From positions 2-64,001 of the forward strand of contig CAYFME010000007.1 in the NCBI GenBank assembly GCA_964344145.1: a stretch of DNA of 64,000 nt, in the 5' to 3' direction. Every line of letters begins with the position of its first letter. Positions within the stretch are counted from its first letter, which is position 1. This document shows positions 1-64,000 of this stretch, in pieces. Made by a program: the position numbers and the translations under genes. The stretch comes from an uncultured Gammaproteobacteria bacterium (lineage in GTDB: Bacteria; Patescibacteriota; Patescibacteriia; UBA9934). The notes under the pieces were generated by a model. It did not search any database. It worked only from the letters and a program-made list of their open reading frames with translations, and was not told the origin of the DNA.

Positions 1-637
1 CGGTCAAAAAGCCCGGACCAGCGATGACGGTTTCGTTCTCGCCAAATGATACGTCCGAGATCGTACTGTTTGTCGTCCAGATGAGCGTTGTCGGTTGTGC
101 GGCATTGTTGAGATCCTCGAGCGCTTTGTGTATCCGAGCCCCCCTTGCCCCCCATGACTGGGGGGTCCTCTGCGCCTCCCCTCCAGCTATGGAGGGGCCG
201 GGGGAGGCTGGGTCGCTCGTGACGATGTTAATCAACGTCTCTCCAGTGCTCGTCGAGCGAATAACAGCGTAGCGTAGCAAGCCGGTATGCGTTTTGCGAT
301 CAAAGAAACTCAGTCCTGCCGTCTTGGTCCACGACCGAACATCGGCAAATAGCTTTTCGATTTTTTCATCAGCAAGAAAACAGGTGTGATTATCGATCAC
401 GCGCCACCATTTTCCTTTCTCGCGCATGCCAACGAGTCCTTCAAAGTTGATCACAAAGTCCATCCGATTGCGATAGTGCTCGGTGATAGGTGAGGGAATG
501 ATGGTTTCGCATTGCAGGTCGAGTTCCTTCAGTCCAAACGAACCATTAATATCCGACAGCTTTTGCTGCAGCTGTTTGTCGTAGGGAATATGTGACCAGC
601 GACACGAACCGCAGAGTTCTGGATTTGGGCAAGGCAT
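1..637 (-). CDS. RumA/RlmD-like RNA (uracil-5)-methyltransferase, N-terminal part (gene continues past window start)
   Basis: Minus-strand translation from ATG at 635-637 gives MPCPNPELCGSCRWSHIPYDKQL (CxxC Fe-S motif) ...YRNRMDFVINF...IWTTNSTISDVSFGENETVIAGPGFLT, matching the RumA family pattern. The partial ORF is absent from the track. It contains an in-frame palindromic insert (138-212). Confidence 0.5.
   Translation of the reverse strand, partial: MPCPNPELCGSCRWSHIPYDKQLQQKLSDINGSFGLKELDLQCETIIPSPITEHYRNRMDFVINFEGLVGMREKGKWWRVIDNHTCFLADEKIEKLFADVRSWTKTAGLSFFDRKTHTGLLRYAVIRSTSTGETLINIVTSDPASPGPSIAGGEAQRTPQSWGARGARIHKALEDLNNAAQPTTLIWTTNSTISDVSFGENETVIAGPGFLT
138..212. repeat. Family-1 two-hairpin palindromic element, solo copy, in-frame inside the rumA-like CDS
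   Basis: Sequence gagccccccttgccccccatgactggggggtcctctgcgcctcccctccagctatggaggggccgggggaggctgg contains two hairpins (ccccccatgactgggggg and cccctccagctatggagggg). It is homologous to 5324-5399, 1768-1807 and 2183-2220. It adds ~24 codons (PASPGPSIAGGEAQRTPQSWGARGA) without breaking the frame. Confidence 0.7.
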
Positions 638-699
638 AGGTATGTGTAAGCACGAGCGCCGATCTCTTCGTGGAGACCGGCGTCACGGACGTTGCGTTG

Positions 700-1053
700 T
701 CAGGAGATGGCGGCGTTGTGCTGCTCGAGCATCGACACGAGCTCGCCCCAGGTGCGCGGGAACTTCGGCAGTCCGATGATCTCGCCATCGCGCCCGATCT
801 GCAGACCGCAGCGGACGTCACCGTCGCCCTTGGGCCAGATCGAGACCTCTTGGCGGTCCTCCGTGTGCCCCACGAGCGTCCGGAAGTTGCGCGTGGGCCA
901 GGACGGGTGAGGTCCGTCGCACTGGCTGTCGAGTCGCTTGTCCGCCCCCAGCAGAACGGTGACGTTGCCAACGCGAACGAAGTTGATCAGGTCAGGATGC
1001 GGCACTGCCAGCCTCCTTCGGCTTGGGCAACAGGCTGCGGGCGTCCTCTGCAC
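700..1053 (-). CDS. hypothetical protein in GC-rich insertion (possibly a frameshifted part of one gene with 992..1402)
   Basis: The 117 aa ORF has protein-like composition (HPDLINFVRVGNVTVLLGADKRL...). It lies in a ~63% GC segment with five mutually overlapping ORFs, so the call is uncertain. Confidence 0.25.
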   Translation of the reverse strand: MQRTPAACCPSRRRLAVPHPDLINFVRVGNVTVLLGADKRLDSQCDGPHPSWPTRNFRTLVGHTEDRQEVSIWPKGDGDVRCGLQIGRDGEIIGLPKFPRTWGELVSMLEQHNAAIS

Positions 1054-1402
1054 GGTTGAGCCCGATGACGCTGACCAGCTCGAGCTCGACGAGGAGGTAG
1101 GCCATCAGCAGGCCGAAGGTGTCGGCCCAGATGGGCACGGGGATGCTGATCCCGAGCTCCTCGATCACCAGGTAGAAGACCTTGCCATTGCCGGGCTTGG
1201 CCATCACGCGGTACGCGACGCTGTCGGTCTGGCCGGGGTTCACGTGGTAGATGCCGATGCACTTGCGGTTGCCCACGGGCAGCGGCTCGTCCCAGGCGAC
1301 GTCGTAGGACAGCTCGCCCTTCGGATGCGTGGCCGGCCGGAACCAGTCGCCATGTTTGGTGATCTGGATGCCCTCGATCGTTTCTGGCACACGGTGAGCC
1401 AT
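992..1402 (-). CDS. hypothetical protein in GC-rich insertion
   Basis: The 136 aa ORF (HVNPGQTDSVAYRVMAKPGNGKVFYLVIEELGI...) overlaps 700..1053 in another frame. The C-terminal 40 aa look like frameshift read-through. Confidence 0.3.
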   Translation of the reverse strand: MAHRVPETIEGIQITKHGDWFRPATHPKGELSYDVAWDEPLPVGNRKCIGIYHVNPGQTDSVAYRVMAKPGNGKVFYLVIEELGISIPVPIWADTFGLLMAYLLVELELVSVIGLNRAEDARSLLPKPKEAGSAAS

Positions 1403-1446
1403 CTGGCCTCCATCTATGGCATGTTCCGCAATGAGAGTAGCAAATA

Positions 1447-1474
1447 TTGGAAAAAAAGCAATAATAGGTATACT
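1447..1474 (+). promoter_or_regulatory. sigma70-like promoter for trmH (TTGGAA -16/17- TATACT)
   Basis: ttggaa at 1447-1452 and tatact at 1469-1474. The ATG at 1485 follows 10 nt after. Confidence 0.4.
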
Positions 1475-1484
1475 AGCGTCGACT

Positions 1485-2393
1485 ATGATCGTGATTGCTC
1501 ACAATATTCGCAGTCTGCACAACGTAGGGGCGATTTTTCGTAATGCGGCAGCATTTGGTGTTGAAACATTGTATTTGACCGGTATCACCGCCACGCCTCC
1601 TCGCAAAGAGATCGCCAAAGTTGCGCTCGGAGCACAGGACTTGGTCGACTGGGAGCAGGGGGATGTGGCACATGTGATTGATACGTTGCGTCAAGATGGG
1701 TATCGAGTGTTTGGCTTAGAAGCGGGCGAAGACGCGATTCCGATCGAGGACTTCGCTCGAGAATGCGCCCCCTCCGGCTCCCCCATAACTGGGGGAGGGA
1801 CTCCACGGTCCTCGATCTACCACGGTTCTCGTAAAGAAAAAAGGCGACTTCGCGGTAGTCTGGACTTAAAGTCCATCGCCCAGGAGATGCGGCGCGACCC
1901 AACTCCCGCTGAGCGTGAACTCTGGCAATATCTTCGACGCAAGCAAGTGCTTGGTTATAAATTCCGACGCCAGCACGGTATCGGTCCTTTTATTGTTGAT
2001 TTTTATTGTGATCGCGCGCGCTTGATTATAGAAGTCGACGGAGATATCCACGATGAATCGGAGAACGTGAAGCGCGATGCATTTCGCCAGCAGATGCTTG
2101 AGGACATCGGATATACTGTTATTCGGTTTCGGAATAAGGAGGTTCTTACTGATCCGGACGCGGTTATTGCACGGATCACCATGTGTCTCCCCTCCAGTTA
2201 TGGAGGGGCAGGGGGAGGCGAGTTTCATGGACGGAACATCGCCCTCGTCCTCGGAAACGAAGTAGACGGTATTGATGCGGATGTTCTTGAGTTGCTTGAT
2301 GGTTTGGTGGAGATTCCAATGGACAAAAAACGTTCGCTCAATGTTTCCGTTGCGTCCGGTGTTGCTATGTACGCGTTTGGGGTCAGGTCTTGA
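1485..2393 (+). CDS. trmH: SpoU/TrmH-family (TrmL-like) RNA 2'-O-methyltransferase interrupted in-frame by a 151-codon mobile insertion
   Basis: N-terminal IVIAHNIRSLHNVGAIFRNAAAFGVETLYL and C-terminal HGRNIALVLGNEVDGI...EIPMDKKRSLNVSVASGVAMYAF match the SpoU motifs. The track ORF 1416..2393 gives a 325 aa product versus ~160 aa for TrmL. The start is probably at 1485, downstream of the promoter. Confidence 0.65.
   Translation: MIVIAHNIRSLHNVGAIFRNAAAFGVETLYLTGITATPPRKEIAKVALGAQDLVDWEQGDVAHVIDTLRQDGYRVFGLEAGEDAIPIEDFARECAPSGSPITGGGTPRSSIYHGSRKEKRRLRGSLDLKSIAQEMRRDPTPAERELWQYLRRKQVLGYKFRRQHGIGPFIVDFYCDRARLIIEVDGDIHDESENVKRDAFRQQMLEDIGYTVIRFRNKEVLTDPDAVIARITMCLPSSYGGAGGGEFHGRNIALVLGNEVDGIDADVLELLDGLVEIPMDKKRSLNVSVASGVAMYAFGVRS
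1768..2220 (+). mobile_element. Family-1 palindromic element carrying a DUF559 (Vsr-like PD-(D/E)xK) endonuclease module, inserted in-frame in trmH
   Basis: The A hairpin half (1768-1807) and B hairpin half (2183-2220) are abutted in the cargo-less copy at 5324-5399. Here they bracket 375 bp encoding PTPAERELWQYLRRKQVLGYKFRRQHGIGPFIVDFYCDRARLIIEVDGDIHDESENVKRDAFRQQMLEDIGYTVIRFRNKEV, a DUF559 signature with D and ExD residues intact. Total length is 453 bp, or 151 codons. Confidence 0.7.
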
Positions 2394-2457
2394 ATCTTGA
2401 ATTATGGCGTTTCAAACGGAAAAAATCACATCAATTCAAGATTCAAGACCTGACCCC
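2379..2457. repeat. 25-bp perfect inverted repeat (ggggtcaggtcttgaatcttgaatt / aattcaagattcaagacctgacccc) with a 29-nt loop, spanning the trmH stop and GT2 start
   Basis: Arms at 2379-2403 and 2433-2457 are exact reverse complements. The loop begins with the ATG at 2404. Confidence 0.6.
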
Positions 2458-3168
2458 ATCTTGTCGATCGTTATTCCGACGTTGAATGAGGAAGAGCTCC
2501 TTCCGGATTTGTTGACGTCCATTGCCATGCAGACGATCCAGCCAGAAGTGATTGTCGCGGATGCGGATTCGTCTGATCGTACGCGCGAGATCGCACACGG
2601 CTTTGGCGCACGTGTGGTCGACGGTGGGCTGCCGGCTGTTGGACGAAATGCAGGAGCGGCTGTAGCAAAAGGAGAGATCATTCTCTTTCTGGATGCTGAC
2701 GTCTTTTTGCCAGACGATCATTTTCTCTCACGTCTTCTTTACGAGTTTACAACACGCCCGCTCGACATCGCTACGGCTGACATCATCCCGGAAAGTGAAA
2801 AGAAGTATGACCGCTTCTCGTTTTGGGTGTATAATAGATATGTTCGTTTATGGGGTGCGCGCCATGCGCACGCGCCCGGATTCTTCATTGTCATCAGGCG
2901 CGCGCTGCACGAGAAGACCGACGGGTTTGATGAAACGATTGTCTTTTGTGAAGATCACGAATACGCCGGCCGCGCGGCCAAGCACGGTCGCTTTGGACTA
3001 CTCAACTCAGTTCAGATTCCAACGTCTGTGCGTCGCTTCGACAAAGATGGCCGTTGGACAATTGCGCGTAAGTTTCTAAAGGCTGAGTGGCATCTTCTGT
3101 TCAAAGGACCAATCCGCGACGACCGATTTCATTACACCTTTGGCTATGGCCCTTCGCGAAAAAAATAG
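2404..3168 (+). CDS. family 2 glycosyltransferase
   Basis: The product carries the N-terminal GT-A signatures SIVIPTLNEEELLPDLLTSIAMQT and ILFLDADV. The true start may be the TTG near 2461, after the hairpin. Confidence 0.7.
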   Translation: MAFQTEKITSIQDSRPDPILSIVIPTLNEEELLPDLLTSIAMQTIQPEVIVADADSSDRTREIAHGFGARVVDGGLPAVGRNAGAAVAKGEIILFLDADVFLPDDHFLSRLLYEFTTRPLDIATADIIPESEKKYDRFSFWVYNRYVRLWGARHAHAPGFFIVIRRALHEKTDGFDETIVFCEDHEYAGRAAKHGRFGLLNSVQIPTSVRRFDKDGRWTIARKFLKAEWHLLFKGPIRDDRFHYTFGYGPSRKK

Positions 3169-3832
3169 ACTGTTCGACAAACAACAGGTGAAACACAAAG
3201 AAGTGATCGAGAAACTGGTCACGGAAAGTTCGCCTCGCAAGACGTTTTTGGTGTTGATTTTTATTTCGAGCATTATCGCGGCGCTCGGGTTGTTGAATGA
3301 TAGCGCAGCGATTGTGATCGGCGCGATGTTGGTGGCGCCGTTGTTGTGGCCGGTGTTGGGACTGAGTATGGGTGCGCTTCTGATCGACGGTCGTATGTTA
3401 CGCCTCTCAGCATTTAGCATCGCCGCATCCGTGGTTATCGCGGTTGGCACGGCGATGGTGATTACGTTTTTTTATGTGCCACTTGGGGCATCGCACGAGA
3501 TTTTGCAGCAAACCAACTTTGGATTCATGATCCCGATTGCGATCGCCGCTGGAGCGGCTGCCGCGTTTGCCATTTGTTACGAGAATGTTAAAGAGGTCGT
3601 TACGGGTATTGCCATCTCCGTTGCGTTGTTGCCGCCGCTTGTGACGATCGGCATCGGCATTGGTGGAACGGACTGGGATCTAATGCGTGATGCTGCACAG
3701 CTGTTTGGTATCAACCTCGTAGGCATCATCTTAACCACGTTCGTTATTTTCTTGCTGCTGGGATTCCAGAGCTACCGACGTACGCTCGAGTCCGCAGTGA
3801 AACGTGAGGAAAAAATTCTCAAAGAGAAATAG
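3140..3832 (+). CDS. integral membrane protein (DUF389/TIGR00341-like)
   Basis: The protein is multi-TM and carries the motif AMLVAPLLWPVLG. Confidence 0.5.
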   Translation: MAMALREKNRLFDKQQVKHKEVIEKLVTESSPRKTFLVLIFISSIIAALGLLNDSAAIVIGAMLVAPLLWPVLGLSMGALLIDGRMLRLSAFSIAASVVIAVGTAMVITFFYVPLGASHEILQQTNFGFMIPIAIAAGAAAAFAICYENVKEVVTGIAISVALLPPLVTIGIGIGGTDWDLMRDAAQLFGINLVGIILTTFVIFLLLGFQSYRRTLESAVKREEKILKEK

Positions 3833-3840
3833 GGAGGAAC

Positions 3841-4749
3841 ATGGCTTCTACAATCAAAGGCAAATCATTCACATGGCATCATATCCCGGCGCTTGCTGAG
3901 GGGGATTTTGCGTATCTGGAAAAGCACTTCAAGTTTCATCCGTTGGATTTTGATGATCTTCGAGACGACACGGCATTGCCAAAGCTTGATGTGTACAAGT
4001 ACTACTTGTTTTCCGTCCTGGCCATTCCTCAATACGATGCGGAAAAGCAACTGGTGAGCAAACAGGACTTGGCGATTTTCATTGGTCCAGATTATGTTGT
4101 GACGGTTGGTCGTACTCAGATCGATGCGGTTGATCGATTTTTCGCGCGAGCGAATCGCAGCACGGGACTCAGGCGCGATGCGCTTGGGAAGTCGACCGGC
4201 TACTTTTTGTACAAGTTGCTCGACTATGTCTTCCGCGACGCAAAGATCATCTTGCACGAGCTTACGCGTGAAACACGCCAGATCGAGACGAACGTCTACG
4301 AACACCAGTCGCGTGGAACAACGGAGCGATTGGGAATCATGAAGCGCAACTTGTTGTTCTTGCAACACGTGATTGATCCACAACGATTGCTGATTCACCA
4401 GTTCCTTAACTCGCGCAAGAAGTTTATTCCAAAGGATTTGGATGTCTATTTTGATGATGTGAAAGATACGCTTGATAGCATTTGGATCATCACAGAAAAC
4501 TTGAAGAACATCATTGACAGTTTGTTTGATGTGAATGAGGCGATCTTGTCGCACCGAACAAACCAAATCATTCGCTGGCTTACGATTATCTCGGTCATTT
4601 TGATGCCGCCAACGTTGATCGCAAGTTACTACGGCATGAACGTCAGTGGTCTGCCGTTTGCTGAAAGTATCGATATTGTGAGTGGAGTGATTCTCGTTTC
4701 GGTGTTTGCATTCGTCCTGTTCGTTTTGTGGATTGATAAGAGAAAGTAG
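3841..4749 (+). CDS. corA: CorA-family Mg2+/Co2+ transporter
   Basis: The YGMN (GMN) motif sits before two C-terminal TM helices. Length is 302 aa. Confidence 0.8.
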   Translation: MASTIKGKSFTWHHIPALAEGDFAYLEKHFKFHPLDFDDLRDDTALPKLDVYKYYLFSVLAIPQYDAEKQLVSKQDLAIFIGPDYVVTVGRTQIDAVDRFFARANRSTGLRRDALGKSTGYFLYKLLDYVFRDAKIILHELTRETRQIETNVYEHQSRGTTERLGIMKRNLLFLQHVIDPQRLLIHQFLNSRKKFIPKDLDVYFDDVKDTLDSIWIITENLKNIIDSLFDVNEAILSHRTNQIIRWLTIISVILMPPTLIASYYGMNVSGLPFAESIDIVSGVILVSVFAFVLFVLWIDKRK

Positions 4750-4750
4750 T

Positions 4751-5323
4751 ATGTCTCGCCCGATTCCTGTCGACATCGTGCCGTCCCATGTGTATCTCAG
4801 CCAAGACGATCAGCTGACCTTGTTTGGGCCGGGATATGCGATGACGATCGAGGGTGAGCTCACGCAAAGTGGTCAACATTACTATGAGGAGACCGTGGAT
4901 GTATTTGGACGACTGAAGCGTTCGCTCTCGCTGCGCGTGCTTGGCCCGGCGTGGGAGCATAGTTTTGCCGAACTCACGCCAACGGAAGCAGCGTTTTTAG
5001 GAATGAGTGCGAAGGAAGGGCGCTCAGGAGATCTGGCCGGCGCGGCTGCTTGTCGATTTGTTGGTCCAGCGGGAGAGGTGTCGTTGAAGCAAGGGGTGAT
5101 CATCAGTCAGCCGCATCTGCGTTGCTCTCCTCAAGACGCTCGATCGTTTCATATTAGCAATGGTGACGAGGTTACGATTGAGATCATCGGCAATCATCCT
5201 CGGCGTGTGAGTGGAGTGATTGTGCGCGTGCATCCAACGTTCAAGCTGCAGGTAGATCTTCATGCGGATCATGCTCGCGATCTGTGGATTACTCGACCAA
5301 TACATGCGCGCCTTGTTTCGTAG
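4751..5323 (+). CDS. pduL: PduL/EutD-type phosphate acyltransferase
   Basis: Two tandem repeats with the H.LS..D...FG pattern (PSHVYLSQDDQLTLFG and SQPHLRCSPQDARSFH) are present. The ATG at 4751 overlaps the corA stop. Confidence 0.6.
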   Translation: MSRPIPVDIVPSHVYLSQDDQLTLFGPGYAMTIEGELTQSGQHYYEETVDVFGRLKRSLSLRVLGPAWEHSFAELTPTEAAFLGMSAKEGRSGDLAGAAACRFVGPAGEVSLKQGVIISQPHLRCSPQDARSFHISNGDEVTIEIIGNHPRRVSGVIVRVHPTFKLQVDLHADHARDLWITRPIHARLVS

Positions 5324-5399
5324 CCCCCTCCGGCTCCCCCATAGCTGGGGGAGAGACTCCACGTGTCACCCCTCCAGTCATGGAGGGGCAGGGGGAGGC
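5324..5399. repeat. Family-1 palindromic element, intergenic cargo-less copy (A+B hairpins adjacent)
   Basis: Sequence ccccctccggctcccccatagctgggggagagactccacgtgtcacccctccagtcatggaggggcagggggaggcc starts at the pduL stop codon. Confidence 0.7.
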
Positions 5400-5416
5400 C
5401 GTGATATACTTTTCTT

Positions 5417-6697
5417 ATGAAACGATTTTTCATCATTGCAGCACTGCTGTTTGCCGCACCGACGGTTACTTTCGCGGCAACGGATCTTGAGCTTCGGTCG
5501 TCTCATACGCGTTTTTCAACCGATACGTTTTTGGTTGGTGAGGAAGTGCGCATTTATGCGACCGTGCGCAACGTCGGCGATGTTGATACGACGGGTTACG
5601 TGGCGTTTTATTATAGTGATTCGTTGCTTGGGAGAAGTCAGGTTGTGACGGTGGTTGCCGATGGAAACGACGAGGAGGTGTGGACGGACTTCACGGTCCC
5701 GTCTGATCCGTTCAATATTTATATTCAGATCGACAGCACGTCGCCGCAGGACGAAGATCTTTCAAACAACGCGTATCTCACACCGCTCTATACGCCGATC
5801 TATGATCAAGATGGCGATGGAGTAGAGGATGAGTCGGATAACTGCCCATCAAACGCCAATGCCAGTCAGACGGACACCGACGGCGATGGATTGGGAGATG
5901 CCTGTGACGATGATGATGACAACGATGGTATTGACGACGATGTTGAGGAAGAGATTGGCACCGATCCGCAGGATGCCGACACGGATGACGATGGCGTTGA
6001 GGATGCGCAAGACGCTTTTCCAACGGATAGCAGTCGAACAGAGGAGGAGGTCGTCATTGAGGAGGTCGAAGAGGTTGTAGAAGAGGTGATAGTGGACGAA
6101 CAGGAGTCCACCGATGAGGCTGAGGCCTCAGAGGGCGTTTCAGATGCAGATGATCATTCAGATGATGCGGAGCCTGCCGAGGAATCTGTCTCCGTTGACA
6201 CACCGCTGATTGAACGCGCGTCTGGATCTATTTTAAACGTCTCACCTGATTCGTCGTTTGTCTATGTGCGGCGCGACTGGAAGACGTATGAGTTCGAGGC
6301 ACTCACACCCGAAGGATCGTATGCATCGCTGCAGTGGGATTTTGGGGATGGGACGAGCTCGGTGCAGCGTACGATTTCGCATTCGTTCCTCAAACCAGGA
6401 AGTTACGAGGTGACCCTTACGGTCACGGACGCGGATGGGAACGAAACAGCTGACACGCAAGAAATTGATATTTCACTGTTCCATCTTGCGAATCCGATGA
6501 TTCAGATGGTTTTGGGCATTCTGTTGATCTTGTTGATCCTCTCAACCATGGCGTTGCGACGAGCACATCGTGCGGTTGAGGAAGCAGACGAGAAGATGAA
6601 AGCGGCGGCGAGAAAGCCGAGAGCGAAGAAGCAAGCAGTAAAGAAGAAGGCTCCGGCACGAAAGAAGTCACAAAAAAGTGAATCAAAAAAGAAGTAA
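5417..6697 (+). CDS. cell-surface protein with thrombospondin type-3-like Ca-binding repeats, a PKD-like domain, a C-terminal TM anchor and a Lys-rich tail
   Basis: A signal peptide [20 protein letters not shown] is followed by DxDxDG repeats ([39 protein letters not shown]). A PKD-like segment [16 protein letters not shown] is also present. The tail is a TM helix plus K-rich sequence. Confidence 0.6.
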
Positions 6698-6828
6698 CCT
6701 AAGAACTTCCCTATTTGAGGCTAGTTTCGGTGCGCGGCGAGCACCGAAGTAAGACGACCTTCACCGGTCGTTGTCGAGGAGCACAGCCGCAAGCCGAAAA
6801 TAGACCAAATAGGGAAGTTCTGACTAAC
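6698..6828. repeat. structured intergenic element closed by a 16-bp perfect inverted repeat (agaacttccctatttg / caaatagggaagttct) with internal GC-rich hairpins
   Basis: Arms lie at 6702-6717 and 6806-6821. The interior holds ttcggtgc-gcggcga-gcaccgaa and cgacc-...-ggtcg hairpins. The element sits between the surface-protein stop and the murJ ATG (6829). Confidence 0.4.
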
Positions 6829-8436
6829 ATGTTCTCCTGGCTTTCAGGTAAATCCAACACGATTACAAGCGCGGCGGCCATCGTCGCCTTGTTTTCGATT
6901 TTATCGCGGTTCGTCGGCTTTATTCGAGACCGTATTCTTGCAGGCGCGTTTGGAGCATCCGACACGCTTGATATTTACTTTGCTGCATTTCGCATTCCAG
7001 ACCTGATGTTTCAGCTTGTGGTTGTGGGTGCGCTTTCGGCTAGCTTCATTCCGATTTTCACAAAGTATTACCACCGTAAGCGTGTAAAAAAGGCTTGGAA
7101 GTTCACAAATACGATGCTGACACTGCTAGCCATTGGATTTGGGGTAATCACTGTTGTGATGATGTTTGTTGCCGATCCTCTTGCCGCTCTTGTTGCGCCG
7201 GGATTCGATCCCGAGAAGAGTGCAGCTGTTGCGGATATGTCGCGCGTGATGTTCCTGGCGCAGCTGCTGCTCGCGCTTTCGATGATCTATGGTTCCGTGC
7301 TCCAGGGAGCGAAACGATTTTTTCTCTATTCACTCGCACCAATTTTTTACAACATCGGTATCATCGTTGGAGTTGTGTGGATTGCAACGGAGGATTGGCC
7401 GATCGGATTGGCCTGGGGTGTTGTGCTTGGAGCGGCTCTGCATTTCCTCACGCAGTGGCTTGGTGCTCGTGACCTTGGTCATCGGTTCAAACCGCGTTTT
7501 GTTCTCAAAGACAAAGATGTCGTGTACACGCTCAAGCATATGATGCCACGCACGCTAGGGCTTGCTGTGGGGCAGGTGAATATCTTTTTGATGACAGCAA
7601 TAGCCTCTACGTTGGCGGTAGGGTCCGTGACAGTGCTGCAGTTCGCGTACAACCTGAACTTTTTCGCCGTTGGGATCATTGGCGTGTCGTATGCCATTGC
7701 GGCGTATCCGACGCTGTGTGAGCTGGCGAGTGATAGAAAGAAAACAGCGTTGGTGAAAACGATCTCAACGACCGCACGGCAGATGCTGTTCTTCCTTGTG
7801 CCTGCGACAGTGTTGTTTATTTTGTTGCGCGCGCAAGTTGTGCGTCTTGTTGTTGGTGCTGGCCAGTTTGATTGGGAGGCGACGATCCTCACGGCCAACA
7901 CGTTGGGATTCTTTGCTCTCTCGCTCACGTTACAAGCGCTCGTATTTCTACTCGTTCGTGTTTACTTCGCGCGCGGACAAACCGTAGCGCCGTTTATCAT
8001 TGGTGTGATAGCGGCGATTGTTCACGGAGCCTCAGCAATCATTCTTACGCAATCGATGGAAGTGGTTGGACTAGGGGCGGCATATTCAATTGCCATTGCG
8101 GTGCAGTTTTTGTTGCTTTGGGGTTGGTTGCGCACGCAAATGGGCAGCCTCGATGAGCTTCGAATAATGAAATCACTGTGGATTTTTATTGCTGCTGCCG
8201 TGGCGTGCGGTGTGACGACGCAGGTGGCAAAAACGCTCGTGGTTGAGCTTATTACGCTAGACACATTCTTTGGGGTTTTGGCCCAATTGTTGATTGCTGG
8301 TGGGGTAGGGCTTATTATTTACGTTTTGGTGGCGTATCTATTTAAAAGCCAGGAGCTTTTGGATGTGTTGGGAGGACTAAAACGCAAGCTTATGCGTAGG
8401 CATCATCCAGAAGAGGCAATTTTGGACCAAAGTTAG
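6829..8436 (+). CDS. murJ: lipid II flippase MurJ/MviN
   Basis: The sequence MFSWLSGKSNTITSAAAIVALFSILSRFVGFIRDRILAGAFGAS...DIYFAAFRIPD is the MurJ signature. The track ORF start (6715) reads through the structured element, so the ATG at 6829 is used. Confidence 0.8.
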   Translation: MFSWLSGKSNTITSAAAIVALFSILSRFVGFIRDRILAGAFGASDTLDIYFAAFRIPDLMFQLVVVGALSASFIPIFTKYYHRKRVKKAWKFTNTMLTLLAIGFGVITVVMMFVADPLAALVAPGFDPEKSAAVADMSRVMFLAQLLLALSMIYGSVLQGAKRFFLYSLAPIFYNIGIIVGVVWIATEDWPIGLAWGVVLGAALHFLTQWLGARDLGHRFKPRFVLKDKDVVYTLKHMMPRTLGLAVGQVNIFLMTAIASTLAVGSVTVLQFAYNLNFFAVGIIGVSYAIAAYPTLCELASDRKKTALVKTISTTARQMLFFLVPATVLFILLRAQVVRLVVGAGQFDWEATILTANTLGFFALSLTLQALVFLLVRVYFARGQTVAPFIIGVIAAIVHGASAIILTQSMEVVGLGAAYSIAIAVQFLLLWGWLRTQMGSLDELRIMKSLWIFIAAAVACGVTTQVAKTLVVELITLDTFFGVLAQLLIAGGVGLIIYVLVAYLFKSQELLDVLGGLKRKLMRRHHPEEAILDQS

Positions 8437-8468
8437 CTAGAACAAGCCATTTTATTGTTCAATCGTAC

Positions 8469-8497
8469 TTGACAAAAGTGCGATTTTGTGCTATTAT
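8469..8497 (+). promoter_or_regulatory. near-consensus sigma70 promoter TTGACA-17-(TGc)TATTAT
   Basis: ttgaca lies at 8469-8474 and tattat at 8492-8497, with an extended -10 TG. Confidence 0.55.
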
Positions 8498-8503
8498 TTC
8501 GCT

Positions 8504-8597
8504 GTAAGTAGACCTTAAAAACTCTGCTAAAGAACCAGCGAACAGATTACTGGCATCGACCCAAATGGGGTCTTTGTCGGTTTTTTTGTTAGCACTC
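8504..8597 (+). ncRNA. candidate small RNA or leader transcript (~94 nt) between the consensus promoter and an intrinsic terminator; identity unknown
   Basis: The promoter at 8469-8497 and a terminator hairpin plus U-tract at 8566-8597 bracket the region. No ORF lies inside. No match to tRNA, SRP or preQ1 motifs was recognised by eye. Confidence 0.3.
8566..8597 (+). terminator. rho-independent terminator (cgaccc-aaat-ggggtcg stem + TTTGTCGGTTTTTTT)
   Basis: A GC stem is followed by a 7-T run. Confidence 0.45.
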
Positions 8598-8660
8598 TCA
8601 AAGTGATTCACTTGCTGGATCTCTTCGAGAGCGCGGACCAGATGAAGCGCTCCAGAAAAG
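8593..8660. repeat. Island-A ~70-bp hairpin repeat, copy 1 (GCaCTCTCAAAGTGATTCAC...CTTCGAGAGCGCGGACCAGATGAAGCGCTCCAG)
   Basis: A 12-bp imperfect stem (GCGCTCTCAAAG/CTTCGAGAGCGC) has a ~19-nt variable loop and a conserved 3' tail. It ends ~10 nt before the GTG of ORF 8668. Confidence 0.6.
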
Positions 8661-8667
8661 GCAGACA

Positions 8668-8955
8668 GTGCGAGTCAGGCAGTTGGACTACCTCACGGAT
8701 GAGGTCATCGCCACGTTCCGTCAGGACGTCATGGACTCCGTCAGGGAGTTCGACGCCCTGCTAGAGACGCTCGGCGTGACCCCGGGAGACTTCTGGGGGG
8801 ACCGCCGCACCCGGCAGACCTTCATCACCCGGGTTCGTCTCGATGACGGGATCACGAGGCACTGCACCGTGAAGGTGTCGTACATCGGCTATCCCCACAT
8901 TCGCCTCGTGGCCCTTCTGAAGAAGGAGCCGCTCGGCGATCTCCTGGACCTGTAG
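8668..8955 (+). CDS. hypothetical protein (GC-rich island A)
   Basis: The 95 aa product starts at a GTG. It is preceded by repeat copy 1 and has no recognisable domain. Confidence 0.4.
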   Translation: MRVRQLDYLTDEVIATFRQDVMDSVREFDALLETLGVTPGDFWGDRRTRQTFITRVRLDDGITRHCTVKVSYIGYPHIRLVALLKKEPLGDLLDL

Positions 8956-8984
8956 TCGTAACGTGAACTTAGGCACCGCGCGAC

Positions 8985-9055
8985 GGTGCCGCTCTCAAAG
9001 TGATTCACACGTTGGATCCCTTCGAGAGCGCGGACCAACTGAAGCGCTCCAGAAT
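8985..9055. repeat. Island-A hairpin repeat, copy 2
   Basis: Sequence CGCTCTCAAAGTGATTCACACGTTGGATCCCTTCGAGAGCGCGGACCAACTGAAGCGCTCCAG lies ~10 nt upstream of the ATG at 9065. Confidence 0.6.
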
Positions 9056-9064
9056 GGGATAGAC

Positions 9065-9412
9065 ATGGCCACCAAGCCTTTGATCCGTAAGGAGTTTCGG
9101 GGGATTGCGAGGCAGAGGACGCCTTTGCGCCACTGGCGGATGCTGCTGTGGAGTATTCAGCGCATGATCAGTGGCAATCTGTCGTGGTGTTGGACGGATA
9201 GCGCTCACGATGTGCTGGGCGACTATCCGGGCGTCACCTCCTCCATCGAGAGCGGCGACGCCTACGGGTTTAAGGGCACGACGTGTTACGTCCTGCACCT
9301 CAAGCTCGAGGGTACGCCCGTGCGGATCGTCCAGCGTCACTCGCTCGAAGAGGCATGGGTGGAGTTCTACGGCCCCTTGCCTGCGTACCTGCGTGGCACG
9401 CTCGACGACTAG
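9065..9412 (+). CDS. hypothetical protein (GC-rich island A)
   Basis: The 116 aa product starts MATKPLIRKEF. The same repeated leader precedes ORF 8668. Confidence 0.4.
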   Translation: MATKPLIRKEFRGIARQRTPLRHWRMLLWSIQRMISGNLSWCWTDSAHDVLGDYPGVTSSIESGDAYGFKGTTCYVLHLKLEGTPVRIVQRHSLEEAWVEFYGPLPAYLRGTLDD

Positions 9413-9590
9413 CTCCTCCAACTTGTAACTTCGGAACCGTTCCCGGTCAGCTGGACGCTGCCGGGGTTCCCCATAGCTAATCACGCGATCCTGCGTGGTG
9501 GGCTACGGTGGAGCCGACGCTCCCCACATGCGTACAAACGTCCTGTTCTCCATATTGCGGCAACGCAGGTAACGGAGGCAGGCGAGTAAT

Positions 9591-9776
9591 GTGATGGAAC
9601 TGCTTGAGTTCCTCGTTGCACTCCTGGTGAAGTACACTGGGATGACCGACGCCCAGGCGTTCGACCTGGTGGGTGGGATGATTCTCTGGAGTGCTCCCTT
9701 GACGGTCGCTGCTGTCTTCGTGCTGATCTGGCTCATGGATTGGGCCGAGAGGAGGCGTGATGGAGAGGCCCGGTAG
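9591..9776 (+). CDS. small hydrophobic protein (holin-like, 1-2 TM)
   Basis: The 61 aa product has a hydrophobic core LIWLMDW and a basic tail. It overlaps the next ORF by 20 nt. Confidence 0.35.
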   Translation: MMELLEFLVALLVKYTGMTDAQAFDLVGGMILWSAPLTVAAVFVLIWLMDWAERRRDGEAR

Positions 9777-9966
9777 TGCACCGCTGGTGTCACTGATCAG
9801 CGTCCTGGCATCCGCATGCATCGTGTTCCTGATCGTGATGGGCGTGATGCACTGGGGCTACGGCCAGAACGTCAACGACGACTTCGGTGCCCTGATCGTG
9901 GTCGCCGCCATCGCTACTCCCGTGCTCCTTGGTGCAAGAACCATGGCACGAGACGGCATCCTCTAG
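9757..9966 (+). CDS. small 2-TM membrane protein
   Basis: The 69 aa product has two hydrophobic segments. Confidence 0.35.
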   Translation: MMERPGSAPLVSLISVLASACIVFLIVMGVMHWGYGQNVNDDFGALIVVAAIATPVLLGARTMARDGIL

Positions 9967-9994
9967 CGAGTCTCCCGGCGTCGCACTCGCGCGG

Positions 9995-10052
9995 CGCCGG
10001 CGCTCTCAAAGCGACTCATTCGTGGGTCCCTTCGAGAGCGCGGACCAACATT
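9995..10052. repeat. Island-A hairpin repeat, copy 3 (lacks the 3' tail)
   Basis: Sequence CGCTCTCAAAGCGACTCATTCGTGGGTCCCTTCGAGAGCGCGGACCAACAT. Confidence 0.55.
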
Positions 10053-10057
10053 AAGAA

Positions 10058-10095
10058 GACCCCTGCCAAGGATGGCGGGGGTCGGCTGTTTTTTT
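10058..10095 (+). terminator. rho-independent terminator (gacccctgcc-aaggatg-ggcgggggtc + GCTGTTTTTTT)
   Basis: A 10-bp stem with one G-U pair is followed by a 7-T run. It sits between convergent genes. Confidence 0.45.
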
Positions 10096-10145
10096 AAGCA
10101 CGAACCCCTCCGCGGCCCAGACGGGCGGGAGGGGTTTGACGGTGT

Positions 10146-11360
10146 TCAACGAACGCGCTCGAGCGTTTGTCGAATCTTCCAGCGGTCAGGTCGACGTAGA
10201 AAGGAGAGGACCTCACGCTTGTACTCGATCTGCTCAGGCGGTGGACTGACGATGCGGCGAGTGACGTTGCGTCCACGCTCCGCACCTGGCATGGCGATGT
10301 AGCCGCGTTTCTTGAGATCGGCGAGGATATCCGGTCTGTGCGGGCAGACGAGCAGCTGCACGGCCTTCACCTCGCGGGCGGTCAGTGGACGATCTCCGAC
10401 GATCTCTTGTGCGGCCCAGAGCGCTTCCAGGATGTACGTGTGTCGCCGACTGGGCAGGAGTCCGTTGTTCGACGGCGGGGTAGGAGTCGGTGCGGGTCCA
10501 GGGATCTCTGGCCCCTTTTCTTCCTTGCTCTCCGGCTGATGGAAGTCTGGGAACGTTGCGCGGTGCAGTTCCGTGAGCGCACGCGTCGACCGGGCCACCA
10601 CGTTGTCGATGAACGGTAGGCCCATGACATTGAGTCTCGGCAGGGCGTAGACCCGTACGTTACTTCCTGGCAGCAAGCCTCTTTCCTTCCGCATCATCTT
10701 ACGGGCGGTGATGATGTCGAAGTTGCGACACAGCCGCTCTGCGCATGACAGCGCTTCCTGAAGCGGGATCCCGTCACGCCTGAAGAGCATGGCGATTTCC
10801 AGACCGTTCAGGATACGACGCTTCAAGCCGGTCATGAGGTTGTGGATCTCGACAAGGAGCAGGACATCCCACGGGTCCATGCCGTTCCGGCGGGCGCCGG
10901 CATGCGGCATGCTGCCGTAGTCTCGGATCGTTGACCGCTCCGGTGTCGGCTCGGGATCAGGATCTGGCGACTTGGGGCCCGGCTCAGGATTTGATACGAC
11001 CTCCACCGGTCGATGCCTAACCTGCCGCCGTAGAGCACCACGTTCTCCTTGCACCAGGAGCGCGACGAGATCGTCGGGAAGGCGCTTCCTCCTGGGGGTC
11101 TCTATCTCCCGGAAGTGTTCTCTCTTGGGAACACGCAGAACCCAGAAGTTTCCACCAGCGCGTGAACGAATGGACATCACCCGGCGGTCGTAGATCGTCG
11201 CGGCCATCGGGTTGAACTCACCCGCGCAATCGTGCCAGTCACGGAGGATGTTGACCTGCCAGAGCAGGAGTCCGTCTTCCACCTCACTGTTGCTGTTGAT
11301 GATCCGTGCGGCGTCCCTCAGGAACGCCAGCACGCGGCTCGAAAATTCGAACATCGCCAT
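10146..11360 (-). CDS. hypothetical protein, 404 aa, ~63% GC with Pro/Glu-rich linkers (foreign, actinobacterial-like composition)
   Basis: It is the longest ORF in island A. The segment PEPGPKSPDPDPEPTPE is typical of high-GC Gram-positive proteins. No domain was recognised. Confidence 0.5.
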   Translation of the reverse strand: MAMFEFSSRVLAFLRDAARIINSNSEVEDGLLLWQVNILRDWHDCAGEFNPMAATIYDRRVMSIRSRAGGNFWVLRVPKREHFREIETPRRKRLPDDLVALLVQGERGALRRQVRHRPVEVVSNPEPGPKSPDPDPEPTPERSTIRDYGSMPHAGARRNGMDPWDVLLLVEIHNLMTGLKRRILNGLEIAMLFRRDGIPLQEALSCAERLCRNFDIITARKMMRKERGLLPGSNVRVYALPRLNVMGLPFIDNVVARSTRALTELHRATFPDFHQPESKEEKGPEIPGPAPTPTPPSNNGLLPSRRHTYILEALWAAQEIVGDRPLTAREVKAVQLLVCPHRPDILADLKKRGYIAMPGAERGRNVTRRIVSPPPEQIEYKREVLSFLRRPDRWKIRQTLERVR

Positions 11361-11436
11361 GACATTCCCTCCTTACTGTATTGTTATCGCAAAAGACGCC
11401 CTTGATCAAGCAGACTTGCTGATATAGGATAATCCC

Positions 11437-13191
11437 ATGAACGCAAACGAACTGCGCCGCAAGTACATCGATTTCTTTGTTACAAAAGGCCACGCCGAAA
11501 TCCCTTCGGCTTCTTTAGTTCCGGAAAACGATCCATCGGTGCTGTTTACGACCGCCGGCATGCATCCGTTGGTGCCTTACTTGATGGGCGAGAAGCACCC
11601 AGCTGGCAATCGGTTGGTCGACTATCAAAAATGTGTTCGTACTGGCGATATCGATGAGGTCGGCGACAACACGCACCTCACATTCTTTGAAATGCTCGGT
11701 AACTGGTCGTTGGGCGACTACTTCAAAGATGAGTCCATTGAATGGAGCTACGAGTTTCTAACATCGAAAGACTGGCTCGGCATCGACGTCGATCGTTTGG
11801 CTGTCAGTGTATTTGCCGGCGACGACGACGCACCCTTTGATCAAGAAGCGTTCGATAAGTGGATTGCACTGGGCATTCCAGAAGCGCGCATTGCAAAACT
11901 CGGAAAAGACGACAACTGGTGGCCAGCAGGTGGTAAGCATCCAGGTCCACAAGGTCCTGACACAGAAATCTTCTATTGGACCGGTGACGACGACGCTCCC
12001 GAAGCGTTCGATCCAGAAAATGATCTTTGGGTGGAGATTTGGAACAACGTTTTCATGCAGTTTTCCAAAGGAGATGATGGAGTGCTTTCACCACTTGAAA
12101 AGACCAACGTTGATACCGGCATGGGCCTTGAGCGTACGCTTGCGGTCTTTAACGGAAAGGCGAGCGTGTTTGAGACAGATTTGTTTGTACCGATTATCAA
12201 ACAAATTGAGTCTATTTCGAAACGATCGTATAACGAGCACGAACGTTCAATGCGTATCATTGCGGACCACATTCGTACGGCAGTGATGATGATTGCGGAC
12301 GGTGTGATGCCATCCAACAAAGATCAAGGGTATATTTTGCGCCGACTTATTCGTCGCAGCGTGCGAGAGATGATGAAGATTAACGAAAAGCACTCGGTGA
12401 ATGGAGTTGTTGATGTAGCGGCAGACACGCTCGCGGACGCGTATCCAGTCTTGAACGAAAAGCGCGATGCGATTAAGGATGCGATCGCCGCTGAGGTGGC
12501 GAAGTTTGGCAAGACGCTCAAGAAAGGTCTGCGCGAATTTGAGAAGCTGAGCAACGTTGACGGCAAAGCGGCGTTTGATTTGTATCAAACATACGGCTTC
12601 CCATTGGAGCTTACTGAGGAGATGGCGCGTGAAAAGGGCACTGAGGTTGACCACGACGTGTTTGAAGCTGAGTTTAAAAAGCATCAAGATCTGTCGCGCA
12701 CAGCATCAGCAGGAAAGTTCAAAGGAGGACTAGCGGATTCGAGTGAAAAAACGACGCAGTTGCACACCGCGACGCACTTGATGCTTGCGGCGCTGCGTAA
12801 GTATCTCGGTCCGGAGGTGCATCAGGCCGGATCGAACATCACGGCTGAGCGCACACGCTTTGACTTTACGTGGCCGGAGAAAGTCGAACGTGATGTCCTT
12901 GATCAGGTTGAAGCGTACGTTAACGATGCGATCGAAAACGAGGCGACCGTAAAGATCGAAGTGTTGCCAAAGCAGCAGGCGCAGGATGAGGGGGTTGAGG
13001 GAAGTTTCTGGGAAAAGTATCCGGATCAAGTCAACGTCTACAACGTGATCGGTAAGGACGGCACGGTCTATTCCCGGGAGCTTTGCGGTGGACCTCATGT
13101 GAAAACCACAAAGGGAATGGGGACGTTTAAGATTGTCAAAGAACAGTCATCTTCCGCCGGAATTCGTCGAATTAAGGCCATTCTTGGCTAA
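11437..13191 (+). CDS. alaS: alanyl-tRNA synthetase (short form, lacks the C-terminal C-Ala domain)
   Basis: The N-terminal class II core MNANELRRKYIDFFVTKGHAEIPSASLVP...FTTAGM is present. The editing-domain HTATHLM motif is present. The product is 584 aa. Confidence 0.85.
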   Translation: MNANELRRKYIDFFVTKGHAEIPSASLVPENDPSVLFTTAGMHPLVPYLMGEKHPAGNRLVDYQKCVRTGDIDEVGDNTHLTFFEMLGNWSLGDYFKDESIEWSYEFLTSKDWLGIDVDRLAVSVFAGDDDAPFDQEAFDKWIALGIPEARIAKLGKDDNWWPAGGKHPGPQGPDTEIFYWTGDDDAPEAFDPENDLWVEIWNNVFMQFSKGDDGVLSPLEKTNVDTGMGLERTLAVFNGKASVFETDLFVPIIKQIESISKRSYNEHERSMRIIADHIRTAVMMIADGVMPSNKDQGYILRRLIRRSVREMMKINEKHSVNGVVDVAADTLADAYPVLNEKRDAIKDAIAAEVAKFGKTLKKGLREFEKLSNVDGKAAFDLYQTYGFPLELTEEMAREKGTEVDHDVFEAEFKKHQDLSRTASAGKFKGGLADSSEKTTQLHTATHLMLAALRKYLGPEVHQAGSNITAERTRFDFTWPEKVERDVLDQVEAYVNDAIENEATVKIEVLPKQQAQDEGVEGSFWEKYPDQVNVYNVIGKDGTVYSRELCGGPHVKTTKGMGTFKIVKEQSSSAGIRRIKAILG

Positions 13192-13225
13192 TATTACTTG
13201 ATCCACAAGGTATTCTTGACATCAT

Positions 13226-13254
13226 GACTGACATGAACTACACTCCTCGCGCAA
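13226..13254 (+). promoter_or_regulatory. sigma70-like promoter upstream of the infA operon (TTGACA-17-TACACT)
   Basis: Sequence ttgacatcatgactgacatgaactacact. Confidence 0.4.
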
Positions 13255-13303
13255 CGTTCTCTTGCGCTTTTGCCCTAACTTTGGTAGTATTTCGCCCGTA
13301 GTT

Positions 13304-13519
13304 ATGGCAGAAAAACAATTCATCGAAATGCGTGGAACGATCGAAGAGGCTTTGCCTGGATTGACCTTCCGCGTCAAACTAGAGAACGAACAAGAAGTTA
13401 TCGCCAAGTTGGCCGGCCGGTTGCGCAAGTTCCGCATCCGCGTCATGCCAGGTGACGACGTCAAAGTCGAGATCAGTCCCTATGATCTGACAAAAGGACG
13501 CATCACGTATCGATTCTGA
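13304..13519 (+). CDS. infA: translation initiation factor IF-1
   Basis: [71 protein letters not shown] is the S1-like IF-1 sequence. The ATG at 13304 lies inside track ORF 13262..13519. Confidence 0.85.
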
Positions 13520-13592
13520 TACGACATGTCGACCTTAACAATGTCATCCAAGATTTTCAGGATGACTTTGTGGTAGCAATAATATTCAACCC

Positions 13593-13706
13593 ATGAAAGT
13601 TCGAGCATCAGTAAAGAAAATGTGTCGAGACTGCCGTGTGATTCGTCGCAAAGGCCGCGTTTGGGTTGTTTGCAAGAATCCTAAGCATAAGCAACGACAA
13701 GGATAA
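13593..13706 (+). CDS. rpmJ: 50S ribosomal protein L36
   Basis: [37 protein letters not shown] is 37 aa, below the track threshold. Confidence 0.85.
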
Positions 13707-13708
13707 GT

Positions 13709-14092
13709 ATGGCACGAATCGCTGGAGTCAATATTCCATCCGATAAGCGCGTCGTCATCGCTCTGACGTACATTTTCGGTATCGGCTCAACGTCTTCCAA
13801 GAAGATTCTGGCTGCTGCACAGATCGATGAAAGCATCCGCGTGAAGGATCTTTCCGAGGATCAGGTGAACAAGATCCGAACCATTATTGATGGTGACCAC
13901 ACGGTTGAAGGTGAGCTGCGCCGCGAGGTGTTGCAGAACATCAAGCGTTTGAAGGATATCGGATGCTACCGTGGTGTTCGTCACACCAAGCGTTTGCCGG
14001 TTCGCGGTCAGCGCACGAAGACAAATGCTCGAACACTTAAGGGTGTGAAGAAGACGGCTGGATCTGGTCGCCGAACGCTCACGAAGACATAG
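13709..14092 (+). CDS. rpsM: 30S ribosomal protein S13
   Basis: [26 protein letters not shown]. Confidence 0.9.
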
Positions 14093-14093
14093 T

Positions 14094-14588
14094 ATGAGTG
14101 ATGAAGAGAAAAAGATTGAGGAGCAGAAGGACCTTCCTAAGGACGTAGATAGCGCGTCTGAGGTTTTGGACAAGGCTCCAACGCCAAAGAAGCAATCAAA
14201 GTACTTCCGTACCGCGAAAGGAAAGCGCCGCGCGGTAAAGCAGGTTCCAAAGGGACTTGCGTACGTTCAGGCGTCGCTCAACAACACGATCGTGACGATT
14301 ACCGATCTCAACGGAAACGTTCTGTGTTGGTCTAGCTCTGGAAACTGCGGATTCCGCGGACCAAAGAAGGCAACGCCATTTGCCGCCGGTAAAGTTGTTG
14401 AAAAGCTCGCCGAGAAGGCGCAGCAGTACGGTGTGAAGGAGTTGAGCGTGTACACGAAGGGCATTGGGAACGGACGTGACGCCGCTGTGCGTTCGCTCAA
14501 CAGCCAAGGATTTACGATTACATCAATTCGGGAGACGACACCGGTTCCACATAACGGATGCCGAGCTCGCCGCCCACGACGCGTTTAG
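14094..14588 (+). CDS. rpsK: 30S ribosomal protein S11 (with N-terminal extension)
   Basis: GLAYVQASLNNTIVTITDLNGNVLCWSSSG...TKGIGNGRDAAVRSL. Confidence 0.9.
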   Translation: MSDEEKKIEEQKDLPKDVDSASEVLDKAPTPKKQSKYFRTAKGKRRAVKQVPKGLAYVQASLNNTIVTITDLNGNVLCWSSSGNCGFRGPKKATPFAAGKVVEKLAEKAQQYGVKELSVYTKGIGNGRDAAVRSLNSQGFTITSIRETTPVPHNGCRARRPRRV

Positions 14589-14591
14589 TAT

Positions 14592-15227
14592 ATGGCAAAG
14601 ACTTCCAAGAAAATGGGAAAGATGAGTCGTCGTGAGGGCGTAGCGCTTACCGCGGGGACCAAAGTGATGAAGGTGATGCAACGTCGACCTTATGCTCCTG
14701 GTGTGCATGGCGCACCAAGCGGAGCAGGTGGTCGTCGCCGCCGCCGTCAGTCTGTTTATGGTCAGCAGTTGCGTGAGAAGCAGAAGGCAAAGCGTCTTTA
14801 CGGTGTGATGGAGCGACAGTTCCGCAACTACTTCTCCAAAGCAACGCGCATGCAGGGAAACACGGCTGAGAATCTCGCACGTTTGCTTGAAACACGATTG
14901 GATAACGTTGTGTACCGCCTTGGGTTTGCCAAGACGCGTCCACAGGCTCGCCAAATGGTTAGCCACGCGTTGTTTACGGTCAACGGCAAGAAGGTCAATA
15001 TTGCGTCCTACCAGGTGCGTGTGGATGATGTGATCACGGTACGAGACAACAAGCGCGAGAAGAAGGTCTTTGAAGACCTCGATGAACGCCTTGGAAGCTA
15101 CACCGTACCGGGTTGGCTCCACACGGATGGACCAGCACGAAGCGGTAAGGTGGTCAGTCTGCCTGAAGGGGAGGATCTCAAGGAGGTTTACGACCCAACA
15201 CTGATCGTCGAGTTCTACTCACGCTAA
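14592..15227 (+). CDS. rpsD: 30S ribosomal protein S4
   Basis: The S4 domain plus VVYRLGFAKTRPQARQMVSHALFTVNGKKVNIASYQV. Confidence 0.9.
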   Translation: MAKTSKKMGKMSRREGVALTAGTKVMKVMQRRPYAPGVHGAPSGAGGRRRRRQSVYGQQLREKQKAKRLYGVMERQFRNYFSKATRMQGNTAENLARLLETRLDNVVYRLGFAKTRPQARQMVSHALFTVNGKKVNIASYQVRVDDVITVRDNKREKKVFEDLDERLGSYTVPGWLHTDGPARSGKVVSLPEGEDLKEVYDPTLIVEFYSR

Positions 15228-15250
15228 AATCATTTTTTATCAACGTTTGT

Positions 15251-16063
15251 ATGGAGAACATCCTCCTGCCATCTAAAATGACGTTCCAGGACGGCGATCA
15301 GGATCACGAACAGATCCTCACGATTGAACCGCTTCACCATGGGTATGGAACAACGATCGGAAATGCGCTGCGCCGCGTGATGCTTTCTTCTCTGGAAGGA
15401 GCTGCGGTCACAGACGTAAAGATTAAAGGTGTTCAGCATGAGTTCTCACCTGTCGAGGGTGTGAAGGAAGATGCGCTGGAGATCGTCATGAATCTGAAGC
15501 GCTTGCGCTTGAAGGTTCACTCAGATGAGCCTGTTACGTTGTCATTGAACGTCACCGGACGAGATGGCGCGGTGAAAGCATCTGACTTTGAAGCGAACGC
15601 AGACGTTGACATGATCGACAGCGATGCTGTTGTTTGTACGCTTACGGACAAGAAAGCAACGCTTGATATGAGTGTAGTTGTGTCGCGTGGACGTGGATTC
15701 TTGCCAACGGAGAAGCGTGAGGATACGGGAAAAGAAATTGGCATGATGGCTATTGACGCGATCTTTAGCCCCGTGCTAAATGTCGGCCTGTCTGTTGAGA
15801 ACACGCGTGTTGGTGAGATCACCAACTACGACAAGTTGATCATGAAGATTTTGACAGACGGATCCATCACTCCACAGGAAGCGGTTGAGCAAGCAACAAA
15901 GGTTGTCATGAACCACTTCAATTGGATTGAGAATCAGTTCGCACACTCTTCGCTGATGGAGGCAGCTATGAACAATGACGCTGCATCTGATGAACCTGCC
16001 GAGGAAGAGGAATCTGCGCCTGAGGTTGAGGATACAAATGAATCAACGGAGGACGACGAATAA
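15251..16063 (+). CDS. rpoA: DNA-directed RNA polymerase alpha subunit, N-terminal domain only, with an acidic C-terminal tail
   Basis: The alpha-NTD is conserved. The product is 270 aa and ends in DEPAEEEESAPEVEDTNESTEDDE instead of an alpha-CTD. Confidence 0.85.
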   Translation: MENILLPSKMTFQDGDQDHEQILTIEPLHHGYGTTIGNALRRVMLSSLEGAAVTDVKIKGVQHEFSPVEGVKEDALEIVMNLKRLRLKVHSDEPVTLSLNVTGRDGAVKASDFEANADVDMIDSDAVVCTLTDKKATLDMSVVVSRGRGFLPTEKREDTGKEIGMMAIDAIFSPVLNVGLSVENTRVGEITNYDKLIMKILTDGSITPQEAVEQATKVVMNHFNWIENQFAHSSLMEAAMNNDAASDEPAEEEESAPEVEDTNESTEDDE

Positions 16064-16066
16064 GCT

Positions 16067-16417
16067 ATGCGCCACCGCAAGACGACAAAAACCCTTGGAC
16101 GAACACCAACAGCCCGCAAGGCTATGTTGCGTGATTTGGCTACGAGCGTGATTGTGTACGAAAAGGTAAAGACCACGCTGACCAAGGCAAAGGCTGTGCG
16201 TCCGGTTGTTGAGAAGTTGATCACCAAGTCTAAGAAAGGTGATTTGGCGGCACGTCGTCAGCTACTGGCATTTTTTCCAACAGAGCAGCCTGTGAATAAG
16301 CTCATGGATGTTCTTGGACCACGCTACGTGAATCGTCCAGGTGGATACACGCGTATTACGAAGATCGGCACGCGCCAGGGAGACGGCGCGCCCGTCGCAC
16401 AGATTGAACTTGTTTAA
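16067..16417 (+). CDS. rplQ: 50S ribosomal protein L17
   Basis: MRHRKTTKTLGRTPTARKAML... Confidence 0.9.
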   Translation: MRHRKTTKTLGRTPTARKAMLRDLATSVIVYEKVKTTLTKAKAVRPVVEKLITKSKKGDLAARRQLLAFFPTEQPVNKLMDVLGPRYVNRPGGYTRITKIGTRQGDGAPVAQIELV

Positions 16418-16418
16418 T

Positions 16419-16766
16419 ATGCAACGAAACGTCTACAAAGTTGATGCTACGGATCAGGTGCTCGGCCGATTGGCTACCGAGATTGCGACGCGCTTGATCG
16501 GAAAGTATCGTCCAGATTATCAGGCACACATCGATGCCGGTGATGTGGTTGAGGTTTCCAATGTGGCAAAGATCAAGCTGACGGGAAAGAAGATCGAGCA
16601 GAAAGAGTACTACCATCACTCACAGTATCCAGGTGGATTGAAGGCGCGCAAGATGGAGGTATTGATGGCTGAGAATCCTGCCGAGGTATTGAAGCTGGCT
16701 GTGTCTCGCATGTTGCCAAAGAATAAGCACCGCACTCCACGCTTGAAGCGTTTGAAGATTAGTTAA
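16419..16766 (+). CDS. rplM: 50S ribosomal protein L13
   Basis: VYKVDATDQVLGRLATEIATRLIGK. The ATG at 16419 is used, since the track ORF start lies inside rplQ. Confidence 0.85.
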   Translation: MQRNVYKVDATDQVLGRLATEIATRLIGKYRPDYQAHIDAGDVVEVSNVAKIKLTGKKIEQKEYYHHSQYPGGLKARKMEVLMAENPAEVLKLAVSRMLPKNKHRTPRLKRLKIS

Positions 16767-16770
16767 GTAT

Positions 16771-17166
16771 ATGGCTGAAAAGTATTATCAAAGTATTGGT
16801 CGCCGTAAGACCGCTATCGCACAGGTACGCGTTATTCCTGGCGGAAAGGGATCGATTACGGTCAACGGAAAGGATTACAAGGAATATTTCCCTGTGCCAA
16901 TGTTGCAGGATGCTGTTGAGCGACCATTGCGCGAGACAGGGAAGCTTGAGAGCGTTGATATCACGGTACGTGCTGTTGGTGGTGGACAGACCGGACAAGC
17001 AGATGCGGTGATGATGGGAATCGCCCGCGCACTCGTGAAGTACGACGAAAGTCTCAAGACGGTTATGCGCACACATGGCTTCCTCACACGTGACGCACGC
17101 AAGAAGGAGCGCAAGAAGTTCGGATTGCATGGAGCTCGCCGAGCCAAGCAGTGGCGCAAGCGATAA
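16771..17166 (+). CDS. rpsI: 30S ribosomal protein S9
   Basis: The C-terminus reads ...KKFGLHGARRAKQWRKR. Confidence 0.9.
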   Translation: MAEKYYQSIGRRKTAIAQVRVIPGGKGSITVNGKDYKEYFPVPMLQDAVERPLRETGKLESVDITVRAVGGGQTGQADAVMMGIARALVKYDESLKTVMRTHGFLTRDARKKERKKFGLHGARRAKQWRKR

Positions 17167-17208
17167 TAGATCACAGCTGATCGTGAGCAGATTACAGCAG
17201 ATAAAGAA

Positions 17209-17238
17209 GAGCCGCCGAAAGGTGGTTCTTTTGGTTTT
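17209..17238 (+). terminator. rho-independent terminator (gagccgcc-GAAA-ggtggttc + TTTTGGTTTT)
   Basis: The stem carries G-U pairs and a GNRA loop, followed by a U-tract after rpsI. Confidence 0.5.
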
Positions 17239-17252
17239 GCTATAATGAATCC

Positions 17253-18143
17253 ATGGAGTTTATCTACGCATTGCCGACGATCTTGCTGTTCGTTGTGCAG
17301 TCGATGACACCAACGTATGAGCTACAACCTGGTCAGACAGTGATCGCTTCCTACTTGGTAAACGAAGAGGCGGAACTTTACGATCCGCTTGTTGTGGAAG
17401 GATTGCCAGACTACTTTGAAGAACTTGCGGAGGACCGTGCTACCCACGAATGGATGTGGGATTTTGTCATCGAATCAATTGATGAAGTATTTGTCGTGGA
17501 ACACGTTGTCGGCTTCGATATCTTTATCGACACCCCAGACGACGATCTGCTCGCTTACGTGATTCAGTCCTGGGATGATCCAGAGAAATGGATCGTCTCG
17601 TTTGACATTGAGGACATGCAAAATGAGGGGATGTTTTACCAAACAGCTATTCATGAGCTGGCTCATCTTATCACGCTCGGCGCGCATCAAGTGGAGATGT
17701 CGCATGTGGCGTTTTATGCTGATCTGTCCGATCCAATCTACCAGGAACGGTACGATCAGGTTGTCGCGACCTGCGAAACGTATTTTACGGGCGAGGGGTG
17801 TGCGCATTCGGATTCCTACATCTATCAATTCACGCAAACCTTTTGGAGAGACCTGTTCTCGACGTATGGACCGGTCGACACCAATCAAGGCGACATAGAT
17901 TTCTACGTTGGCAGAGGGGATCAGTTTGTCACAAGCTATGCGTCGACCAATCCTGGGGAGGACATCGCGGAATCATTTATGTTCTTTGTCATTCGTTCAA
18001 AGGCTGAGGATGATTCTGTAGCATCAGCAAAGCAAAACTTTTTCTATCAATATCCTGAGTTCGTAGAGCTGCGCGATAATATTAGAGGGTATCTTGGTGA
18101 CGCACGTTTGAGAATGAGTTTTAAGTCGAACAAAGAGCGATGA
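17253..18143 (+). CDS. HExxH-motif putative zinc metallopeptidase, paralog 1
   Basis: HELAHLITLG and a TNPGEDIAESF block are present. It is ~35% identical to the following gene. Confidence 0.5.
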   Translation: MEFIYALPTILLFVVQSMTPTYELQPGQTVIASYLVNEEAELYDPLVVEGLPDYFEELAEDRATHEWMWDFVIESIDEVFVVEHVVGFDIFIDTPDDDLLAYVIQSWDDPEKWIVSFDIEDMQNEGMFYQTAIHELAHLITLGAHQVEMSHVAFYADLSDPIYQERYDQVVATCETYFTGEGCAHSDSYIYQFTQTFWRDLFSTYGPVDTNQGDIDFYVGRGDQFVTSYASTNPGEDIAESFMFFVIRSKAEDDSVASAKQNFFYQYPEFVELRDNIRGYLGDARLRMSFKSNKER

Positions 18144-18144
18144 T

Positions 18145-19434
18145 ATGAATAACAAGGCAAACATGTTTGGACTTTTTCTGTTTCTGGCCCTCCTGCCGTT
18201 GCAGGTCCACGCCTACGAAACGACTCTTGCATCGTATCTCGTGGACGAGGACGGCGAGCTTTATGATTTGATTACGAGCACGAACCTCACAGGCCAGCAA
18301 AACTTGCTCGCGCAGGACACGGAAACGCATGAGTGGATGTGGGACCAGTTTGTCGGCATCGGAGGAGAGGAGTTCATTACGGAGAACGTCTCGCAGTTTG
18401 ACATCTTTGTTGACACTCCAGAGGAGGACTTTCTTGCGTATGTGGTGCAGGATTCTTGGGACATGAGTAAATGGATCGTCTCACTCGATATCGAGGACAT
18501 GCTCGAGGATCTCGATTACTTTAATGAAACGTTGATTCACGAATTCACACATCTTCTCACACTTGGCGTGGATCAAGTCGATGTGGCGGCTGTGTGGAGT
18601 GAATGGGATTTGCCTGATCATGAGTGGTACGAGCTTTACGATGAGGAAGTCGCTGCGTGTGAGACGTACTTCACCGGCGAGGGGTGTGCACATGAAGACG
18701 CGTACATCTACGATTTCGTTCTTGCGTTCTGGCAGGAGATTTTTGATGAGCATGGAGCGATCGATACGAACGGTGATGGAATCGATTTCTATACAGACAA
18801 CGAGCTCGACTACGTGACGTGGTATGCGGCAACCAATCCGGGTGAAGACATTGCTGAGTCGTTCGCGTATTTTGTACTTGAAGATGAGGCTGATGAAACC
18901 TATGTCCGTGGTCAAAAGCAGAACTTTTTTTACGAATATGCTGAACTCGTTGAGCTTCGTGAGAACATCCGCGCGTTCTTGAACATTACGTCAGATGTTG
19001 CTGATCAGATCGTGGAAGAAACGCCAGAGGTGACGGCACTGATTGATCGTCTTGCTGGTCAGATTATGTTGATGGTCGATAGGGATGGGGAAGCGTGGTA
19101 CATCGATCCGGTTACACGATTGCGTTATTATCTTGCCGACGGTCCAACCGCGTACGAGTTTTTGCGAACATTCGGACTTGGTATTACGAACGCTGATCTC
19201 GCACAGATCCCATCGTCAGACGATCCTGTTGGCGGCGGGTCTCTTGCCGAGGCATTGTCTGGGCGGATTTTGTTGCAAGTCGAAGAGCGCGGCGAGGCGT
19301 GGTACGTCAATCCAACTGATCTAAAACGATACTACTTGGCCGACGGTGATGCCGCCTACACAATCATGCGCGAGCTTTCTGAGGGAACGCTTGCTGAGTG
19401 GATAGAGGACATCGCTTCGGGATCAGTGCAATAA
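18145..19434 (+). CDS. secreted HExxH-motif putative zinc metallopeptidase, paralog 2, with a C-terminal tandem ~60-aa repeat
   Basis: A signal peptide MNNKANMFGLFLFLALLPLQVHA precedes HEFTHLLTLG. A repeat GEAWY(I/V)(D/N)P..L.RYYLADG occurs twice. Confidence 0.55.
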   Translation: MNNKANMFGLFLFLALLPLQVHAYETTLASYLVDEDGELYDLITSTNLTGQQNLLAQDTETHEWMWDQFVGIGGEEFITENVSQFDIFVDTPEEDFLAYVVQDSWDMSKWIVSLDIEDMLEDLDYFNETLIHEFTHLLTLGVDQVDVAAVWSEWDLPDHEWYELYDEEVAACETYFTGEGCAHEDAYIYDFVLAFWQEIFDEHGAIDTNGDGIDFYTDNELDYVTWYAATNPGEDIAESFAYFVLEDEADETYVRGQKQNFFYEYAELVELRENIRAFLNITSDVADQIVEETPEVTALIDRLAGQIMLMVDRDGEAWYIDPVTRLRYYLADGPTAYEFLRTFGLGITNADLAQIPSSDDPVGGGSLAEALSGRILLQVEERGEAWYVNPTDLKRYYLADGDAAYTIMRELSEGTLAEWIEDIASGSVQ

Positions 19435-19466
19435 ACAAAAACCGGCCGTGAGGCCGGTTTTTGTTT
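19435..19466. terminator. bidirectional intrinsic terminator (ccggcc-gtga-ggccgg flanked by A- and T-tracts)
   Basis: It sits between convergent genes 18145..19434 and 19465..20478. Confidence 0.6.
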
Positions 19467-20478
19467 ACTTCTTTTTCCTTGAAGACTTCTTCTTAGTTTT
19501 CTTCGTTGCCTTCTTGCGCATATCCGTTGCTTGGTCTGATTCATCAACAATTTCTTGCTTGAGGATTTCCTCAATGACATCTTCGAGACTGACCACTCCT
19601 TCAAGGCCGTCGAATTCATTCTTTACGAACGCAAGGTGCACTTTCGATTGGATGAACATGTTCAAGAGTGTGTCCAACTTTTCTCCTCGAGAGATGACGA
19701 GCGACTTTTCCTTTCGAATGAGTCCTTTAACCTTTGCGTTTAGTTTGATGTTAATCAGGTCCTTTGCATACAAAAGTCCAACAACGTTATCAATATCCTT
19801 TTTGTAAACAGGAACGCGCGTAAAGCCCTCTTTTTTGATCTTGTTGAGGAGCTTCCTATCCAAGTTTGCATCTGCATCAACCGCAAAAACAACCGTGCGG
19901 GGTGTCATAATTTGCTCTGCCGTTTTGTCGGAGAATGACAAAGCTCCTTCGATGATGCGCTCTTCGTCTGTATCAACGGCACTTTCTTTTGATCCCTGGT
20001 GCTCCTTGATGATTTCAATCAACTCCTTTTTGGAATAGATACTTGGCATTTCGTCACCAAGTGTTTTGTCAAGAATCCAGGCGATTGGCCAGCAAACAGG
20101 AAAGAGAATGAAGATGAAGATTTTGACGATCCACGCAGTCTTCGCGCCGACTTGCAGGGCGTAGCGAGCAAAGGTCGCCTGCGGGATGATCTCTCCGAAC
20201 ACAACGATTAACCCTGTGGCGACGAGACCGGCAACGACCCCGCTGGCAATGTTTCCAAGAAAGATGGCCAACGTTGAGTTGACGGCGACGTTTCCAAGGA
20301 GAAGGGTACACAGTAGGAGGTTCCCTCGACGACGAACAGAGTAGACCTTTTTCGCGTCTTTATTTCCAATGGAGATCTTCCGCTCCAGCTCGCTTTTGTC
20401 GAGACTCAAGAGTCCGAGGGTGAGGCCTGAGAAGAGGCCAGATAAAAGAACAAGAACAACAACAATGATGTAATCCAT
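19465..20478 (-). CDS. CorC/HlyC (CNNM) family transporter: DUF21 + CBS pair + CorC_HlyC domains
   Basis: An N-terminal 4-TM DUF21 is followed by CBS-like and C-terminal transporter-associated domains. The tail is Lys-rich. Confidence 0.75.
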   Translation of the reverse strand: MDYIIVVVLVLLSGLFSGLTLGLLSLDKSELERKISIGNKDAKKVYSVRRRGNLLLCTLLLGNVAVNSTLAIFLGNIASGVVAGLVATGLIVVFGEIIPQATFARYALQVGAKTAWIVKIFIFILFPVCWPIAWILDKTLGDEMPSIYSKKELIEIIKEHQGSKESAVDTDEERIIEGALSFSDKTAEQIMTPRTVVFAVDADANLDRKLLNKIKKEGFTRVPVYKKDIDNVVGLLYAKDLINIKLNAKVKGLIRKEKSLVISRGEKLDTLLNMFIQSKVHLAFVKNEFDGLEGVVSLEDVIEEILKQEIVDESDQATDMRKKATKKTKKKSSRKKK

Positions 20479-20575
20479 ACTTCTGCATTGTAGCCTAAAT
20501 AGCCTTGATCATCACGATCTGTACACAAGTAATCTTTGACGGGAGGTATCAGGTATGTTGAAATAGATACAGAAT

Positions 20576-20618
20576 CTCCCTTCAATAGTAGAAACTATTG
20601 CCGGGAGTTTTTGTTTTG
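20576..20618 (+). terminator. terminator-like hairpin (ctcccttcaatagta-GAAA-ctattgccgggag + TTTTTGTTTTG) with no upstream + gene
   Basis: A weak promoter-like TTGACG...TGAAAT lies at 20535-20563. This may mark a very short transcript or a regulatory element. Confidence 0.35.
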
Positions 20619-20636
20619 TCGAGCATGGGCGACCTT

Positions 20637-20704
20637 GGGCCCGGTCAGGTACAACGCGCGTCTTGTCAGTCGATGCGTTTCGGGTTCGAATCCCGACGGG
20701 TCCA
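20637..20704 (+). other. tRNA-like element: canonical T-arm (TCGGG-TTCGAAT-CCCGA) and a 7-bp acceptor-like pairing (GGGCCCG/CGGGTCC), but no D or anticodon arms; possible tRNA 3' remnant
   Basis: GGTTCGAATCC was seen in the sequence. Only 68 nt separate the putative acceptor strands. The interior could not be folded into a cloverleaf. Confidence 0.3.
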
Positions 20705-20847
20705 AGGCCGTGCATGCTTGACGTCAACGAGTTCTGCTGATATGTTTCTGATGACTGACAAGTCGTGCAACCAGACCGGATTTGAAAAGAGCCTCAGCGG
20801 CTCTTTTCTTGTTTTTCTTACCCAAATACGATACTATTCCCCCTGTT

Positions 20848-22275
20848 ATGACGCAACGGTTGGCGAAGAATACGCTGCATTTGACGCTCGCAATGATTGG
20901 GCAAAAAGCCGTTGCGTTTTTGTATTTCGCGCTGATTGCACGGCTGATGGGTGCCGAGGACACCGGTGCGTACTTCATCGCCTTGGCCATCATCACCGTC
21001 ATCATGGTTCTGGACGATCTGGGCATGACGTCCGTGCTCATTCGTGAGACCGCGAAGGACGAAAAGGACGCAACGCAATGGTGCCGTACGGTCATGGGTG
21101 TGAAGGTTATTACGATGCCCATTACAGTCGTCATCGCGTTTTTTGTTCCCGTGATCATGGGTTACAGCGAAGAGGTTACGCAGCTCGTACGCCTGGCAAT
21201 CATCATCATGCTTGCCGATACGCTTTCACTTACGTTCTACGGCGTGCTGCGTGGTTTGCGACGCCTCAAGTATGAATCCATCGGTGTGTTTGTGGGGCAG
21301 ATTCTCATCGCTGGCGTAGGTACATTTTTCTTGTTGACTGGACAGGCAACGTTGCCATTGTTGATCGGTGCGCTTATCGTGGGCAGTCTCTGGAATGTTC
21401 TCTATGGTGCGTCGCGCGTGGTCAAAAAGCTGGGCTGGAAGGCATTGATGCCGACGTACACGCTTGGTTGGAAGCCGTTGAAGATGGCGTTTGCATTTTT
21501 CCTGGCAGCCGTCTTTGTGAAGATCTACTCGTACACAGACAGCATTATTCTTGAGCGTGTGATGGGCGAGGAAGCCGTTGGATTTTATTCGGTTGCCTAT
21601 AAGCTCACTTACGCATTCCAGTTCCTACCGCTGGCGTTCATTGCGGCGTTGTATCCAGCTATGAGCGCGCAAGCAAAGGACCCGGTTGCGTTGAAAGAGA
21701 CGCTGCTCAAATCGTTTTGGTACCTCATGTTGCTCGGTGCGCCAATCGTCTTTGGTATTTGGTCGCTAGGGCCGGAAATCGTCACATTCTTTTACTCGGA
21801 ACAGTACTTGTCGTCGATTTTACCGCTACAAGTGCTTATCTTTGTACTCATCTTTATCTTCTTGGACTTTCCGATCGGTTCACTACTTAATGCGACAGAT
21901 CGTCAGTCAATCAAAACCGCCATCATGGGCGCAACCATGGTCGTGAACATTGTTGGTAACTTGATTCTTATCCCGCGTTACGAGATCGTTGGAGCAAGTA
22001 TCGCGGCCCTTATCAGTTTCATCTTCATGTTCGTGGCTGGATGGATTGCAACGAGAAAGATCGTGGAGATAACGCTCGCGGATCTTTGGAGGAATACGTG
22101 GCATGTTCTGCTGGCGGGAGTCGTGATGGCCATCGTGGTTGTTTTGGTAAAGCTGCTGATGCCGTTTTACGTCGCGATAGTGGTTGGTGCCGCTGTGTAC
22201 GTTGTTCTGGGCTTTGCGTTTGGAGGTATTACGCGTGAACACGTTGCTCAAGTGAAAGGGCTATTGCGACGTTAG
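20848..22275 (+). CDS. Wzx-type oligosaccharide flippase (polysaccharide biosynthesis protein, MOP superfamily)
   Basis: MTQRLAKNTLHLTLAMIGQKAVAFLYFALIARLMGAEDTGAYFIALAI opens a ~12-TM protein. The start at 20848 is preferred over the track start 20782. Confidence 0.7.
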   Translation: MTQRLAKNTLHLTLAMIGQKAVAFLYFALIARLMGAEDTGAYFIALAIITVIMVLDDLGMTSVLIRETAKDEKDATQWCRTVMGVKVITMPITVVIAFFVPVIMGYSEEVTQLVRLAIIIMLADTLSLTFYGVLRGLRRLKYESIGVFVGQILIAGVGTFFLLTGQATLPLLIGALIVGSLWNVLYGASRVVKKLGWKALMPTYTLGWKPLKMAFAFFLAAVFVKIYSYTDSIILERVMGEEAVGFYSVAYKLTYAFQFLPLAFIAALYPAMSAQAKDPVALKETLLKSFWYLMLLGAPIVFGIWSLGPEIVTFFYSEQYLSSILPLQVLIFVLIFIFLDFPIGSLLNATDRQSIKTAIMGATMVVNIVGNLILIPRYEIVGASIAALISFIFMFVAGWIATRKIVEITLADLWRNTWHVLLAGVVMAIVVVLVKLLMPFYVAIVVGAAVYVVLGFAFGGITREHVAQVKGLLRR

Positions 22276-22276
22276 T

Positions 22277-23272
22277 ATGGCAAAGATCCTTCTACCAACA
22301 CTAGACTATCCTCCCCGCACCGGTGGCGTTGCGCGTTACTTGGAGGCAATCAAACAGACCTTGGGGGATGACATGGACGTCCTCTTTTTTGACGATGCCC
22401 CTGGACGACTGTCGATGCTGTGGACGCTTTGGAAGCGTTCGCGATCGTATGAACAGGCTTGGACAAGTCACATTCTTCCAATTGGAACGATGTTGTGGTT
22501 GTTACGGCGGCGTTATAGTGTCTTTTTGCATGGCATGGACTTTGATCTTGCGCGGCGTAGTGCGTGGAAGCGATGGCTTACACGACGTATTCTGAGGCGC
22601 GCTCAGCACGTGTTTGCGAATTCACACGCGCTCGCTTCGGAGATTGGGTCGTTTTGCAACCGAAGGGTGGAAGTTGTGTATCCATGTGTGAGCGATGCGT
22701 TTGTAGAGGCATCGAATGTTGTGCGTCGCGAATCTCACGAAGGCGTAACGCTTCTGACGGTTGGACGATTAGTTGAGCGCAAAGGACATATGGATATGCT
22801 AGAGATCGTTCGTCGCAACAACGATCTGAAATACGTCATTGTCGGCGACGGACCAATGCGTAAGACGATTGAGGACTTTGTCGATGAACATGAGCTTGCC
22901 GATCGCGTTGAGTTATTACAGTCCGTTCCTGATCGCAAGCTGCCGTCGATCTATGCGCGTGCGGATATCTTTGTTATGCCTACACATAAATCTGAAGGTG
23001 ATCGTGAGGGCTTCGGTATCGTGTATCTTGAGGCGCAGCTGTTCGGCACGCCGGTTATCGCTGTTTCTCATCCCGGAGTTAATGAGGCGGTTGTTGAAGG
23101 GGTGGGTGGATTATTGATAAACAGCCATGAGGACCTAGATACGGCTGTAAAAAAGCTGGTTAATGGCCGAGAACTTCGGGAGCAGTTGGGTCGACGAGGG
23201 CAAGAGTTCGTTAAGGCAAAATTCACGAGAGAACACCAGTTTTCTGCTTTGAGGAGCTACATTCCCTCGTGA
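22277..23272 (+). CDS. GT4 (GT-B) glycosyltransferase
   Basis: The ExFGxxxxE motif EGFGIVYLEAQLFGTPVIA is present. Confidence 0.75.
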   Translation: MAKILLPTLDYPPRTGGVARYLEAIKQTLGDDMDVLFFDDAPGRLSMLWTLWKRSRSYEQAWTSHILPIGTMLWLLRRRYSVFLHGMDFDLARRSAWKRWLTRRILRRAQHVFANSHALASEIGSFCNRRVEVVYPCVSDAFVEASNVVRRESHEGVTLLTVGRLVERKGHMDMLEIVRRNNDLKYVIVGDGPMRKTIEDFVDEHELADRVELLQSVPDRKLPSIYARADIFVMPTHKSEGDREGFGIVYLEAQLFGTPVIAVSHPGVNEAVVEGVGGLLINSHEDLDTAVKKLVNGRELREQLGRRGQEFVKAKFTREHQFSALRSYIPS

Positions 23273-23276
23273 ACAT

Positions 23277-24011
23277 TTGGTACGATCGCCACAAATGTTA
23301 ACCGATATGGATCTTGTTTCGATCATCATCCCAACCTATCAGCATGCCGATAGTCTGCCGGTTTGCCTTGATTCGGTATTGGCTCAGACGTACGAGCCTA
23401 TTGAGGTGATCGTCGTGGACGACGGGTCGACGGACAATACGCAAGAGGTGCTTGCGTCGTATGCGCAGCGCGTGATGATGATCAGGCAAGAAAACCAAGG
23501 ACCTCAGTTGGCACGCATGCGCGGGTTTGAAGAGTCGAAAGGCGCATACGTGATTTTTTGTGATGCAGACGTCGAAATGCGACCAGACATGTTGGAGAGG
23601 TTGTACGGCGTGCTGCAGGCACATCCTGAAGCAAGTTATGCGTACTGCGGTTTCAGGTTTGGCTGGAAGCGATTTCATCCAGTGCCATTCGATGCACAGC
23701 GCCTCAAGCGCCATAACTATATTCACACGACTAGCCTCGTACGTCGTACGGACTTTCCAGGCTTTGACCCCGAGGTGAAGCGTCTACAAGATTGGGATGT
23801 TTGGCTGACGATGCTTGCACAAGGGAAGAAGGGTGTTGTCGTGGCTGAGGAGTTGTTTACCGCGCATATCGACGGTTCGTCACGCATCGGAACCGCCTGG
23901 ATGCCGTCGTGGATCTACAAACTGCCATGGAATATGATCGGATGGCGGCCGAAGCGTCTGCGAAAGTACGAAGAGGCGAAGCGGGCGCTCGTGAAGAAAC
24001 ACGGTTTATGA
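23277..24011 (+). CDS. family 2 glycosyltransferase
   Basis: VSIIIPTYQHADSLPVCLDSVLAQTY and IEVIVVDDGSTD are GT2 signatures. Confidence 0.7.
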   Translation: MVRSPQMLTDMDLVSIIIPTYQHADSLPVCLDSVLAQTYEPIEVIVVDDGSTDNTQEVLASYAQRVMMIRQENQGPQLARMRGFEESKGAYVIFCDADVEMRPDMLERLYGVLQAHPEASYAYCGFRFGWKRFHPVPFDAQRLKRHNYIHTTSLVRRTDFPGFDPEVKRLQDWDVWLTMLAQGKKGVVVAEELFTAHIDGSSRIGTAWMPSWIYKLPWNMIGWRPKRLRKYEEAKRALVKKHGL

Positions 24012-24862
24012 AAGTAGACGTGTCGATTGTTGTTGTGACATATAAAGAGCGTCTCGATGTGCTCAAGGCGTGCTTTGATTCAGTTGCCGCAGCAAAGAAC
24101 GTCACCTATGAGTTGATTGTCGTTGACAACGGAGCGAGTGATACAACACGAGGGCTGTTGGAGTCTTACGAAGATGTCACGTATCTGCGCAACGAAACAA
24201 ACCGTGGATTTGCCGCTGCCGTGAATCGCGGCATGGCCGTCTCGCAAGGTCGCTACGTCCTTCTGTTGAATCCGGACGTTCGTTTTCAACACGATGTGCT
24301 CGCAAGTATGCTTACGCACTTGGACGACGACACCGACGTGGGCATCGGTAGTTGTATTATTCGATATCCAAACGGTGATCTACAAGAAAGCATTCGTCGG
24401 TTCCCAGAGCTTTTGGATCAACTACTGATTATGCTGAAGTTGCCTCATGTGTTTAAACGTCTTGGGCCAGTGGAGACGTACATGATGCGTGACGCTGATC
24501 CGTACAAAACGCAGGATGTTGACTCGATCATGGGCGCGTTTATGTGGGTGCGGCGTGAGCTGATTGAGCAAATCGGTTTTTTGGATGAACGGTACTTTAT
24601 TTGGTTTGAAGAAGTAGACTACTGTAAAATGGCCGTGGATAAAGGGTGGCGCGTGCGTCATTATGCTGACGTAACGATCGAGCACCATAAGGGCCACATG
24701 TTTGATCAGATTGGTACCGTGCGCAAGCAGCGGTGGATCCGCGAGAGTTTGCGCAAGTACATGGCAAAACACCACGGACCGTGGGTGGCTGGTGTGTTCT
24801 GGACTCTGACGCCCGTATTCATTGCGGCTGGATATGCCGCGCGAGCGATAAAAGGAAAGTGA
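24008..24862 (+). CDS. family 2 glycosyltransferase (rhamnosyltransferase-like)
   Basis: MKVDVSIVVVTYKERLDVLKACFDS..ELIVVDNGASD is a GT2 signature. The ATGA start/stop overlap couples it to the upstream gene. The track start 23909 is internal to the previous gene. Confidence 0.75.
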   Translation: MKVDVSIVVVTYKERLDVLKACFDSVAAAKNVTYELIVVDNGASDTTRGLLESYEDVTYLRNETNRGFAAAVNRGMAVSQGRYVLLLNPDVRFQHDVLASMLTHLDDDTDVGIGSCIIRYPNGDLQESIRRFPELLDQLLIMLKLPHVFKRLGPVETYMMRDADPYKTQDVDSIMGAFMWVRRELIEQIGFLDERYFIWFEEVDYCKMAVDKGWRVRHYADVTIEHHKGHMFDQIGTVRKQRWIRESLRKYMAKHHGPWVAGVFWTLTPVFIAAGYAARAIKGK

Positions 24863-26430
24863 TGTTTAAGAAGCAATTCCTAGGACCGTTGACATGGAAG
24901 ATCGTCGGGGCGATTGCCGCGGCGCATGTTTTGGCGTTTTTTGTTCGCGAGACGCCGATCGAAGGGTTAGTTCTGCTTGCCGTCTTTGCTGGAGTCGTAT
25001 TGCTATCAAATCGATCGTTGCTTTACGGTTTGATCGTTGCATTCGCTGAGATTTTTGTTGGTGGCCATGGACATCTACTAAGCTCAGAACTACTCGGCTT
25101 TTCCATCTCGCTCCGCATGGTCATTTTCGCGGCCGTGATGTTCGCGTGGCTGTGGAAATGGTGGAGCAGCGACATTACATTGCGACGCGACGCGTGGCGG
25201 GAACTGCCGTTCGTTATTTTGATTATCGCGATTGTTGCTGGGTTCATTCAAGGGATTTTTGCAAATGGAGCAGGTGGGGCATTCGATGACATGAATGGAT
25301 ATCTCACGCTTGGTTATTTGTTGCCGCTGATGAGTATCGAATGGAAGGCAAAAGCAAAGCGCGTGCTCTTGCAGACGTTGGCCGGATCGGCAATTTGGGT
25401 GGTTGCGTTTTCGCTGACGCTTTTGTATGTATTCACGCACGTCGATGGCGACACGCTTAACATTTTGTATACCTTTATTCGCGACGCACGATTGGCTGAA
25501 GTAACATTGCAAGTGACGGAGCACACGTATTTCTATCGCGTCTTCATGCAATCGCAATCAACCGCCATGATGGCACTGTTGGTGAGCTGGGGGATAATGT
25601 TATTTGCGTATCGAGGTGAACGATTGCCGGACTTGGTTGGCTGGACGGCCGTTGGTACGTTGGCGGTACTCTTCATGAGTATGTCGCGCAGTTTTCTGCT
25701 TGGAGCTCTTATTGCGATGGCGTTGATGTGGATCATGGCGATCGTACGCGAGTCAAAACGATGGATGACGATCAAGCGATCTCTTTGGATGGTTACGTGC
25801 GCCATCGTTGCTGCGGTCATAGCCTACGCACTTGTCATGATCCCAATTCCGACACGACCCGATCTCACCAATGCGGCATTCTATGAAACGTCATCAGAGA
25901 CGGGGCGCAGTGAGGCGGTTGTCAGCCGATGGGCTCTTTTGGATCCATTGATGGAGTCGATCGCACAGAGTCCACTGACTGGACAAGGGTTTGGAGCGAC
26001 GATTACGTATGAATCCTCAGATCCGCGCATTATTGAGGAGACAGGTGGATCGTACACAACGTATCGATTTGAATGGGGCTGGCACGATATTTGGCTTAAG
26101 ATGGGACTGTTGGGCTTGCTCGCGTTTGCTGTGTATTTGATCGTTATCTTGCTTTCCGGACACTATCACATTGGAAAACATCGCCAATCTTGGCTGATTA
26201 TTGGACTCGCCGCAAGTATCGTTGCGTTGTTTATCACGCATGCATTCTCTCCATATCTTAATCACCCGATTGGAATTAGTTGGATGTTGTTCGTTTTGCC
26301 GTTTTTAGACACGCGGGGTTGGGGAAACGTCATTGAAGAAAAGATTCGTCAACAACGAAAATTTGACAGGCCTCAACAGGCCGTGATATCTTCTCGTCTC
26401 GCCAACCGCGAGGAAAAGAAATCTTATTGA
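24862..26430 (+). CDS. O-antigen ligase/polymerase-like polytopic membrane protein
   Basis: It has ~12 TM helices with a large periplasmic loop. The TGATG start/stop overlap couples it to the GT2 gene. Confidence 0.55.
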   Translation: MFKKQFLGPLTWKIVGAIAAAHVLAFFVRETPIEGLVLLAVFAGVVLLSNRSLLYGLIVAFAEIFVGGHGHLLSSELLGFSISLRMVIFAAVMFAWLWKWWSSDITLRRDAWRELPFVILIIAIVAGFIQGIFANGAGGAFDDMNGYLTLGYLLPLMSIEWKAKAKRVLLQTLAGSAIWVVAFSLTLLYVFTHVDGDTLNILYTFIRDARLAEVTLQVTEHTYFYRVFMQSQSTAMMALLVSWGIMLFAYRGERLPDLVGWTAVGTLAVLFMSMSRSFLLGALIAMALMWIMAIVRESKRWMTIKRSLWMVTCAIVAAVIAYALVMIPIPTRPDLTNAAFYETSSETGRSEAVVSRWALLDPLMESIAQSPLTGQGFGATITYESSDPRIIEETGGSYTTYRFEWGWHDIWLKMGLLGLLAFAVYLIVILLSGHYHIGKHRQSWLIIGLAASIVALFITHAFSPYLNHPIGISWMLFVLPFLDTRGWGNVIEEKIRQQRKFDRPQQAVISSRLANREEKKSY

Positions 26431-26588
26431 TATGAAAAACATTCTATTCATGACGCAGCCAAATTTCGGCGGTATGACCGCACGCTTGCTTTGTATTTCT
26501 CCCGTTTTTGGCGGAAATGCAACAGCACAGCGCGGCTTGTTTAAGCGTAGGATGATGAGTTTTTAAATGATCACAACATTTGAAGGCT

Positions 26589-26620
26589 GAGATCCCTCGC
26601 TTGAACAAGCGGGGGATCTC
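26589..26620 (+). terminator. 15-bp hairpin (gagatccctcgcttg-aa-caagcgggggatctc) followed by TTATT
   Basis: Seen in the sequence. It sits at the left edge of the GC-rich ABC island. Confidence 0.4.
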
Positions 26621-26666
26621 TTATTCATCTCGATTCACTTAGTGAGTCGAAGTAGCAGGAGTGTGT

Positions 26667-28514
26667 ATGGCATACGATCCTCAAGCACAGCGCAAGATCG
26701 CGGGCAACTGGCGCGAGTACCTCAACACGATCGCGCAGAGCATGCGCGTCTACCGATGGGTATGGGACGAGCTGATCGACAGGGACGCGCGACGCTGGGT
26801 GAAGCGGATGGTCGCGGCGCTGTTCGTCACGCTGGCCTTCTTCATGGCCATGCCATGGTTCATCAGTCTCGTGTTCGATGGCCTCGTCGCGCGCGATGTT
26901 CGTCAGCTCGGCATCGGTCTGATCGGATTTCTGGCCTGTCTGTTGGTGATGCGTGTGATGGATTACCTCACGGGCATCTGTCGTGAGTGGGTGCTGGGAC
27001 TCAACATGGGTACACGACATGACCGCATTAGCGAACTGTTCTTCGAGAAATCGCTGGGACAGCACGCGAAGCACCACGATCTTCTCTCGTCATCCAACGT
27101 GGAGAAGGGTCTTGGGAAGGTGTCTGAGTCGCAGGAGATGATGCTCTTTGAGGGCACGGAAGTCCTGCTGACCTTGCCGATCTCATGGGTCTTCCTGTGG
27201 ATTGTGAGTCCGGTGGCTGGCACGATCATGACCGTTGCGCTTCTGGCGCACGTTGTCTGGTCGATGTACCTCAACCGTCGGGTGGTAGAAGTCTGTACGC
27301 CGCTGGATGAGCAGTTCCGTAAGCACAACCGCTACCAGCGCGAGCGCTGGAAGCAGATTGTGCGCGTGAAGGTCAATGCGAAGGAGCGTGAGGAGCTCGA
27401 CAAGATGGATCGATGGTTCCATCGTATCCTCGATTCGGACCGCGACTTCTGGATGCGCTTCATCCTGCACGCGGTCGGTCGTGGAACGTTGACGAACCTC
27501 TTCGTCTTCGGTGTGCTCGTGTACGGCGCGTGGATGGTGTGGGGCGGCTTCTGGCAGGTTGGTCTGCTGTACCCGGTTTTCACCTGGTCCTCGATGATGC
27601 GTGATAACCTGTGGCGTCTGAGCCATGTGGAGCATCGCCTTAACTGGAATTATCCAGCGATCGCATCGTTGCGCGAAGCGCTGACCATTGAGCCCGATAT
27701 CGTCGATACCGCAGACGCCGTGGCACTCAGCCCGGACGAACCGGTGCACGTTGAAATCGACTGTGTCACGCATGCCTACGAAGATGGTGTGCAGGTGCTC
27801 AAGAACGTCTCGCTTTCGATCGAGCCCGGTCAGAAGGTTGCTCTTCTTGGGCTCTCGGGAGCCGGAAAGTCCACGCTTACACAGTTGGTTCTGCGTCAGA
27901 TGGATCCGACGGGTGGCTCGATTCGTGTGAACGGCCACGACCTGCGTGAACTGGAGCTCGCCTCATGGTTGAGCACTGTTGGGCACATCCCGCAGGACTC
28001 CGCAATCCTCGACGGAACGCTTCGCTACAATCTGCTCTACGGTCTGACTGCCCAGGAGATTGAGCAGATGGACGACGATCGAATCCGCGAGCTGATGGCA
28101 AGTGTGGAAATCGACTTCGACCGAGACGGTCTGGAAACGCTGGTTGGTGAGGGCGGCATTAAGCTCTCGGGTGGACAGCAGCAGCGCGTGATGATTGGTG
28201 CGGCAGCGATGAAGAAGCCGCGCTTCATGGTCATTGACGAGGCGACCTCCAGCCTCGATGCGGTTACGGAACGCAAGGTTCATGATGGGTTGCACAAGGT
28301 GCTGACTGCCGACATGAGTGCGCTCATCATCACGCATCGACTCTCAACGGTCCGTGACCTGTGTGATACGTTCGTTGTGATGCGTCCGGCAAAGGGCCTG
28401 ATCAACGGCACGCCGCAGATCGAGGCGGTCGCTGGTTCGTTCGAGGAGCTCTATAGGGTCTCCGAGACGTTCCGCGTGCTCGCCGACGAGCAGGGCCTTG
28501 ACGTGTCGCGCTGA
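26667..28514 (+). CDS. ABC transporter fused permease/ATP-binding protein (MsbA-like exporter), ~62% GC
   Basis: A 6-TM N-domain is followed by Walker A GLSGAGKST, the signature LSGGQQQRV and Walker B FMVIDEAT. Confidence 0.75.
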   Translation: MAYDPQAQRKIAGNWREYLNTIAQSMRVYRWVWDELIDRDARRWVKRMVAALFVTLAFFMAMPWFISLVFDGLVARDVRQLGIGLIGFLACLLVMRVMDYLTGICREWVLGLNMGTRHDRISELFFEKSLGQHAKHHDLLSSSNVEKGLGKVSESQEMMLFEGTEVLLTLPISWVFLWIVSPVAGTIMTVALLAHVVWSMYLNRRVVEVCTPLDEQFRKHNRYQRERWKQIVRVKVNAKEREELDKMDRWFHRILDSDRDFWMRFILHAVGRGTLTNLFVFGVLVYGAWMVWGGFWQVGLLYPVFTWSSMMRDNLWRLSHVEHRLNWNYPAIASLREALTIEPDIVDTADAVALSPDEPVHVEIDCVTHAYEDGVQVLKNVSLSIEPGQKVALLGLSGAGKSTLTQLVLRQMDPTGGSIRVNGHDLRELELASWLSTVGHIPQDSAILDGTLRYNLLYGLTAQEIEQMDDDRIRELMASVEIDFDRDGLETLVGEGGIKLSGGQQQRVMIGAAAMKKPRFMVIDEATSSLDAVTERKVHDGLHKVLTADMSALIITHRLSTVRDLCDTFVVMRPAKGLINGTPQIEAVAGSFEELYRVSETFRVLADEQGLDVSR

Positions 28515-28589
28515 GCGCGACGTGTCCGCGTAAGCTCAAGCCCCCGTACCTGTACGTCAGGTGCGGGGGCGCTGTGCCACTTGTTGTGG

Positions 28590-28934
28590 CTAGAGGTGAA
28601 CCTTGATGAACGTGCCGCCGTGGTGGAGATCGAGCGTGAGCGTGGCCTGGTTGAGCGCACTGATGGGCATGCGCACGGTGACGTCGCGCGTCTCGTCTCC
28701 GGCCTTGACGCGGATCACCAGCTCGAGCTTCTCGGAGCCCGGGGAGCCGAAGGTGCCCACACGAACGAGCTTGCCAGTGCGCTGGATCCTTGACGCTGAC
28801 CGGACGCCCCAGGCGCTGCGCGAGCTCGAACACGGCCAGGCGCGAGGTGAGGACATCGCCGATCCGACGCAGGAGGCTCTGCGTGTCGGAGGAGGCGAAC
28901 TTGGGAAGAAGCGGCTTGAGAAGCGTGCCGAGGG
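28590..28934 (-). pseudogene. frameshifted GC-rich ORF (frame A MTHSPLGTLLKPLL...RPVSVKD joins frame B IQRTGKLVRVGTFG...TFIKVHL near 28790)
   Basis: Two minus-strand ORFs (28402..29001 and 28590..28856) are each protein-like over only half their length. The protein-like halves abut at GGATCC 28783-28788. Confidence 0.3.
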
Positions 28935-28997
28935 GGCTGTGAGTCATCGTTGTCTCCAGGAAGGTACCCGCTAGCCTAGCATGAATGCCGGCCTGCG

Positions 28998-29897
28998 TCA
29001 AGGTTGTAGACCTTTGAGAAAGTCCGATGTTTTCATGCGTTGCTTGCCTTCGAGTTGGAGCTCAAGGATTTCCAGCGGCGTCGAGGAAGTGCCGAAAAAG
29101 AGGTGATCGTCGATGATGGCGTGTTCGCCGGGATGTAGGGGTTTGGCGCGCCAAACCCCTACAGGTTTTGTATCAAAAAATTTCAGGGTTTTTTGCTCCC
29201 ACATCGTCCATATTCCAGGCCACGGCATGTAGGCACGCCGTTTTGCATCGATTTGCTCTGCCGTTTCGCTCCAGTCGATTTTGCCATCTTCCCGGCTAAG
29301 GAGTTTGCAAAAGGTTGTTGTATCGTGATCTTGAGCCTGCGGCTCGATAGATCCGGCAACGTAGTTTTTGATCGTTTGGACAAGCAGCGGGGCACCGATA
29401 TCGTGAATGGTTGCTTGAAGATCAGGATACGTCTCGGTTCCGTTGAGCTGGATGGTCTCCTGCACCAAAATCGGTCCATGATCCATTTCGGCGTCTAGTA
29501 GCATGATGCTTACACCTGTCTTGTCGTCCTGATTCGCAATCGCTGCCTGCATCGGGGAAGGGCCACGGTACTTTGGTAAAAGAGACGGATGAACGTTGAC
29601 GGTCCCGTGCTTTGGAATATCTAAAACGTTTTTCGGGATCATCTTGCCGTACGCAACAACGACAAAGAGATCGGCATCAACGTCGATCGGTTCCTTTTTT
29701 AAACTCGCAGGTTGCAACACATCGATGCCGTGTTCCACCGCATAGTGCTTTGTCGCCGGGGCCGTAAGCATTTTCTTGCGACCAATAGGTTTGTCAGGCT
29801 GGCAAACAACCGTAGAAACAATCAGATCCTCGTCTTGATCGAGGGCCTGCAAAAAGGGAACAGCAAATTCAGGAGTACCGAAAAAGGCAATCTTCAT
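28998..29897 (-). CDS. fmt: methionyl-tRNA formyltransferase
   Basis: MKIAFFGTPEFAVPFLQAL and the HPSLLPKYRG motif. Confidence 0.85.
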   Translation of the reverse strand: MKIAFFGTPEFAVPFLQALDQDEDLIVSTVVCQPDKPIGRKKMLTAPATKHYAVEHGIDVLQPASLKKEPIDVDADLFVVVAYGKMIPKNVLDIPKHGTVNVHPSLLPKYRGPSPMQAAIANQDDKTGVSIMLLDAEMDHGPILVQETIQLNGTETYPDLQATIHDIGAPLLVQTIKNYVAGSIEPQAQDHDTTTFCKLLSREDGKIDWSETAEQIDAKRRAYMPWPGIWTMWEQKTLKFFDTKPVGVWRAKPLHPGEHAIIDDHLFFGTSSTPLEILELQLEGKQRMKTSDFLKGLQP

Positions 29898-30379
29898 ACA
29901 AGAACGTCTCCTTCGGCTTGATAAATCTTTTTCGCGCGATCGATGAAAAGAATCCCGTCAAGATGATCGATTTCATGTTGGAAAACGATTGACTGGAAAC
30001 CATCAAGGTCAACATGCACATCGTTTCCTTCGCGATCCAGGGCGTCGAGCGTTACAGTCTTATGACGCTGTACAATACCAACAACACCCGGAATGGATAG
30101 ACATGCCTCTTCACTCTTTACTTTTCGAAACGACGCGTTAGAGATGACGGGATTGATGAACGCCTCAACCTTGTTTCGTGAGGTTTGCACAACGATCACA
30201 CGACGATGCTCGCCGATTTGCGGCGCTGCCAATCCAACACCCCCTTCAATCTTCATCGTCTCCTTCATGTCATCAATCAGCTGTTGAAATTCTGCGGACG
30301 CCAACTCCTCACGCGTGACGTCGCGTGATTTTTGTCGCAAAGACTCTTCAGGAACTTGTACGAGGGGAAGATTAGCCAT
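29894..30379 (-). CDS. def: peptide deformylase
   Basis: GVGLAAPQIG, EACLSIPG and HEIDHLDG are the three PDF motifs. Confidence 0.85.
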   Translation of the reverse strand: MANLPLVQVPEESLRQKSRDVTREELASAEFQQLIDDMKETMKIEGGVGLAAPQIGEHRRVIVVQTSRNKVEAFINPVISNASFRKVKSEEACLSIPGVVGIVQRHKTVTLDALDREGNDVHVDLDGFQSIVFQHEIDHLDGILFIDRAKKIYQAEGDVLV

Positions 30380-32126
30380 ACGTAACTTGCAGTATGCAGC
30401 TGTCAGGAAGTTGTTGCAAGTAGGGCAGTAGTTTGCCGTATTTTTGCGGTGGTGTCAAGATCTCGATCGTGTCGTTAATGCGAAAGACAAGTGCATTTAG
30501 CTGCTTTGCCTTCTGAATAACCGTATCTAGACGGGCATCCTTCGTTCCGTGAACGCGGATATTCACTCGGTAACGAAACGGCGGGAGGTGATACGTGTGT
30601 CGCGTTTTCCGTTCGGTGTTGATGAAGGATTCAATGCTCTGCATCGGACGGATGAGTGTTGGCGTGAAGGTCTGGATGAGGCATGTTGTGCGCTGCGTTT
30701 GTGCAAAGAGCGCCAGACGATGGACACGCGAGGCCATTTGTATTCCTGCGTTGGCGTCACCACCCATGTGAAGATCGGTACACGCGTCGGCAACAATACC
30801 AACATTCCATCGCTTGAATGCACGGTGCAGGGTTTGAAAGAAGTATTCGGTCACAAGAAGGATGTCGGCGCTCAATTGTCGATGCTCCTGTTTGTCGACG
30901 ACAGCAATCGAAGCGTTTGGGAACGCTTGCTTCCAAGATTCGATTAGGCGTTTGTTGCCAATGCCGCGCGGCTTAAGGTTCACGCCCTGGCATGACGGAC
31001 AGGACTCCGGGATCCACATTTCCGCATGACACACGCTACAGACAAGGTCGCCGGAGCGCATTTTCGGAACAGATCCGCAGGAACCGCAGTAGGGAATGTG
31101 TCCGCAATCTTTGCACTGCAACCTTTTTGCGTATCCTTTGCGGTTGTACAGAACGATCGCGCGTTTGTTTGCAGCGAGCGCGTTGTCGATATCTGATTTG
31201 AGGCTGTGAGAAAGAAACGGTGTGGACGTCTTTTCGTCTTGGGCCGTGAGATCTACGATACGAAATGCGACATCGGATGCATCAAGCTTTTCTTGATCGG
31301 GACGAATGCGTGGAATCGAACCGCAAGAGAGAAATTCGGCGTTGTGTTGTTTGGCGAGAAGACGTGCCGCGTGGGCCGCATCAAAGCGAGGGTTGCGATC
31401 GTATTGCACGTGGTCGGGATGCGTAGGGTCATAAACGATCACGGCCTCAATCTTTTTTGCTGACAGAAGCGAAGCTTGCTTTGTTCCAACGAGAATATCG
31501 ATCACGCCTTTGCGCCAGTCTCGGATGATTTGCGCGCGTTCGTTGTGGGGTGTGTGGCCATGCAGGTACGCAACGGTCTTGGTATCGGGTAGATATGTGG
31601 CAAGATCGCGTGCGTCTGTTTCGTGGGGCGTGATGATGAGCAGTTGATGCTCAAGCGTACCTGACAGTCGATAGGCCAGAGTGATACACGTTTCCACAGA
31701 ACCCTGCACAAATAATACGCCACCGGGTGGCGTATTGCGGACACCGGTTACCTGCTGAGCGATTTTTGGATGTACAAGGGGATTGAGCGTTGGTTTCGGT
31801 CGCACGGCTGGTCGGGGCTTGCGGTCGATGCCGATGAGCGTTTGATAAAACAGTGTCGATGGTGACTGGACAATCGTCTGCGCGATCGTTTCGATACGAG
31901 TGATATCTGACGGCAGAAAGAGTTGTGGAATGACGACGCGATCGATACTCGATAGTCGCTTATCCGTTCCAGCCTCTGCCTTGATCTGACGAACCACGCC
32001 CAGTACGCTTCGTCCCTTCAGCGGTACGCGCACAAGATCACCAACGCCGACGTCCTCATTGCACGTGTAATCAAAAACGCCGAACCTCCTGGGCAGGCGC
32101 GTGACAGGGTAGACCTCGGCGAACAT
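30372..32126 (-). CDS. priA: primosomal protein N' (PriA) homolog with degenerate helicase motifs
   Basis: The C-terminal Cys-rich zinc-binding region CKDCGHIPYCGSCG...CSVCH...CPSCQG is PriA-like. Walker A reads GSVET, not GSGKT. DEEH is replaced by TPHE. A family-2 palindrome encodes NTPPGGVLF at the Walker A position. Confidence 0.7.
   Translation of the reverse strand: MFAEVYPVTRLPRRFGVFDYTCNEDVGVGDLVRVPLKGRSVLGVVRQIKAEAGTDKRLSSIDRVVIPQLFLPSDITRIETIAQTIVQSPSTLFYQTLIGIDRKPRPAVRPKPTLNPLVHPKIAQQVTGVRNTPPGGVLFVQGSVETCITLAYRLSGTLEHQLLIITPHETDARDLATYLPDTKTVAYLHGHTPHNERAQIIRDWRKGVIDILVGTKQASLLSAKKIEAVIVYDPTHPDHVQYDRNPRFDAAHAARLLAKQHNAEFLSCGSIPRIRPDQEKLDASDVAFRIVDLTAQDEKTSTPFLSHSLKSDIDNALAANKRAIVLYNRKGYAKRLQCKDCGHIPYCGSCGSVPKMRSGDLVCSVCHAEMWIPESCPSCQGVNLKPRGIGNKRLIESWKQAFPNASIAVVDKQEHRQLSADILLVTEYFFQTLHRAFKRWNVGIVADACTDLHMGGDANAGIQMASRVHRLALFAQTQRTTCLIQTFTPTLIRPMQSIESFINTERKTRHTYHLPPFRYRVNIRVHGTKDARLDTVIQKAKQLNALVFRINDTIEILTPPQKYGKLLPYLQQLPDSCILQVTYG
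31714..31736. repeat. Family-2 palindrome (AATACGCCACCGGGTGGCGTATT) embedded in-frame in priA
   Basis: Its core is identical to the copies at 34289-34351. Confidence 0.65.
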
Positions 32127-32944
32127 TAGCTCAGCTTGAATTCGACAGTAAGATATCCAACGCCAAGAGGCGCTTCGTAGTTAAGGATATCTGGTTTATA
32201 AGAAATACGATCAAGCAGACCCATCAGAATCAGTAGCGGTTTATACGATCGTTCGTGCGCGTTTTGCACGATCTGCTTATCAAGGCTAATCAGTCCAGAG
32301 GTGTTTTTCTGCGACAGGAGTTCTTGTACCGCGGCATCGAACTGTTCGCCTTCTTTCGTAAATCCAGCTGGAGCGTTCGACGACAGGGCATGCGACATAT
32401 CACCGGCGGCGATCACAGCAATGCGCTTTTTACTATTCATGATTTCGTCTTTGATTGCCTGACCAAACTGGAAATGTTCCTTTGAACCTTTTTCGTTGTA
32501 GCAAATTGGTACAAGCTGCACATCTAGATTTTGTGCAAGACATGCAAGGGGTACGGCTGCCGCATAGTGAAGGGATTCGTCGCTGGTGAGCGTACACGAG
32601 AGACCTGAAGCGCGTAGCGACCTTTGCAGTTTATCGATTAGTTGGATGTTAGGTCGAAATTTCATTTCAAATCCTAGATTGCCGAAGTCACTCAGATCAA
32701 ATGTATACGGATCGGCAACGTTAACTGAAAAGCATTCTTTGTAAATCGTCGGATGCTCACTGATCAAAACAATTGTCTCTGGATGGCTCGCGTACAACTC
32801 ATCGGCAAGCGTATCCAAAGCCTGCGCCGTTTTTTCGATCTTTGAAGCAGCCTCCTTGTTGATGGAGGGCAAAAGAAGTGGGGAATTGGGAACAAGAGCC
32901 GAGAAAACAAGCATATTACTCGATGGCTTCAAGAACGTCGCCAA
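32126..32944 (-). CDS. class III extradiol dioxygenase-fold protein (MEMO1/AmmeMemoRadiSam protein B-like)
   Basis: Length, composition and a GDMSHAL-type motif are family-like. Confidence is modest. Confidence 0.4.
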   Translation of the reverse strand: MATFLKPSSNMLVFSALVPNSPLLLPSINKEAASKIEKTAQALDTLADELYASHPETIVLISEHPTIYKECFSVNVADPYTFDLSDFGNLGFEMKFRPNIQLIDKLQRSLRASGLSCTLTSDESLHYAAAVPLACLAQNLDVQLVPICYNEKGSKEHFQFGQAIKDEIMNSKKRIAVIAAGDMSHALSSNAPAGFTKEGEQFDAAVQELLSQKNTSGLISLDKQIVQNAHERSYKPLLILMGLLDRISYKPDILNYEAPLGVGYLTVEFKLS

Positions 32945-34265
32945 TACGATGCTGGTTTAGGAGTGCAATATTCACTGTCTGCACATCATCCCACGACCAA
33001 CCGTAGGAGGTAAAGGTTTGCTCCGAGTCGATTGGAAGCCGTTCTTTTTCTGAGATGACGTACACAGTCGGATCGTCGTCGGTCTTTACCAGATGTCCTT
33101 CGGGGATCAGGACGGGGTCAGCCTCGGTGTATTGTTCAACTTCAACCGGGAGCGCGCTGCGGACGCTCGTGCTGGAGAAACGCATATCCAATAAGACGTC
33201 ATCGAGAATGATATGGCGTTTGCCATCTTGGATGAAGAAGAGAGCTCCGTTGGTTGATAGCTCAAAGATCAGTCCCGTTGGGCTCTGAGTACTCTGCGTA
33301 ATCTCCTCGCCGATGTCAAAGTAATCCAAATCGTCGTTGTCGATAGCCGTTAACTCATCTTCAACAAAGCCAAGCGAGCTAAATGTGTCCATGTTGTCGA
33401 AGGGTCGAAGCGTGTCGTCGACCAGAAGATAAATCGTCCCGTCTTCATCTTGCAAAAGGGAATAGTTTGGAAAATCGATCGGTCGACCTTCAGGATAGTT
33501 TTCCAGCGCGTTTGGATTTACGGTGATGATCAAATCAGGGTTGAAGCGTGAGAGGAGGGCGCTCCAGCTGTGAATTGGTCGTTTGTAGCCAAACTCAATG
33601 TAGTACACACCGCTTTCACCATCCGCTTGAAGCAGACTTCCACTTGGGTACTGTGTTGAGAACCATCGATCCCAAATCGTGACGAAGTTCTCATTGCCGT
33701 GGAGGTGTGGGGTGTAGGCATAGAGTGATGCGGTGGCGGCGTTGGCTGGCGTGACGACCGTTCCGTCAATGTCGACCTCGATGCCCGGACCGTATTTTCC
33801 TTGTGTTGAGCCAGTCGCCTCAATGTCGGCCAAGTAGCCTTCTCGAAATTGTGCAGCCGCAGAGTTCACCTGTTTACCGAATCCTTTCCAACGTTGAATG
33901 GCGGGGTCATCTTTGGAACAGCTATCACACACGGCGTACCCCGTTGCCCAGTCAAGTTGGTTTTGCGTTGGATCATCATCTTCAACAAGGCTCTGTTCCT
34001 TCTGAAGGAGGACGAGAATGAACTTTGGATTCAGGCTGTATTCCTGGGCGGCGGTCCAAATGATGTCCACGGCGTAGGCGTCGTTTCCTTCCCAGTCCTC
34101 TGTTAGATAGTCCCCAAGATAGCCTCGATTGAGATAGTGCTGGATTTGATTGAAGTCCAATGCAAAAGGGTCCTCCAGCTCCCAGTCCGAAAGCAGATAG
34201 TCTGGGTCAAAGGCTAGGGTGGGGAGCGGGAGCAGGAAAATAAGGGCAAAAAGCAGGTATTTCAT
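32916..34265 (-). CDS. secreted hypothetical protein (possible cell-wall hydrolase)
   Basis: The signal peptide MKYLLFALIFLLPLPTLA starts at the ATG 34263-34265. The track N-terminal extension reads through the family-2 palindromes. Confidence 0.5.
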   Translation of the reverse strand: MKYLLFALIFLLPLPTLAFDPDYLLSDWELEDPFALDFNQIQHYLNRGYLGDYLTEDWEGNDAYAVDIIWTAAQEYSLNPKFILVLLQKEQSLVEDDDPTQNQLDWATGYAVCDSCSKDDPAIQRWKGFGKQVNSAAAQFREGYLADIEATGSTQGKYGPGIEVDIDGTVVTPANAATASLYAYTPHLHGNENFVTIWDRWFSTQYPSGSLLQADGESGVYYIEFGYKRPIHSWSALLSRFNPDLIITVNPNALENYPEGRPIDFPNYSLLQDEDGTIYLLVDDTLRPFDNMDTFSSLGFVEDELTAIDNDDLDYFDIGEEITQSTQSPTGLIFELSTNGALFFIQDGKRHIILDDVLLDMRFSSTSVRSALPVEVEQYTEADPVLIPEGHLVKTDDDPTVYVISEKERLPIDSEQTFTSYGWSWDDVQTVNIALLNQHRIGDVLEAIE

Positions 34266-34288
34266 GGCGTGATTATAGCACGTATTTA

Positions 34289-34351
34289 GAATACGCCACC
34301 CGGTGGCGTATTCCTCGTCGACTGCAGAATACGCCACCGGGTGGCGTATTC
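34289..34351. repeat. Family-2 palindromes, two inverted 25-bp copies (GAATACGCCACCCGGTGGCGTATTC and its reverse complement) 13 bp apart
   Basis: Copies lie at 34289-34313 and 34327-34351 in the divergent promoter region. Confidence 0.7.
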
Positions 34352-34445
34352 GCATGACGCGAAAACCCCATCTGTCAGAGTCTTTTGTAAAGTTGTGTAT
34401 TACAAATAAAATGGCTTATTTTAGCCAAAAAAAGAGGGTTGGGTC

Positions 34446-34474
34446 TTGACAAGATCTCAAAATTGTGCTATAGT
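34446..34474 (+). promoter_or_regulatory. consensus sigma70 promoter TTGACA-17-(TGc)TATAGT with an upstream A-tract
   Basis: ttgaca lies at 34446-34451 and tatagt at 34469-34474. Confidence 0.55.
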
Positions 34475-34689
34475 ATACGTGTTAGAAAATAGAAGAGAGA
34501 CGTAAGGCACCGACGAAACAGGTCCTGGAGCGAAAGCTCTGATAAAGGTTCGATCTCTCTTTGGAAGGATCGAATTTTCTGCATAGGTCGCGAGGCTATG
34601 AAAGCGCAAAGGCTTTCATAGCGGCGTGATCACAGAGACACGTTCCGTGAATCGGCGCCGCTGCCGATCCCCTCAGACCTGGAAGAGAC

Positions 34690-35253
34690 ATGACCCGCAC
34701 GACCCTCGCCCTCTCCGCCCTGTCCCTGTTCGCCCTCACCGGCTGCATCGACCTGGACGGCGACGGCAACCCCGACATCAACGTCGGCGCCGAGATCTGC
34801 CTCGGCAACCACTCGAAGGTGGGCAACACCGCTGGCATCGAGTTCGACCTGTGCGTCGCCATCGGCGACAGCAACATGGTCGGCTCCCCGTTCCTGGCGG
34901 ACGGTGTGCACATCGAGTGGGTGAACGCGTACGCGGAGCAGGCGTACCAGGACGACAACTACGCCGTGACGGACTTCAACGTGAGCTGCACGGTCGAGGA
35001 CAGCGAGGGTGACCTCGTCCCCGCGACCGCGCACGTCTACACCGACGGAGCCATCGTGGACATCTACATCCCGGACATCCCCTCGCACTTCGAGGCGGAG
35101 TGCACGGGCTCGGTGACCCTCGGCTACGGCGCGTCCGACGTCCTGTTCATCGACGACAACTCGAAGGGCGAGACCACCCACGTCGAGTGGGAGGACGAGA
35201 CCATCGACGACGTCCGCGAGCGCAACGGCGAGCTCCAGATCGACTTCGACTGA
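34690..35253 (+). CDS. acidic lipoprotein (lipobox LTGC), ~66% GC, foreign
   Basis: MTRTTLALSALSLFALTGC is a signal peptide plus lipobox. The RBS ggaagag is present. Overlapping ORFs 34626..35012 and 34630..35373 were judged spurious. Confidence 0.5.
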   Translation: MTRTTLALSALSLFALTGCIDLDGDGNPDINVGAEICLGNHSKVGNTAGIEFDLCVAIGDSNMVGSPFLADGVHIEWVNAYAEQAYQDDNYAVTDFNVSCTVEDSEGDLVPATAHVYTDGAIVDIYIPDIPSHFEAECTGSVTLGYGASDVLFIDDNSKGETTHVEWEDETIDDVRERNGELQIDFD

Positions 35254-35478
35254 GCTTCGACCGCGTCCGCTGAGCACCCGCACGTAGATCCTATACCGTT
35301 GACTCGGGAAGGGTTGCGTAGCGGGTGCACTTGGTTTTAGAGAAACGTCATCGACTCCGCAGCGAGAGTGCATACGGAGCCGAGAAGGGATGCCTGCTCG
35401 CGGCAGCTGAGCGACGCCGGCGTTTCAAGGGTTGGGACCACTTGTCATGTGGGTCACTGCCGCGAGAAGGCAAAACAA

Positions 35479-35502
35479 CAATACGCCCCAGCGGACGTAT
35501 TG
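35479..35502. repeat. degenerate Family-2 palindrome (CAATACGCCCCAGCGGACGTATTG) downstream of the lipoprotein island
   Basis: It shares AATACGCC....CGTATT with family 2. Confidence 0.4.
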
Positions 35503-35525
35503 TCAAGTATCATTGGACAGAGCGC

Positions 35526-35837
35526 TTAGCTCTTCTTTTTTGTTTCAGTGGTTTTTGAAAGTTTCAGAAGTACGGATGTCATGATGACCAGAACAAGGGT
35601 CACGGCGAGCGCGTAGATGAATTTAGCCATCACCGAGTCTTGCGCAAGAGGATAGTAGGCTTCGATGAAACCTTTAATAGCTTCGTTCCATGCAAGTCCC
35701 GCGACAAGTCCGAACGCTGCAGTGAGGTAGCTGATTGTTCTTTCTCGGACATCGCTTGCTACCTTTGAGGATCGTTTTTTTACGTCTTTCATATCAACGT
35801 CACCATCACCGTCTGCGTCGAACAGTTTCCAGATCAT
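35526..35837 (-). CDS. small membrane protein with an N-terminal EF-hand-like loop (DADGDGDVDMKD)
   Basis: A DxDxDG loop lies at the N-terminus, followed by two TM segments and a K-rich tail. Confidence 0.45.
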   Translation of the reverse strand: MIWKLFDADGDGDVDMKDVKKRSSKVASDVRERTISYLTAAFGLVAGLAWNEAIKGFIEAYYPLAQDSVMAKFIYALAVTLVLVIMTSVLLKLSKTTETKKKS

Positions 35838-35838
35838 A

Positions 35839-38472
35839 TTATTTCACGCTGACTTTTACTTTTTCTTTTACAACGTCGATAAGGACGTCTGCTTCTTCCG
35901 GCACCTCGTTCTTCACAATCTTCATTGCCAATGGATCCAGGATTTCCGTTTGAATGATGCGTTTTAGTGGGCGAGCGCCATACTGCGGATCAAACCCACG
36001 TTCCGCAAGGAACTTGCGCGTCTTTGCGTTTACTTTTAAGTCAATGTGACGCTGTTCTTGCAAGCGCTTTGCAACCTGATCGATCTGTAACTGAACGATT
36101 TCAGAGATGTGCTCCTGCGACAAGGCGTGGAAGAAAATAATGTCGTCGATTCGGTTGAGGAACTCTGGTCGGAACTGTTCACGAAGCTGCTCGATGACCT
36201 TGTCTTGTACACCATCATGCTCACTCTTGCCGTTTCCATCATCAAATCCAATGTCACCATGCTTTCCTGAGTTGAGGATCATGTCTGAACCAACATTCGA
36301 TGTCATGATGATGATGGTATTTTTGAAGTTGACCTTACGTCCCTTTGCATCGGTCAGATGTCCATCGTCAAGCACTTGCAGCAACATGTTAAAGACGTCC
36401 GGGTGTCCTTTTTCAATCTCGTCGAACAATACGACCGAGTAGGGTCGTCGGCGGATTTTCTCTGTGAGTTGTCCGGCCTCATCGTGACCAATGTATCCTG
36501 GAGGCGATCCGATCATCTTGCTGACTGAATGCTTTTCCATGTACTCGGACATGTCCACGCGAATGAGCGCGTCTTCATCATCAAACAAGAATTCTGCAAG
36601 CGCTTTCGCAAGCTCGGTTTTACCAACACCCGTTGGGCCCAGGAAGATGAATGATCCAATCGGACGCTTTTCTTCTGAGATGCCTGCGCGCGAACGTCGC
36701 AACGCATTGCTGACAGCCTTGATCGCTTCTTCCTGACCAATAACGCGCTTTTGTAGATTCTCTTCCATTTGCGCAAGCTTCTCCATTTCGCTCTTGAGCA
36801 TTTTGGAAACCGGGATCTGTGTCCATCGCGCAACAACACCGGCGATTTCCTCTTCGCCGATCTCTTCTGTTAACAATCCACGCTCTTCCTGGAACGATTT
36901 AAGCTCTTCTTGTTTCTTCACGAGCTCCTCACGCTTCTTTGGGATGATGGCGTAGCGAATCTCAGCAACCTTTTCCAAGTCACCTTTACGCTCTTCGATC
37001 TCGGACTCATTAGAAAGCTTGTCGATTTCATCTTTCAGATCACGAATGTTCTGAATGAGGTCTTTTTCGTTTTTCCAGCGGAGCTCGAGTTCACCAGCCT
37101 CTTCCTTATGATCGGCGATGGCTTTCTCGATTTCCTTGAGTCGAGCCTTTGATTTCTTGTCTTTCTCTTTGAGCAATGATTGACGCTCAACCTCAAGACG
37201 CATCTCCTCGCGTTTCAAGCGATCGAGATCTTCGGGCATCGAATCGATTTGCATGCGCAGTGCCGCCGCAGATTCATCAACAAGGTCAATAGCCTTATCT
37301 GGCAGATTGCGATCGGTAATGTAACGCGTGGAAAGATCAACAGCCGCGACAATGGCTGCGTCGCTGATGCGAACACCGTGGTGAATCTCGTATTTCTCTT
37401 TGATTCCACGCAGAATGGCGACCGCGTCATCGCGCGTTGGCTCATGCACCATGACCGGCTGGAAACGTCGTTCGAGCGCAGCGTCCTTTTCAATATACTT
37501 TTGATATTCCTTGAGTGTTGTGGCTCCAATGACACGCAGCTCGCCGCGGGCGAGGGCGGGCTTGAGCATGTTGGAAGCATCCATTGGCGACTCGTCACCC
37601 TTTCCAGCACCTACAAGCGTGTGAAGTTCATCAATAAACAAAATCATGCGCCCGTCGGCCTGTTCGATTTCTTTGATAACAGCCTTTAGACGTTCTTCAA
37701 ACTCACCGCGGAACTTTGTTCCAGCAACAAGAGAGCCAAGGTCAAGCGAGATGATCTCACGGTCCTTCAGCATCTCGGGCACGTCTCCGGCAACAATACG
37801 CTGTGCAAGCCCCTCTGCAATCGCTGTTTTACCAACACCCGCTTCACCAACCAGGACAGGATTGTTCTTCGTTCGACGGACGAGCACTTGCATGATGCGG
37901 CGAATCTCTTCATCGCGACCAATAATCGGATCCATTTTTCCTTCACGTGCACGATCGGTGAGATTGATCGAGTACTTTTCCAGTGCTTGGAACTTTGACT
38001 CAGGATCAGCGGAGTCGACCTTTTGATTTCCACGCACTTCTTTGAGCGTTTCCAAAACGCGTTCCTCGTTGATGCCGTGACTTTCAAGGAACTTACTTAT
38101 TTGTCGATTTGAATTGAGTCCAAGCAGTAAGTGCTCTGTTGAAATGTAGTCGTCTCCGAATTCCTTTGCTGTCTTGGCGGCATGTTGCAGCACCTTTGCA
38201 AGCATTGGACTCAGAAGAACTTGCCCCATGCCTGCCTGCCCGAATCCAAAGTTTTTTGGGAGCGACTCGATGATGTGATTGATGTTTTGTCGCAGATCAT
38301 TCATCGGTGCGCCCATTTTTTGCAAAAGCGTCACGACGATTCCGTCGTCTTGATGGGCAAGGGCGGCAAGAAGGTGAATCGGTTCAACTGCTTGCTGACC
38401 GTTTTCATTGGCAAGCATCTGTGCGATCTGAATGGCCTCTTGAGATTTTGAAGTAAAGTTGTTTGGTAACAT
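35839..38472 (-). CDS. clpB: ATP-dependent chaperone ClpB
   Basis: A Clp-N domain, two AAA+ modules ([15 protein letters not shown] and [15 protein letters not shown]) and a long coiled-coil M-domain are present. The start MLPNNF at 38472 is likely. Confidence 0.9.
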
Positions 38473-38547
38473 AAAATCGTCTCCTATTAGCACTCTCAAT
38501 GGTAGACTGCTAATTTTGCTTTGTCAAGAACTTGTCCAGATGCACAG

Positions 38548-38575
38548 TGGCCCTGCCGGAGGGGGCAGGGCCACA
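38548..38575. terminator. perfect GC-rich palindrome gtggccctgcc-ggag-ggggcagggccac downstream of the GC-rich gene
   Basis: Seen in the sequence. It has no U-tract, as in high-GC style terminators. Confidence 0.4.
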
Positions 38576-38591
38576 GGGCCACATGTTCGCA

Positions 38592-39140
38592 CTAGTGGTA
38601 GCGCGGGTGGGAGACGGAGAAGTGGTAGGAGTGGAAGACCATGTCGCCCATCGCGATGAGGAAGAAGGTGACGCAGAAGATGCCACACACGACGGCGCAG
38701 AAGCCGGCGAAGCCAGCGACCTCGGCGAGGTTGCGCACGCGGTGCGTGTACATCGAAGCAGGCATGGGCCAGTTCTTCGGGTGTCCCTTGAGCTCGTGGA
38801 CGAGCACGAGCAACGCGGCGTGCCGGTAGTGCTCGTTGTTCTGGATGCTCCTGCGGAGCCGCTCGCGCGCGTTGTACACGTGCGTGTAGAAGCTGCGGAA
38901 GCTCGGCTCCAGACCCTCCTTCGACATGAAGTTCAGGGCGTGCCAGAGCTTCCGGCTCGCGAGGTTGATGTCCAGCGTCTCCATGGCGCGGCTGATCGCG
39001 TCGCGGACGTTGCGCTCGACCAGGCGCCGCTCGGGCTCCAGCCAGATGACGTGGATCAGCCACCACGCGACGAAGCCGAGCAAGGCGATGGCGAGGAAGA
39101 GACCGGAGACTGACATGAAGGCGGCGGTGTGCATGGTCAT
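38592..39140 (-). CDS. hypothetical 2-TM membrane protein, ~65% GC (foreign)
   Basis: It is the only one of three overlapping ORFs with protein-like composition. TM helices lie at both ends. Confidence 0.45.
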   Translation of the reverse strand: MTMHTAAFMSVSGLFLAIALLGFVAWWLIHVIWLEPERRLVERNVRDAISRAMETLDINLASRKLWHALNFMSKEGLEPSFRSFYTHVYNARERLRRSIQNNEHYRHAALLVLVHELKGHPKNWPMPASMYTHRVRNLAEVAGFAGFCAVVCGIFCVTFFLIAMGDMVFHSYHFSVSHPRYH

Positions 39141-39158
39141 TCCTTGGGAAAGGGGCGA

Positions 39159-39215
39159 GTAAAATTAGCACATTGAGCCGCGATTGTCAATGTGCTCTAT
39201 GTGCCTTAAAATAGA
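39159..39215 (+). promoter_or_regulatory. promoter region for 39222: 10-bp inverted repeat agcacattga/tcaatgtgct overlapping a -35 TTGTCA, with -10 TAAAAT
   Basis: The sequence reads agcacattgagccgcgattgtcaatgtgctctatgtgccttaaaat. Confidence 0.35.
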
Positions 39216-39221
39216 CCCATT

Positions 39222-39626
39222 ATGACAATGAAAAAGGCTTGGCTTATTATCGGTATCGTTCTTCTCGCGCATGCGATTGGGTTGGTTTTCGACCTGTATG
39301 AGCTTATTGAGTGGTATGACGTTCCTATGCATGCAGGCGGTGGATTTGCCATGGGGGCGCTAGGATTGGCGATTTGGAACGAAGGCATTGAGGAGGTGCG
39401 GTTTAAAGGGGCTCTGCAACGTCATTTGAAATGGTGGCTTGTTCCTGGAATTGTCCTCGGGTTCGTGGCCTTAGTTGGCGTCCTTTGGGAAGTGCATGAA
39501 TGGCTATTGGATGAGTTTGTTGGTGGAGGTACGCTGCGCCAACCGGATGTTGCCGATACGATGGCCGACTTTATTTTTGATCTTTTGGGTGGTATAGCTG
39601 CTTTGGCTATCTGGAGACGTAAGTGA
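39222..39626 (+). CDS. hypothetical membrane protein (3-4 TM)
   Basis: The 134 aa product is hydrophobic and includes HEWLLDEF and DFIFDLLGG. Confidence 0.5.
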   Translation: MTMKKAWLIIGIVLLAHAIGLVFDLYELIEWYDVPMHAGGGFAMGALGLAIWNEGIEEVRFKGALQRHLKWWLVPGIVLGFVALVGVLWEVHEWLLDEFVGGGTLRQPDVADTMADFIFDLLGGIAALAIWRRK

Positions 39627-39653
39627 ACATTTGTGGCGATCGTCACAAATGTT
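39626..39653. repeat. Family-3 palindrome copy a (AACATTTGTGGCGATCGTCACAAATGTT), between 39222..39626 and the wecB-like gene
   Basis: A 28-bp near-perfect palindrome with one mismatch pair has a CGATCG core. TTGACC follows it. Confidence 0.65.
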
Positions 39654-39664
39654 GACCAACTAGT

Positions 39665-40480
39665 ATGCGTTCACACACGATCCTCAATGTAAAGATCGAC
39701 GATTTGTCAGACGATGAGCTGCGTCAGACGCTTTCAATGTGGCTGGAGTCGTCAAAAGGGAAGGTCATTGTGACGCCAAACGCGGAAATGTTACTTCTGT
39801 CGCGTCGCAACCATGCATTCTTGTCGCGACTCAATGCCGCAGATCTTTCGTTGCCGGATGCGGTGAGCCTACGTTACGCAGTAGCAGCTTTGACCGATGC
39901 GCAACTCGAGCACCGCCACACCGGCGTTGATACGCTCGAGATCATTGCGGCGCTTTGTCAGAAGCAAGGGAAGCGACTGTTATTGCTCGGGGGTGCGCCA
40001 AAGGCGGCTGATGCGTCTGCGAAGATGTTGTTGGATCGGTACAATGGATTAGATGTCCACGGCATTGATCCTGGCGAGGTGTTGTTCGAAAGCGGTCAAG
40101 TACGCATTCCAAGGGCTATAGAGGTCGTCATTCAGCGTCTTGAACCGGATGTTATTGCTGTTGCTCTCGGCCAACGCAAGCAAGAGGCGTTTATCGATCA
40201 ATACATGTCGTCGTTCCCAACGGTGTCATTTATGATCGGTGTTGGCGGGGCGTTTGAAATGATCTCCGGTCAGAAAAAACGCGGACCAAAATGGATGCGT
40301 GCTATCGGTCTGGAGTTCATTTGGCGCGTGTTGATTGAACCTCGTCGAGCTGGTAGGATCATCCGTGCAAGCATAGTCTTTCCGATCGTCGTCGCCGCTG
40401 AGTCGGTGAAGAAAAAACGGTTCATCAAAGCGCTCGGAGGCGTCTTTCCAGAAGTCTTTCGTCAACTGACCAATCGATAA
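39665..40480 (+). CDS. WecB/TagA/CpsF family (GT26) glycosyltransferase
   Basis: KVIVTPNAEMLL...LLLGGAP...GVGGAFE is the family pattern. Confidence 0.75.
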   Translation: MRSHTILNVKIDDLSDDELRQTLSMWLESSKGKVIVTPNAEMLLLSRRNHAFLSRLNAADLSLPDAVSLRYAVAALTDAQLEHRHTGVDTLEIIAALCQKQGKRLLLLGGAPKAADASAKMLLDRYNGLDVHGIDPGEVLFESGQVRIPRAIEVVIQRLEPDVIAVALGQRKQEAFIDQYMSSFPTVSFMIGVGGAFEMISGQKKRGPKWMRAIGLEFIWRVLIEPRRAGRIIRASIVFPIVVAAESVKKKRFIKALGGVFPEVFRQLTNR

Positions 40481-40481
40481 T

Positions 40482-41921
40482 ATGTCCAAGCTAGCACGAA
40501 CAAGAATCGCCCCAAGTCCAACGGGCTACATGCACATTGGTACTCTGCGAACATCGTTGTTCGACTATTTTTTGGCAAAACAAACCGGTGGTCAGTTTGT
40601 GATTCGCATTGAGGATACGGACCGTGAACGTTTGGTGGAGGGGGCAACGGAAGCATTGTTGGAGGCGTTTAAGCGTGTTGGCATCGATTACGACGAAGGA
40701 CCGGACGTTGGCGGTGATTACGGACCATATGTTCAGTCAGAGCGTTTGGATATTTACCGACCATACGTTGATCAGTTGATCGAGCAAGGTGATGCCTATC
40801 CGTGTTTTTGTACAAAGGAGCGATTGGGTGAGATGCGCGAGCAACAACGTGCTACAAAGCAAACGCCAAAGTATGATCGTCAGTGTCTGTCGTTGTCTAA
40901 GGGTGAGGTCACAAAGCGTTTGGCTGATGGCGAAGCGCACGTCATTCGTATGAAGGTGCCTGATGGTGAGACAACCTTCGACGATGCCGTTCGAGGAACG
41001 GTAAAGGTGGATAATAGTGACGTTGATGATCAGGTGTTGTTGAAGTCCGATGGGTTTCCGACGTATCACATGGCGGTTGTCGTCGATGATGAACTCATGG
41101 ATATCACACATATTCTCCGTGGTGAAGAATGGCTTTCGTCAACGCCGAAGCATGTCATGCTCATGAAGATGCTTGGTTTCTCCCAGCCGACATTCGCGCA
41201 CGTACCGCTTTTGTTGAATCCAGACAAAACAAAACTCTCAAAGCGTCAGGGTGACGTTGCTGTAGAAGATTATCTAGATAAAGGGTACCTCCCAGCGGCG
41301 TTGATCAATTTCGTCGGAACGCTCGGCTTTAATCCAACCGGTAATCGTGAGATTTATTCTCTTAACGAACTTGTTGAGATGTTCGACTTGTCGAAGGTTA
41401 AGAAGAGTGGGGCAGTGATGAATATTGAGAAGCTCGACTGGATGAACCAGCAGTATATGAAAGAACTGGGTCTTGATGAAATTGCCGAGGTGGCAGAGCC
41501 GTTTGTGAAGGCGGATGCAAGTGACGCATTAGTGAAACGCGCGTTGTTTGTTGAGCGTGAGCGTGTGCATCGACTAACGGAGTTTGCGGGTGCTATCAAG
41601 CCGTATCTCAAGCATAAGAAACCAAAAGCGGAAGAACTTGTTTGGAAAAAGGCTGATGCGACTGATGCCAAAAAACAGCTTGAAGGTGTGCGTGAAGAGA
41701 TCGGTAACATGCCTGACGACATCTTTGACGAGATTTCGTACATCGAAGATCGTGTTAAGGCGTATATCGCTGATGGTGGTCTGCAAAACGGAAATGTTCT
41801 CTGGCCTCTGCGTGTCGCCCTTTCTGGCGAAAAGAAATCGGCAAGTCCGTTTGAATTTTTGTGGGTGCTTGGTAGGGAAGAGAGTCTCAAGCGCATTGAT
41901 AAGGCGTTAAGCGTGTTATAA
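40482..41921 (+). CDS. gltX: glutamyl-tRNA synthetase
   Basis: The HIGH-region RIAPSPTGYMHIGTLRTSLF and KMSKS-like KLSKRQ motifs are present. Confidence 0.9.
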   Translation: MSKLARTRIAPSPTGYMHIGTLRTSLFDYFLAKQTGGQFVIRIEDTDRERLVEGATEALLEAFKRVGIDYDEGPDVGGDYGPYVQSERLDIYRPYVDQLIEQGDAYPCFCTKERLGEMREQQRATKQTPKYDRQCLSLSKGEVTKRLADGEAHVIRMKVPDGETTFDDAVRGTVKVDNSDVDDQVLLKSDGFPTYHMAVVVDDELMDITHILRGEEWLSSTPKHVMLMKMLGFSQPTFAHVPLLLNPDKTKLSKRQGDVAVEDYLDKGYLPAALINFVGTLGFNPTGNREIYSLNELVEMFDLSKVKKSGAVMNIEKLDWMNQQYMKELGLDEIAEVAEPFVKADASDALVKRALFVERERVHRLTEFAGAIKPYLKHKKPKAEELVWKKADATDAKKQLEGVREEIGNMPDDIFDEISYIEDRVKAYIADGGLQNGNVLWPLRVALSGEKKSASPFEFLWVLGREESLKRIDKALSVL

Positions 41922-41928
41922 TAGGTTC

Positions 41929-43107
41929 ATGAGGAGGTTTACTTCTCTGATATTGCTTCTTTCTTTGGGAATGTGGCCATTCTCAGATTTTGTGGTTGCA
42001 CAGGAGGCAAGTGTGGACGACGTGAATGAGTTGCAGGACGAGATCGACGCCCGTGAAGCGCAAATTGACGCCATCAACCGCAAGATCGACGAATATCGTG
42101 AACAAATCAACTATTATTCCAACCAGTCCGCCTCACTTGCAGCGGACATTGCGCTGATTGAGAACCAAACAGCGCTCCTGGAGCTCGATATCCAGTCAAC
42201 AGAAGCGCAAGTGGAAACAAAGGAGCTGGAGCTGGCGATTTTGGAGGAAGCGATAAAGGAACAAGAGGCCAAGATTTCGTATCAGCGCGGCATTCTCGAA
42301 GAGATGATCTTTGAGTTGAATAAGAACGATGGGGTTGGGTTTATTGAGGTCCTGTTTGGTGCAGAGGACTTTAATGAACTGTTTTCCGCGGTTGAGCACT
42401 TGGAAAGTGTGAACGAGGAGATGAATACGGCTCTTGAGGAGACGCACGAGACGCGTCAACGGCTTTCGGAGAACAAGTTGAAGCAAGAGGAGAATCTTGA
42501 TGAACTTTTGGCGCTGCAGGACGAAATGGAGTTGCAGTTGATCCAGTTGGATCAGTCTGCTGAAGCAAAGGAAGTGCTGATTGCAAACACGGAGGCGTCT
42601 GAGTCGCAGTATCGCGTGTTGATGAGTGAGCTTCGCCAGGAGCAGGCGTATATCAATCAGCAGCTTGTTCAGTTGCAGCAAGATTTAGAAGGGAAGATCT
42701 CTAGCTTGGACGAACTTGGTGACGCGACGATCTTCACCTGGCCTGCAACGGGCATCATCACTGCCATCTTTCACGATCCATCGTATCCATTCCGCCATCT
42801 GTTCGAACATGGTGGGTTGGATGTTGCTATGCCAACGGGGACGCCGATTGAGGCGTCAGCGCCAGGTTACGTTGCTTGGGCACGTACAGGACGGTCGTAT
42901 GGAAACTACGTGATGATTATCCACGCGGATGGCTATGCGACGCTCTACGCTCACTTGTCGAGCATCAATGTAAGTGCTGACCAGTTTGTTTCAAGAGGGC
43001 AGGTGATTGGCTATTCGGGAAATACGGGACTGTCAACCGGCCCACACCTTCACTTTGAAATCCGCAAGGATGGTATCCCAGTTGATCCCCAGTTGTACTT
43101 ACAGTAG
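41929..43107 (+). CDS. M23 family metallopeptidase with an N-terminal coiled coil (EnvC-like)
   Basis: HGGLDVAMPTGTPI...GNTGLSTGPHLHFEI is the M23 signature. Confidence 0.75.
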   Translation: MRRFTSLILLLSLGMWPFSDFVVAQEASVDDVNELQDEIDAREAQIDAINRKIDEYREQINYYSNQSASLAADIALIENQTALLELDIQSTEAQVETKELELAILEEAIKEQEAKISYQRGILEEMIFELNKNDGVGFIEVLFGAEDFNELFSAVEHLESVNEEMNTALEETHETRQRLSENKLKQEENLDELLALQDEMELQLIQLDQSAEAKEVLIANTEASESQYRVLMSELRQEQAYINQQLVQLQQDLEGKISSLDELGDATIFTWPATGIITAIFHDPSYPFRHLFEHGGLDVAMPTGTPIEASAPGYVAWARTGRSYGNYVMIIHADGYATLYAHLSSINVSADQFVSRGQVIGYSGNTGLSTGPHLHFEIRKDGIPVDPQLYLQ

Positions 43108-43433
43108 GAAAGGTGACTGCGTCATTTTCGTTTTACGACGCATGTGCGGAGAAGGGTGATGCTGGGCGAGGGAGGTGAAAGGTAGAGAGCTAAGACAAAA
43201 AGATGCTTTAGATTTGTCAGTTATTGTACTGACAAATGACATGACCTTATAAATTTTCTTACTAGGTATAAGAAGGACTTATACACAGGTTATTTCACTA
43301 ATGTTAGTAACGTTTCGTCCGATTTTCACAACTTCCATGACCCACCCTACGTGGGCGATCAAGCTGTGGTGTCGTATAAGATATATTGTGCGACACATAG
43401 TATTTCAGAGAAACAACAGCGCATGCTGCCCTT

Positions 43434-44318
43434 TTACTTTACGTACACACGATTGCCAAAGCGTACGTCAATGTACTCCACCGCCCCCAGATCGCCCTCA
43501 TACTCATCGAGGATGACTTCTAAGTTAGCCAGCTGATCATACCCGTCACCGTTGAGATCAAAGTAGATGTCTGGACCGGCCAGAAGGTTGACTATTGCCC
43601 AATCAGAGCCAGCTTGTTCGATCTCGATACTCTCTACTGTCACCATGTAGCGCTCAATCTCCTTGTTTACGATCGTCAGAACCTCAACACCATTTGCAAG
43701 TAAGACTTGGCTGTTTTGCGACACTTCTTCCCCACCCTGCTCAAAGACCACGAAAATTTCTTCGGACTGAATAACATGCTGCCGCTCCCCTTCTCCGTAC
43801 AGTAGTGCTCGGACGTCGTTGACTTCCTCCTCGTTGAGCCCCTTTACAACAAATCCGTCTTGATCAACAAAGTACAACTGTTCGCCGTGCGCCCAAATGA
43901 GCGATGTCACGCGTTCTTGAACAGTAATAGTGAGTGACCGACCGTCACGAACAACATCAGCATCGAGAAGAGCAAATTCGCTCAGAATATTATCCTTAAG
44001 GGCGCCTTCGTTCACGAGCCAGATGTGATTCTGTGGCACGACATCCCAGTGCTTCTTATTCAGATGATCCCAAGCGTACGCTTCGATCTGGTCAGGTTCG
44101 AGGGTGATAGATCCTTCAACAGTCACGGCGTTGATGTAAAACAGCGGCAAAACCACCATCAGCCAAGGAATGCCGATGAGAACGACAAGAACGATCAATA
44201 GTCGGACAAGGCGCTTTGTCCATGGAACGATTTTTTTGCCTGAAAAATACGGATTCTTGAATCGGTCCGATGTGTACCGTCGGGCATGATGCCGTTTCAT
44301 GAAGTTGCGTCGTCGCAT
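43434..44318 (-). CDS. ftsQ: cell division protein FtsQ/DivIB-like
   Basis: A single TM helix is followed by POTRA-like domains. It lies upstream of alr. Confidence 0.55.
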   Translation of the reverse strand: MRRRNFMKRHHARRYTSDRFKNPYFSGKKIVPWTKRLVRLLIVLVVLIGIPWLMVVLPLFYINAVTVEGSITLEPDQIEAYAWDHLNKKHWDVVPQNHIWLVNEGALKDNILSEFALLDADVVRDGRSLTITVQERVTSLIWAHGEQLYFVDQDGFVVKGLNEEEVNDVRALLYGEGERQHVIQSEEIFVVFEQGGEEVSQNSQVLLANGVEVLTIVNKEIERYMVTVESIEIEQAGSDWAIVNLLAGPDIYFDLNGDGYDQLANLEVILDEYEGDLGAVEYIDVRFGNRVYVK

Positions 44319-44319
44319 G

Positions 44320-45450
44320 CTAGATAACGATTCGTGGCAAATGCGCCTTGATCATGGTCGGAACCTCATAGTTGATGGTACCAATCCACTCGGCGAGATC
44401 GTCTGCGGTGACCTGGTTAAGGCCGTCACGGCCTAAAAGTGTTGCTACGTCGTCCTGCTTTACGTCAGCCACAGCCGATACATCAATCATACACATATTC
44501 ATACAGATATTCCCAATAACACGGCATTTCTGACCTTTAACGATCATATGCGCACTTCCTTTGAGTAATCGCGTGTAACCATCATGGTAGCCAACAGGAA
44601 CGACGGCTATGCGCAGCGGTCGATCGCTGACAAAGGACTGGCTATAGCCAACGGGTGTGCCAGAAGGAATGTCCTTGACTTGGGCAATGCGAGCTTTCCA
44701 AGACAAGACTGGTGTCAGTTCTACTTTTGAGAGCAACTCTCGTCTGAGGTTTTGCGAGGGCCAAAGACCGTATTGGGCAAGTCCGACGCGCACCATGTTG
44801 TGATGAACGCTTGGATATAAGAGTGTTGAAGCTGAGCATGAGATATGTAAGTAGGTAGGATCGAAGCCGAAACGCTTGATCTCAGCCACGGCCTGATTAA
44901 ATCGCTCGTTTTGGTCGTCGCAAACAGACTTTTTGCTCAGATCCTCTGAGCTGGAAAAATGCGAGGACACCCCAACGAGATTTAGCGCAGATGATTCGCG
45001 TTCTATGTCGGCGAGGAGCGATTTCAGATCACGCTCCCCCACTCCCTGACGCTGAGTTCCGGTTTCAATTTTGATGTTCACGAGTGCCGTTGTTTGCCGT
45101 GATCGTGCTGCATCAGCCAGGCCACGGATCATGTCGCTCGTGTACACCGCTTGGATGAGTCGATACGTGATGATGTCACCGAAACGCTCTGGTACTGTAT
45201 AGCCGAGCACGAAGATCGTCGCGTCTGCGGCGTGTTTGCGTACCTCGATGGCCTCATCAATAGAATCAACACCAAAGTGATGCACGCCAGCCGCCTGCGC
45301 CAACCGAACCATCGTAGTTGCGTCGTGACCGTACGCATTCGCTTTGACAACGGCACAAAGAGTCACACCGTCTTTCAGGCGTGACTCAATGGCGCGTAGG
45401 TTCTGCTCGTACGCGCGTGCGTCTATTTCAATCCACGATTTTGCATTCAT
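44320..45450 (-). CDS. alr: alanine racemase
   Basis: The PLP site AVVKANAYGHD is present. The start MNAKSWIEIDA at 45450 is preferred. Confidence 0.8.
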   Translation of the reverse strand: MNAKSWIEIDARAYEQNLRAIESRLKDGVTLCAVVKANAYGHDATTMVRLAQAAGVHHFGVDSIDEAIEVRKHAADATIFVLGYTVPERFGDIITYRLIQAVYTSDMIRGLADAARSRQTTALVNIKIETGTQRQGVGERDLKSLLADIERESSALNLVGVSSHFSSSEDLSKKSVCDDQNERFNQAVAEIKRFGFDPTYLHISCSASTLLYPSVHHNMVRVGLAQYGLWPSQNLRRELLSKVELTPVLSWKARIAQVKDIPSGTPVGYSQSFVSDRPLRIAVVPVGYHDGYTRLLKGSAHMIVKGQKCRVIGNICMNMCMIDVSAVADVKQDDVATLLGRDGLNQVTADDLAEWIGTINYEVPTMIKAHLPRIVI

Positions 45451-45510
45451 AGTCGTTGCGAGGAGGCGAAGCCGACGAAGCAATCTATTAGGCGAATAGT
45501 TTGCTTCGGC

Positions 45511-46773
45511 CTACGGCCTCGCAATGACGGATTTATTCATCCAAGGTCGCAGGACCTCGGGGACAACAATAGAGCCATCTTTTTGCTGGTAGTTCTCGAC
45601 GATTGCCACGATCGTTCGTCCAATGGCAAACGCGGTACCGTTGAGCGTGTGCACGAATTGCATCTTTCCATCTTTGTCCTTGAAGCGCGTGTTCAGACGT
45701 CGCGCCTGGAAGTCGGTACAGGTACTTGTTGAATGCGTTTCTCGGAAGGCGTCTTGCGACGGAATCCAGGTTTCAATGTCGTATTTGCGTGCCGCAGGCA
45801 GTCCAAGGTCGCCGGTAACCATCTTGATCACTTGATAGTGCAGACCGAGACCCCGCATGAGTTCTTCTTCGATCTCAAGAATCATCTCGTGTTCTTGTTC
45901 CGACGTTTCAGGGTTGCAGAAGCTGAACATTTCTACTTTGTCGAACTGATGAACGCGTATAATGCCTTTCGTGTCTTTTCCGTAGGATCCGGCCTCTCGT
46001 CGGTAGCACGGTGAGACGCCCACGTATCGAATCGGTTCTGTCACATCCAGTACTTCGTCCATGTGCATTGGTCCAATGGATTGCTCCGATGTTCCGGTCA
46101 AGTACTGGTTGTCTTTTGCAAGATAGTAGATTTCATCGTGTCCACCGTGCTCCAAATATCCCATCGCCCGCATAGCTCGAGCGCTAACGAGCGTTGGCGG
46201 AACAACTGGAGTAAATCCTCGCTTCACGATCGTTTGCAGCGCGTACTGGATGAGCGCGAAGTGCAGAAGGGCGCCATCACCTTTGAGATACGCAAAGCGC
46301 GCACCTGATGCCTTTGCCGCGCGCTCCATGTCGATTAGTCCCAGTGCCTCGCCAAGCTCAACATGATCCTTCACTGGGAAATCAAAGTCAGGCTTCTCCC
46401 CCACCGTCTTGATAACTTCGTTGTCATCTTCGGTTGGAGAGATCTTAACGTCCTCGCAAGCAGGATTTGGAATCTTATAAAGCAGCTCATCTAGCTCTTC
46501 AGCCTGCGGTGTGAGCTCTGCTTTTAGCTCGTCGGCCTTGCGATCAATGCGACGCATGTCCTCTATGAGTTCTTTGCGCTCATCATCACTTGCTTGAGGA
46601 ATTTTTTTTGACGCCTCGTTCTTCTGTGCAGCGATTTGCTCGTACGACTGCTTCAGAGATCGCACGGCTTGGTCAAGCTCCAAGATACGGTCGACGTCTA
46701 TCTCAACGTTTTTTGCTTTTGCTGCGTCGGCAATACGTTTGGGATGCTCCCGCAGCTCTTTGATGTCAATCAT
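45511..46773 (-). CDS. serS: seryl-tRNA synthetase
   Basis: An N-terminal coiled coil is followed by class II motifs. Confidence 0.9.
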   Translation of the reverse strand: MIDIKELREHPKRIADAAKAKNVEIDVDRILELDQAVRSLKQSYEQIAAQKNEASKKIPQASDDERKELIEDMRRIDRKADELKAELTPQAEELDELLYKIPNPACEDVKISPTEDDNEVIKTVGEKPDFDFPVKDHVELGEALGLIDMERAAKASGARFAYLKGDGALLHFALIQYALQTIVKRGFTPVVPPTLVSARAMRAMGYLEHGGHDEIYYLAKDNQYLTGTSEQSIGPMHMDEVLDVTEPIRYVGVSPCYRREAGSYGKDTKGIIRVHQFDKVEMFSFCNPETSEQEHEMILEIEEELMRGLGLHYQVIKMVTGDLGLPAARKYDIETWIPSQDAFRETHSTSTCTDFQARRLNTRFKDKDGKMQFVHTLNGTAFAIGRTIVAIVENYQQKDGSIVVPEVLRPWMNKSVIARP

Positions 46774-47180
46774 AGGTTTTCTCTGAGTTTACTGGTTTTG
46801 TACGTCTCAGGTTGAAACGCCTCCATACGGATAATCGGAATCTCCACATCATATTGCCTCATCCAGCCAATAAGATCGTTTTCCAGATCGTCCTGATCGT
46901 ATCCAATGGCAATGATATCGGGACGGCTGATGGAGATTCCGCGGTAGTTGCCAAGCGTATGGTCGCCTTTTAGGACGTGGTCGACTGCAGGAAGTGCGAG
47001 GAGCGCTTCCCTGCGCTGATCAAACGGCTGCTCCGGCTTGCGACCCTTGAGGGTCTTGATGATCGCATCTCGTGCCAAATAGACCGTGAGTTCATCGCCC
47101 AGCTCCTTTGCTTGCGCCAGGAAAGCCTTGTGGCCCGAGTGCAACAGATCGAATGCTCCAAAAACAGCAACACGTTTCAT
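46770..47180 (-). CDS. cytidylyl/adenylyltransferase-like nucleotidyltransferase (HxGH)
   Basis: FGAFDLLHSGH. Confidence 0.55.
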   Translation of the reverse strand: MKRVAVFGAFDLLHSGHKAFLAQAKELGDELTVYLARDAIIKTLKGRKPEQPFDQRREALLALPAVDHVLKGDHTLGNYRGISISRPDIIAIGYDQDDLENDLIGWMRQYDVEIPIIRMEAFQPETYKTSKLRENL

Positions 47181-47188
47181 ACGCTTGG

Positions 47189-48676
47189 CTACTCAGACTC
47201 TGCCTCGCCTCCTGCGTCGCTTGTTTTTAGCTTCAATGTTGGGAACAGAATAACTTCCTTAATGCTTGGTGATCCTGTTAAAAGCGCTGCGAGACGATCA
47301 ATACCAATGCCATACCCAGCTGTTGGAGGCATGCCGTGCTTGAGGGCGGTGATGTAGTCGTCATCAATGCGCATTCCTTCCTCGCTTCCCCGCTCTCGCA
47401 AAATCTCCTGCTCGTGGAAGCGCTGTTCCTGCTCAATCGGATCATTAAGCTCGTTAAAGGCATTAAACATTTCCATGCCGAGAATCACCATCTGCGCACT
47501 CGCGCTGTAGTGTGGATTGTTGTCGCGACGTTTTGCCAATGGTTTCATGGCTGCGGGATAGTCGGTCACAAAGACAGGGCCAACGATATTTGGCCGAGCG
47601 CCGTGCTTGTATAGATAATCAACCAACTCACCATAGCCGACGACGCCCTTGGTGTAGAGACCTTTGTCATCCATGATTTTTCGCAACGCATCCTCTTCCG
47701 TGACTTCATCAAGATCAATGCCGCTGTGCTCAAGAATGATGTCGTGGAAGGTTTTGCGTGGGATGTCAACGAATGAAATCGTATGCTCCTGCATTTTTAC
47801 CTCTTCGTTTCCAGTCACCGCCTTACATGCAGCGCGAAGAAGTCGCTCAAGGTGGTCCATGAGCATCTCGATCGTCGCATACGCCCAGTACGCTTCGATT
47901 TGCGTGAACTCAGGGTTGTGTTGCGGGCTGATGCCTTCGTTGCGGAAACAACGCGCAAATTCGTAAACTTTTTCAAACCCACCAACAACAAGACGCTTCA
48001 AGTACAGCTCAGGCGCAATGCGCAGGTACAAGTCTGCGTGCAAGGCATTGTGATGTGTTACGAATGGCTTTGCATTCGCTCCACCAGGGATTGGTTGCAA
48101 GATCGGTGTTTCAACTTCCAGGAAGCTCTCTTTTTCAAGAAGGGTACGCATCGCTGCGACCATTCGTGCGCGAGACTTTGCTGCTTCAATTACTTCAGGG
48201 TTAGAAAGGAGGTCGAGATAGCGTTGTCGGTAGCGCGTTTCTACATCTGACAATCCATGCCATTTCTCGGGAAGTGGGAGAAGACTTTTCGTCAGAATGC
48301 GAACCGACTTTGCTCCTACGGACTGTTCTCCTTTCTTTGTGACCATCACTGGTCCGTGGAATTCGTAAAAGTCCCCCATGTCTGCCTGTGCGTGGAAGGT
48401 TTCGTACGTCTCCTCGCCCATTGTGTCTTTGTGCAGAACAACCTGAATTTGACCTGAAGCATCTTGTAGCAACACAAAGCTAATACCACCGTGCTTGCGC
48501 AGCGCACGAACGCGGCCGGCTACGGTCACGGCCTCTTGCGAAGCTTCCAAGTCTTCAAATGAAGCAAGCACCTGTTCGGCAAGGTGCGATCGGTGGGCCT
48601 GGGCTGGAAAAGGGTTCTGTTTTGCGTCCCGGATAGCTTTCAATCGGCCTCTGCGGACGCGTTCTTCATCAATCAT
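47189..48676 (-). CDS. lysS: lysyl-tRNA synthetase (class II)
   Basis: An OB-fold N-domain is followed by class II motifs. Confidence 0.9.
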   Translation of the reverse strand: MIDEERVRRGRLKAIRDAKQNPFPAQAHRSHLAEQVLASFEDLEASQEAVTVAGRVRALRKHGGISFVLLQDASGQIQVVLHKDTMGEETYETFHAQADMGDFYEFHGPVMVTKKGEQSVGAKSVRILTKSLLPLPEKWHGLSDVETRYRQRYLDLLSNPEVIEAAKSRARMVAAMRTLLEKESFLEVETPILQPIPGGANAKPFVTHHNALHADLYLRIAPELYLKRLVVGGFEKVYEFARCFRNEGISPQHNPEFTQIEAYWAYATIEMLMDHLERLLRAACKAVTGNEEVKMQEHTISFVDIPRKTFHDIILEHSGIDLDEVTEEDALRKIMDDKGLYTKGVVGYGELVDYLYKHGARPNIVGPVFVTDYPAAMKPLAKRRDNNPHYSASAQMVILGMEMFNAFNELNDPIEQEQRFHEQEILRERGSEEGMRIDDDYITALKHGMPPTAGYGIGIDRLAALLTGSPSIKEVILFPTLKLKTSDAGGEAESE

Positions 48677-48765
48677 AGACGAGCTCAGTCTACATCACTT
48701 CGCCTTGACATTCAAGGCTTTTATTGGTACCTTCAGGGCCATTCTCGTGAACTGGAGGGCGACGA

Positions 48766-49455
48766 ATGGCAGCTCCTCATCCGCATATCTTGCAAGTCGT
48801 TTTGTGGCTGATGCGCCACGGGGACGTCGATCGCACTGACGTAGTGCCTGGTGCACCCTTCGACCCGCCGCTGTCAGACGACGGTCGCTGGCAGGTCAAC
48901 GCCGCGTTCGAACGTCACATCCTGCCGGAGCTCACACAGCACGACGCAAGCTGGGACGGTCAGCTCTGGAACAGCGGTCTCGTCCGCGCGCGCCAGAGCG
49001 CCGAGAGCATCGGTTCGTTCCTGCTCCAGCTGGGCGACCGCTGTCCCTGGACGCCGGTCACCATGTCCGCGCCCGAGCTGAACCACCAGGCTGTGATGTC
49101 GGCGATCCCGGAGCATCGTGCGCGCTTCCTGGAGCTATGCGACGAGCTCGAGGAGGGGGAGGATACGACGATGCACGACTGGCAGACGCGCTGGTCACAC
49201 TCGTCATGGCTCGCGAGACGGCTCGCCGCGTGGGCTCACGAGCGGATTCTCGTGGATCTGCACGGTGCGAGCACGGACCTCGTGCATCACATCGTGGGCA
49301 TCACGCACCACCCGCTCGCCGGGCTGCTGCACATGTACCCGGGGCACGCTCCGGCTACCTGGCCCAACGCCTCGATCTTCCGCTACACCGTCCACTTCAA
49401 CGGCATCTCGCCGCCGCAGTGCATGGACAGCAAGTTCATCGGCTATAAGGCCTGA
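48766..49455 (+). CDS. histidine phosphatase (phosphoglycerate mutase-like) family protein, ~65% GC (foreign)
   Basis: The RHG motif LMRHGDVD is present. Confidence 0.55.
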   Translation: MAAPHPHILQVVLWLMRHGDVDRTDVVPGAPFDPPLSDDGRWQVNAAFERHILPELTQHDASWDGQLWNSGLVRARQSAESIGSFLLQLGDRCPWTPVTMSAPELNHQAVMSAIPEHRARFLELCDELEEGEDTTMHDWQTRWSHSSWLARRLAAWAHERILVDLHGASTDLVHHIVGITHHPLAGLLHMYPGHAPATWPNASIFRYTVHFNGISPPQCMDSKFIGYKA

Positions 49456-49503
49456 GCTCGACGTCTACGACAACCTGCCTACGCCGAGGCTTCGGCAAGG
49501 CAA

Positions 49504-49536
49504 GCACCCCCGACCGGTCTCGCCGGTGCGGGGGTG
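49504..49536 (+). terminator. GC-rich hairpin (gcacccccg-accggtctcgccggt-cgggggtg) after the foreign phosphatase gene
   Basis: Seen in the sequence. Confidence 0.4.
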
Positions 49537-49560
49537 TCGCGCGTTCAAATCTGTAACACT

Positions 49561-50025
49561 TTATTCAATGCTTTTCACCGTGTACGTCATCGTGCCACCC
49601 GGCGTTTCCATCTCAACCTTGTCACCAACGCACGCACCGAGGAACTTGTTTCCAAGCGGAGACTCGTTGCTGATCTTTCCTGAGAGTGGATCAGCCTCAG
49701 ATGCACCAACAATGAAGAACATTTTTTCCTCTCCGCCAACTTCAACCGTGAATCCCGTTCCGATCGCAACGCACGTTGCACCCGTCTTCTTTTCGATCAC
49801 AACAATGTTGCGCAGCATGTTTTCGATCACAATAATTCGCGACTCGTTTTCAGCCTGGACCTGCTTGGCATCGTGATACTCAAAGTTCTCCGAAAGATCT
49901 CCAAGCTCTTTTGCTTGTCCGATCTTCTCGGCGATCTCTCGTCGCGTCTTCGTTTTTCGCTCCTGCAGTTCCGCCTTAAGCTCTTCCAAGCCCTCGGGCG
50001 AAATATACTGCGTATTATCGTTCAT
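49561..50025 (-). CDS. greA: transcription elongation factor GreA
   Basis: GLEELKAELQERKTKTRREIAEKIGQAKELGDLSENFEYHDAKQ. Confidence 0.85.
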   Translation of the reverse strand: MNDNTQYISPEGLEELKAELQERKTKTRREIAEKIGQAKELGDLSENFEYHDAKQVQAENESRIIVIENMLRNIVVIEKKTGATCVAIGTGFTVEVGGEEKMFFIVGASEADPLSGKISNESPLGNKFLGACVGDKVEMETPGGTMTYTVKSIE

Positions 50026-50125
50026 ATATTCGTTATTCCTCTATTCTTAGAGAAAAAAGGATGCACACCTCTACGGTGGCAATAGACGTAATCTACACGA
50101 AAACACCTATTCTGTCAACTTGGCG

Positions 50126-52039
50126 CTATTCCTGTGGAAAACGGTCTGAGAAGGCCCATTTCAGGATATCGAGCGTAATGGGAACCGCCAAATAGTCGTC
50201 CCCACCCTCCTCAATCAAAACCGTGATAGCCATCTCGGGCTCGTCAAACGGTGCGAATCCTGTGAACCATGAATGCGGAGGCTTAACCGTCGACCACTGA
50301 GCGGTTCCGGTTTTTCCAGCGACGGTCACGGGTGAAGACTGCAGCATCTGAGCTGATCCCCCAGTGACCGTGTACCGCATGGCGTCACGAATGATCGTCG
50401 CAATACTCTCGTCCACAGCACGTTCTGTCTCAATGTCACGCTCGGCCCACAGTCGTGGTCGAACGAGCTCTCCACCATTGGCAAACATGGCTGTGGCGCG
50501 GTTGATCTGCAGTGGCGTGGCAAGAAAGTCACCTTGCCCGATCGCGACGTGGTACGTGTCACCAATGTACCACTGTTCACCTTTCGCTTCCCACTTCCAT
50601 TCTCGTGAAGGGAGGAATCCGCCTGCCTCAGACGGGAGATCGATGCCCGTCGGCGATCCAAATCCCATCTGCGCGTCGTATTCCATCATCTTTTCAATGC
50701 CGAGTCCTTTGAAGGTTTCGTTTCCACCACCGATCATGTAAAAGAACGTGTTTACTGAGTCTGCAATGGCCCAATAGACGTCTGTCACGCCGTGACCGCC
50801 GGCGCGCCAGTCAGGGAAACACCAAATACTGACACAGATACCACCTGTGGATAAAAATGATGTCGTGCGATCAATCACGCCTTCCATGAGCGCCGCGGCG
50901 GCGTGTGTGGGCTTAATGGTTGATCCAGACGGAAAGTCACCGGAGCTTGCTCGTGCGAAAAGGGGTTGATCGTCGTCAGCGAGCAGCGACTCGTATAGCT
51001 GTTCTTCGATTCCGCCCGTGAACGCGTTTGCATCGTACGCAGGCCATGAGACGAGTGCGAGGATATCGCCGTTGTCTGGATCCATGGCGACGACGGACGC
51101 ACGCGTTGCAACTGTACCGTCAAGCCGCGCTTCAAGAACTTGCTCGATCTGCGCCTGCAGAGCCGCATCAACGGTTAGATGGAGCGATTGACCATCGACG
51201 GGATCGACCTTTGAGATGATACGTTCCGTTGCGCCTAGAGCATCGACCTCGAGGTATGTCTCGCCAAATGTTCCGCGCAGCATCGACTCATACTCCGATT
51301 CCAAGCCAAGTTTTCCAACATGGTCAAACTGCCGATAGCCTTCATCGGAAAGGAGTTCGTACTCATCTTCGTTCACCACACCGGTGTAGCCGAGCACATG
51401 CGAAAGTGACGGAATGCCATCGGTGATGTACTCGCGCTTTGAAGCGATCTCCAGCTGCATCCAAGGATAGTTGTCCCGGTGCGTTGCCAGGTACATGGCC
51501 ATTTCGTAACCAACATCCTGCGCCAACAAAATGGGTTCGTCAGCGTCCTCAACGTCTGACAGAATGACGAGCCATTCGCGTAGATCTTCATCAATGAGCG
51601 TTGCGAGCGTGCCCAGTGCCTGCTCGCGGTCGTAGGCGTCAGAAGGAAGTGCGGAGAGCGCTGTCACAATTTGAAATGTTGGGATATTCTCCGCCAAAAT
51701 GACGCCATTGCGGTCATAGATGACACCACGCTTGGCTGGAAGGATTTGGCGATAAATACGGTTTTCTTCCGCAAGCAGACGATACTCTTCTCCGTGCACG
51801 ATTTGCATCATGCCGGTTCTGCCGACGAATCCTAGTGCGATGAGTATGAGCACGCCCACGGCCATACGAAAGCGTCGAGAGTCAATAACCGAACCAACAA
51901 ACGAACGCGCAGACTGCGTGGACGCATCTGGATACTGGGCCATCGCTTCCTCGAAAAACACATCATCACGCCGATCAATGGAAAGCGGCGTGCGGTCGAC
52001 GTCAAACTCTGGAAATGGATTATTGTCGACGGGTAACAT
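50126..52039 (-). CDS. mrdA: penicillin-binding protein 2 (elongasome transpeptidase)
   Basis: STIKP, SVN and KTGT motifs are present. It sits in the operon with mreBCD. Confidence 0.8.
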   Translation of the reverse strand: MLPVDNNPFPEFDVDRTPLSIDRRDDVFFEEAMAQYPDASTQSARSFVGSVIDSRRFRMAVGVLILIALGFVGRTGMMQIVHGEEYRLLAEENRIYRQILPAKRGVIYDRNGVILAENIPTFQIVTALSALPSDAYDREQALGTLATLIDEDLREWLVILSDVEDADEPILLAQDVGYEMAMYLATHRDNYPWMQLEIASKREYITDGIPSLSHVLGYTGVVNEDEYELLSDEGYRQFDHVGKLGLESEYESMLRGTFGETYLEVDALGATERIISKVDPVDGQSLHLTVDAALQAQIEQVLEARLDGTVATRASVVAMDPDNGDILALVSWPAYDANAFTGGIEEQLYESLLADDDQPLFARASSGDFPSGSTIKPTHAAAALMEGVIDRTTSFLSTGGICVSIWCFPDWRAGGHGVTDVYWAIADSVNTFFYMIGGGNETFKGLGIEKMMEYDAQMGFGSPTGIDLPSEAGGFLPSREWKWEAKGEQWYIGDTYHVAIGQGDFLATPLQINRATAMFANGGELVRPRLWAERDIETERAVDESIATIIRDAMRYTVTGGSAQMLQSSPVTVAGKTGTAQWSTVKPPHSWFTGFAPFDEPEMAITVLIEEGGDDYLAVPITLDILKWAFSDRFPQE

Positions 52040-52499
52040 ACAAAAAGCGTTTGGAAAATCGCTGCAATCGTTTTTCGGCGTACGAAATGACGATCAGTGT
52101 GATGGTGAGCATCAGTAGTCCCCAGCCAATCTCAATCGTTGGTTGTGTGAGTACAGAAAGACTGCTGATCATGAAGATGAGATACAGAGATAAGCTCAGA
52201 CCCATCAGAGCGAGCAATGAACGCTTGGCAAAGATGCGCGTCACGAGGATCGGTCCGAGGACGGCGATCAGAATGTATCCCCACCAGGCTCCAGGGAGAA
52301 AACCTGTCCAGATGGCGACGACGGGTGTGATCAGAAACCAAATGGCGCCGAGCTCCAGGCGACCGCGATGTAGAAGAAGGAAACCGATGGCAAGATGCAG
52401 CGGTGTTGCGGCAAGTGGAAGACTGACGGCCTGAACAACTGTTGTTTGCAGAAACAAGCTGACAAAAAAGAGAACAGCAATGGCAACGGTGTTGATCAT
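52020..52499 (-). CDS. mreD: rod shape-determining protein MreD (by position; polytopic membrane)
   Basis: The 159 aa hydrophobic protein lies between mreC and pbp2. Confidence 0.5.
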   Translation of the reverse strand: MINTVAIAVLFFVSLFLQTTVVQAVSLPLAATPLHLAIGFLLLHRGRLELGAIWFLITPVVAIWTGFLPGAWWGYILIAVLGPILVTRIFAKRSLLALMGLSLSLYLIFMISSLSVLTQPTIEIGWGLLMLTITLIVISYAEKRLQRFSKRFLYVTRRQ

Positions 52500-53308
52500 A
52501 GCGGGATTTGTAGAACCGTTACGTAAGAGAAGTCATCCTCTTGGATGATTTGCTCAACACGCGCTTCTTGAAATGCTGCTGCGTCGTCGACCATCAGCTC
52601 ATTCACCACTCCAATCACCAGTCCACTGGGAATCTGTTCATCCAGCCCCGATGTGACGACAACGTCGTTGACGGCGATGCGCTCGTTTTGCGGGATGAAC
52701 TGCATGGAGAGTAGGTATCCTTCCCTTCCTTCAACGAGTCCAATGGTTTTGTCTGATCCAAGAATGGCTGCGGCAACCGAACTTTCGTTGTCATGCAGGA
52801 GTCGAACGACGGCGGTGCTGTTGTTGAGGTCCGTGACAATGCCAACAAGATGTCCATCACCAACCACAACCGCCTGTCCGACGATCATGCCGTCATGAAT
52901 GCCTTTGTCGATAAGGAGTTCACGATCCTCGGTGAGTGATCGAGAGAGAACGCGCGCGAGCGTTGTTTGATAATCAACCGTTTGCTCGTACGCCAGCAGT
53001 GCCTCAAGTTCAGTAATTTGACGTTCAAGCTCTTCAATGGACGATGAATCCAGGGCAAGAGCGGCGGCGAGAGATTGGTAATGGGCATGCTCGGTCTTGA
53101 GCGTCTCTCGGGCAAAGAACGTATCGTCTGCCCAGTTTCCAATGGTTTGACTGAGGTTGTAGAACCCAGCTTGTACGCGCTGTGTCCCTTCAGCAGCAGG
53201 TGTAAAAAAGATCAGCAAGAGGATGCCGAGTGTAATGAGCAGGAATAAGCCGACCGTCTCGAGCCCAGCTCTTGATGACTTGGAAAGGTTTTTGAGAGAA
53301 AGTGGCAT
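52496..53308 (-). CDS. mreC: rod shape-determining protein MreC
   Basis: An N-terminal TM helix and coiled coil are followed by a beta domain. Confidence 0.65.
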   Translation of the reverse strand: MPLSLKNLSKSSRAGLETVGLFLLITLGILLLIFFTPAAEGTQRVQAGFYNLSQTIGNWADDTFFARETLKTEHAHYQSLAAALALDSSSIEELERQITELEALLAYEQTVDYQTTLARVLSRSLTEDRELLIDKGIHDGMIVGQAVVVGDGHLVGIVTDLNNSTAVVRLLHDNESSVAAAILGSDKTIGLVEGREGYLLSMQFIPQNERIAVNDVVVTSGLDEQIPSGLVIGVVNELMVDDAAAFQEARVEQIIQEDDFSYVTVLQIPL

Positions 53309-54360
53309 TAGCTGTAACCTTCGTCAGATGTTGATGGCAGCGTGATTTCTTTAAGCAGCTCCTGGTCTTCAAGAAGGACACCGGTCCCTCGTACAACGGT
53401 TGTGAGCGGGTCGTCGGCAAGACGAACGGGAACCTCTGTTTGCTTTTCGATAATACGGTCGATGCCTTTCAGGAGCGCACCACCACCACACAGAACAATG
53501 CCTCGTTCGTAGATATCTGCGACCAGTTCTGGCGGCGTGACCTCGAGTGTAAGTTTGATGTTGTCTGTGATGTTGCGAATGGATTTCTGTAGAGCCTCGC
53601 GCACTTGTCCATCGTTGATCAAAACCTGTTTGGGCAAACCAGTCAGAAGATCGCGTCCGCGCATTTCAAAGTCCATGTACTCATCCATCTCGACAGCCGT
53701 TCCAATGCGACACTTCACCGCTTCCGCCACTTTGTCACCAATCAGCAAGTTGAACACGTCACGCGTGTACTGAATGATGTTCTTCGTCATCTCCTCGCCT
53801 GCAACGGTCAGTGATTTCCATGTAACCACACCGTTGAGCGAGATCACTGCGATCTCCGTTGTTCCACCACCGATGTCGACGATCATCGAACCGACAGACT
53901 CAGAGACTGGCAACCGGGCACCAATCGCTGCGGCCATTGGTTCTTCTACAAGGAACACCTCTCGTGCACCGGAGCTAATAGCGGCGTCTTCGACGGCCTT
54001 GCGTTCCACCTCTGTGACGTCCAGTGGTACACCGATGACGACGCGTGGACGTGGGACGACGGTGAATGCGTCTTCGTGAATTTTATCAAAAAAGTACTTC
54101 AGCATCTTTTCCGTCACCTCGAAGTCAGAAATGACGCCTTTGGTGAGCGGTTTGGTGGTGACAATGTGCGGCGGTGTCTTCCCGAGCATGTCCTTGGCGC
54201 TGTGACCGACCGCGACGATTTGATTTGAGCGTGTGTTAACAGCCACGATTGACGGCTCGTTCACCACAACGCCCTTCCCTTTAACAAAAAGCAGTGTATT
54301 GGCCGTTCCAAGATCAATACCGATGTCCTCCGAAAATCGACCAAAAAATTTGTTCAACAT
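53308..54360 (-). CDS. mreB: rod shape-determining protein MreB (actin homolog)
   Basis: IGIDLGTANTLLFVKGKG... Confidence 0.9.
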   Translation of the reverse strand: MLNKFFGRFSEDIGIDLGTANTLLFVKGKGVVVNEPSIVAVNTRSNQIVAVGHSAKDMLGKTPPHIVTTKPLTKGVISDFEVTEKMLKYFFDKIHEDAFTVVPRPRVVIGVPLDVTEVERKAVEDAAISSGAREVFLVEEPMAAAIGARLPVSESVGSMIVDIGGGTTEIAVISLNGVVTWKSLTVAGEEMTKNIIQYTRDVFNLLIGDKVAEAVKCRIGTAVEMDEYMDFEMRGRDLLTGLPKQVLINDGQVREALQKSIRNITDNIKLTLEVTPPELVADIYERGIVLCGGGALLKGIDRIIEKQTEVPVRLADDPLTTVVRGTGVLLEDQELLKEITLPSTSDEGYS

Positions 54361-54403
54361 AGCCCCACTTGAGACCTTATTTTAGCCGAACGAGGTCTGT
54401 GGA

Positions 54404-54787
54404 TCAAGCGGGCTTGTGCGCTAAGCTCAGGAAGATGCTCTCGAGCAATCCAACCAATAAAATCAATAGAATAGCCGACCACCACGTGAGCCAGCTGTTG
54501 TGCATCAAAAAGAGCGTGAGCTCGAGTAATACGGCAATGAAGATGCCTTGTCTTAGCGAAATCTTTACGAGTCCTTCGAGAGTATAAGGTGTTTTGCGTC
54601 GAACACGAACGATCGTGCTAATAGCGCTGACCGTTCCTGTAAGGCTTGCGAAAAGCGTCAGATGAAAGGCCAAGAGTCCAATTCCGCTGGCCGTGACAGG
54701 GTCAATGCTAAAGAGCGTAATTAACCACGCACACCACGAGATGGCGGTTCCGTAGAGGAGAAAGAGGATGTATTGTCGGACTGACAT
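54404..54787 (-). CDS. small 4-TM membrane protein co-oriented 13 nt downstream of the CDPS gene
   Basis: The 127 aa product has four hydrophobic helices and no known domain. Confidence 0.45.
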   Translation of the reverse strand: MSVRQYILFLLYGTAISWCAWLITLFSIDPVTASGIGLLAFHLTLFASLTGTVSAISTIVRVRRKTPYTLEGLVKISLRQGIFIAVLLELTLFLMHNSWLTWWSAILLILLVGLLESIFLSLAHKPA

Positions 54788-54799
54788 GAGCTGATTGTA

Positions 54800-55504
54800 T
54801 CACGTTGTGTAAGCTTCAAGGATACCAATCTTGTGAGTTGGATCCAATTGTTGGGCAAGTGGCAGAAATTTTGTCCGTCTATTCAGTCCCACAAATATTT
54901 CATCAATGATCGTTAGTCCGGGATAAAGACAGACGTTAAAGAGGGCATCATCGTATGCTAAACCATCCACGCATAGAGATATCTCTTTTAATACATACAT
55001 GGCTAGAGCATCCAACTTTTCTTTTGGAAGGCTTGTAATTTTTGACGCCCTGTCTGGTCTACCATCTAGAATGGCTTGTCGGATGGTTTTACTAAATTCT
55101 TTGTTCTCTTTATAGAAGCGAGTACATGCATTGAGTCTATTTTTGTAACTCAACGAACCTGTAACATCTCTCCACATAACGAGATCCACCATTCTGCCTT
55201 GTGATTTCGGCAATTGATCAATAAGCCGATTAATAAGAAAATGTTTTTCCTCGCCAAGTCTCGTTGCCTTTCGAAGAGCCGCTTGTGGTGACTTGCTATC
55301 CAGGATTTCGATGTTAATTGCATGAATCTCATCTGGAATCAAGATTAGAACTCGATCTTTGGTGTGTTCTAGGCACCATCTTAGGTATTTAAGGACATTC
55401 GTTTCAGTAAAAAACTTGTTTCCTAGGCTTACGCCAAACCACAGATTGTGCTTTCTCGCCTCCACGCTCTCGCGCGTGACATCTAAATACGTTTTTATTT
55501 GCAT
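54800..55504 (-). CDS. tRNA-dependent cyclodipeptide synthase (CDPS, AlbC-like) homolog
   Basis: LWFGVSLGNKFFTETNVLKYLRWC matches the CDPS pocket motif G.S.GN.YF...N...L.W, including the catalytic Ser. YVLKE matches the Y...E pair. Length is 234 aa. Confidence 0.6.
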   Translation of the reverse strand: MQIKTYLDVTRESVEARKHNLWFGVSLGNKFFTETNVLKYLRWCLEHTKDRVLILIPDEIHAINIEILDSKSPQAALRKATRLGEEKHFLINRLIDQLPKSQGRMVDLVMWRDVTGSLSYKNRLNACTRFYKENKEFSKTIRQAILDGRPDRASKITSLPKEKLDALAMYVLKEISLCVDGLAYDDALFNVCLYPGLTIIDEIFVGLNRRTKFLPLAQQLDPTHKIGILEAYTT

Positions 55505-55506
55505 AA

Positions 55507-55866
55507 CTAACCAATCTCACTTCGACTATCGAGAAGATGCGGGTCGATGCGGCAGAGGATGCGATCGATCGTAATGGATGGAAACTGTTGTTCAAGTTCG
55601 TCGCAGATTTGCACGCGCACGCTTTCGATCATGTGACGTGCGGGAGCGTGACGACATGCGACATGCAAAACCGTTTGTTGAAACGACACGACTCGTGCGT
55701 CGACAAGATAGCGCTCGTCAAGAACGCGATCAAGCAGCTCGTTCGCCCGCTTTACAATCATCGCCGCCTCAACCTGTGCACCAATACCATGCCGCTTCAG
55801 TGCGCCGCCAATGAGCGAGTTCATCTGATCCGGACGCTTTTTGAATTGTCGTTGTAGTCGATTCAT
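55507..55866 (-). CDS. DciA-like (DUF721) replicative helicase loader candidate
   Basis: MNRLQRQFKKRPDQMNSLIGGALKRHGIG...VVSFQQTVLHVACRHAPARHMI is the family pattern. The start at 55866 is preferred. Confidence 0.5.
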   Translation of the reverse strand: MNRLQRQFKKRPDQMNSLIGGALKRHGIGAQVEAAMIVKRANELLDRVLDERYLVDARVVSFQQTVLHVACRHAPARHMIESVRVQICDELEQQFPSITIDRILCRIDPHLLDSRSEIG

Positions 55867-56501
55867 GTTCGCTCGTAGGGTTTGTACTGCTCTTTCATAC
55901 GACGGACGACGGATTCGCCGAGTTCGCGGATCGCCGGATCCACATCTGCATACTTCATGCAATACGTAATACTAAACTCAAAGTGTTCTGGATACATGTG
56001 CGCGTTTTGGTACTGAAACGCTTGAAGTGTTCCCTCGATCTTGTCGAGCGCCTTGATGACTTGCGACTCAAAGGTCTCAAGCTGTTCAGATTCAAGCCAC
56101 AAATCATAGATCTCCTGCGCTTGATCATCTGGAAGTGATGAAAAGAGCTCTCTGGCAGCAATCTTTTCACGGTCATGCTTTTGCGCTGCGAGATCATCGT
56201 TGTAAGCATGCGTATTCTTTCCTGTACAATCGTCGCCCATCGGACTGTCGTCACCCGCGATGATCTCTGGGAGATCATGAATCAGTGCCATCTTAAGCGT
56301 CTTTTCAAGATCAATCGGTTTGGACAGCTTTGGCGCGATCGTCATGACCATCATCGCCAGTCGCCACGAATGACTTGCGACGGACTCGTACCAAACAGGC
56401 TTAGGATAGTCTTTCCAACCGTACTGACCACGAAATCGTTCAAGTCGCTTAAGCGCCTCAATCGATGATACAAAATCGTACAGTTGATCGACGTCATTCA
56501 T
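55863..56501 (-). CDS. HD-domain phosphohydrolase (YfbR-like 5'-deoxynucleotidase family)
   Basis: HSWRLAMM...ALIHDLPEIIAGD. Confidence 0.7.
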   Translation of the reverse strand: MNDVDQLYDFVSSIEALKRLERFRGQYGWKDYPKPVWYESVASHSWRLAMMVMTIAPKLSKPIDLEKTLKMALIHDLPEIIAGDDSPMGDDCTGKNTHAYNDDLAAQKHDREKIAARELFSSLPDDQAQEIYDLWLESEQLETFESQVIKALDKIEGTLQAFQYQNAHMYPEHFEFSITYCMKYADVDPAIRELGESVVRRMKEQYKPYERT

Positions 56502-56514
56502 ACCTCACATCTTA

Positions 56515-59451
56515 TCAGCCCTGGCGAAACTCACAAATATCACGGAAGTCGCAGAACTTGCAGTTCCATCCGGGCGTTGCCTTGAAGTCCGATGCCTTCA
56601 TACGCGCAACCGTATCGAGAATTTCTTCTTGCAGCTTATCAACATCCTTCTGCGTTGGCTCGAAGCTCACAAGTGAGTTATCTTCGAGATAATGATACGT
56701 CAGTTTTGTGACCTTCAGCGGCGGGTCAAAGCAGCGCTCCGCAGCCAGCGCGTAGAGCACGAGTTGTCGTTTTTCCTGCCAACCAATCTTCTCCAACGTC
56801 TTTGGCGATCCTGTTTTGTAGTCGATGATTTCGTAACCGTCTTCGATCTTGTCGATGCGGTCAATGCGACCTTTGACAGTCACATCGCCAATCTTGAGCG
56901 TAAATCCTTTCTCGATCAGAGCAACTTCCGGCTGCTCTTTCATGAGATCGGCGTGAAAGGCTTTTAAAGAATCGAGTCCTTTGGATCGATATTCTTCGCG
57001 CACTTGATCATTTGGATACCATTCGTCGATCCAACTCGCTTCGTAGATTTCTTTAAGCACATCCAGCGATGGAACAGATGTGTCGGTTGGTTCGGCTGTT
57101 TCGAACAAGCTGCTCTGAGACGCCTGCCCTGCTGCAACAAGGCGTTCCATAAAGCGCTGCAGCGAGTTGTGCATGGTTTTTCCAAAGCTCATTTGGTAGC
57201 GCCCAAAGACCGGGACCTTAAGGATGTGTGCGAACTTGTATTGCAACGGACAACTTGTAAAGGCGGCAAGCTGTGTGAATGAAAGCGTTCCCGGCGTGAA
57301 CGTGGGTGCTACCGATGACTGATCAACGACGACTTCCGGCCCTTCGCCGAGCTTCACTTTTGCTCCTGATCGCGTTGTTGCGTCCAACTGCGCATCTTGA
57401 ATGAATCGTGAAGGTTTTCGCTTACGAACCCCGCCATAATCTTCGGCACTGAACATGTACAATCCTTCTTTTGCACGTGTCATGGCCACATAAAACAGCC
57501 GCCGCTCTTCCTCGATATGCGGATTCCCCCCCTCGTTGACGATTTCTTTGACAAGCTCATCATGAATCGGAATCGGATCGGCACGGCGCTGTGATGGAAA
57601 GCGTTGTTCAACAAGGTTAACGAGGAACACAAAGCGGAACTCAAGGCCTTTTGATGCATGCACGGTCATGACGTTTACAACATCTGGTCCAGCTTCCATG
57701 TCTGCCGAGAGTTTTCCGGCCTCGCCTGCCTGTGATTCATGATCAAAGACTTCAAGAAAATGATGAACGTGAGGATCGACGGCCGTTTGCTCGAACGCTT
57801 TCATGCGATTAAAGAACTGCTGTAGATACTCAAACTGTTCTTGCTGCGCCATATCAGGAAGTTCACGCACGCCAGCAAGAAGCCCGGTCTGTTTCATGAC
57901 ACTTACAAACAGCTCGCTTGACGGTCGACGTCGAGCTTCACGCTCCAGTGATCCGATGAGTTGCAGAAGCTCACCAATCCGACGCTTCCCTTCATGCGAG
58001 AGACCAGGCGCTGACACCATCGCCTGATACAACGAACAGCCCTTGCGACGCGTATGCATGGTTAGCTGAGCAAGGTCATCCTCACCAACGCCAAGTGTCG
58101 GATGACTCAGTACGCGATACATCGATGGACCGTCGTGATGCTGATCAATGACACGTAGATAGGCCAAGCCATCGATGATGATCGGCTTTGTGTAGAGGCC
58201 CGACATCGCCATGAAACGATACGGAATCCCCGCGTGCTCAAGCGCAGTGAGAAACGGGGTCGCGTTGTCGTTGGCGCGTACAAGAATAGCAAAGTCAGAC
58301 CATCGAGCCTCTTTTAATTGCCTGAGCTCAATAATCTTTTCAACAACGCCCTGCACTTCGTCATGATGTGTTTCGCATTGAATGTACTCGACAGAGCCGT
58401 CAACATCCTGATGGGCGACCAGTTCCTTGTTCAACCCTTCCCGATCCTCAAGGCGATTCGGGTTGTTCTGTTGGATGAGCGTGTACGCGGCATTGAGAAT
58501 GTTCGCGCCGCTTCGGTAATTCTTGGTGAGGACGACGCGCTTTGCATCAGGAAAGTCCTCACGAAAGAGCATGATGTTTGAAAGCGACGCTCCGCGGAAT
58601 TTGTAAATCGACTGATCATCGTCGCCTACGACCGTGATGTTGTTTGGCTTCGTGGTCAAAAGCTTGACGAGCTCGTACTGCGCCATGTTCGTATCCTGAA
58701 ACTCATCAACCAAAATGTACTTAAACTGCTTCTGATATTGCTTCAAGATGTCCGGACGTTTTTGAAAGAGTTCAATCGTGTACGAAATAAGATCAGCAAA
58801 GTCGAGCGCATTCTGCTCGAGCAAGATCTGTTGATACACACGATACGCACTCGCGAGTTCGTTGAGCTTCGCGATCTCCGCAAGAACATCACCACTTTCG
58901 GAGCTCGCAACACCTTCGACCGTATCCGCATCCATTTGTTTCTTCTCAACGAGCGCTGCGTAGTCGTCTGGAAGGACAAGTTCGTCCTTCAGTCGTGAGA
59001 TGTGCTTGAGCATGGAGCGTAAAAAGCGCGTCGGGTTGCCGCGCGGCTTGTAGTAATCAAGTTCAAACCGATCGATTTCGCGACGGACCATCAAGTACGC
59101 AGAGATCTCATCAAGCAAGAGAAACTGATCTGGCAAACCGATCTCAAGAGCGTGTTGTCGGAGAATCCGTTCGCAAAACGAGTGGAACGTGGAGATCCAA
59201 AGGTCGACGTAGCCAATGGGCAAAAGCTGGTCAACGCGCTCCTCCATTTCTGTTGCCGCCTTCTCTGTAAACGTGAGCGCGAGAACCTCCTCGGGCTTCG
59301 CCTTCCCCTGCTCTATTAGCCACGAAATACGCTGCGTAATGACGGTTGTTTTTCCTGTTCCGGCACCGGCAATGATCATCAACGGACCACCATCAAAGGT
59401 GACCGCCTCGAGCTGCTCGTCGTTCAGGCCATGGAGGAGTTGATCTGGCAT
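56515..59451 (-). CDS. UvrD/PcrA-type SF1 helicase fused to a C-terminal RecB/Cas4-like PD-(D/E)xK nuclease with a Cys cluster (AddA-like)
   Basis: Walker A is AGAGTGKTT. The nuclease motif is GRIDRIDKIEDGYEIIDYKTG...QLVLY. The terminal Cys cluster is CKFCDFRDICEF. Confidence 0.75.
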   Translation of the reverse strand: MPDQLLHGLNDEQLEAVTFDGGPLMIIAGAGTGKTTVITQRISWLIEQGKAKPEEVLALTFTEKAATEMEERVDQLLPIGYVDLWISTFHSFCERILRQHALEIGLPDQFLLLDEISAYLMVRREIDRFELDYYKPRGNPTRFLRSMLKHISRLKDELVLPDDYAALVEKKQMDADTVEGVASSESGDVLAEIAKLNELASAYRVYQQILLEQNALDFADLISYTIELFQKRPDILKQYQKQFKYILVDEFQDTNMAQYELVKLLTTKPNNITVVGDDDQSIYKFRGASLSNIMLFREDFPDAKRVVLTKNYRSGANILNAAYTLIQQNNPNRLEDREGLNKELVAHQDVDGSVEYIQCETHHDEVQGVVEKIIELRQLKEARWSDFAILVRANDNATPFLTALEHAGIPYRFMAMSGLYTKPIIIDGLAYLRVIDQHHDGPSMYRVLSHPTLGVGEDDLAQLTMHTRRKGCSLYQAMVSAPGLSHEGKRRIGELLQLIGSLEREARRRPSSELFVSVMKQTGLLAGVRELPDMAQQEQFEYLQQFFNRMKAFEQTAVDPHVHHFLEVFDHESQAGEAGKLSADMEAGPDVVNVMTVHASKGLEFRFVFLVNLVEQRFPSQRRADPIPIHDELVKEIVNEGGNPHIEEERRLFYVAMTRAKEGLYMFSAEDYGGVRKRKPSRFIQDAQLDATTRSGAKVKLGEGPEVVVDQSSVAPTFTPGTLSFTQLAAFTSCPLQYKFAHILKVPVFGRYQMSFGKTMHNSLQRFMERLVAAGQASQSSLFETAEPTDTSVPSLDVLKEIYEASWIDEWYPNDQVREEYRSKGLDSLKAFHADLMKEQPEVALIEKGFTLKIGDVTVKGRIDRIDKIEDGYEIIDYKTGSPKTLEKIGWQEKRQLVLYALAAERCFDPPLKVTKLTYHYLEDNSLVSFEPTQKDVDKLQEEILDTVARMKASDFKATPGWNCKFCDFRDICEFRQG

Positions 59452-59483
59452 GGCGGTAGTTTAGCACACTTACGAGAGGTCAA

Positions 59484-59508
59484 TATTTATGGCGATCGCC
59501 ACAAATTG
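59484..59508. repeat. Family-3 palindrome copy b (ATTTATGGCGATCGCCACAAATT), 35-57 bp upstream of the helicase-nuclease start
   Basis: A perfect GGCGATCGCC core sits in symmetric flanks. TGACC is adjacent on the minus strand. Confidence 0.6.
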
Positions 59509-59512
59509 TAAC

Positions 59513-60010
59513 CTAACGATATTCGTCGAGGATCCGATAAATGTAGACGTATTCTTCAACCCCAACCTCTTTTATAAGCTTACGAAAATTCTCAATAACA
59601 TTCGTTGTTCCGTGCCAGACACTTCGTTGAAGAAGTGTGAAGCCAGCCTCCTTAAGAAGCCTTCTAAGCATCGCCCTCACATTTCTCATTGGCTCGGGAA
59701 TGTCGAATACGAGCAAGTTGGCCTGCCCCTCTGGTAGACGCACCTTTTCGTCAATGATTTGTCGCTTTAACGCGTGTACACGACCCTTGCTTGTAAGTCG
59801 GTACTCAATTTTTTCACCCTTTTTTCGAAGTTCGATAAACCTCCTCTTAGCTAAGTATCTGACTTCGCGCATTCGTCTCGCCTCCATCTTCCATGCGACA
59901 CCATCGAGAGAGTACGTTCTATGTGGCAACGCCTCTCCGAGCTCGGAAGCAACATTAAATAGACTGACTAACGTGTCACTACATTTGGACATAGATTGGT
60001 GGGTGAACAT
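59513..60010 (-). CDS. winged-helix + Cas2-like (type I-E Cas2/VapD fold) domain protein; PaaX-like regulator candidate
   Basis: The C-terminal LLVFDIPEPMRNVRAMLRRLLKEAGFTLLQRSVW...VYIYRI parallels the Cas2 beta1-alpha1-beta2 pattern [33 protein letters not shown]. The N-terminus is wHTH-like. Start codon is the ATG at 60008-60010 (MFTHQS...) or the one at 59990-59992 (MSKCSD...). Confidence 0.5.
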   Translation of the reverse strand: MFTHQSMSKCSDTLVSLFNVASELGEALPHRTYSLDGVAWKMEARRMREVRYLAKRRFIELRKKGEKIEYRLTSKGRVHALKRQIIDEKVRLPEGQANLLVFDIPEPMRNVRAMLRRLLKEAGFTLLQRSVWHGTTNVIENFRKLIKEVGVEEYVYIYRILDEYR

Positions 60011-60033
60011 TTGTGGCGATCGTACCAAAAGTT
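60005..60033. repeat. Family-3 palindrome copy c (AACATTTGTGGCGATCGTACCAAAAGTT), overlapping the start region of the wHTH-Cas2-like gene
   Basis: It shares 21 identical bases with copy a (gtgaacatttgtggcgatcgt). Confidence 0.6.
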
Positions 60034-60044
60034 TACCACACCCT

Positions 60045-60080
60045 AAATCAGAAAAGACCCTTGTTCGGGTCTTTTCTTTT
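60045..60080 (-). terminator. intrinsic terminator for the beta-CA gene (aagaccc-ttgttc-gggtctt with U-tract on the minus strand)
   Basis: Seen in the sequence. Confidence 0.5.
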
Positions 60081-60089
60081 GCATGTTTT

Positions 60090-60503
60090 TTAAGCAACTT
60101 CTTTGATCTCAACGGATCCGTCGTCCTGGATGTCGGCAATCACTTTCTTGATTGCAACGTCCGGATAGGTTCCTTTGAGGTACGTTTCAGCGGTTTTAAG
60201 CGCTTCAACGTGGTTTTCCCACTCAGCCTCACGGCTGTCGAAGGCATCGCGTCCACCGTATCCACCACAATCGGTGTGGTTCATCAACGTGATGCAGTTG
60301 ATGTCGTGAAGCTTCTTTGAAAGGCTGAGCTGACTCTCAACAGCTCCGCCCATACTTCCATCGTTGAGGTCCTTTGCGGCACCAGCAATGGAAATAACGT
60401 CGGTGTCGTTCGTGAGATCATTGTCTGACATGTAGCTTTCGATGGCTGATTCCAGACGGAAATCCATACATCGAACAAGGGCAGCACTACAGGTATGTGA
60501 CAT
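60090..60503 (-). CDS. beta-class carbonic anhydrase (Cab-type, short)
   Basis: The zinc ligand motifs CMDFR (CxDxR) and HTDCGG (HxxCG) are present. Confidence 0.6.
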   Translation of the reverse strand: MSHTCSAALVRCMDFRLESAIESYMSDNDLTNDTDVISIAGAAKDLNDGSMGGAVESQLSLSKKLHDINCITLMNHTDCGGYGGRDAFDSREAEWENHVEALKTAETYLKGTYPDVAIKKVIADIQDDGSVEIKEVA

Positions 60504-60639
60504 AAGAATGTCGAATGTTAGAAGTTAGAACGACGGGATAATACACGAAAAAAGGGAAAAAGTCAATACTCATCTTTTTTGAATGCACGACGACCGCCTC
60601 CCGAGAAGTGGGTGGCGGTCGTACGGGCATCGGAAGACG

Positions 60640-61323
60640 CTACTTGGCGGCCTCCGGTGCGTCGCGGCGCGGGAAGATGCCCCAGCGGAGCATGCGCTCT
60701 GCGTCACGGGTCCGACGCTGGTTGCGCTCCAGCTCACGGCGGGCCAGGAAGTCCGGAACGTTCTCCACGTGCGTGACGCCGCGGAAGGCGTCGTGACGGC
60801 CGTTGAGGCTCGCGACCATGCGCTCGACACGCGTATGCGCGAAGCGCCGCTGGAGCGCGCTGGCGATGGTCATGCTGGAGGCGTTGATGTGCTCCTCCTC
60901 CTGACGCTCACCGGGCTCGTGGCCCAGGAGTATCTTGCGGCCAGCACAGCAGGTGTGCTCCAGCACGATGATGTGCTCGGTGTGGTGCTCGCCGATCAGC
61001 GGCGCGATCTCCTCCTCGATGATGCGGTCGCGGTAGCTCTCGTCGTCGGCCATGCGCGGCACGATCCCGGCCAGGCAGGGCCCGCCGTCGTTGAGCCAGC
61101 GCAGGTTCGGACGGAAGCCCGCCGCGCGCTCGAGCTGGTTGCCCACGCCGGCGCGCACCAGGTGGCGGTCCCAGGCCGTCTGCAGCCCCGGCTCCACGCA
61201 GCCCAGGATCAGGACCTGCGCACCCTCCGCCAGCGTGAACTGATCCATCCCGCCGTCGGGAATCCACCGGTACATACCGGTCACTCGTAGGGCCATGCCC
61301 ACTCCACTCATCAGCAAGTTCAT
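60640..61323 (-). CDS. hypothetical protein, ~66% GC (foreign)
   Basis: It is the most protein-like of three overlapping ORFs. A GC-rich hairpin (60575-60607) lies downstream. Confidence 0.4.
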   Translation of the reverse strand: MNLLMSGVGMALRVTGMYRWIPDGGMDQFTLAEGAQVLILGCVEPGLQTAWDRHLVRAGVGNQLERAAGFRPNLRWLNDGGPCLAGIVPRMADDESYRDRIIEEEIAPLIGEHHTEHIIVLEHTCCAGRKILLGHEPGERQEEEHINASSMTIASALQRRFAHTRVERMVASLNGRHDAFRGVTHVENVPDFLARRELERNQRRTRDAERMLRWGIFPRRDAPEAAK

Positions 61324-61418
61324 CTCGACCTCCTGCTACTACTAGCCACCGCGGCGTTCGTAACGGCGCAATACTAAACCAAAACAGCCCATCTGTCAAG
61401 ATGCGCTGTTCTCTGTTT

Positions 61419-61865
61419 CTATTTGATTGGAGAAGGCTTTCCAACGTCCCGATACTTCCCTTTTCGCGCCACTTTGTATCGTGCGAGTTCCCGCTCGAGG
61501 TGCACAAGTGCATCTGCGTAGGCGACGTCACCCTTCTCTCGTGCCTCTTGTAGCCGCTTTTCAGCCAACTCTTTCGCCTTTTCAATCTCTTCAAGCGCGA
61601 GCTCGTCAGATCGCTCTGCTGTGTCTGCAAGGATGATGACGGTATTGTCGGGCAGAACTTCGATCAAACCCGTTGAAACGGCCAACAGAGAGCTCGTAGA
61701 GCCGTCTTTGAGCCGCATCTCACCCGCTTTTAGCAGAGAAACGAGAGGGACGTGGTTTGGCAAAACCGTAATCTCGCCGTTCTCTGTCATCGCTGAAATA
61801 GAATCAACCGAATCTTCAAATACGATTCGCTCTGGCGTCACTATTTTCAGCGAGATTTTGCTCAT
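61419..61865 (-). CDS. atpC: F0F1 ATP synthase epsilon subunit
   Basis: ISLKIVTPERIVFEDSVDSI... Confidence 0.85.
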   Translation of the reverse strand: MSKISLKIVTPERIVFEDSVDSISAMTENGEITVLPNHVPLVSLLKAGEMRLKDGSTSSLLAVSTGLIEVLPDNTVIILADTAERSDELALEEIEKAKELAEKRLQEAREKGDVAYADALVHLERELARYKVARKGKYRDVGKPSPIK

Positions 61866-61867
61866 AG

Positions 61868-63244
<1,377 letters not shown>

Positions 63245-63252
63245 TTATTGAT

Positions 63253-64000
63253 TTACTCAAGGGCCGCCTTCCCGCTAGAAATCTCTGCGATTTCTTGGGT
63301 GATGCTTGCCTGACGCAATCGGTTGTAAGCGAATTTGAGATCTGAGAGCATGTCCTTTGCTGAGTCTGTTGCGTTGCGCATCGCCATCATGCGGGCTGAG
63401 TGCTCAGAGGCGGTCGACTCGAGGAGTGCCTGATAGACCATCGTTTCAACGAGTCTCGGAAGCGTTCTATCAAGGACATCCTGTGCATCTGGTTCAAAGA
63501 GGTAATCTCTCGGCTCTTCTACCTCTTGATCTTCTTCAGCGAGCACATCTGGTGCTGTGAGGTCCGGCCGTTGCAGTGGAAGCAGATCGAGCAGTCGAGG
63601 ATGTTGTTCAAGTCCTGAGACGTAGTCGGTGTACGCGAGGACAACGCGCTTGTACTCTCCACTAACAAATCCATCGATGATCAGCTGAGCAATCGGCAGA
63701 ATGTCGTTGAATGTTGGCTTGTTGGTCAGTCCTTCAAACGATGCCTTCACAAATACCTCTTTTTTTGCCAACGCCATATTTCCTCGGCGTCCTACAGAGA
63801 TCATGTCGATCGGTGTCTCTGGAACGTTGCGCAGCATCTGGATAGCCTTTTTGATGACGTTCACGTTGTAACCACCAGCAAGTCCGCGATCGGAGGTGAA
63901 GAGAACCAAGAGAACCTTTTCCGCCCCTTCGTTTGCATGAAGGAGTGGATGCTGAACGTCCGGCACATGCTTGAGAACGGAGCGGATGGTGTTCCAAGAG
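63253..64000 (-). CDS. atpG: F0F1 ATP synthase gamma subunit (N-terminus lies beyond the window end)
   Basis: LVLFTSDRGLAGGYN and the C-terminal helix are present. The reading frame stays open to nt 64000. Confidence 0.85.
   Translation of the reverse strand, partial: SWNTIRSVLKHVPDVQHPLLHANEGAEKVLLVLFTSDRGLAGGYNVNVIKKAIQMLRNVPETPIDMISVGRRGNMALAKKEVFVKASFEGLTNKPTFNDILPIAQLIIDGFVSGEYKRVVLAYTDYVSGLEQHPRLLDLLPLQRPDLTAPDVLAEEDQEVEEPRDYLFEPDAQDVLDRTLPRLVETMVYQALLESTASEHSARMMAMRNATDSAKDMLSDLKFAYNRLRQASITQEIAEISSGKAALE

Follow-up and report, generated by a model that had tools for sequence, protein, structure and literature searches.

Among the repeats catalogued in bacteria since the 1990s are the BoxC/PIT motifs, which occur in hundreds of genomes and mark rearrangement-prone sites. 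As intrastrand triplex motifs, also labelled TM(ECO), they were treated by Bachellier et al. in the 1990s and by Hoyne and Maher in 2000, as cited in Holder et al. 2015 (PMC4666352). A motif of this kind comprises a pyrimidine block (Y), a complementary purine block (R) that closes a hairpin, and a mirror purine block, with stems of at least 6–7 nt and loops of 1–6(8) nt. BoxC/PIT motifs are G/C-rich, their stems are conserved while their loops vary, and they form closely spaced inverted pairs of two unlike types (type A and type B in E. coli). They have no promoter or terminator signal and no transposase nearby, and the last study dedicated to them states that no mobility function has ever been found in their vicinity (PMC4666352).

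Two other kinds of short repeat serve for comparison. Rickettsia palindromic elements (RPEs) are palindromic repeats of ~100–150 bp that lie in frame in unrelated housekeeping genes and add a peptide where protein function allows; no autonomous protein-coding form of them is known (Ogata et al. 2000 and 2002, via PMC10969869). In REPIN-RAYT systems, a short, GC-rich palindromic motif is dispersed as inverted doublets (REP doublets) and also flanks a single gene, which encodes a REP-associated tyrosine transposase (Bertels and Rainey 2011, PMC3116915).

The window, by which is meant the whole 64-kb stretch of DNA analysed here, comes from an Uhrbacteria-like genome of the Patescibacteria and contains three copies of one small palindromic element. 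All three lie within the first 5.4 kb and none in the other 58 kb. The original prediction listed four related segments; the repeats are real, but there are three elements rather than four, because 1768–1807 and 2183–2220 belong to a single 453-bp element, of which they form the left and the right end. That prediction was also right in recognizing an in-frame repeat family, but it missed the nuclease-encoding full-length copy and the three-block, BoxC/PIT-type ends. The features discussed below are these:

2–634, minus strand: host gene, N-terminal part of a RumA/TrmA-family RNA uracil-5-methyltransferase, running off the window
138–208, plus strand: short copy 1, 71 bp by its conserved ends (~72 bp inserted), with both ends and no nuclease, in the RumA-like gene on the minus strand
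1485–2393, plus strand: host gene, SpoU/TrmH RNA 2'-O-methyltransferase (host parts 1485–1766 and 2220–2393), interrupted in the loop preceding the IALVLGNE motif
1767–2219, plus strand: full-length element, 453 bp (151 codons), consisting of left motif, DUF559 ORF and right motif, in frame in the SpoU/TrmH ORF
1767–1797, plus strand: left end of the full-length element, C-rich arm GCCCCCTCC (1767–1775) and hairpin CTCCCCCA-TAAC-TGGGGGAG (1778–1797)
1866–2186, plus strand: core of the DUF559 (Vsr-like PD-(D/E)XK) nuclease domain, Pfam PF04480, amino acids 151–257 of ORF 1416..2393
2189–2219, plus strand: right end of the full-length element, hairpin CCCCTCCA-GTTA-TGGAGGGG (2189–2208) and G-rich arm GGGGGAGGC (2211–2219)
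4751–5323, plus strand: PduL-type phosphate propanoyltransferase, the neighbour upstream of short copy 2 (Pfam PTAC, E = 9.8e-38)
5323–5399, plus strand: short copy 2, 77 bp, intergenic, hairpins at 5334–5353 and 5369–5388

The element is built from two unlike GC-rich motifs paired in inverted orientation. Each motif has a C-rich (or G-rich) arm and a hairpin whose adjacent arm is the mirror image of the first; folded as DNA, every hairpin has an 8-bp stem. The right hairpin (CCCCTCCAGYYATGGAGGGG) starts at 178, 2189 and 5369, and the left one at 1778 and 5334, with a degenerate version at 148–165; the number expected in shuffled sequences was 0.00 for either. The left hairpin (CTCCCCC) is consistently distinct from the right one (CCCCTCC) in every copy, as well as in loci L001, L002 and L006, the T:A pair occupying different positions in the two stems. 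In short copy 1 (left hairpin 148–165, right hairpin 178–197, G arm 200–208) this pair has become C:G in the left stem, so that compensated changes maintain the hairpin structure. The two ends of the full-length element form a 36-nt inverted repeat that is 78% complementary. Short forms, 71–80 bp in length, lack the nuclease; in them the two ends meet at a CCAYG microhomology of 5 bp.

A custom motif finder (7-nt blocks, at most one mismatch) returned exactly five sites over the 64 kb, all of them element ends. These include 1768–1798 (minus polarity) and 2188–2218 (plus) in the full-length element and 5324–5355 (minus) and 5369–5398 (plus) in short copy 2; the sixth end (138–165) is degenerate. 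Neither this finder nor an HMM of the ends revealed further copies in the 64 kb. Judged from their sequence, the element ends have the BoxC/PIT triplex-motif architecture, five of the six passing the formal test; hairpin folding is computed and the triplex itself predicted. Also shared with BoxC/PIT motifs are the G/C-richness, the conserved stems with variable loops, the close inverted pairing of two unlike types, and the lack of a nearby transposase and of promoter or terminator signals. The blocks, in contrast, are CCCCTCC/GGAGGGG/GGGGAGG and CTCCCCC/GGGGGAG rather than the CCCTCNCCC/GGGNGAGGG/GGGNGAGGG of E. coli, and the ends do not match the E. coli TMECO consensus (CCCTCNCCC-N3-6-GGGNGAGGG-N3-GGGNGAGGG), which makes this the same architecture in a different sequence family. 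Moreover, the pair polarity (arms outside) is opposite to the one seen most often in E. coli; the TrmH and RumA ORFs each contain one of the three copies in frame, whereas E. coli copies are always intergenic; and one copy has a nuclease ORF between its motifs, which has not been reported for BoxC. Two smaller claims concerned the surroundings: ORFs 24..272 and 5284..5490 are indeed spurious read-throughs of the repeats, while the 10-mer ccccatagct, placed at ~9464–9473 as a related fragment, lies at 9469–9478 and is a chance match without a hairpin partner.

DUF559 is a very large nuclease family to which almost no biology has been assigned. The domain in the full-length element matches PF04480 at E = 6.7e-37 (126 bits, against a Pfam cut-off of 20.6 bits), and its acidic and His motif positions (IVDFYC...EVDG.IH) are intact, D78, E89, D91 and H95 being invariant in the alignment. 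It is modelled by AF2 at a pLDDT of 87–96 and resembles PDB 3hrl (E = 1.5e-28) and, at E = 4.8e-5, the group I intron homing endonuclease I-Bth0305I (PDB 3r3p). Pfam matches on the element are confined to DUF559 and MTES_1575. The ORF lacks its own start and stop codons; reading continues through both motifs, which encode Gly/Pro/Ser-rich linkers (APSGSPITGG at the left end, PSSYGGAGGG at the right), and the insert splits the SpoU Pfam match in two. Close homologues (~50% identity) keep both motif-encoded peptides (APSxSPIxGG, PSIYGGxGGG); their ORF likewise covers both ends, with start and stop codons on the host side. In a syntenic relative, L001, the same TrmH loop also contains a DUF559 element. 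Compared with it, pN/pS is 0.29/0.94 for the nuclease and 0.25/0.76 and 0.24/0.81 for the two TrmH halves, values that indicate purifying selection on all three. As confidence is low for the modelled SPOUT part of the chimera, the probable retention of TrmH function is deduced from sequence conservation only.

Placement in frame within two coding genes, as first proposed, is confirmed, and the insertions are real since orthologues without them exist. The TrmH site is polymorphic: it is occupied in the window and in L001 and empty in >100 orthologues, and Uhrbacteria-type orthologues (143–150 aa) lack the insert. Between the window and L001, the element ends are near-identical in nucleotides and the host flanks ~65–70% identical; pS is 0.4–0.5 at the ends vs 0.76–0.94 elsewhere. 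Over 143 host-only columns, however, the window TrmH shares 66% identity with L001 and 78–80% with insert-less orthologues. At locus L085, a short doublet with the same blocks occupies the same loop in frame. This patchy identity pattern and the L085 doublet point to repeated gains at the TrmH loop, or to precise losses. The lack of host-flank conservation at this site between the window and L001 speaks against a classical long homing target.

In the RumA-like gene, whose L001 orthologue matches PF05958 (E = 1e-27), the copy at 138–208 is stop-free and in frame on the minus strand, and the encoded peptide is PASPGPSIAGGEAQRTPQSWGARGA, exactly as predicted. The block, which is missing from RumA orthologues, lies in a variable linker between domains. 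The copy after pduL was said to begin at the stop codon, and it does so at the G of TAG (5321–5323). The gene is intact, not truncated by the element; pduL of L001 ends at the same residue with no element after it.

The suggestion that RNA methyltransferases are preferred targets had two cases behind it (n = 2) and finds no support, as related elements occur elsewhere. Elements of the same family lie directly downstream of trxA, one short copy sits between a stop codon and a terminator, and DUF559 modules with related flanks are found in frame in PriA, HsdR and an Eco57I-like methylase. Selection explains the in-frame status better than target preference does, because four of the six frames of the short element are stop-free and both in-gene sites are variable surface loops or linkers. 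A terminator role for the repeats was not borne out either, given that they have no T tract and match no Rfam family.

Comparison with the other known systems is instructive. The elements resemble RPEs in their in-frame placement; they differ in the size of the short forms, in possessing a full-length, nuclease-encoding form and triplex-motif ends, and in their patescibacterial host. As with REPINs and RAYTs, dispersed doublets occur together with a gene flanked by the same motifs, and the analogy suggests an enzyme–substrate pair. The putative enzyme, however, is a Vsr-like PD-(D/E)XK protein rather than an HUH/Y1 (IS200/IS605-like) transposase, the motifs include a mirror block as a third part, some copies lie within coding sequence, and copy number in the genome sample is low. 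Vsr-like (EDxHD) homing endonuclease genes are comparable in their distantly related nuclease domain, in presence/absence polymorphism at one site of a conserved gene, and in lacking a target-site duplication. In contrast to them, no intron or intein scaffold was detected here with Rfam and Pfam, the ORF is translated within the host protein and flanked by hairpin/triplex inverted repeats, and the insertion sites are unrelated in sequence. Inteins are characterized by a Hint domain, an N-terminal Cys/Ser and a C-terminal His-Asn followed by Cys/Ser/Thr; an intein was rejected, as the insert has no Hint/intein Pfam match and ends in GGAGGG followed by E. Finally, like MITEs, the short copies share terminal inverted repeats with a longer, protein-coding parent, the ends of short copy 2 being 95% and 93% identical to those of the 453-bp element. 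Unlike in MITEs, neither a target-site duplication nor a conserved target sequence is present at the five junctions examined, and the parent encodes only DUF559, not a known transposase.

Our best reading, to which we assign a probability of roughly one half, is that of a nuclease-associated, REPIN-like mobile module whose in-gene copies survive selection. DUF559 would recognize or cut the motifs that flank it, whether these are present as duplex, hairpin or triplex, and repair of the break by copying would allow the module to spread or persist in a homing-like or REPIN/RAYT-like manner. PD-(D/E)XK nucleases are not known to work as transposases on their own. For its expression the module seems to rely on the host, through in-frame fusion in TrmH and, at the trxA loci, through a start codon abutting the stop codon of the upstream gene. 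In-gene copies would have passed selection because they contain no stop codon and lie in permissive loops; being multiples of three in length and confined to variable surface loops, they would leave the host enzyme functional.

Evidence from beyond the window comes from 79 DUF559 loci of many phyla, chosen by core-domain peptides only. Three-block motifs reach a density of 3.37 per kb at distances of up to 260 nt from the DUF559 core, vs 0.086 per kb elsewhere, a 39-fold enrichment, and significant flanking inverted repeats are present in 44 of the 76 scorable loci. Nuclease activity is supported by a DUF559 protein of Caulobacter that causes DNA damage in vivo (PMC12907096), and by the match of the DUF559 profile to I-Bth0305I. 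These figures must be weighed against the view that the repeats are autonomous structural repeats of BoxC/PIT type (triplex- or hairpin-forming and recombination-prone), spread or generated by host processes, and that DUF559 is an ordinary Vsr-like repair nuclease gene with no role in mobility, repeatedly captured between repeats or with a neighbourhood that attracts them. Several observations suit such a view or count against the mobile-module reading. Triplex motifs have been linked to local rearrangements with no transposase nearby (Holder et al. 2015, PMC4666352), and VsrA of Caulobacter behaves as a methylation-linked nuclease (PMC12907096). About 23 of the 79 loci have no motif, and polarity around DUF559 varies (10 loci of window type, 18 reverse). 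Repeats also persist without the nuclease, since BoxC-like repeats are found in 5426 of 5426 E. coli genomes and ycjD, the DUF559 gene of that species, in 3378, leaving 38% without it. On the other hand, the enrichment is specific to DUF559 flanks, the flanking pair is the only one within ~12 kb in 29 of the 44 loci, a gene between two motifs recurs in many phyla with ends that match pairwise each time, and conservation of the ORF is accompanied by nucleotide-level conservation of the ends. We regard this view as rather unlikely.

In the mobile-module reading, short forms may be non-autonomous derivatives or deletion scars formed in situ. A second alternative, which we consider unlikely, takes the latter course throughout: only the full-length element moves, and the copies in RumA and after pduL arose by deletion between CCAYG microhomologies rather than as mobilized miniature elements. 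Short copies do consist of a left and a right end joined at a shared CCACG/CCATG, their internal junctions vary from lineage to lineage (10+5 nt of interior kept in the window, ~16+2 nt in L080), and the L085 doublet lies exactly in the TrmH loop that holds full-length elements elsewhere. They are also rare, a strict pattern scan of a metagenome collection having found only one. Yet many near-identical nuclease-less doublets are dispersed in other genomes, as in L022, where four lie within 11 kb, and E. coli has five BoxC pairs (PMC4666352); both are easier to explain by copying of the short form. Nor was a full-length copy seen at the RumA or pduL site in any relative examined.

That TrmH-DUF559 is instead a selected functional fusion, in which a nuclease was recruited to an RNA methyltransferase and the GC-rich ends are mere linker-coding sequence, is highly improbable. 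In its favour, purifying selection acts on both domains in two diverged genomes, DUF559-SPOUT methyltransferase fusions have been noted in alphaproteobacteria (PMC1829167), and DNA-metabolism proteins are common among DUF559 fusion partners. Against it, synonymous sites in the ends are under constraint and the ends fold into hairpins with compensated changes, the same ends are found with no gene between them in RumA and in an intergenic region, the insert is missing from closer TrmH relatives, and the same element family is free-standing after trxA.

A DUF559 copy between motifs offers a possible enzyme partner for BoxC-like repeats, the origin of which has been a question for 30 years. A broader proposal, which we put forward tentatively and think somewhat more apt to fail than to hold, is that DUF559 nucleases supply, across bacteria, the enzyme so far missing for BoxC/PIT-type triplex-motif repeats. 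Tiny (~450–700 bp) mobile modules driven by a PD-(D/E)XK enzyme would then form a previously unrecognized class, and nuclease-less doublets such as BoxC pairs and the short copies described here would descend from them as non-autonomous forms. In Patescibacteria and Chloroflexi, an “open-ended” variant would exist as a domain fused in frame into host proteins. The locus illustrates how essential enzymes of bacteria with minimal genomes can accommodate a nuclease domain, apparently without being destroyed, and it bears on the survival of selfish DNA in genomes with almost no intergenic space and on the mis-annotation of “fusion” proteins.

For E. coli, the association of DUF559 with the motifs across many phyla yields a testable function for both partners, and on the broader proposal YcjD would be the BoxC-associated nuclease. 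In strain K-12, ycjD lies 168 bp from TMECO no. 9, a BoxC motif listed by Holder et al. (PMC4666352), and a duplicated 3′ fragment of ycjD is located between the two.

Three related elements occur in the window, one bearing a nuclease and two miniature. The original prediction counted four related segments built from two GC hairpins (hairpin 1 and hairpin 2), and the hairpins themselves were recovered where it had placed them: hairpin 2 in three copies (at 178, 2189 and 5369) and hairpin 1 in two exact copies (at 1778 and 5334). A third copy of hairpin 1 (148–165) is degenerate, with its self-complementarity kept; in shuffled sequence, no copy of either hairpin is expected. The count of four was incorrect, as the segments at 1768–1807 and 2183–2220 are inverted repeats (36 nt, 78% complementary) that form the two ends of a single 453-bp unit. 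The 375 bp between these ends encode a DUF559 nuclease domain (PF04480, E = 6.7e-37), and the whole unit lies in frame within a SpoU/TrmH ORF, whose SpoU Pfam match is split in two stretches. The short copies consist of the left end of this unit (hairpin plus outer arm) joined to its right end, with 95% and 93% identity to the ends of the unit and a junction corresponding to CCACG (1803–1807) and CCATG (2179–2183) of the full-length element. Since the ends bracket the DUF559 unit and the short copies are those ends joined, the family in the window has three members:

138–208, short copy, in the RumA-like gene (minus-strand frame)
1767–2219, full-length copy with DUF559, in the SpoU/TrmH gene
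5323–5399, short copy, after pduL

As had been claimed, the first copy is in frame (the minus-strand frame is open and reads ...IVTSDPASPGPSIAGGEAQRTPQSWGARGARIHKALEDL... within a RumA/TrmA-type gene), and the third starts with the G of the pduL stop codon. The orthologue of the RumA-like gene in L001, a locus syntenic with positions 1–8000 of the window, matches PF05958. Candidate junction peptides are …ARECAPSGSPITGGG… and …PSSYGGAGGGEFHGR…. Neither an nhmmer search with a profile of the ends nor a three-block motif finder detected further copies in the 64-kb window. A 10-mer at ~9.47 kb, regarded earlier as a family fragment in a GC island, lies at 9469–9478 without a hairpin partner and was rejected as a chance match.

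Comparison of rumA and trmH orthologues, which the original prediction had called for, revealed empty sites for both insertions. More than 100 TrmH orthologues (143–150 aa, named Uhrbacteria or Patescibacteria, identity up to 80%) lack the insert, and their empty site is a short variable loop ahead of IALVLGNE. RumA orthologues lack the block, the insertion site there being a variable inter-domain linker. The L001 locus has neither the RumA copy nor the pduL copy, and its PduL terminates at the same residue. Judged by these comparisons, the element copies are insertions rather than native sequence.

The TrmH loop of L001 also holds a DUF559 element. Across 143 host-only TrmH columns, the window and L001 share 66% identity, versus 78–80% between the window and insert-less orthologues, and the L001 protein is likewise nearer to insert-less proteins. 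In addition, a Patescibacteria TrmH gene (P0237; locus L085, 1790–1860) carries a short doublet (…CCCCTCCTTTCCAAGGAGGGGTTAGGGGAGGT…), that is, an inverted motif pair without a nuclease, in frame and in the same loop as the 453-bp element, with the same blocks (CCCCTCC, GGAGGGG, TTA and GGGGAGG). Such patchy occupancy calls either for several gains at a single permissive loop or for several precise losses, and either course implies mobility. Scanning the metagenome collection with a strict two-hairpin pattern yielded one match, an 80-bp short copy (L080, 1258–1337) that fits precisely into the gap from a TAA stop codon to an intrinsic terminator, a position that parallels that of the window copy at the pduL stop.

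At every element end, the outer arm is a mirror image of the neighbouring hairpin arm. The left end reads GCCCCCTCC followed by CTCCCCC...GGGGGAG, and the right end reads CCCCTCC...GGAGGGG followed by GGGGGAGG. By sequence, the ends have the three-block design of BoxC (PIT, TM) intrastrand triplex motifs (PMC4666352), and a formal three-block finder returns exactly five sites in the window, all of them element ends. The E. coli motifs likewise occur as close inverted pairs, always of two unlike types. In contrast, the block sequences in the window differ from the E. coli consensus, and E. coli copies are strictly intergenic whereas two of the window copies lie inside ORFs. The study of the E. 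coli motifs reports that transposases or integrases were never found near them (PMC4666352). Palindromic repeats in frame, as seen here, are already known from the RPEs of Rickettsia (PMC10969869). Pairing of the left end with the right end yields T:G and C:A mismatches; to regard these as a Vsr-type substrate would be speculation only, and the mirror-repeat (triplex) design explains the left/right difference more simply.

Association of DUF559 with such motifs extends beyond the window. Close homologues (~50% identity; Patescibacteria and others) retain both motif-encoded peptides, APSxSPIxGG and PSIYGGxGGG, and their ORF runs across both ends; its start and stop fall a few codons beyond them, in host DNA that is not homologous (immediately after trxA, for instance). 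Among 79 DUF559 loci of GTDB genomes, retrieved by core-domain peptides only, significant inverted repeats flank the gene in 44 of 76 scorable loci. The flanking pair represents the only copies within ~12 kb in 29 of these 44, and extra solo or doublet copies are present in 15, including four doublets in L022. Three-block motifs reach a density of 3.37 per kb at ≤260 nt from the DUF559 core versus 0.086 per kb farther off, and their polarity around DUF559 falls into two classes. The reading frame is open through both repeats in 13 of the 44 loci. Internal in-frame DUF559 insertions occur in PriA, HsdR and an Eco57I-like methylase, and read-through fusions involve RecF, RecQ, SufS, MPG and Cas4; in the remaining loci, the start and stop codons of the gene itself are placed between the repeats. 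In one contig (L077), two DUF559 copies ~3.4 kb apart (2440–2970 and 5927–6366) share their flanking motifs, and a complete nuclease-less doublet lies directly upstream of the first.

The only DUF559 gene of E. coli K-12 is ycjD. At this locus (L084; NC_000913.3, 1,351,150–1,351,850), a degenerate BoxC-like motif overlaps the ycjD stop codon and is followed by a ~45-nt duplicate of the ycjD 3′ end, and then by TMECO/BoxC no. 9 of Holder et al. (1,351,204–1,351,239). A 47-mer with the no. 9 motif is found in all 5426 E. coli genomes, each having a median of 15 such sites, and ycjD is present in 3378 of the 5426 complete genomes (62%).

Selection was measured as pN and pS between the window and L001.

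pN and pS, window versus L001
TrmH N-terminal half: pN 0.25, pS 0.76
DUF559 core: pN 0.29, pS 0.94
TrmH C-terminal half: pN 0.24, pS 0.81
Element ends: pN 0.21–0.26, pS 0.4–0.5

In the TrmH halves and the DUF559 core, synonymous sites are saturated and non-synonymous change is low; selection therefore maintains the nuclease as well as the two halves of the host enzyme. The element ends are nearly identical in nucleotides despite diverged host flanks, which means that the constraint at the ends is on the DNA or RNA sequence as such. Within the hairpins, stems are invariant and loops variable, with compensated pair changes in the left/right hairpin difference and in the 138 copy.

DUF559 has a known Vsr-like fold (PMC3424549), and a DUF559 protein of Caulobacter is a DNA-damaging nuclease in vivo (PMC12907096). 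The acidic and His motif positions (IVDFYC...EVDG.IH) are intact in the window element, and matches to the family profile include 3hrl, a DUF559 protein of solved structure (E = 1.5e-28), and, as a distant match, I-Bth0305I, a homing endonuclease of an intron (E = 4.8e-5). An AlphaFold (AF2) model of the chimera is confident for the DUF559 domain (pLDDT 87–96), and the low-confidence linkers beside it correspond to the element ends. Modelling of the SPOUT part is poor, at low confidence, and the model is therefore no argument for retained methyltransferase function.

BoxC/PIT motifs were already known. In the openly searchable literature, we found no paper linking DUF559 to BoxC or intrastrand triplex repeats, no nuclease ORF housed between two such motifs, no in-frame life of such an ORF inside host enzymes and no general DUF559–motif linkage, that of ycjD and BoxC included. 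There is a realistic chance that the element family shows which enzyme is the partner of BoxC-type repeats. What is observed here is a compact module in which a DUF559 ORF lies between two motifs, together with miniature derivatives of this module, polymorphic insertion, selection and a cross-phylum association. In the mechanism we propose, the nuclease would act on its own flanking motifs and thereby promote copying, in a homing-like or REPIN/RAYT-like manner, while the module would borrow host translation through in-frame fusion or coupling. The in-gene copies would be survivors of selection, because the short element is stop-free in four of six frames and its sites are variable loops.

Several points weigh against this mechanism. 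No target-site duplication was found for the elements, and we know of no precedent for a lone PD-(D/E)XK transposase. The short form is rare, with its single match in the metagenome pattern scan, and BoxC persists without ycjD in E. coli genomes. There are also rival readings. The repeats could be structural or recombinogenic elements in their own right, into which a gene of repair type becomes trapped. The short copies could be in-situ deletion scars. TrmH–DUF559 might also be a selected functional fusion, in favor of which DUF559–SPOUT fusions were noted in 2007 (PMC1829167). Rejected were a terminator or regulatory RNA (no T tract, only spurious miRNA-hairpin matches and no family above threshold in Rfam, two copies inside ORFs), an intein (no Hint domain), an intron (no signal of group I or II) and a classical DDE MITE (no target-site duplication, no transposase).

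The window has other features. The RumA-like gene and trmH are separated by a GC-rich island (640–1480; 65% GC versus ~50% on either side), in which two minus-strand ORFs overlap (700..1053 and 992..1402), neither with a Pfam match. The block is missing from L001, where the two genes are ~65 bp apart. A perfect 26-nt inverted repeat (TGGGGTCAGGTCTTGAATCTTGAATT / AATTCAAGATTCAAGACCTGACCCCA; 29-nt spacer) at 2378–2458 covers both the trmH stop codon and the beginning of the glycosyltransferase gene that follows, and its sequence is unrelated to the element family. A second repeat family, a 36-nt palindrome with GCGATCGC at its centre (GTGAACATTTGTGGCGATCGTCACAAATGTTGACCA), has four copies that are 78–100% identical:

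23269–23304, palindrome copy
39623–39658, palindrome copy
59479–59514, palindrome copy
60003–60038, palindrome copy

A third, small palindromic repeat (AGAATACGCCACCCGGTGGCGTATTC) is found at 31712–31737, 34288–34313 and 34326–34351, with two of its copies 38 bp apart. Direct repeats at 8595–8657, 8992–9054 and 9988–10049 (77–96% identical), in and beside a GC-rich region at 9–11 kb, suggest duplicated gene segments by their sequence. More GC-rich blocks are located at ~27–29 kb and 49–50 kb.

What the first reader, a model, noticed from the sequence alone, without database searches (positions are those of the whole stretch)
640..61335. Mosaic genome: at least seven discrete GC-rich (~62-68% GC) insertions in a ~50% GC backbone
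Segments 640-1405, 8600-11400, 26630-28990, 34620-35290, 38510-39180, 48720-49560 and 60570-61335 differ sharply in composition from the flanking housekeeping genes. They generate clusters of mutually overlapping ORFs on both strands, a hallmark of high-GC DNA. Each sits in an intergenic gap, usually carries a single gene and ends with its own GC-rich hairpin. Products include a 404-aa Pro/Glu-linker protein, an ABC exporter, a lipoprotein, a membrane protein and a histidine phosphatase. Codon usage and Pro-rich linkers look actinobacterial. If the backbone is a CPR/Saccharibacteria-like episymbiont, this would be piecemeal gene capture from a high-GC host. Alternatively the contig is chimeric or engineered.
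Basis: partly seen in the sequence, partly recalled or inferred. Interest (0 to 1): 0.6.

Follow-up and report, generated by a model that had tools for sequence, protein, structure and literature searches.

The report
Persistently GC-rich genes in Patescibacteria
Seven sharply GC-rich gene units sit in a 50% GC genome of a tiny candidate-phyla-radiation bacterium, and at least four are old residents of the lineage that stay GC-rich in related genomes, not genes recently taken from a high-GC host.

Summary
Each is one transcription unit, or a few: an AT-rich sigma-70-type promoter where one was found, a coding region with GC3 of 0.72-0.97 (backbone 0.545 +/- 0.043), and a stable GC-rich 3' hairpin. 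The junctions are identical in three independent assemblies, so the contig is not chimeric.

The interpretation, piecemeal capture from an actinobacterial host, is not supported. The backbone is Patescibacteria, as guessed. Four of the seven islands have homologs in the same syntenic slot in related Patescibacteria: the ABC exporter, the lipoprotein, the His-phosphatase-like gene and, weakly, a carbonic-anhydrase-like paralog. The ABC exporter's named hits are mostly Patescibacteria. The lipoprotein and phosphatase-like genes have no homologs outside the lineage. The orthologs are also GC3-enriched in their own genomes (+0.08 to +0.47), although backbone four-fold sites are near saturation. 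Neutral amelioration of one ancient import cannot explain this.

GC-rich outlier genes are common in Patescibacteria loci (29/931 ORFs) and absent from control loci of other phyla (0/461). The most likely reading is resident, fast-evolving accessory genes kept GC-rich by a gene-specific drive. The mechanism is not resolved. Islands 1, 2 and 5 remain untested.

The parts
650..1411 (-). Island 1 (65.9% GC). It holds two GC3-rich coding segments on the minus strand. One is the 136-aa ORF at 992-1402 (GC3 0.90). The second lies in another frame at about 680-985, within ORF 700-1053 (GC3 0.84). A 3' hairpin sits at about 652-676. The island lies between a minus-strand gene that runs off the window start (begins about 639) and SpoU (1416, +).
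   Evidence: frame plot; hairpin z -2.4. No Pfam, PHROG or NCBIfam hit. Not tested in large protein databases or in close relatives.
8626..11341 (.). Island 2 (61.6% GC), between MurJ and AlaRS. Its genes are 8668-8955 (+, 95 aa, GC3 0.88), 9065-9412 (+, 115 aa, GC3 0.81), 9591-9776 (+, 61 aa, hydrophobic), 9757-9966 (+, 69 aa, hydrophobic) and 10146-11360 (-, 404 aa, Pro-rich linkers, GC3 0.72). Three copies of a ~63-nt repeat lie at 8595-8657, 8992-9054 and 9988-10049. An upstream TTGACA-N17-TATTAT promoter at about 8468-8497 is followed by a terminator-like hairpin. Two hairpins follow the 404-aa gene (10050-10146).
   Evidence: (called genes). All five proteins are orphans in Pfam, PHROGs and NCBIfam; the 404-aa protein also has no hit in plasmid or phage collections. 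The single SNP between two assemblies is at 10970.
26667..28514 (+). Island 3a: a 615-aa fused permease/ATPase ABC exporter with GC3 0.74. It follows a conserved 44-45-aa small ORF and a terminator hairpin (26589-26620). The 3' hairpin lies at about 28540-28570.
   Evidence: Pfam and NCBIfam. Named homologs are mostly Patescibacteria. The same Wzy-smallORF-ABC-Fmt slot occurs in L164, L168, L170 and L173, with ABC GC3 elevated in each. It forms a monophyletic clade with those relatives.
28600..28950 (-). Island 3b: a very GC-rich segment (66% GC; the GC-richest codon phase runs at about 0.8-0.97 in sliding windows) encoding a ~120-aa protein. It is interrupted by a frame switch near 28765, so it is probably a pseudogene.
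   Evidence: no significant family. No counterpart was found downstream of the ABC gene in L164, L168, L170 or L173.
34446..35471 (+). Island 4 unit. It comprises a TTGACA-N17-TATAGT promoter (34446-34474), a ~215-nt leader with hairpins, a 187-aa acidic lipoprotein gene at 34690-35253 (GC3 0.97) and a structured GC-rich 3' region to 35471.
   Evidence: Orthologs in the same slot, between the ~450-aa hypothetical gene and DUF5654-ClpB: L168 (53% identity, GC3 0.76), L174 (51%, 0.87), L173 (34%, 0.82), L170 (30%, 0.91). L164 has a different secreted 101-aa gene there with GC3 0.95.
38542..39190 (-). Island 5 unit. It comprises a TTGACA-N17-TAATTT promoter (about 39162-39190), a 182-aa protein gene at 38592-39140 with hydrophobic segments at both ends (GC3 0.96), and a 3' hairpin at 38548-38575.
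   Evidence: No family hit. Not tested in large databases. The slot could not be reached in any close relative.
48705..49543 (+). Island 6 unit. It comprises a TTGACA-N17-TACCTT promoter (about 48705-48733), a 229-aa His_Phos_1-like gene at 48766-49455 (GC3 0.83, with an RHG motif near the N-terminus), and a 3' hairpin at about 49506-49538. It lies between AspRS and GreA on the opposite strand.
   Evidence: An exhaustive HMMER search found only itself plus three weak hits. Hit P0132 lies in the same AspRS-GreA slot of the close relative (L175), beside a tandem paralog; identities are 26% and 24%, E 4e-14 and 5e-12. The slot is empty in more distant relatives.
60585..61399 (-). Island 7 unit. 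It comprises a TTGACA-N17-TAGTAT promoter (about 61371-61399), a GGAGG ribosome-binding site, a 227-aa gene at 60640-61323 (GC3 0.90) and a 3' hairpin at 60588-60625. It lies between atpC and a canonical Pro_CA_2 gene (60090-60503).
   Evidence: Similarity to Pro_CA and Pro_CA_2 is weak: Pfam 0.0047 and 0.064, local HMM 1.6e-4, hhalign E 0.0036 with 9% probability. The gene right after atpC is also GC3-enriched in L086 (a clear Pro_CA_2 paralog), L131, L129 and L090.

Best explanation
The seven GC-rich segments are separate transcription units of the organism's own accessory gene set. They encode mostly envelope or secreted proteins and other very fast-evolving, lineage-restricted proteins. 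They sit in hypervariable slots between conserved housekeeping genes of a Patescibacteria chromosome. They are not recent insertions from a high-GC host.

Shown:
- Five of the units have an ordinary AT-rich TTGACA-N17-TAnnnT promoter in backbone-type DNA. Every unit has a GC-rich coding region and a GC-rich hairpin.
- Four of the seven have homologs in the same slot in related genomes.
- Those homologs are also GC3-enriched relative to their own backbones, across divergences at which backbone four-fold sites are almost saturated.

Inferred:
- The GC excess is being actively maintained by a gene-specific fixation bias towards G and C.
- The most likely source is GC-biased gene conversion that accompanies recurrent recombination and allelic replacement at these gene-turnover hot spots.
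- The alternative is selection acting on the DNA or the transcript.
- This bias pushes all synonymous families to G/C endings, spills into 3' untranslated regions and Lys-to-Arg usage, and goes with accelerated protein evolution.
For: Residency:
- The ABC exporter occupies the same Wzy-ABC-Fmt-Def-PriA slot in L164, L168, L170 and L173. It forms one clade with them in a tree of 120 homologs.
- Lipoprotein orthologs sit in the same slot in L168, L173, L174 and L170. Identity (53/51/34/30%) falls in the same order as backbone identity.
- isl6 homologs lie in the same AspRS-GreA slot of L175.
- The post-atpC slot holds a GC-enriched gene in five genomes, one of them a clear Pro_CA_2 paralog.

Persistence (island gene GC3 against backbone GC3):
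- ABC: 0.74/0.545, 0.68/0.48, 0.52/0.39, 0.68/0.57, 0.58/0.50.
- Slot 4: 0.97/0.545, 0.76/0.39, 0.91/0.57, 0.82/0.50, 0.87/0.45.
- Backbone four-fold sites differ at 0.655-0.681, against 0.75 for random sequence (K4 1.55-1.8). By my estimate from a simple substitution model, a shared ancestral excess would then have decayed to about 30% or less.
- A second lineage shows the same pattern. L100 and L108 (AddB 81.5% identical, backbone GC3 about 0.3) share three syntenic genes with GC3 0.76-0.95 and saturated or near-saturated four-fold sites.

Nature of the bias:
- All codon families shift to G/C endings. These are not the codons preferred in ribosomal-protein genes, such as CCA, GGT/GGA, GCT and TCT.
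- K/(K+R) is 0.22 in the islands against 0.48 in the backbone.
- The 3' UTRs and hairpins are GC-rich.
- Island GC3 loosely tracks backbone GC3 (pooled rho 0.57).

Turnover: the content of slots 3b, 4, 6 and 7 differs between relatives.

Generality: GC-outlier ORFs number 29/931 in Patescibacteria loci and 0/461 in control loci of other phyla.

Not chimeric.
Against: - No recombination or weak-to-strong fixation bias was measured.
- Strain-level comparisons show no SNP excess in the islands.
- The GC boundaries are sharp, and the flanking genes have ordinary GC3 of 0.48-0.58. A diffuse conversion tract would not obviously produce that.
- The island dinucleotide signature (AA/TT 0.81, against 1.16 in the backbone and about 1.2 in two high-GC CPR loci) resembles non-CPR high-GC genomes. 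A foreign origin would predict that.
- Islands 1, 2 and 5 have no comparative or large-database evidence at all.
- The Pro_CA_2 link for island 7 is weak.
- isl6 homology in the relative is only 24-26%.
- For the ABC gene alone, one ancient import with slow amelioration is quantitatively borderline rather than excluded.
Confidence: 0.5

Rival explanations
1. Recurrent horizontal acquisition from high-GC non-CPR donors, possibly hosts such as Actinomycetota or Chloroflexota, into a few permissive integration hot spots. Each lineage would have acquired or replaced its slot gene independently and fairly recently. The genes would look like orphans because the donors or the gene families are unsampled.
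For: - Codon usage is generic high-GC and the dinucleotide signature is non-CPR-like. The islands are nearer to Solirubrobacteraceae, Acidimicrobiales and Limnocylindrales loci (delta* 71-85) than to the backbone (112) or to high-GC CPR loci (144-168).
- Slot contents differ between relatives. L164 has a different secreted gene in slot 4. Slot 6 is empty in distant relatives. Slot 3b is variable.
- One island gene looks like a decaying pseudogene.
- Lys-to-Arg and GC1/GC2 values are shifted part of the way towards high-GC proteomes.
- The ABC family also occurs in Eisenbacteria, Binatia and Acidobacteria at 45-49% identity.
Against: - No donor homolog was found for any island gene. isl6 has none among 1.84 billion representatives. 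The only hit for isl4 is a CPR relative in the same slot. The 404-aa, isl6 and isl7 proteins have no hit in 72,556 plasmids, and the 404-aa protein has none in 50,697 phages.
- The ABC gene is monophyletic with its syntenic relatives, yet it carries the same 'foreign' signature. The signature therefore does not prove foreign origin.
- Lipoprotein identities follow the species distances.
- There are no integrases, tRNAs or flanking repeats.
- Promoters are backbone-like.
- Island protein composition (GARP 0.22-0.36, FYMINK 0.15-0.26) lies closer to the backbone than to loci with GC3 above 0.85.
Confidence: 0.27
2. Selection on the transcripts or the DNA of these particular genes keeps them GC-rich. 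Possible reasons are mRNA stability or structure, escape from an A/U-specific ribonuclease or toxin, or codon matching to a high-GC host in which the products or messages act. Recombination would play no part.
For: - Where a promoter was found, the GC-rich tract starts close to or downstream of the inferred transcription start, most clearly for islands 5, 6 and 7, and in every island it ends at the terminator hairpin. The promoters remain AT-rich.
- The effect is gene-specific and conserved in orthologs across genomes.
- Many products are secreted or envelope proteins that could act at a host interface.
Against: - No ribonuclease or toxin was identified, and there are no expression data.
- The products are functionally mixed: a lipoprotein, an ABC exporter, a phosphatase-like protein and a carbonic-anhydrase-like protein.
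- The frameshifted island 3b is still GC-rich.
- Host codon matching would not predict island GC3 tracking the symbiont's own backbone GC3.
Confidence: 0.15
3. A single ancient import of each gene from a very GC-rich donor into the family ancestor, followed by vertical descent and slow, still incomplete neutral amelioration.
For: Synteny and a clade structure that fit vertical descent. For the ABC gene, the residual excess of +0.08 to +0.20 is about what an initial +0.45 would leave after the observed divergence. That is my estimate from the divergence.
Against: For slot 4 the residual excess is +0.32 to +0.47 in every genome. For the L100/L108 genes it is +0.47 to +0.66. Both exceed any possible starting excess once decay to about 30% or less is applied.
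Confidence: 0.06
4. An assembly chimera, binning artefact or engineered construct.
For: Only the sharpness of the compositional boundaries.
Against: - The same arrangement occurs in megahit assemblies of two samples and in a Logan assembly. Differences are 1 SNP in 21.7 kb and 10 SNPs in 17.5 kb, with no difference at any junction.
- Boundaries coincide with gene and terminator ends.
- The same slots are GC-rich in independent relatives from other projects.
Confidence: 0.01

Closest known systems
Horizontally acquired genomic islands with atypical GC content and amelioration (Lawrence and Ochman model; named from my own knowledge)
   Same: Discrete segments with deviant GC, codon usage and dinucleotide signature lie between conserved core genes. 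The slots vary in content between relatives.
   Different: The islands are GC-rich rather than AT-rich. They carry no mobility genes, tRNA or flanking repeats. No donor homologs exist. Orthologs sit in the same slots of relatives and keep the GC excess despite near-saturated synonymous divergence. Amelioration predicts the opposite.
GC-biased gene conversion in bacteria
   Same: GC3 is elevated in a subset of genes independently of translational codon preference. The elevation affects all synonymous families and is linked to gene turnover and fast evolution.
   Different: The effect here (+0.1 to +0.65 in GC3) is, by my recollection of that paper, about ten times larger than it reports. It is confined to single transcription units with sharp edges. 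Recombination itself was not measured.
Phage morons (single genes with their own promoter and terminator and a distinct GC content, inserted between conserved genes; named from my own knowledge)
   Same: The anatomy matches: one gene, its own sigma-70-type promoter where found, its own hairpin, a composition unlike the neighbours, and insertion in an intergenic gap.
   Different: The setting is a cellular chromosome among housekeeping genes, not a prophage. There are no PHROG hits for the nine island proteins tested and no phage-genome hit for the 404-aa protein. The promoters are backbone-like and the genes are old residents.
O-antigen and capsule loci with persistently atypical GC in all strains (from my own knowledge)
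   Same: These are surface-related, hypervariable loci flanked by conserved genes. Their deviant composition persists across lineages.
   Different: Those loci are AT-rich multigene clusters exchanged as alleles within species. The units here are single GC-rich genes that persist across deeply diverged species.
Reported gene transfer between Saccharibacteria and their actinobacterial hosts (from my own knowledge; no paper retrieved here describes GC-rich islands)
   Same: A CPR genome with genes of host-like, high-GC composition.
   Different: No actinobacterial homologs were found. The closest named relative of the backbone is labelled Uhrbacteria or Patescibacteria rather than Saccharibacteria.

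Membership tests
Genomic island captured from a high-GC (actinobacterial) host | Base composition and codon usage unlike the recipient backbone | tested here: met
   GC is 60-69% against 48-53%. GC3 is 0.72-0.97 against 0.545 +/- 0.043. delta* is 112 against a null of 28 +/- 9.
Genomic island captured from a high-GC (actinobacterial) host | Closest homologs lie in the donor lineage, not in the recipient's lineage | tested here: not met
   ABC exporter: named hits are mostly Patescibacteria and it forms a clade with syntenic relatives. isl4: the only hit is a CPR contig. isl6: the only meaningful hits are in the close relative. Islands 1, 2 and 5 were not searched in the large databases.
Genomic island captured from a high-GC (actinobacterial) host | Absent from the same site in close relatives | tested here: not met
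   Slots 3, 4, 6 and 7 are occupied by homologs or by GC-enriched genes in relatives. Slot 6 is empty only in distant relatives. Slots 1, 2 and 5 could not be reached.
Genomic island captured from a high-GC (actinobacterial) host | Mobility signatures: integrase or transposase, tRNA target, flanking direct repeats | tested here: not met
   No tRNA. No flanking repeats. No mobility domains among the called genes of the regions covered.
Genomic island captured from a high-GC (actinobacterial) host | Encoded proteins have donor-like (high-GC) amino-acid composition | tested here: inconclusive
   GC1 is 0.56-0.71, GC2 0.38-0.50, GARP 0.22-0.36. For loci with GC3 near 0.9 the expected values are about 0.77, 0.51 and 0.40. 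However, K/(K+R) is shifted to 0.22, and the high-GC CPR locus L171 has similar GC1 and GC2.
Assembly chimera | Junctions not reproducible between independent assemblies | tested here: not met
   The islands and junctions are identical in ERZ930065, ERZ930061 and the Logan ERR2281800 contigs. Read-level coverage could not be tested.
Phage moron | Single gene with its own promoter and terminator | tested here: met
   TTGACA-N17-TAnnnT promoters lie upstream of islands 2, 4, 5, 6 and 7. All seven islands have stable 3' hairpins.
Phage moron | Resides in a phage or prophage, or belongs to phage protein families | tested here: not met
   The neighbours are housekeeping genes. There are no PHROG hits. 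The 404-aa protein has no phage-genome hit.
Integron cassette or Xer (pdif) module | A shared palindromic recombination site at cassette ends, plus a recombinase | tested here: not met
   The 3' hairpins differ in sequence between islands. No conserved flanking palindrome occurs at slot 4 across relatives. No recombinase gene was seen.
GC-biased gene conversion hot spot | GC3 elevated in all synonymous families, independently of translationally preferred codons | tested here: met
   The islands use CCG/CCC, GGC and GCC, whereas ribosomal-protein genes prefer CCA, GGT/GGA and GCT.
GC-biased gene conversion hot spot | Higher recombination rate and a weak-to-strong fixation bias in the affected genes | not testable with these tools
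   This needs read-level population data. The only strain comparisons available show too few SNPs.
ABC exporter with fused permease and ATPase (island 3a) | An ABC_tran ATPase domain plus an N-terminal ABC transmembrane domain | tested here: met
   PF00005 at 4.5e-30. PF00664 at 4.4e-6, just below its cutoff. NCBIfam type I secretion and MsbA-like families at 1e-50 to 1e-61, below the equivalog cutoffs.
Pro_CA_2 (putative beta-carbonic-anhydrase-like) for the island 7 gene | A significant profile match that includes the Cys...His-x-x-Cys metal-site motifs | tested here: inconclusive
   Pfam Pro_CA 0.0047 and Pro_CA_2 0.064, both below cutoff. Local HMM 1.6e-4. hhalign E 0.0036 with 9% probability. 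The motifs GCVEPG and HTCC are present. The AlphaFold2 model is unusable at pLDDT 41.
His_Phos_1 (histidine phosphatase) for the island 6 gene | A Pfam match above the gathering score and the catalytic RHG motif | tested here: met
   32.2 bits against a cutoff of 21.7, E 1.1e-7. The motif LMRHGD lies at residues 15-20. The homologs in L175 align only from residue 44-48 onward.

The most novel reading that the evidence does not exclude
Patescibacteria genomes contain a class of fast-evolving accessory genes, mostly secreted or envelope proteins, that an active gene-specific GC drive holds at very high GC3. The offset reaches +0.65 over the backbone and has lasted through near-saturating synonymous divergence. 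This would be an isochore-like compositional compartment at single-gene scale in bacteria. It would arise either from unusually strong GC-biased conversion at recombination hot spots or from selection on transcripts that act at the host interface.
Probability: 0.3. Interest if true: 0.8.

Novelty: new variant of a known kind. Interest (0 to 1): 0.6.

Why it matters
Atypical GC content is routinely read as evidence of recent horizontal transfer. In episymbiotic CPR bacteria it is read as evidence of gene capture from the host. In this window that inference fails. The GC-rich genes tested are lineage-restricted, syntenic in relatives, and stay GC-rich over times at which neutral amelioration should have erased the signal.

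If this holds more widely, composition-based HGT calls in Patescibacteria would be systematically misleading. These genomes would also offer an unusually clean bacterial system for measuring gene-specific GC drive, whether biased conversion or selection on synonymous sites. They are small, have sharp single-gene contrasts, and have many sequenced relatives. The affected genes, such as lipoproteins, membrane proteins and an exporter, are also candidates for the poorly known host-interaction surface of these organisms.

Tried and rejected
- Concatenating five island proteins into one query for the 5.8-billion-protein search returned nothing, not even the query's own proteins. That search was wasted.
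- AlphaFold2 on the island 7 protein without an alignment gave pLDDT 41, so no fold search was run.
- The orphan proteins tested had no hits in PHROGs, NCBIfam, Pfam at relaxed thresholds, PDB sequences, plasmid records or phage records.
- Rfam found no RNA family in the window, and ARAGORN found no tRNA. The islands are therefore not structured-RNA genes. The GC3 >> GC1 > GC2 periodicity shows that they are coding.
- Translational selection was rejected. The islands avoid the codons preferred in ribosomal-protein genes.
- Overlapping antisense ORFs were treated as a by-product of high GC3, not as genes.
- High-GC CPR relatives as donors (L142 and L171, about 63% GC) were considered. Their GC1 and GC2 fit, but their AA/TT signature of about 1.2 does not match the islands' 0.81.
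- Site-specific recombination modules were rejected. The AATACGCC palindromes near island 4 are not conserved in relatives and the hairpins are not shared between islands.
- Strain-level hypervariability was not found.
- Reaching slots 1, 2 and 5 in close relatives failed.
- Choosing ClpB for the genome-collection scan was poor. It returned mostly other phyla, but those loci later served as composition controls.

Full report
**Observation.** The window averages 51.9% GC. A 500-bp profile and a two-state GC HMM recover exactly seven high-GC segments:
- 650-1411 (65.9%)
- 8626-11341 (61.6%)
- 26685-28997 (60.3%)
- 34653-35471 (65.0%)
- 38542-39132 (65.3%)
- 48806-49543 (66.9%)
- 60585-61369 (68.8%)

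The stretches between them are 48.3-52.7% GC. Backbone ORFs have GC3 of 0.545 +/- 0.043 (n=41). The best-frame ORFs inside the islands have GC3 of 0.72-0.97 with GC3 >> GC1 > GC2. They are therefore protein-coding. They are not RNA genes, since Rfam and ARAGORN find nothing. The many overlapping ORFs on both strands are the usual shadow of high GC3.

**Anatomy.** Each island is one transcription unit or a few.
- Islands 4, 5, 6 and 7 carry one gene each: a 187-aa acidic lipoprotein, a 182-aa protein with hydrophobic ends, a 229-aa His_Phos_1-like protein and a 227-aa protein.
- Island 3 is a 615-aa fused ABC exporter plus a very GC-rich ~120-aa minus-strand gene, which a frame switch near 28765 interrupts.
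- Island 2 has five genes, including the 404-aa protein with Pro-rich linkers, and three copies of a 63-nt repeat.
- Island 1 has two coding frames.
- Islands 2, 4, 5, 6 and 7 are preceded by near-consensus TTGACA-N17-TAnnnT promoters that lie in AT-rich, backbone-like DNA.
- Every unit ends in a stable GC-rich hairpin, with z-scores of -2.4 to -4.8.
- The flanking housekeeping genes have ordinary GC3 of 0.48-0.58, so the boundaries are sharp.

**Not an artefact.** The contig comes from a metagenome project (PRJEB17505). The same arrangement appears in megahit assemblies of two samples (112-kb and 133-kb contigs) and in a Logan assembly. The assemblies differ by 1 SNP in 21,755 bp and by 10 SNPs in 17,486 bp. 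None of the differences lies at a junction or inside islands 6 and 7.

**The backbone.** Gene content and synteny identify a Patescibacteria (CPR) chromosome. Markers include a short AlaRS, the S13-S11-S4-RpoA-L17-L13-S9 block, MurJ, MreBCD-PBP2, F-type ATP synthase and DUF5654-ClpB. The close relatives found share gene order and 72-89% protein identity. One is GCA_018664485.1, labelled Candidatus Uhrbacteria. Another is GCA_043818555.1.

*Island 3a, the ABC exporter.*
- Thirteen of the 16 hits that carry an organism name are Patescibacteria.
- The 79%, 60%, 55% and 54% homologs sit in the same Wzy-smallORF-ABC-Fmt-Def-PriA slot in L164, L168, L173 and L170.
- In a neighbour-joining tree of 120 homologs, the window's protein groups with these relatives. 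Eisenbacteria, Binatia and Acidobacteria sequences fall elsewhere.

*Island 4, the lipoprotein.*
- The 5.8-billion-protein search returned one hit.
- That hit's contig carries DUF5654 next door, so it is the same slot of another CPR genome.
- tblastn and gene lists found further orthologs in that slot in L168, L173 and L170, at 53%, 34% and 30% identity.
- L164 carries a different secreted gene there.

*Island 6, the phosphatase-like gene.*
- An exhaustive HMMER scan of 1.84 billion representatives found only the protein itself plus three weak hits.
- The best annotated hit is a hypothetical protein of GCA_018664485.1.
- Its locus shows two tandem homologs (26% and 24% identity, E 4e-14 and 5e-12) in the same AspRS-GreA gap and on the same strand as in the window.
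- More distant relatives have GreA next to AspRS with nothing between.

*Island 7.*
- The gene lies between atpC and a canonical Pro_CA_2 gene.
- In L086 that position holds a clear Pro_CA_2 paralog (Pfam 3e-13). In L131, L129 and L090 it holds divergent genes that share CxDxR and HxxC-type motifs.
- The window's protein matches Pro_CA and Pro_CA_2 only weakly: Pfam 0.0047 and 0.064, local HMM 1.6e-4, hhalign E 0.0036.

*All islands.* No island has a tRNA, an integrase or flanking direct repeats. The orphan proteins tested match nothing in PHROGs, NCBIfam, plasmid records, phage records or the PDB.

**The GC excess is conserved.** The homologs in relatives are also GC3-enriched against their own backbones.

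| Gene or slot | Genome | Gene GC3 | Backbone GC3 |
|---|---|---|---|
| ABC exporter | window | 0.74 | 0.545 |
| ABC exporter | L164 | 0.68 | 0.48 |
| ABC exporter | L168 | 0.52 | 0.39 |
| ABC exporter | L170 | 0.68 | 0.57 |
| ABC exporter | L173 | 0.58 | 0.50 |
| ABC exporter | L172 | 0.57 | 0.37 |
| Slot 4 | window | 0.97 | 0.545 |
| Slot 4 | L168 | 0.76 | 0.39 |
| Slot 4 | L170 | 0.91 | 0.57 |
| Slot 4 | L173 | 0.82 | 0.50 |
| Slot 4 | L174 | 0.87 | 0.45 |
| Slot 4 (different gene) | L164 | 0.95 | 0.48 |
| Slot 6 | window | 0.83 | 0.545 |
| Slot 6 (two genes) | L175 | 0.49, 0.49 | about 0.39 |
| Slot 7 | window | 0.90 | 0.545 |
| Slot 7 | L090 | 0.79 | 0.47 |
| Slot 7 | L131 | 0.62 | 0.25 |
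| Slot 7 | L129 | 0.62 | 0.35 |
| Slot 7 | L086 | 0.55 | 0.39 |

Backbone four-fold sites between the window and these relatives differ at 0.655-0.681, against 0.75 for random sequence. This gives a divergence of 1.55-1.8 substitutions per site. By my estimate from a simple substitution model, a compositional excess inherited from the common ancestor would then have decayed to roughly 30% or less. That cannot yield +0.32 to +0.47 in every slot-4 gene. For the ABC gene (+0.08 to +0.20) it is only borderline.

An unrelated pair of loci repeats the pattern more strongly. L100 and L108 have AddB proteins 81.5% identical and backbone GC3 of about 0.3. They share three syntenic genes, which look secreted or beta-barrel-like from their sequences, with GC3 of 0.76-0.95 and 56-62% identity. 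Their four-fold sites are saturated or close to it.

Across all the loci fetched, ORFs at least 10 points above the locus median GC number 29 of 931 in Patescibacteria-type loci (21 of 867 without the window). They number 0 of 461 in control loci from other phyla with comparable GC (Fisher p 1e-5 and 2e-4).

**Nature of the bias.**
- Island codons shift to G or C endings in every family. They do not use the codons that the ribosomal-protein genes prefer, such as CCA, GGT/GGA, GCT and TCT. This is not translational selection.
- The bias reaches protein composition. K/(K+R) is 0.22 in the islands and 0.48 in the backbone.
- It also reaches the 3' untranslated regions.
- GC1, GC2 and GARP/FYMINK stay closer to the backbone than to genomes with comparable GC3.
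- Island GC3 loosely tracks backbone GC3 (pooled rho 0.57, p 0.017, points not independent). Residents under a roughly constant extra push would behave this way.
- Against this, the dinucleotide signature of the islands resembles non-CPR high-GC loci. AA/TT is 0.81, against 1.16 in the backbone and about 1.2 in two high-GC CPR loci, and delta* to Actinomycetota or Chloroflexota loci is 71-85. The demonstrably native ABC gene shows the same signature, so the signature does not by itself indicate foreign origin.

**Interpretation.**
- The best-supported reading is resident, lineage-restricted, fast-evolving accessory genes in gene-turnover slots, kept GC-rich by a gene-specific drive.
- I favour GC-biased conversion tied to recurrent recombination at these slots. 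Three points support it: all synonymous families are affected, non-coding flanks inside the units are affected, and protein evolution is accelerated.
- Three points count against it. The edges are sharp. The strain comparisons show no excess polymorphism. By my recollection of Lassalle et al. 2015 (PMC4450053, listed but not read here), the effect is far larger than reported bacterial cases.
- Recurrent import from unsampled high-GC donors remains a serious rival, especially for islands 1, 2, 3b and 5, for which I have no comparative data.
- Selection on the transcripts is a third possibility.
- One ancient import followed by slow amelioration fails for slot 4.
- Chimerism is excluded.

**Limits.**
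- Only islands 3a, 4 and 6 were searched in the very large protein databases.
- One of the three searches was lost to a failed concatenation trick.
- Slots 1, 2 and 5 could not be reached in close relatives.
- The Pro_CA_2 assignment for island 7 and the 24-26% homology for island 6 are weak in sequence terms and lean on synteny.
- Backbone GC3 values are means of a handful of flanking genes per locus.
- No population-genetic test of a GC drive was possible.

Noticed in passing
window 1416-2393; repeats at 168-208, 1767-1807, 2179-2219, 5323-5399: The SpoU methylase gene carries a DUF559/MTES_1575 endonuclease domain inserted in its middle (residues 151-257). Two GC-rich hairpin repeats flank the insert. 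The same two repeats lie directly next to each other at 5323-5399, like an empty site or a solo element. This suggests a small mobile endonuclease element inserted in frame.
   Followed up: partly
window 54800-55504 (CDPS) and 55863-56501 (HD/YfbR-like): A cyclodipeptide synthase gene with low GC (about 40%, GC3 0.38) and an HD-domain gene lie between p127/DciA and AddB. Both are missing from that position in the close relatives L175 and L084. This is an AT-rich, lineage-specific insertion of the classical HGT kind, in the same window as the GC-rich units.
   Followed up: partly
window 23269-23304, 39623-39658, 59479-59514, 60003-60038: There are four copies of a 36-nt palindrome (GTGAACATTTGTGGCGATCGTCACAAATGTTGACCA) at gene junctions. 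Two of them bracket the PaaX-like regulator gene. It may be an operator that defines a small regulon.
   Followed up: no
window 8595-8657, 8992-9054, 9988-10049: A ~63-nt repeat with hairpin potential occurs three times inside island 2. Two copies lie about 11 nt upstream of consecutive genes, like a shared 5' leader element.
   Followed up: no
window 8468-8595 and 34446-34689: Strong promoters are followed by 100-215-nt leaders containing terminator-like hairpins, upstream of islands 2 and 4. These could be attenuators, riboswitch-like leaders or small RNAs. No Rfam family matches them.
   Followed up: no
window about 43100-43430: Cumulative GC skew peaks here, and genes converge on this point from both sides. 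It looks like a replication-terminus-like switch of strand bias.
   Followed up: no
window 17253-19434: Two tandem paralogous genes (296 aa and 429 aa) sit between S9 and the polysaccharide cluster, with a CNNM-family gene (19465-20478) after them. In L164 nothing lies between S9 and the polysaccharide-synthesis gene. L168 has a different gene there, and L170 has other genes there. This is a variable slot with ordinary GC, so slot variability alone does not bring GC enrichment.
   Followed up: partly
L100 12976-15826 and L108 4760-7563: Two related genomes of 36-38% GC carry the same three genes downstream of AddB, with GC3 of 0.76-0.95. From their sequences these look like a secreted ~330-aa protein, a ~210-aa protein ending in an aromatic residue like an outer-membrane beta-barrel, and a Cys-rich ~105-aa protein.
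   Followed up: partly
L172 2300-6200 and 11921-12682: A non-syntenic relative with backbone GC3 of about 0.37 carries several GC-rich ORFs (59-67% GC in 500-bp windows; one gene has GC3 0.87) interleaved with normal genes. It is another mosaic of the same kind.
   Followed up: no
L084 1-164: An AT-rich stretch of short tandem-like motifs (CTACAACCTAGTACCTAA and variants) lies upstream of the Pro_CA_2 gene in the nearest AddB relative.
   Followed up: no

Follow-up and report, generated by a model that had tools for sequence, protein, structure and literature searches.

How can a selfish element that carries an endonuclease reside inside the coding sequence of a conserved enzyme? The question is raised by a Uhrbacteria-like genome in which a small selfish element lies in frame within the tRNA/rRNA methyltransferase gene trmH. 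The locus was studied within a 64,000-nucleotide stretch of DNA, referred to here as the window.

Results

A nuclease-bearing insert lies in frame within trmH

The SpoU/TrmH open reading frame runs from 1485 to 2393 on the plus strand and encodes 302 amino acids. Its start is likely to be the ATG at 1485, as orthologues begin with MIVIAHNIRS; an upstream alternative exists at 1416. The 302-aa form is the protein on record, and a 325-aa version from the first ATG has no database match. A promoter-like site lies upstream of the gene, at 1447–1474. The SpoU_methylase profile (PF00588) matches the frame in two separate stretches (101 bits), with the DUF559 profile (PF04480) between them. The first stretch, at residues 1–90, falls in the N-terminal part of trmH (1485–1766, plus strand), which contains the SpoU motif 1 region. 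The second, together with the orthologue alignment, marks the C-terminal part (2220–2393, plus strand), with SpoU motifs 2 and 3, the knot region and the stop codon; an RlmB/TrmH NCBIfam stretch covers residues 250–297 of the fusion. By its SpoU profile with motifs 1–3 and its knotted alpha/beta fold, the protein qualifies as a SPOUT/TrmH-family 2'-O-methyltransferase, although its substrate (tRNA G18 or rRNA) is undetermined.

Between these two parts lie 453 nt (1767–2219, 151 codons, zero stops), in the order left hairpin module, complete DUF559 domain, right hairpin module. The initial annotation had described an in-frame, stop-free, nuclease-bearing insert in trmH, and the open reading frame, the Pfam matches and the orthologue comparison all confirm it. 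Its coordinates, 1768–2220, were off by one base; because that frame translates with stops, we place the insert at 1767–2219. Only one of the six reading frames of the insert is open, and it is the frame in use. In the orthologue alignment the insertion site is a variable loop directly before the 'ALVLGNE' strand of TrmH. The junctions fall between Cys and Ala (C/APSG) and between Gly and Glu (GGG/EFH), giving the predicted junction peptides FARECAPSGSPITGGG and SSYGGAGGGEFHGR.

The cargo is a complete DUF559 domain

The central cargo (1808–2178, plus strand) comprises a short basic leader and a complete DUF559 (Vsr-like PD-(D/E)xK) nuclease domain, with the Pfam match at nt 1866–2186. It measures 371 nt, or 376 nt if one 5-bp direct repeat is included, rather than the 375 bp first reported. 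PF04480 was matched at E=1.2e-37 by the insert alone and at E=5.8e-37 by the whole frame, over profile positions 3–107 of 109 and with a score of 128.5 bits against a curated cut-off of 20.6, so that the claim of a complete DUF559 module passed its profile check. The acidic catalytic residues had also been reported as intact, and the family-invariant D78, E89 and D91 (insert numbering) are indeed kept, as is the invariant H95; this is evidence at the level of sequence, and nuclease activity is inferred. A sequence search of the PDB matched 3hrl at E=2.4e-19 and nothing else at E<=1, 3r3p being among the unmatched entries, and the model of the nuclease domain agrees with 3hrl at a TM-score of 0.84 (rmsd 2.0 A). 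DUF559 is a family of unknown function with 12,850 clusters (50% identity) matching at E<=1e-10. PADLOC gave only weak matches to DUF559-containing defence proteins, without system context.

Hairpin end modules and cargo-less copies

At each end of the element, a G/C-rich hairpin precedes a tail rich in G; the 5' arm of the hairpin contains only pyrimidines and the 3' arm only purines. The left module (1767–1807, plus strand) has the hairpin CTCCCCC-ATAACT-GGGGGAG at 1778–1797 and translates as APSGSPITGGGTP; the right module (2179–2219, plus strand) has the hairpin CCCCTCC-AGTTAT-GGAGGGG at 2189–2208, then the tail CAGGGGGAGGC, and translates as MCLPSSYGGAGGG. The two loops are exact reverse complements of each other, and fold prediction gives each half an 8-bp G/C stem that is capped by a 4-nt loop. 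Matches to the hairpin pattern numbered 7 and 4, against a chance expectation of 0.02. Modules of the left type also border related DUF559 genes in L002, L003, L007 and L084. The two edges of the cargo form a 5-bp direct repeat, CCACG at 1803–1807 and CCATG at 2179–2183.

An nhmmer profile found exactly three copies of the element in the 64-kb window, all inside 5.4 kb. Two of them carry no cargo, and the abutted module pairs previously noted there were found again, at 5323–5399 (not 5324) and at 138–212. In the first (plus strand), recognized by its similarity to both halves, by nhmmer and by its hairpin fold, the left and right modules abut at a single CCACG; the left module is 95% identical to 5323–5363 and the right module 93% identical to 5359–5399. 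Relative to the syntenic genome L082 this copy is an 81-nt insertion (5321–5401) that lies directly ahead of the original TGA of a PTAC-domain gene and opens with its own TAG stop. The second copy (75 nt, plus strand) is more diverged, the right module being 85% identical to 168–208. It lies antisense and in frame, with the translation PASPGPSIAGGEAQRTPQSWGARGAR, within a TrmA/RlmD-like methyltransferase gene (PF05958 annotation) that occupies 1–637 of the minus strand and runs off the window, and it is missing from the L082 orthologue of that gene. The arms of the hairpins cannot encode stops, and we considered whether the hairpins are an adaptation to stop-free coding in all frames. This idea was rejected: the cargo-less copies are open in only 3–4 of six frames, where about 3 would be expected by chance at the same G+C content and length (a rough estimate).

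Empty sites and the history of the trmH loop

In a comparison made by piecewise DNA alignment and via protein, L082 proved empty at all three repeat sites (trmH, the TrmA/RlmD-like gene and the PTAC-domain gene), and the best 120 TrmH orthologues, of about 143–170 aa, all lack the DUF559 segment, in agreement with its initial annotation as an insertion. The insert is real and lineage-specific. Only three TrmH::DUF559 fusions were found among 5.8 billion proteins; of more than 1,700 detected TrmH orthologues, 3 have the insert, and all have it in the same loop. The three do not group together by host (80–85% identity to insert-free orthologues vs 65–72% to each other), nor do they group by insert, as their nuclease cores are not mutual nearest relatives. 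In addition, the TrmH orthologue of L087 has a cargo-less element of a different subfamily in this loop, and that of L086 has a 33-nt scar there, left by deletion between short direct repeats. On these comparisons the same trmH loop appears to have been invaded repeatedly by such elements. A single old insertion followed by many losses could also have produced the three fusions and is not excluded: the identity differences between the nuclease cores are small, and loss by deletion is documented in L086.

Hairpin-flanked DUF559 genes in other genomes

A strict hairpin was present within 200 nt of the nuclease core at 64 of 79 sampled DUF559 loci from many phyla, and hairpin density was 4.29 per kb near the core vs 0.156 per kb elsewhere. 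Most of the sampled loci have flanking inverted repeats, and in this sample the association of nuclease and hairpin holds across phyla. Cargo-less copies are dispersed within the same loci and in many of them outnumber the loaded ones. In several phyla, other proteins host the module in frame: PriA, HsdR, MetH, UvrC, HolC, a Mur ligase and HsdS. Counts of loci in which the DUF559 frame stays open through the flanking hairpins were uninformative (left, 25 open and 18 closed; right, 29 and 29). A metagenome scan for the exact two-hairpin pattern, too narrow for a census, found one further cargo-less copy (L085), whose spacer has apparent remnants of the cargo ends. We found no description of hairpin-flanked DUF559 elements in the literature; the coverage of that search was incomplete, and novelty is unproven.

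Discussion

What, then, is the insert in trmH, and how did it arrive? The reading that we favour, with some confidence but well short of certainty, is that it belongs to a family of small, mobile palindromic elements as an autonomous member, with the DUF559 nuclease as its sole gene. The comparisons above show that it entered trmH at the variable surface loop ahead of the motif-2 strand, in frame and in the sense direction. Movement, we infer, begins when the nuclease recognizes the palindromic ends and cuts DNA; the recombination or repair machinery of the host would then copy the element, a process that would be homing-like and not of the DDE or HUH type. The nearby cargo-less copies may be internal-deletion derivatives, with their junction at the 5-bp CCAYG direct repeat, that were moved in trans. 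In gene-dense genomes, a copy would survive only if it landed at the end of a gene, or in frame within a loop that is permissive. The view set out in the initial annotation, of an in-frame palindromic element that carries a nuclease and is tolerated in a loop of its host, is supported, and the mechanism of movement remains only inferred. Several observations weigh against the whole scheme. No hairpin-flanked DUF559 protein has a demonstrated nuclease or transposition activity, and, as a lone PD-(D/E)xK hydrolase is incapable of strand transfer, the step in which the element is copied is hypothetical. Copying by repair would have homology arms of only about 40 nt to work with. No consistent target-site duplication or target motif could be defined at the three junctions by comparison with the empty L082 sites, these being three sites only. 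Finally, the clustering of all three copies of the window within 5.4 kb is unexpected for free transposition.

The alternative with the most force, although we think it rather unlikely, is that the unit that primarily moves is the two-hairpin palindrome without cargo, mobilized by another enzyme, and that the nuclease homed into it. Loaded and empty forms do differ only by the central cargo, the trmH loop of other genomes also holds cargo-less elements, many loci have more cargo-less than loaded copies, and homing endonucleases of the Vsr fold are known (PMC2677866). However, homing normally proceeds without duplication, whereas the CCACG/CCATG repeat resembles a deletion junction; the apparent cargo-end remnants in the L085 spacer likewise speak for loss of a cargo, and deletion between direct repeats is documented in the family. 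Nor does a second mobility gene adjoin the elements. The Vsr-like homing endonucleases (EDxHD, I-Bth0305I type) are similar in being the Vsr-fold payload of selfish elements with conserved housekeeping targets, but they are free-standing reading frames that split the host gene, or lie within introns or split inteins (PMC2677866). The trmH insert has no splicing element and leaves the gene unbroken, and translation runs through the nuclease as a part of the host protein. Neither of the two marks of the I-Bth0305I family that we looked for, close sequence similarity and an intron, intein or fractured-gene context, is present.

A separate question is whether the insertion is tolerated at all. The ribosome can read straight through the element in trmH, which is in sense orientation and in frame, and the predicted product is a SPOUT methyltransferase in which one loop bears a pendant nuclease domain. 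In the AlphaFold model, pLDDT is above 90 for both SPOUT halves and for the DUF559 domain, and falls below 50 only in linker residues 101–125 and 239–248. Foldseek matched the TrmH/RlmB structures 2ha8, 1v2x, 1zjr and 1gz0 over the whole length. The hairpin modules translate to Pro/Ser- and Gly-rich peptides, which are modelled as disordered linkers between two well-folded domains, and the insertion does, as first suggested, appear to lie in a surface loop. That the fusion is produced and stays active is an inference; its expression and activity are untested. It is therefore conceivable, if improbable, that this trmH allele has been inactivated and is a young pseudogene with its frame still open, in which the insertion is merely undecayed. 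TrmH-family enzymes are dispensable in model bacteria, and the insertion is recent relative to L082. On the other hand, the sole open frame of six is the frame in use, the predicted fold is intact, and the conserved TrmH positions are kept at 60/60 in the window fusion and at 60/60 and 58/60 in the other two, which were sampled independently and whose inserts have diverged to about 55% identity.

Could the nuclease instead be a long-resident, largely vertically inherited protein that maintains and spreads its cognate hairpins, as RAYT proteins do for REP sequences, with its placement in trmH an accident? The architecture invites the comparison. In L066, L009 and L078 the nuclease gene is flanked by inverted hairpins, with further hairpins nearby that are dispersed or clustered and of alternating orientation, and a single nuclease-type gene between inverted hairpins, accompanied by many dispersed or clustered cargo-less doublets, is what REPINs and RAYTs present (PMC3116915, PMC3337134). 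The family is also rare on phages (3/50,697 records) and plasmids (45/72,556 records), too few to suggest a carrier. Yet RAYTs belong to the HUH/Y1 enzymes and REPs lie outside genes (PMC3116915, PMC3337134), whereas DUF559 is a Vsr-like PD-(D/E)xK nuclease and not an HUH enzyme, the loaded element is itself found at sites that are not orthologous, and copies are present within coding sequence. Of the features of a REPtron, the inverted and dispersed flanking hairpins are thus present and the HUH/Y1 transposase is not. Moreover, the nuclease is found at varied, non-syntenic places, including unrelated genes in different lineages, and is absent from close relatives of the window genome, which argues that the gene itself moves. 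We regard such a resident partnership as quite unlikely.

The initial annotation also called the element MITE-like, and this holds in part. As in MITEs and their autonomous parents, there are imperfect terminal inverted repeats (with exactly complementary loops), short cargo-less forms beside a long form with one open reading frame, three copies, and empty sites in L082. What is missing from the long form is a recognized DDE, serine or HUH transposase, DUF559 being its only encoded domain, and, unlike in MITEs and insertion sequences, no target-site duplication is definable.

A native, adaptive fusion, in which TrmH acquired a nuclease for its own function, has a precedent in the C-terminal TrmJ-DUF559 fusions of a small clade of Alphaproteobacteria (Tkaczuk et al., 2007; PMC1829167), in which a SPOUT methyltransferase is likewise joined to a DUF559 nuclease. 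Those fusions are terminal, with no repeat context reported, while the trmH insert is internal to a loop and bracketed by a dispersed repeat that has other copies without cargo; with the same module in unrelated host proteins and only three ungrouped carriers among the TrmH orthologues, we consider this explanation very improbable. Finally, although an in-frame, endonuclease-carrying insertion in a conserved enzyme with empty alleles in relatives is intein-like, an intein, intron or assembly artefact can be set aside almost entirely, given that no Hint or intein family matched at E<=0.1 and the junctions lack His-Asn followed by Cys/Ser/Thr (as the initial annotation had argued), that no Rfam family, group I and II introns included, reached its gathering score in 1–6000 (the hairpins gave only weak chance matches to miRNA precursor models), and that three contigs encode the identical protein and two unrelated assemblies contain similar fusions. 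Without a Hint domain or splice junction residues, the insert should stay in the mature protein.

The closest analogue of the favoured element, as first proposed, is the Rickettsia palindromic element (RPE). RPEs are described as short palindromes that lie in frame in unrelated protein-coding genes, where they add a peptide to the surface of a host protein that stays intact (Ogata et al., 2000, as cited in PMC10969869). The comparison is apt: palindromic insertions lie in frame not only in trmH but also, as a cargo-less copy, in the TrmA/RlmD-like gene, and as cargo-less elements or scars in the loop of other TrmH orthologues. However, RPEs measure about 100–150 bp, lack an associated enzyme and are known from Rickettsia (PMC10969869), whereas the two-hairpin module here is about 77 nt, has a long form with a nuclease gene and occurs in many phyla. 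Because taxon and element size differ, and no RPE sequences were compared, we take RPEs as an analogue and not as the family to which the element belongs.

In summary, we suggest, as a tentative proposal that is still open to considerable doubt, that hairpin-flanked DUF559 genes form a large, undescribed class of selfish elements able to live as non-splicing, in-frame domain insertions, in which the hairpins may serve both as recognition sites of the nuclease and as code for Pro/Ser/Gly linkers. Such elements might be the missing autonomous partner of RPE-like palindromes and a route for the shuffling of nuclease domains. A dual role of this kind would allow the element to occupy essential-type enzymes (TrmH, PriA, MetH, UvrC, HolC and the Mur ligase) without killing them, although the essentiality of trmH itself is not established. 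In-frame palindromes such as those of Rickettsia have had no known mobility enzyme. If the proposal is true, the existence of a nuclease-encoding long form means that a single small protein and a substrate of 77 nt would suffice to test how such palindromes are moved. Endonuclease-bearing selfish elements would then also have, next to inteins and introns, a third means of persisting in conserved genes, as a tolerated, translated loop domain. Annotation would be affected, as odd DUF559 'fusion' architectures may be insertions. It would also bear on protein evolution through domain insertion, and would be of use in protein engineering, where these elements would point to sites that are naturally permissive and bring natural linkers with them.

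The trmH fusion gene and its insert

The ORF of the trmH fusion spans 1416–2393 on the forward strand and most likely begins at the ATG at 1485, which predicts a protein of 302 amino acids. We chose this start because it yields the MIVIAHNIRS N-terminus common to orthologues and follows a promoter-like site at 1447–1474. In Pfam, SpoU_methylase (PF00588) is matched in two separate stretches of the protein, the C-terminal of which (residues 250–297) also matches the RlmB/TrmH models of NCBIfam. Between them lies a complete DUF559 domain (PF04480, E = 5.8e-37), as the initial annotation had recognized. That annotation also described an in-frame, stop-free block of 151 codons, and this stands, but its coordinates (1768–2220) were one base out of frame; the 453-nt block lies at 1767–2219 (+).

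The block consists of a left module (1767–1807, +) with the hairpin CTCCCCC-ATAACT-GGGGGAG, a cargo (1808–2178, +) in which a basic leader precedes DUF559, and a right module (2179–2219, +) with the hairpin CCCCTCC-AGTTAT-GGAGGGG followed by the tail CAGGGGGAGGC. The loop of one hairpin is the exact reverse complement of the other, and in each the 5′ arm contains only pyrimidines and the 3′ arm only purines. A 5-bp direct repeat marks the cargo boundaries (CCACG at 1803–1807, CCATG at 2179–2183). The position of the single T differs consistently between the left (CTCCCCC) and right (CCCCTCC) stems, which is unexplained.

The hairpin halves had also been reported abutted and without cargo at two other sites, and both were recovered. 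At 5323–5399, the extreme end of a PTAC-domain gene, the modules match the loaded ends at 95% and 93% identity and share a single CCACG at their junction. The more diverged copy at 138–212 (75 nt) lies in frame and antisense inside a minus-strand TrmA/RlmD-like methyltransferase gene, where its translation contains ...TSDPASPGPSIAGGEAQRTPQSWGARGARIHK.... Pattern searches for the hairpins gave 7 and 4 matches vs 0.02 expected by chance. With an nhmmer profile, all three element copies fell in the first 5.4 kb and no further copy was found in the remaining 58.6 kb of the window (5400–64000). This clustering suggests local spread or a recent burst beside the loaded copy; the confinement itself remains unexplained.

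Empty sites

A TrmH query with the insert deleted returned 1,754 homologues, of which the top 120 belong to the TrmH family, measure 142–226 amino acids (mostly 143–150) and are up to 78% identical to the query. Their named sources are Candidatus Uhrbacteria or Patescibacteria, and none of these 120 contains DUF559. One of them (P0003) is encoded on L082, a contig syntenic with the window, with a common gene order of TrmA-like, small ORF, TrmH, glycosyltransferase, DUF389, CorA, PTAC, PKD protein and MurJ. L082 is empty at all three element sites: its TrmH has 143 amino acids and no insert, its TrmA-like protein lacks 20–25 residues present in the window homologue, and its PTAC/PKD spacer is 12 nt long. 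The window has an 81-nt insertion in that spacer, directly before the original TGA and starting with its own TAG stop. All three window copies are thus insertions, and empty trmH alleles, which the initial annotation had proposed to look for, do occur in relatives. The proposed location in a host loop was likewise supported: in protein alignments the insert falls in a variable loop directly before the motif 2 'IALVLGNE' strand, the counterpart of the 'F-REVDYT-KP' loop in Aquifex TrmH (PDB 1zjr). No target motif or target duplication could be defined for the element.

Other repeats and features of the window

A perfect 26-nt inverted repeat at 2378–2458 (TGGGGTCAGGTCTTGAATCTTGAATT ... AATTCAAGATTCAAGACCTGACCCCA; DNA fold -32 kcal/mol, z = -10) runs from the final codons of trmH across its stop into the beginning of the downstream glycosyltransferase gene. 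In L082 these two genes overlap and the repeat is missing; the repeat therefore appears to be another palindromic insertion, unrelated to the first, that has rebuilt the trmH C-terminus and the glycosyltransferase N-terminus. Between the TrmA-like gene and trmH, at about 650–1400, lies an island of 64–67% G+C (genome about 50%) with small minus-strand ORFs at 700–1005 and 992–1402, for which no Pfam match is on record and no PADLOC match was found; L082 has only one 100-aa ORF there. A 36-nt palindrome, GTGAACATTTGTGGCGATCGTCACAAATGTTGACCA (centre GGCGATCGCC), forms a separate dispersed repeat family of four copies (23269–23304, 39623–39658, 59479–59514 and 60003–60038). A 26-nt palindrome, AGAATACGCCACCCGGTGGCGTATTC, occurs at 31712–31737, 34288–34313 and 34326–34351, two of these copies being 13 nt apart.

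Recurrence in the same loop

A search of 5.8e9 proteins with the whole 302-aa protein found TrmH fused to DUF559 in only three: P0241, which is the window's own protein and occurs on three contigs, P0242 (locus L084) and P0243 (locus L002). All three inserts occupy the same loop. The identity of each host to insert-free orthologues (80–82%, 75% and 85%) exceeds its identity to the other fusion hosts (65–72%), the inserts are mutually only 55–57% identical, and the nuclease cores are not mutual nearest relatives among 93 family members, with small differences. Other TrmH orthologues carry short repeat-derived peptides in this loop (for example SPSFEGGVRGGY, SPPAGGGVRGGG, TTPDPSSERRG and APLGKGGDEDSPPFQGGVRGGS), and in locus L087 it is occupied by a cargo-less element from another subfamily, with TTxxAA loops, which implies an independent insertion. 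In locus L086 (1501–2001, P0245), whose host is 85% identical to that of L002, the loop holds a 33-nt in-frame scar, ALSSSSMSERG. This is the remnant expected if an L002-like element lost the DNA between its two GGGGGAG direct repeats: a left hairpin, degraded through C>T and G>A transitions, is joined directly to the element's last bases. Read in this way, the scar shows a route of element loss and a cause of loop-length variation among TrmH orthologues. The fusions, peptides, L087 element and L086 scar together show that elements have repeatedly been gained, have decayed and have been lost in this loop. The three loaded alleles may have been gained separately, or they may survive from older gains; the data do not decide between the two.

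The L002 contig (CAYZYJ010000001.1) belongs to a MAG labelled 'uncultured Gammaproteobacteria', and its best TrmH matches are of Uhrbacteria/Patescibacteria type; the label may be wrong.

A family of hairpin-flanked DUF559 genes

The closest relatives of the trmH insert are only about 50% identical to it. A Patescibacteria subgroup has the same flank peptides (APSxSPINGG ... PSIYGGVGGG), which implies that the hairpins are also common to it. We sampled 79 DUF559 loci from species-representative genomes of many phyla, and most have significant flanking inverted repeats containing the same hairpin type. The density of strict pyrimidine-arm/purine-arm hairpins is 4.29 per kb up to 200 nt from the nuclease core vs 0.156 per kb elsewhere; at least one lies near the core in 64 of the 79 loci, and 37 have them on both sides. 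The same finder reported only the three element copies in the window and no hairpin in L082. Stem sequences vary by lineage (CTCCCCC, CCCCTCC, CCTCCCC, CCCTCTCC and others), and extra cargo-less hairpin pairs or arrays are frequent (L009, L016, L023, L042, L066 and L078). Among other phyla, an Anaerolineales MAG (L009, 4343–5147) has a tandem array of the DUF559 gene's own hairpins with a period of about 124 nt, and a Thermoanaerobaculia MAG (L066, 2952–4821) has nine hairpins of alternating orientation beside the gene; both recall BIME-type REP clusters. In L006 the left and right stems are swapped, which is unexplained.

The DUF559 family is very large, with 26,270 matching clusters (50% identity) at E<=1e-3 and 12,850 at E<=1e-10. 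Few phage records (3 of 50,697) or plasmid records (45 of 72,556) carry it. Five proteins (P0353, P0355–P0357 and P0359) have two or three DUF559 domains in tandem, which may be elements inserted beside or into each other.

The DUF559 frame also runs into host sequence on both sides in seven other proteins. It lies between the winged-helix region and helicase of PriA (confirmed against PDB 4nl4), between the nuclease and motor domains of HsdR and between the two target-recognition domains of HsdS; it splits the profiles of the methionine synthase activation domain, the UvrC RNase H domain and the DNA polymerase III chi subunit, and it is continuous with a Mur ligase. In all seven the nuclease is bracketed by Pro/Ser-rich, then Gly-rich peptides. 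TrmH is not the only in-frame host. Further fusions, to Eco57I-like or type ISP enzymes, SMC-like ATPases, RecQ-like helicases, Cas4 and a DNA glycosylase, were left out of the insertion tally; some may be true functional fusions or adjacent-gene read-through.

Nature of the element

The hairpin-DUF559 unit in trmH is most likely a mobile element with non-autonomous derivatives, as indicated by its inverted hairpin ends and lone small nuclease gene, by short forms without cargo, by the unoccupied sites of a close relative and by its non-orthologous recurrence. Cargo-less copies would then arise by internal deletion of loaded ones. The main rival reverses this history and has a homing endonuclease gene invade the centre of a pre-existing palindrome. 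Internal deletion is favoured by the CCAYG direct repeat that bounds the cargo, by a cargo-less copy in locus L085 whose spacer holds apparent cargo-end remnants, and by the direct-repeat deletion in L086. A further alternative is a REP/RAYT-like resident partnership of DUF559 and hairpins; the element resembles REPIN/RAYT systems in architecture (PMC3116915), but has no HUH transposase.

It could also be that trmH is dead with its reading frame still open. Of the six frames of the 453-nt insert, only the one in use is open. The window TrmH retains every one of the 66 columns that do not vary among ten insert-free orthologues, and all 60 positions at least 95% conserved in 120 orthologues (60 and 58 in the other two fusions). 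In an AlphaFold2 model, pLDDT exceeds 90 for both SPOUT halves and DUF559, and falls below 50 only at residues 101–125 and 239–248, the hairpin-encoded peptides and leader. With Foldseek, the model aligns over its whole length to TrmH, RlmB and TARBP1 methyltransferase structures and matches the DUF559 structure 3hrl (TM-score 0.84, rmsd 2.0 A). The predicted fusion would thus have the look expected of a tolerated domain-in-loop insertion, although activity and expression have not been shown. TrmH is dispensable in model bacteria, and hence the essentiality assumed for this gene is not established. An intein, which the initial annotation had already ruled out, an intron, a native fusion and an assembly artefact are all contradicted.

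Among known systems, Rickettsia palindromic elements (RPEs) are in-frame palindromes (PMC10969869), and our element is alike in behaviour, but it encodes an enzyme, as RPEs do not, and has no known sequence or taxon link to them. Its payload recalls the Vsr-like homing endonucleases found with fractured genes (PMC2677866), but it lies in no intron, intein or fractured gene and is not closely similar to I-Bth0305I. The element therefore fails one defining test each of RPEs, REPIN/RAYT and Vsr-like homing endonucleases. A 2007 paper noted C-terminal fusions of TrmJ with DUF559 but did not interpret them as mobile elements (PMC1829167). Our full-text literature search, of incomplete coverage, found no published description of hairpin-flanked DUF559 elements or their in-frame residence; given that coverage, we do not rate the element as categorically new.

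We infer that the DUF559 nuclease recognizes the palindromic ends, since it is the only encoded protein and accompanies hairpins whose sequence varies by lineage. A Vsr-like hydrolase is able to nick or cut DNA but not to join strands, so we infer that copying is most likely left to host recombination or repair, in a homing-like manner. In the gene-dense genomes of Patescibacteria, selection would leave only copies at gene ends, such as those at 5323–5399 and, directly 3′ of a TAA stop, in L085, or in-frame copies in permissive loops.
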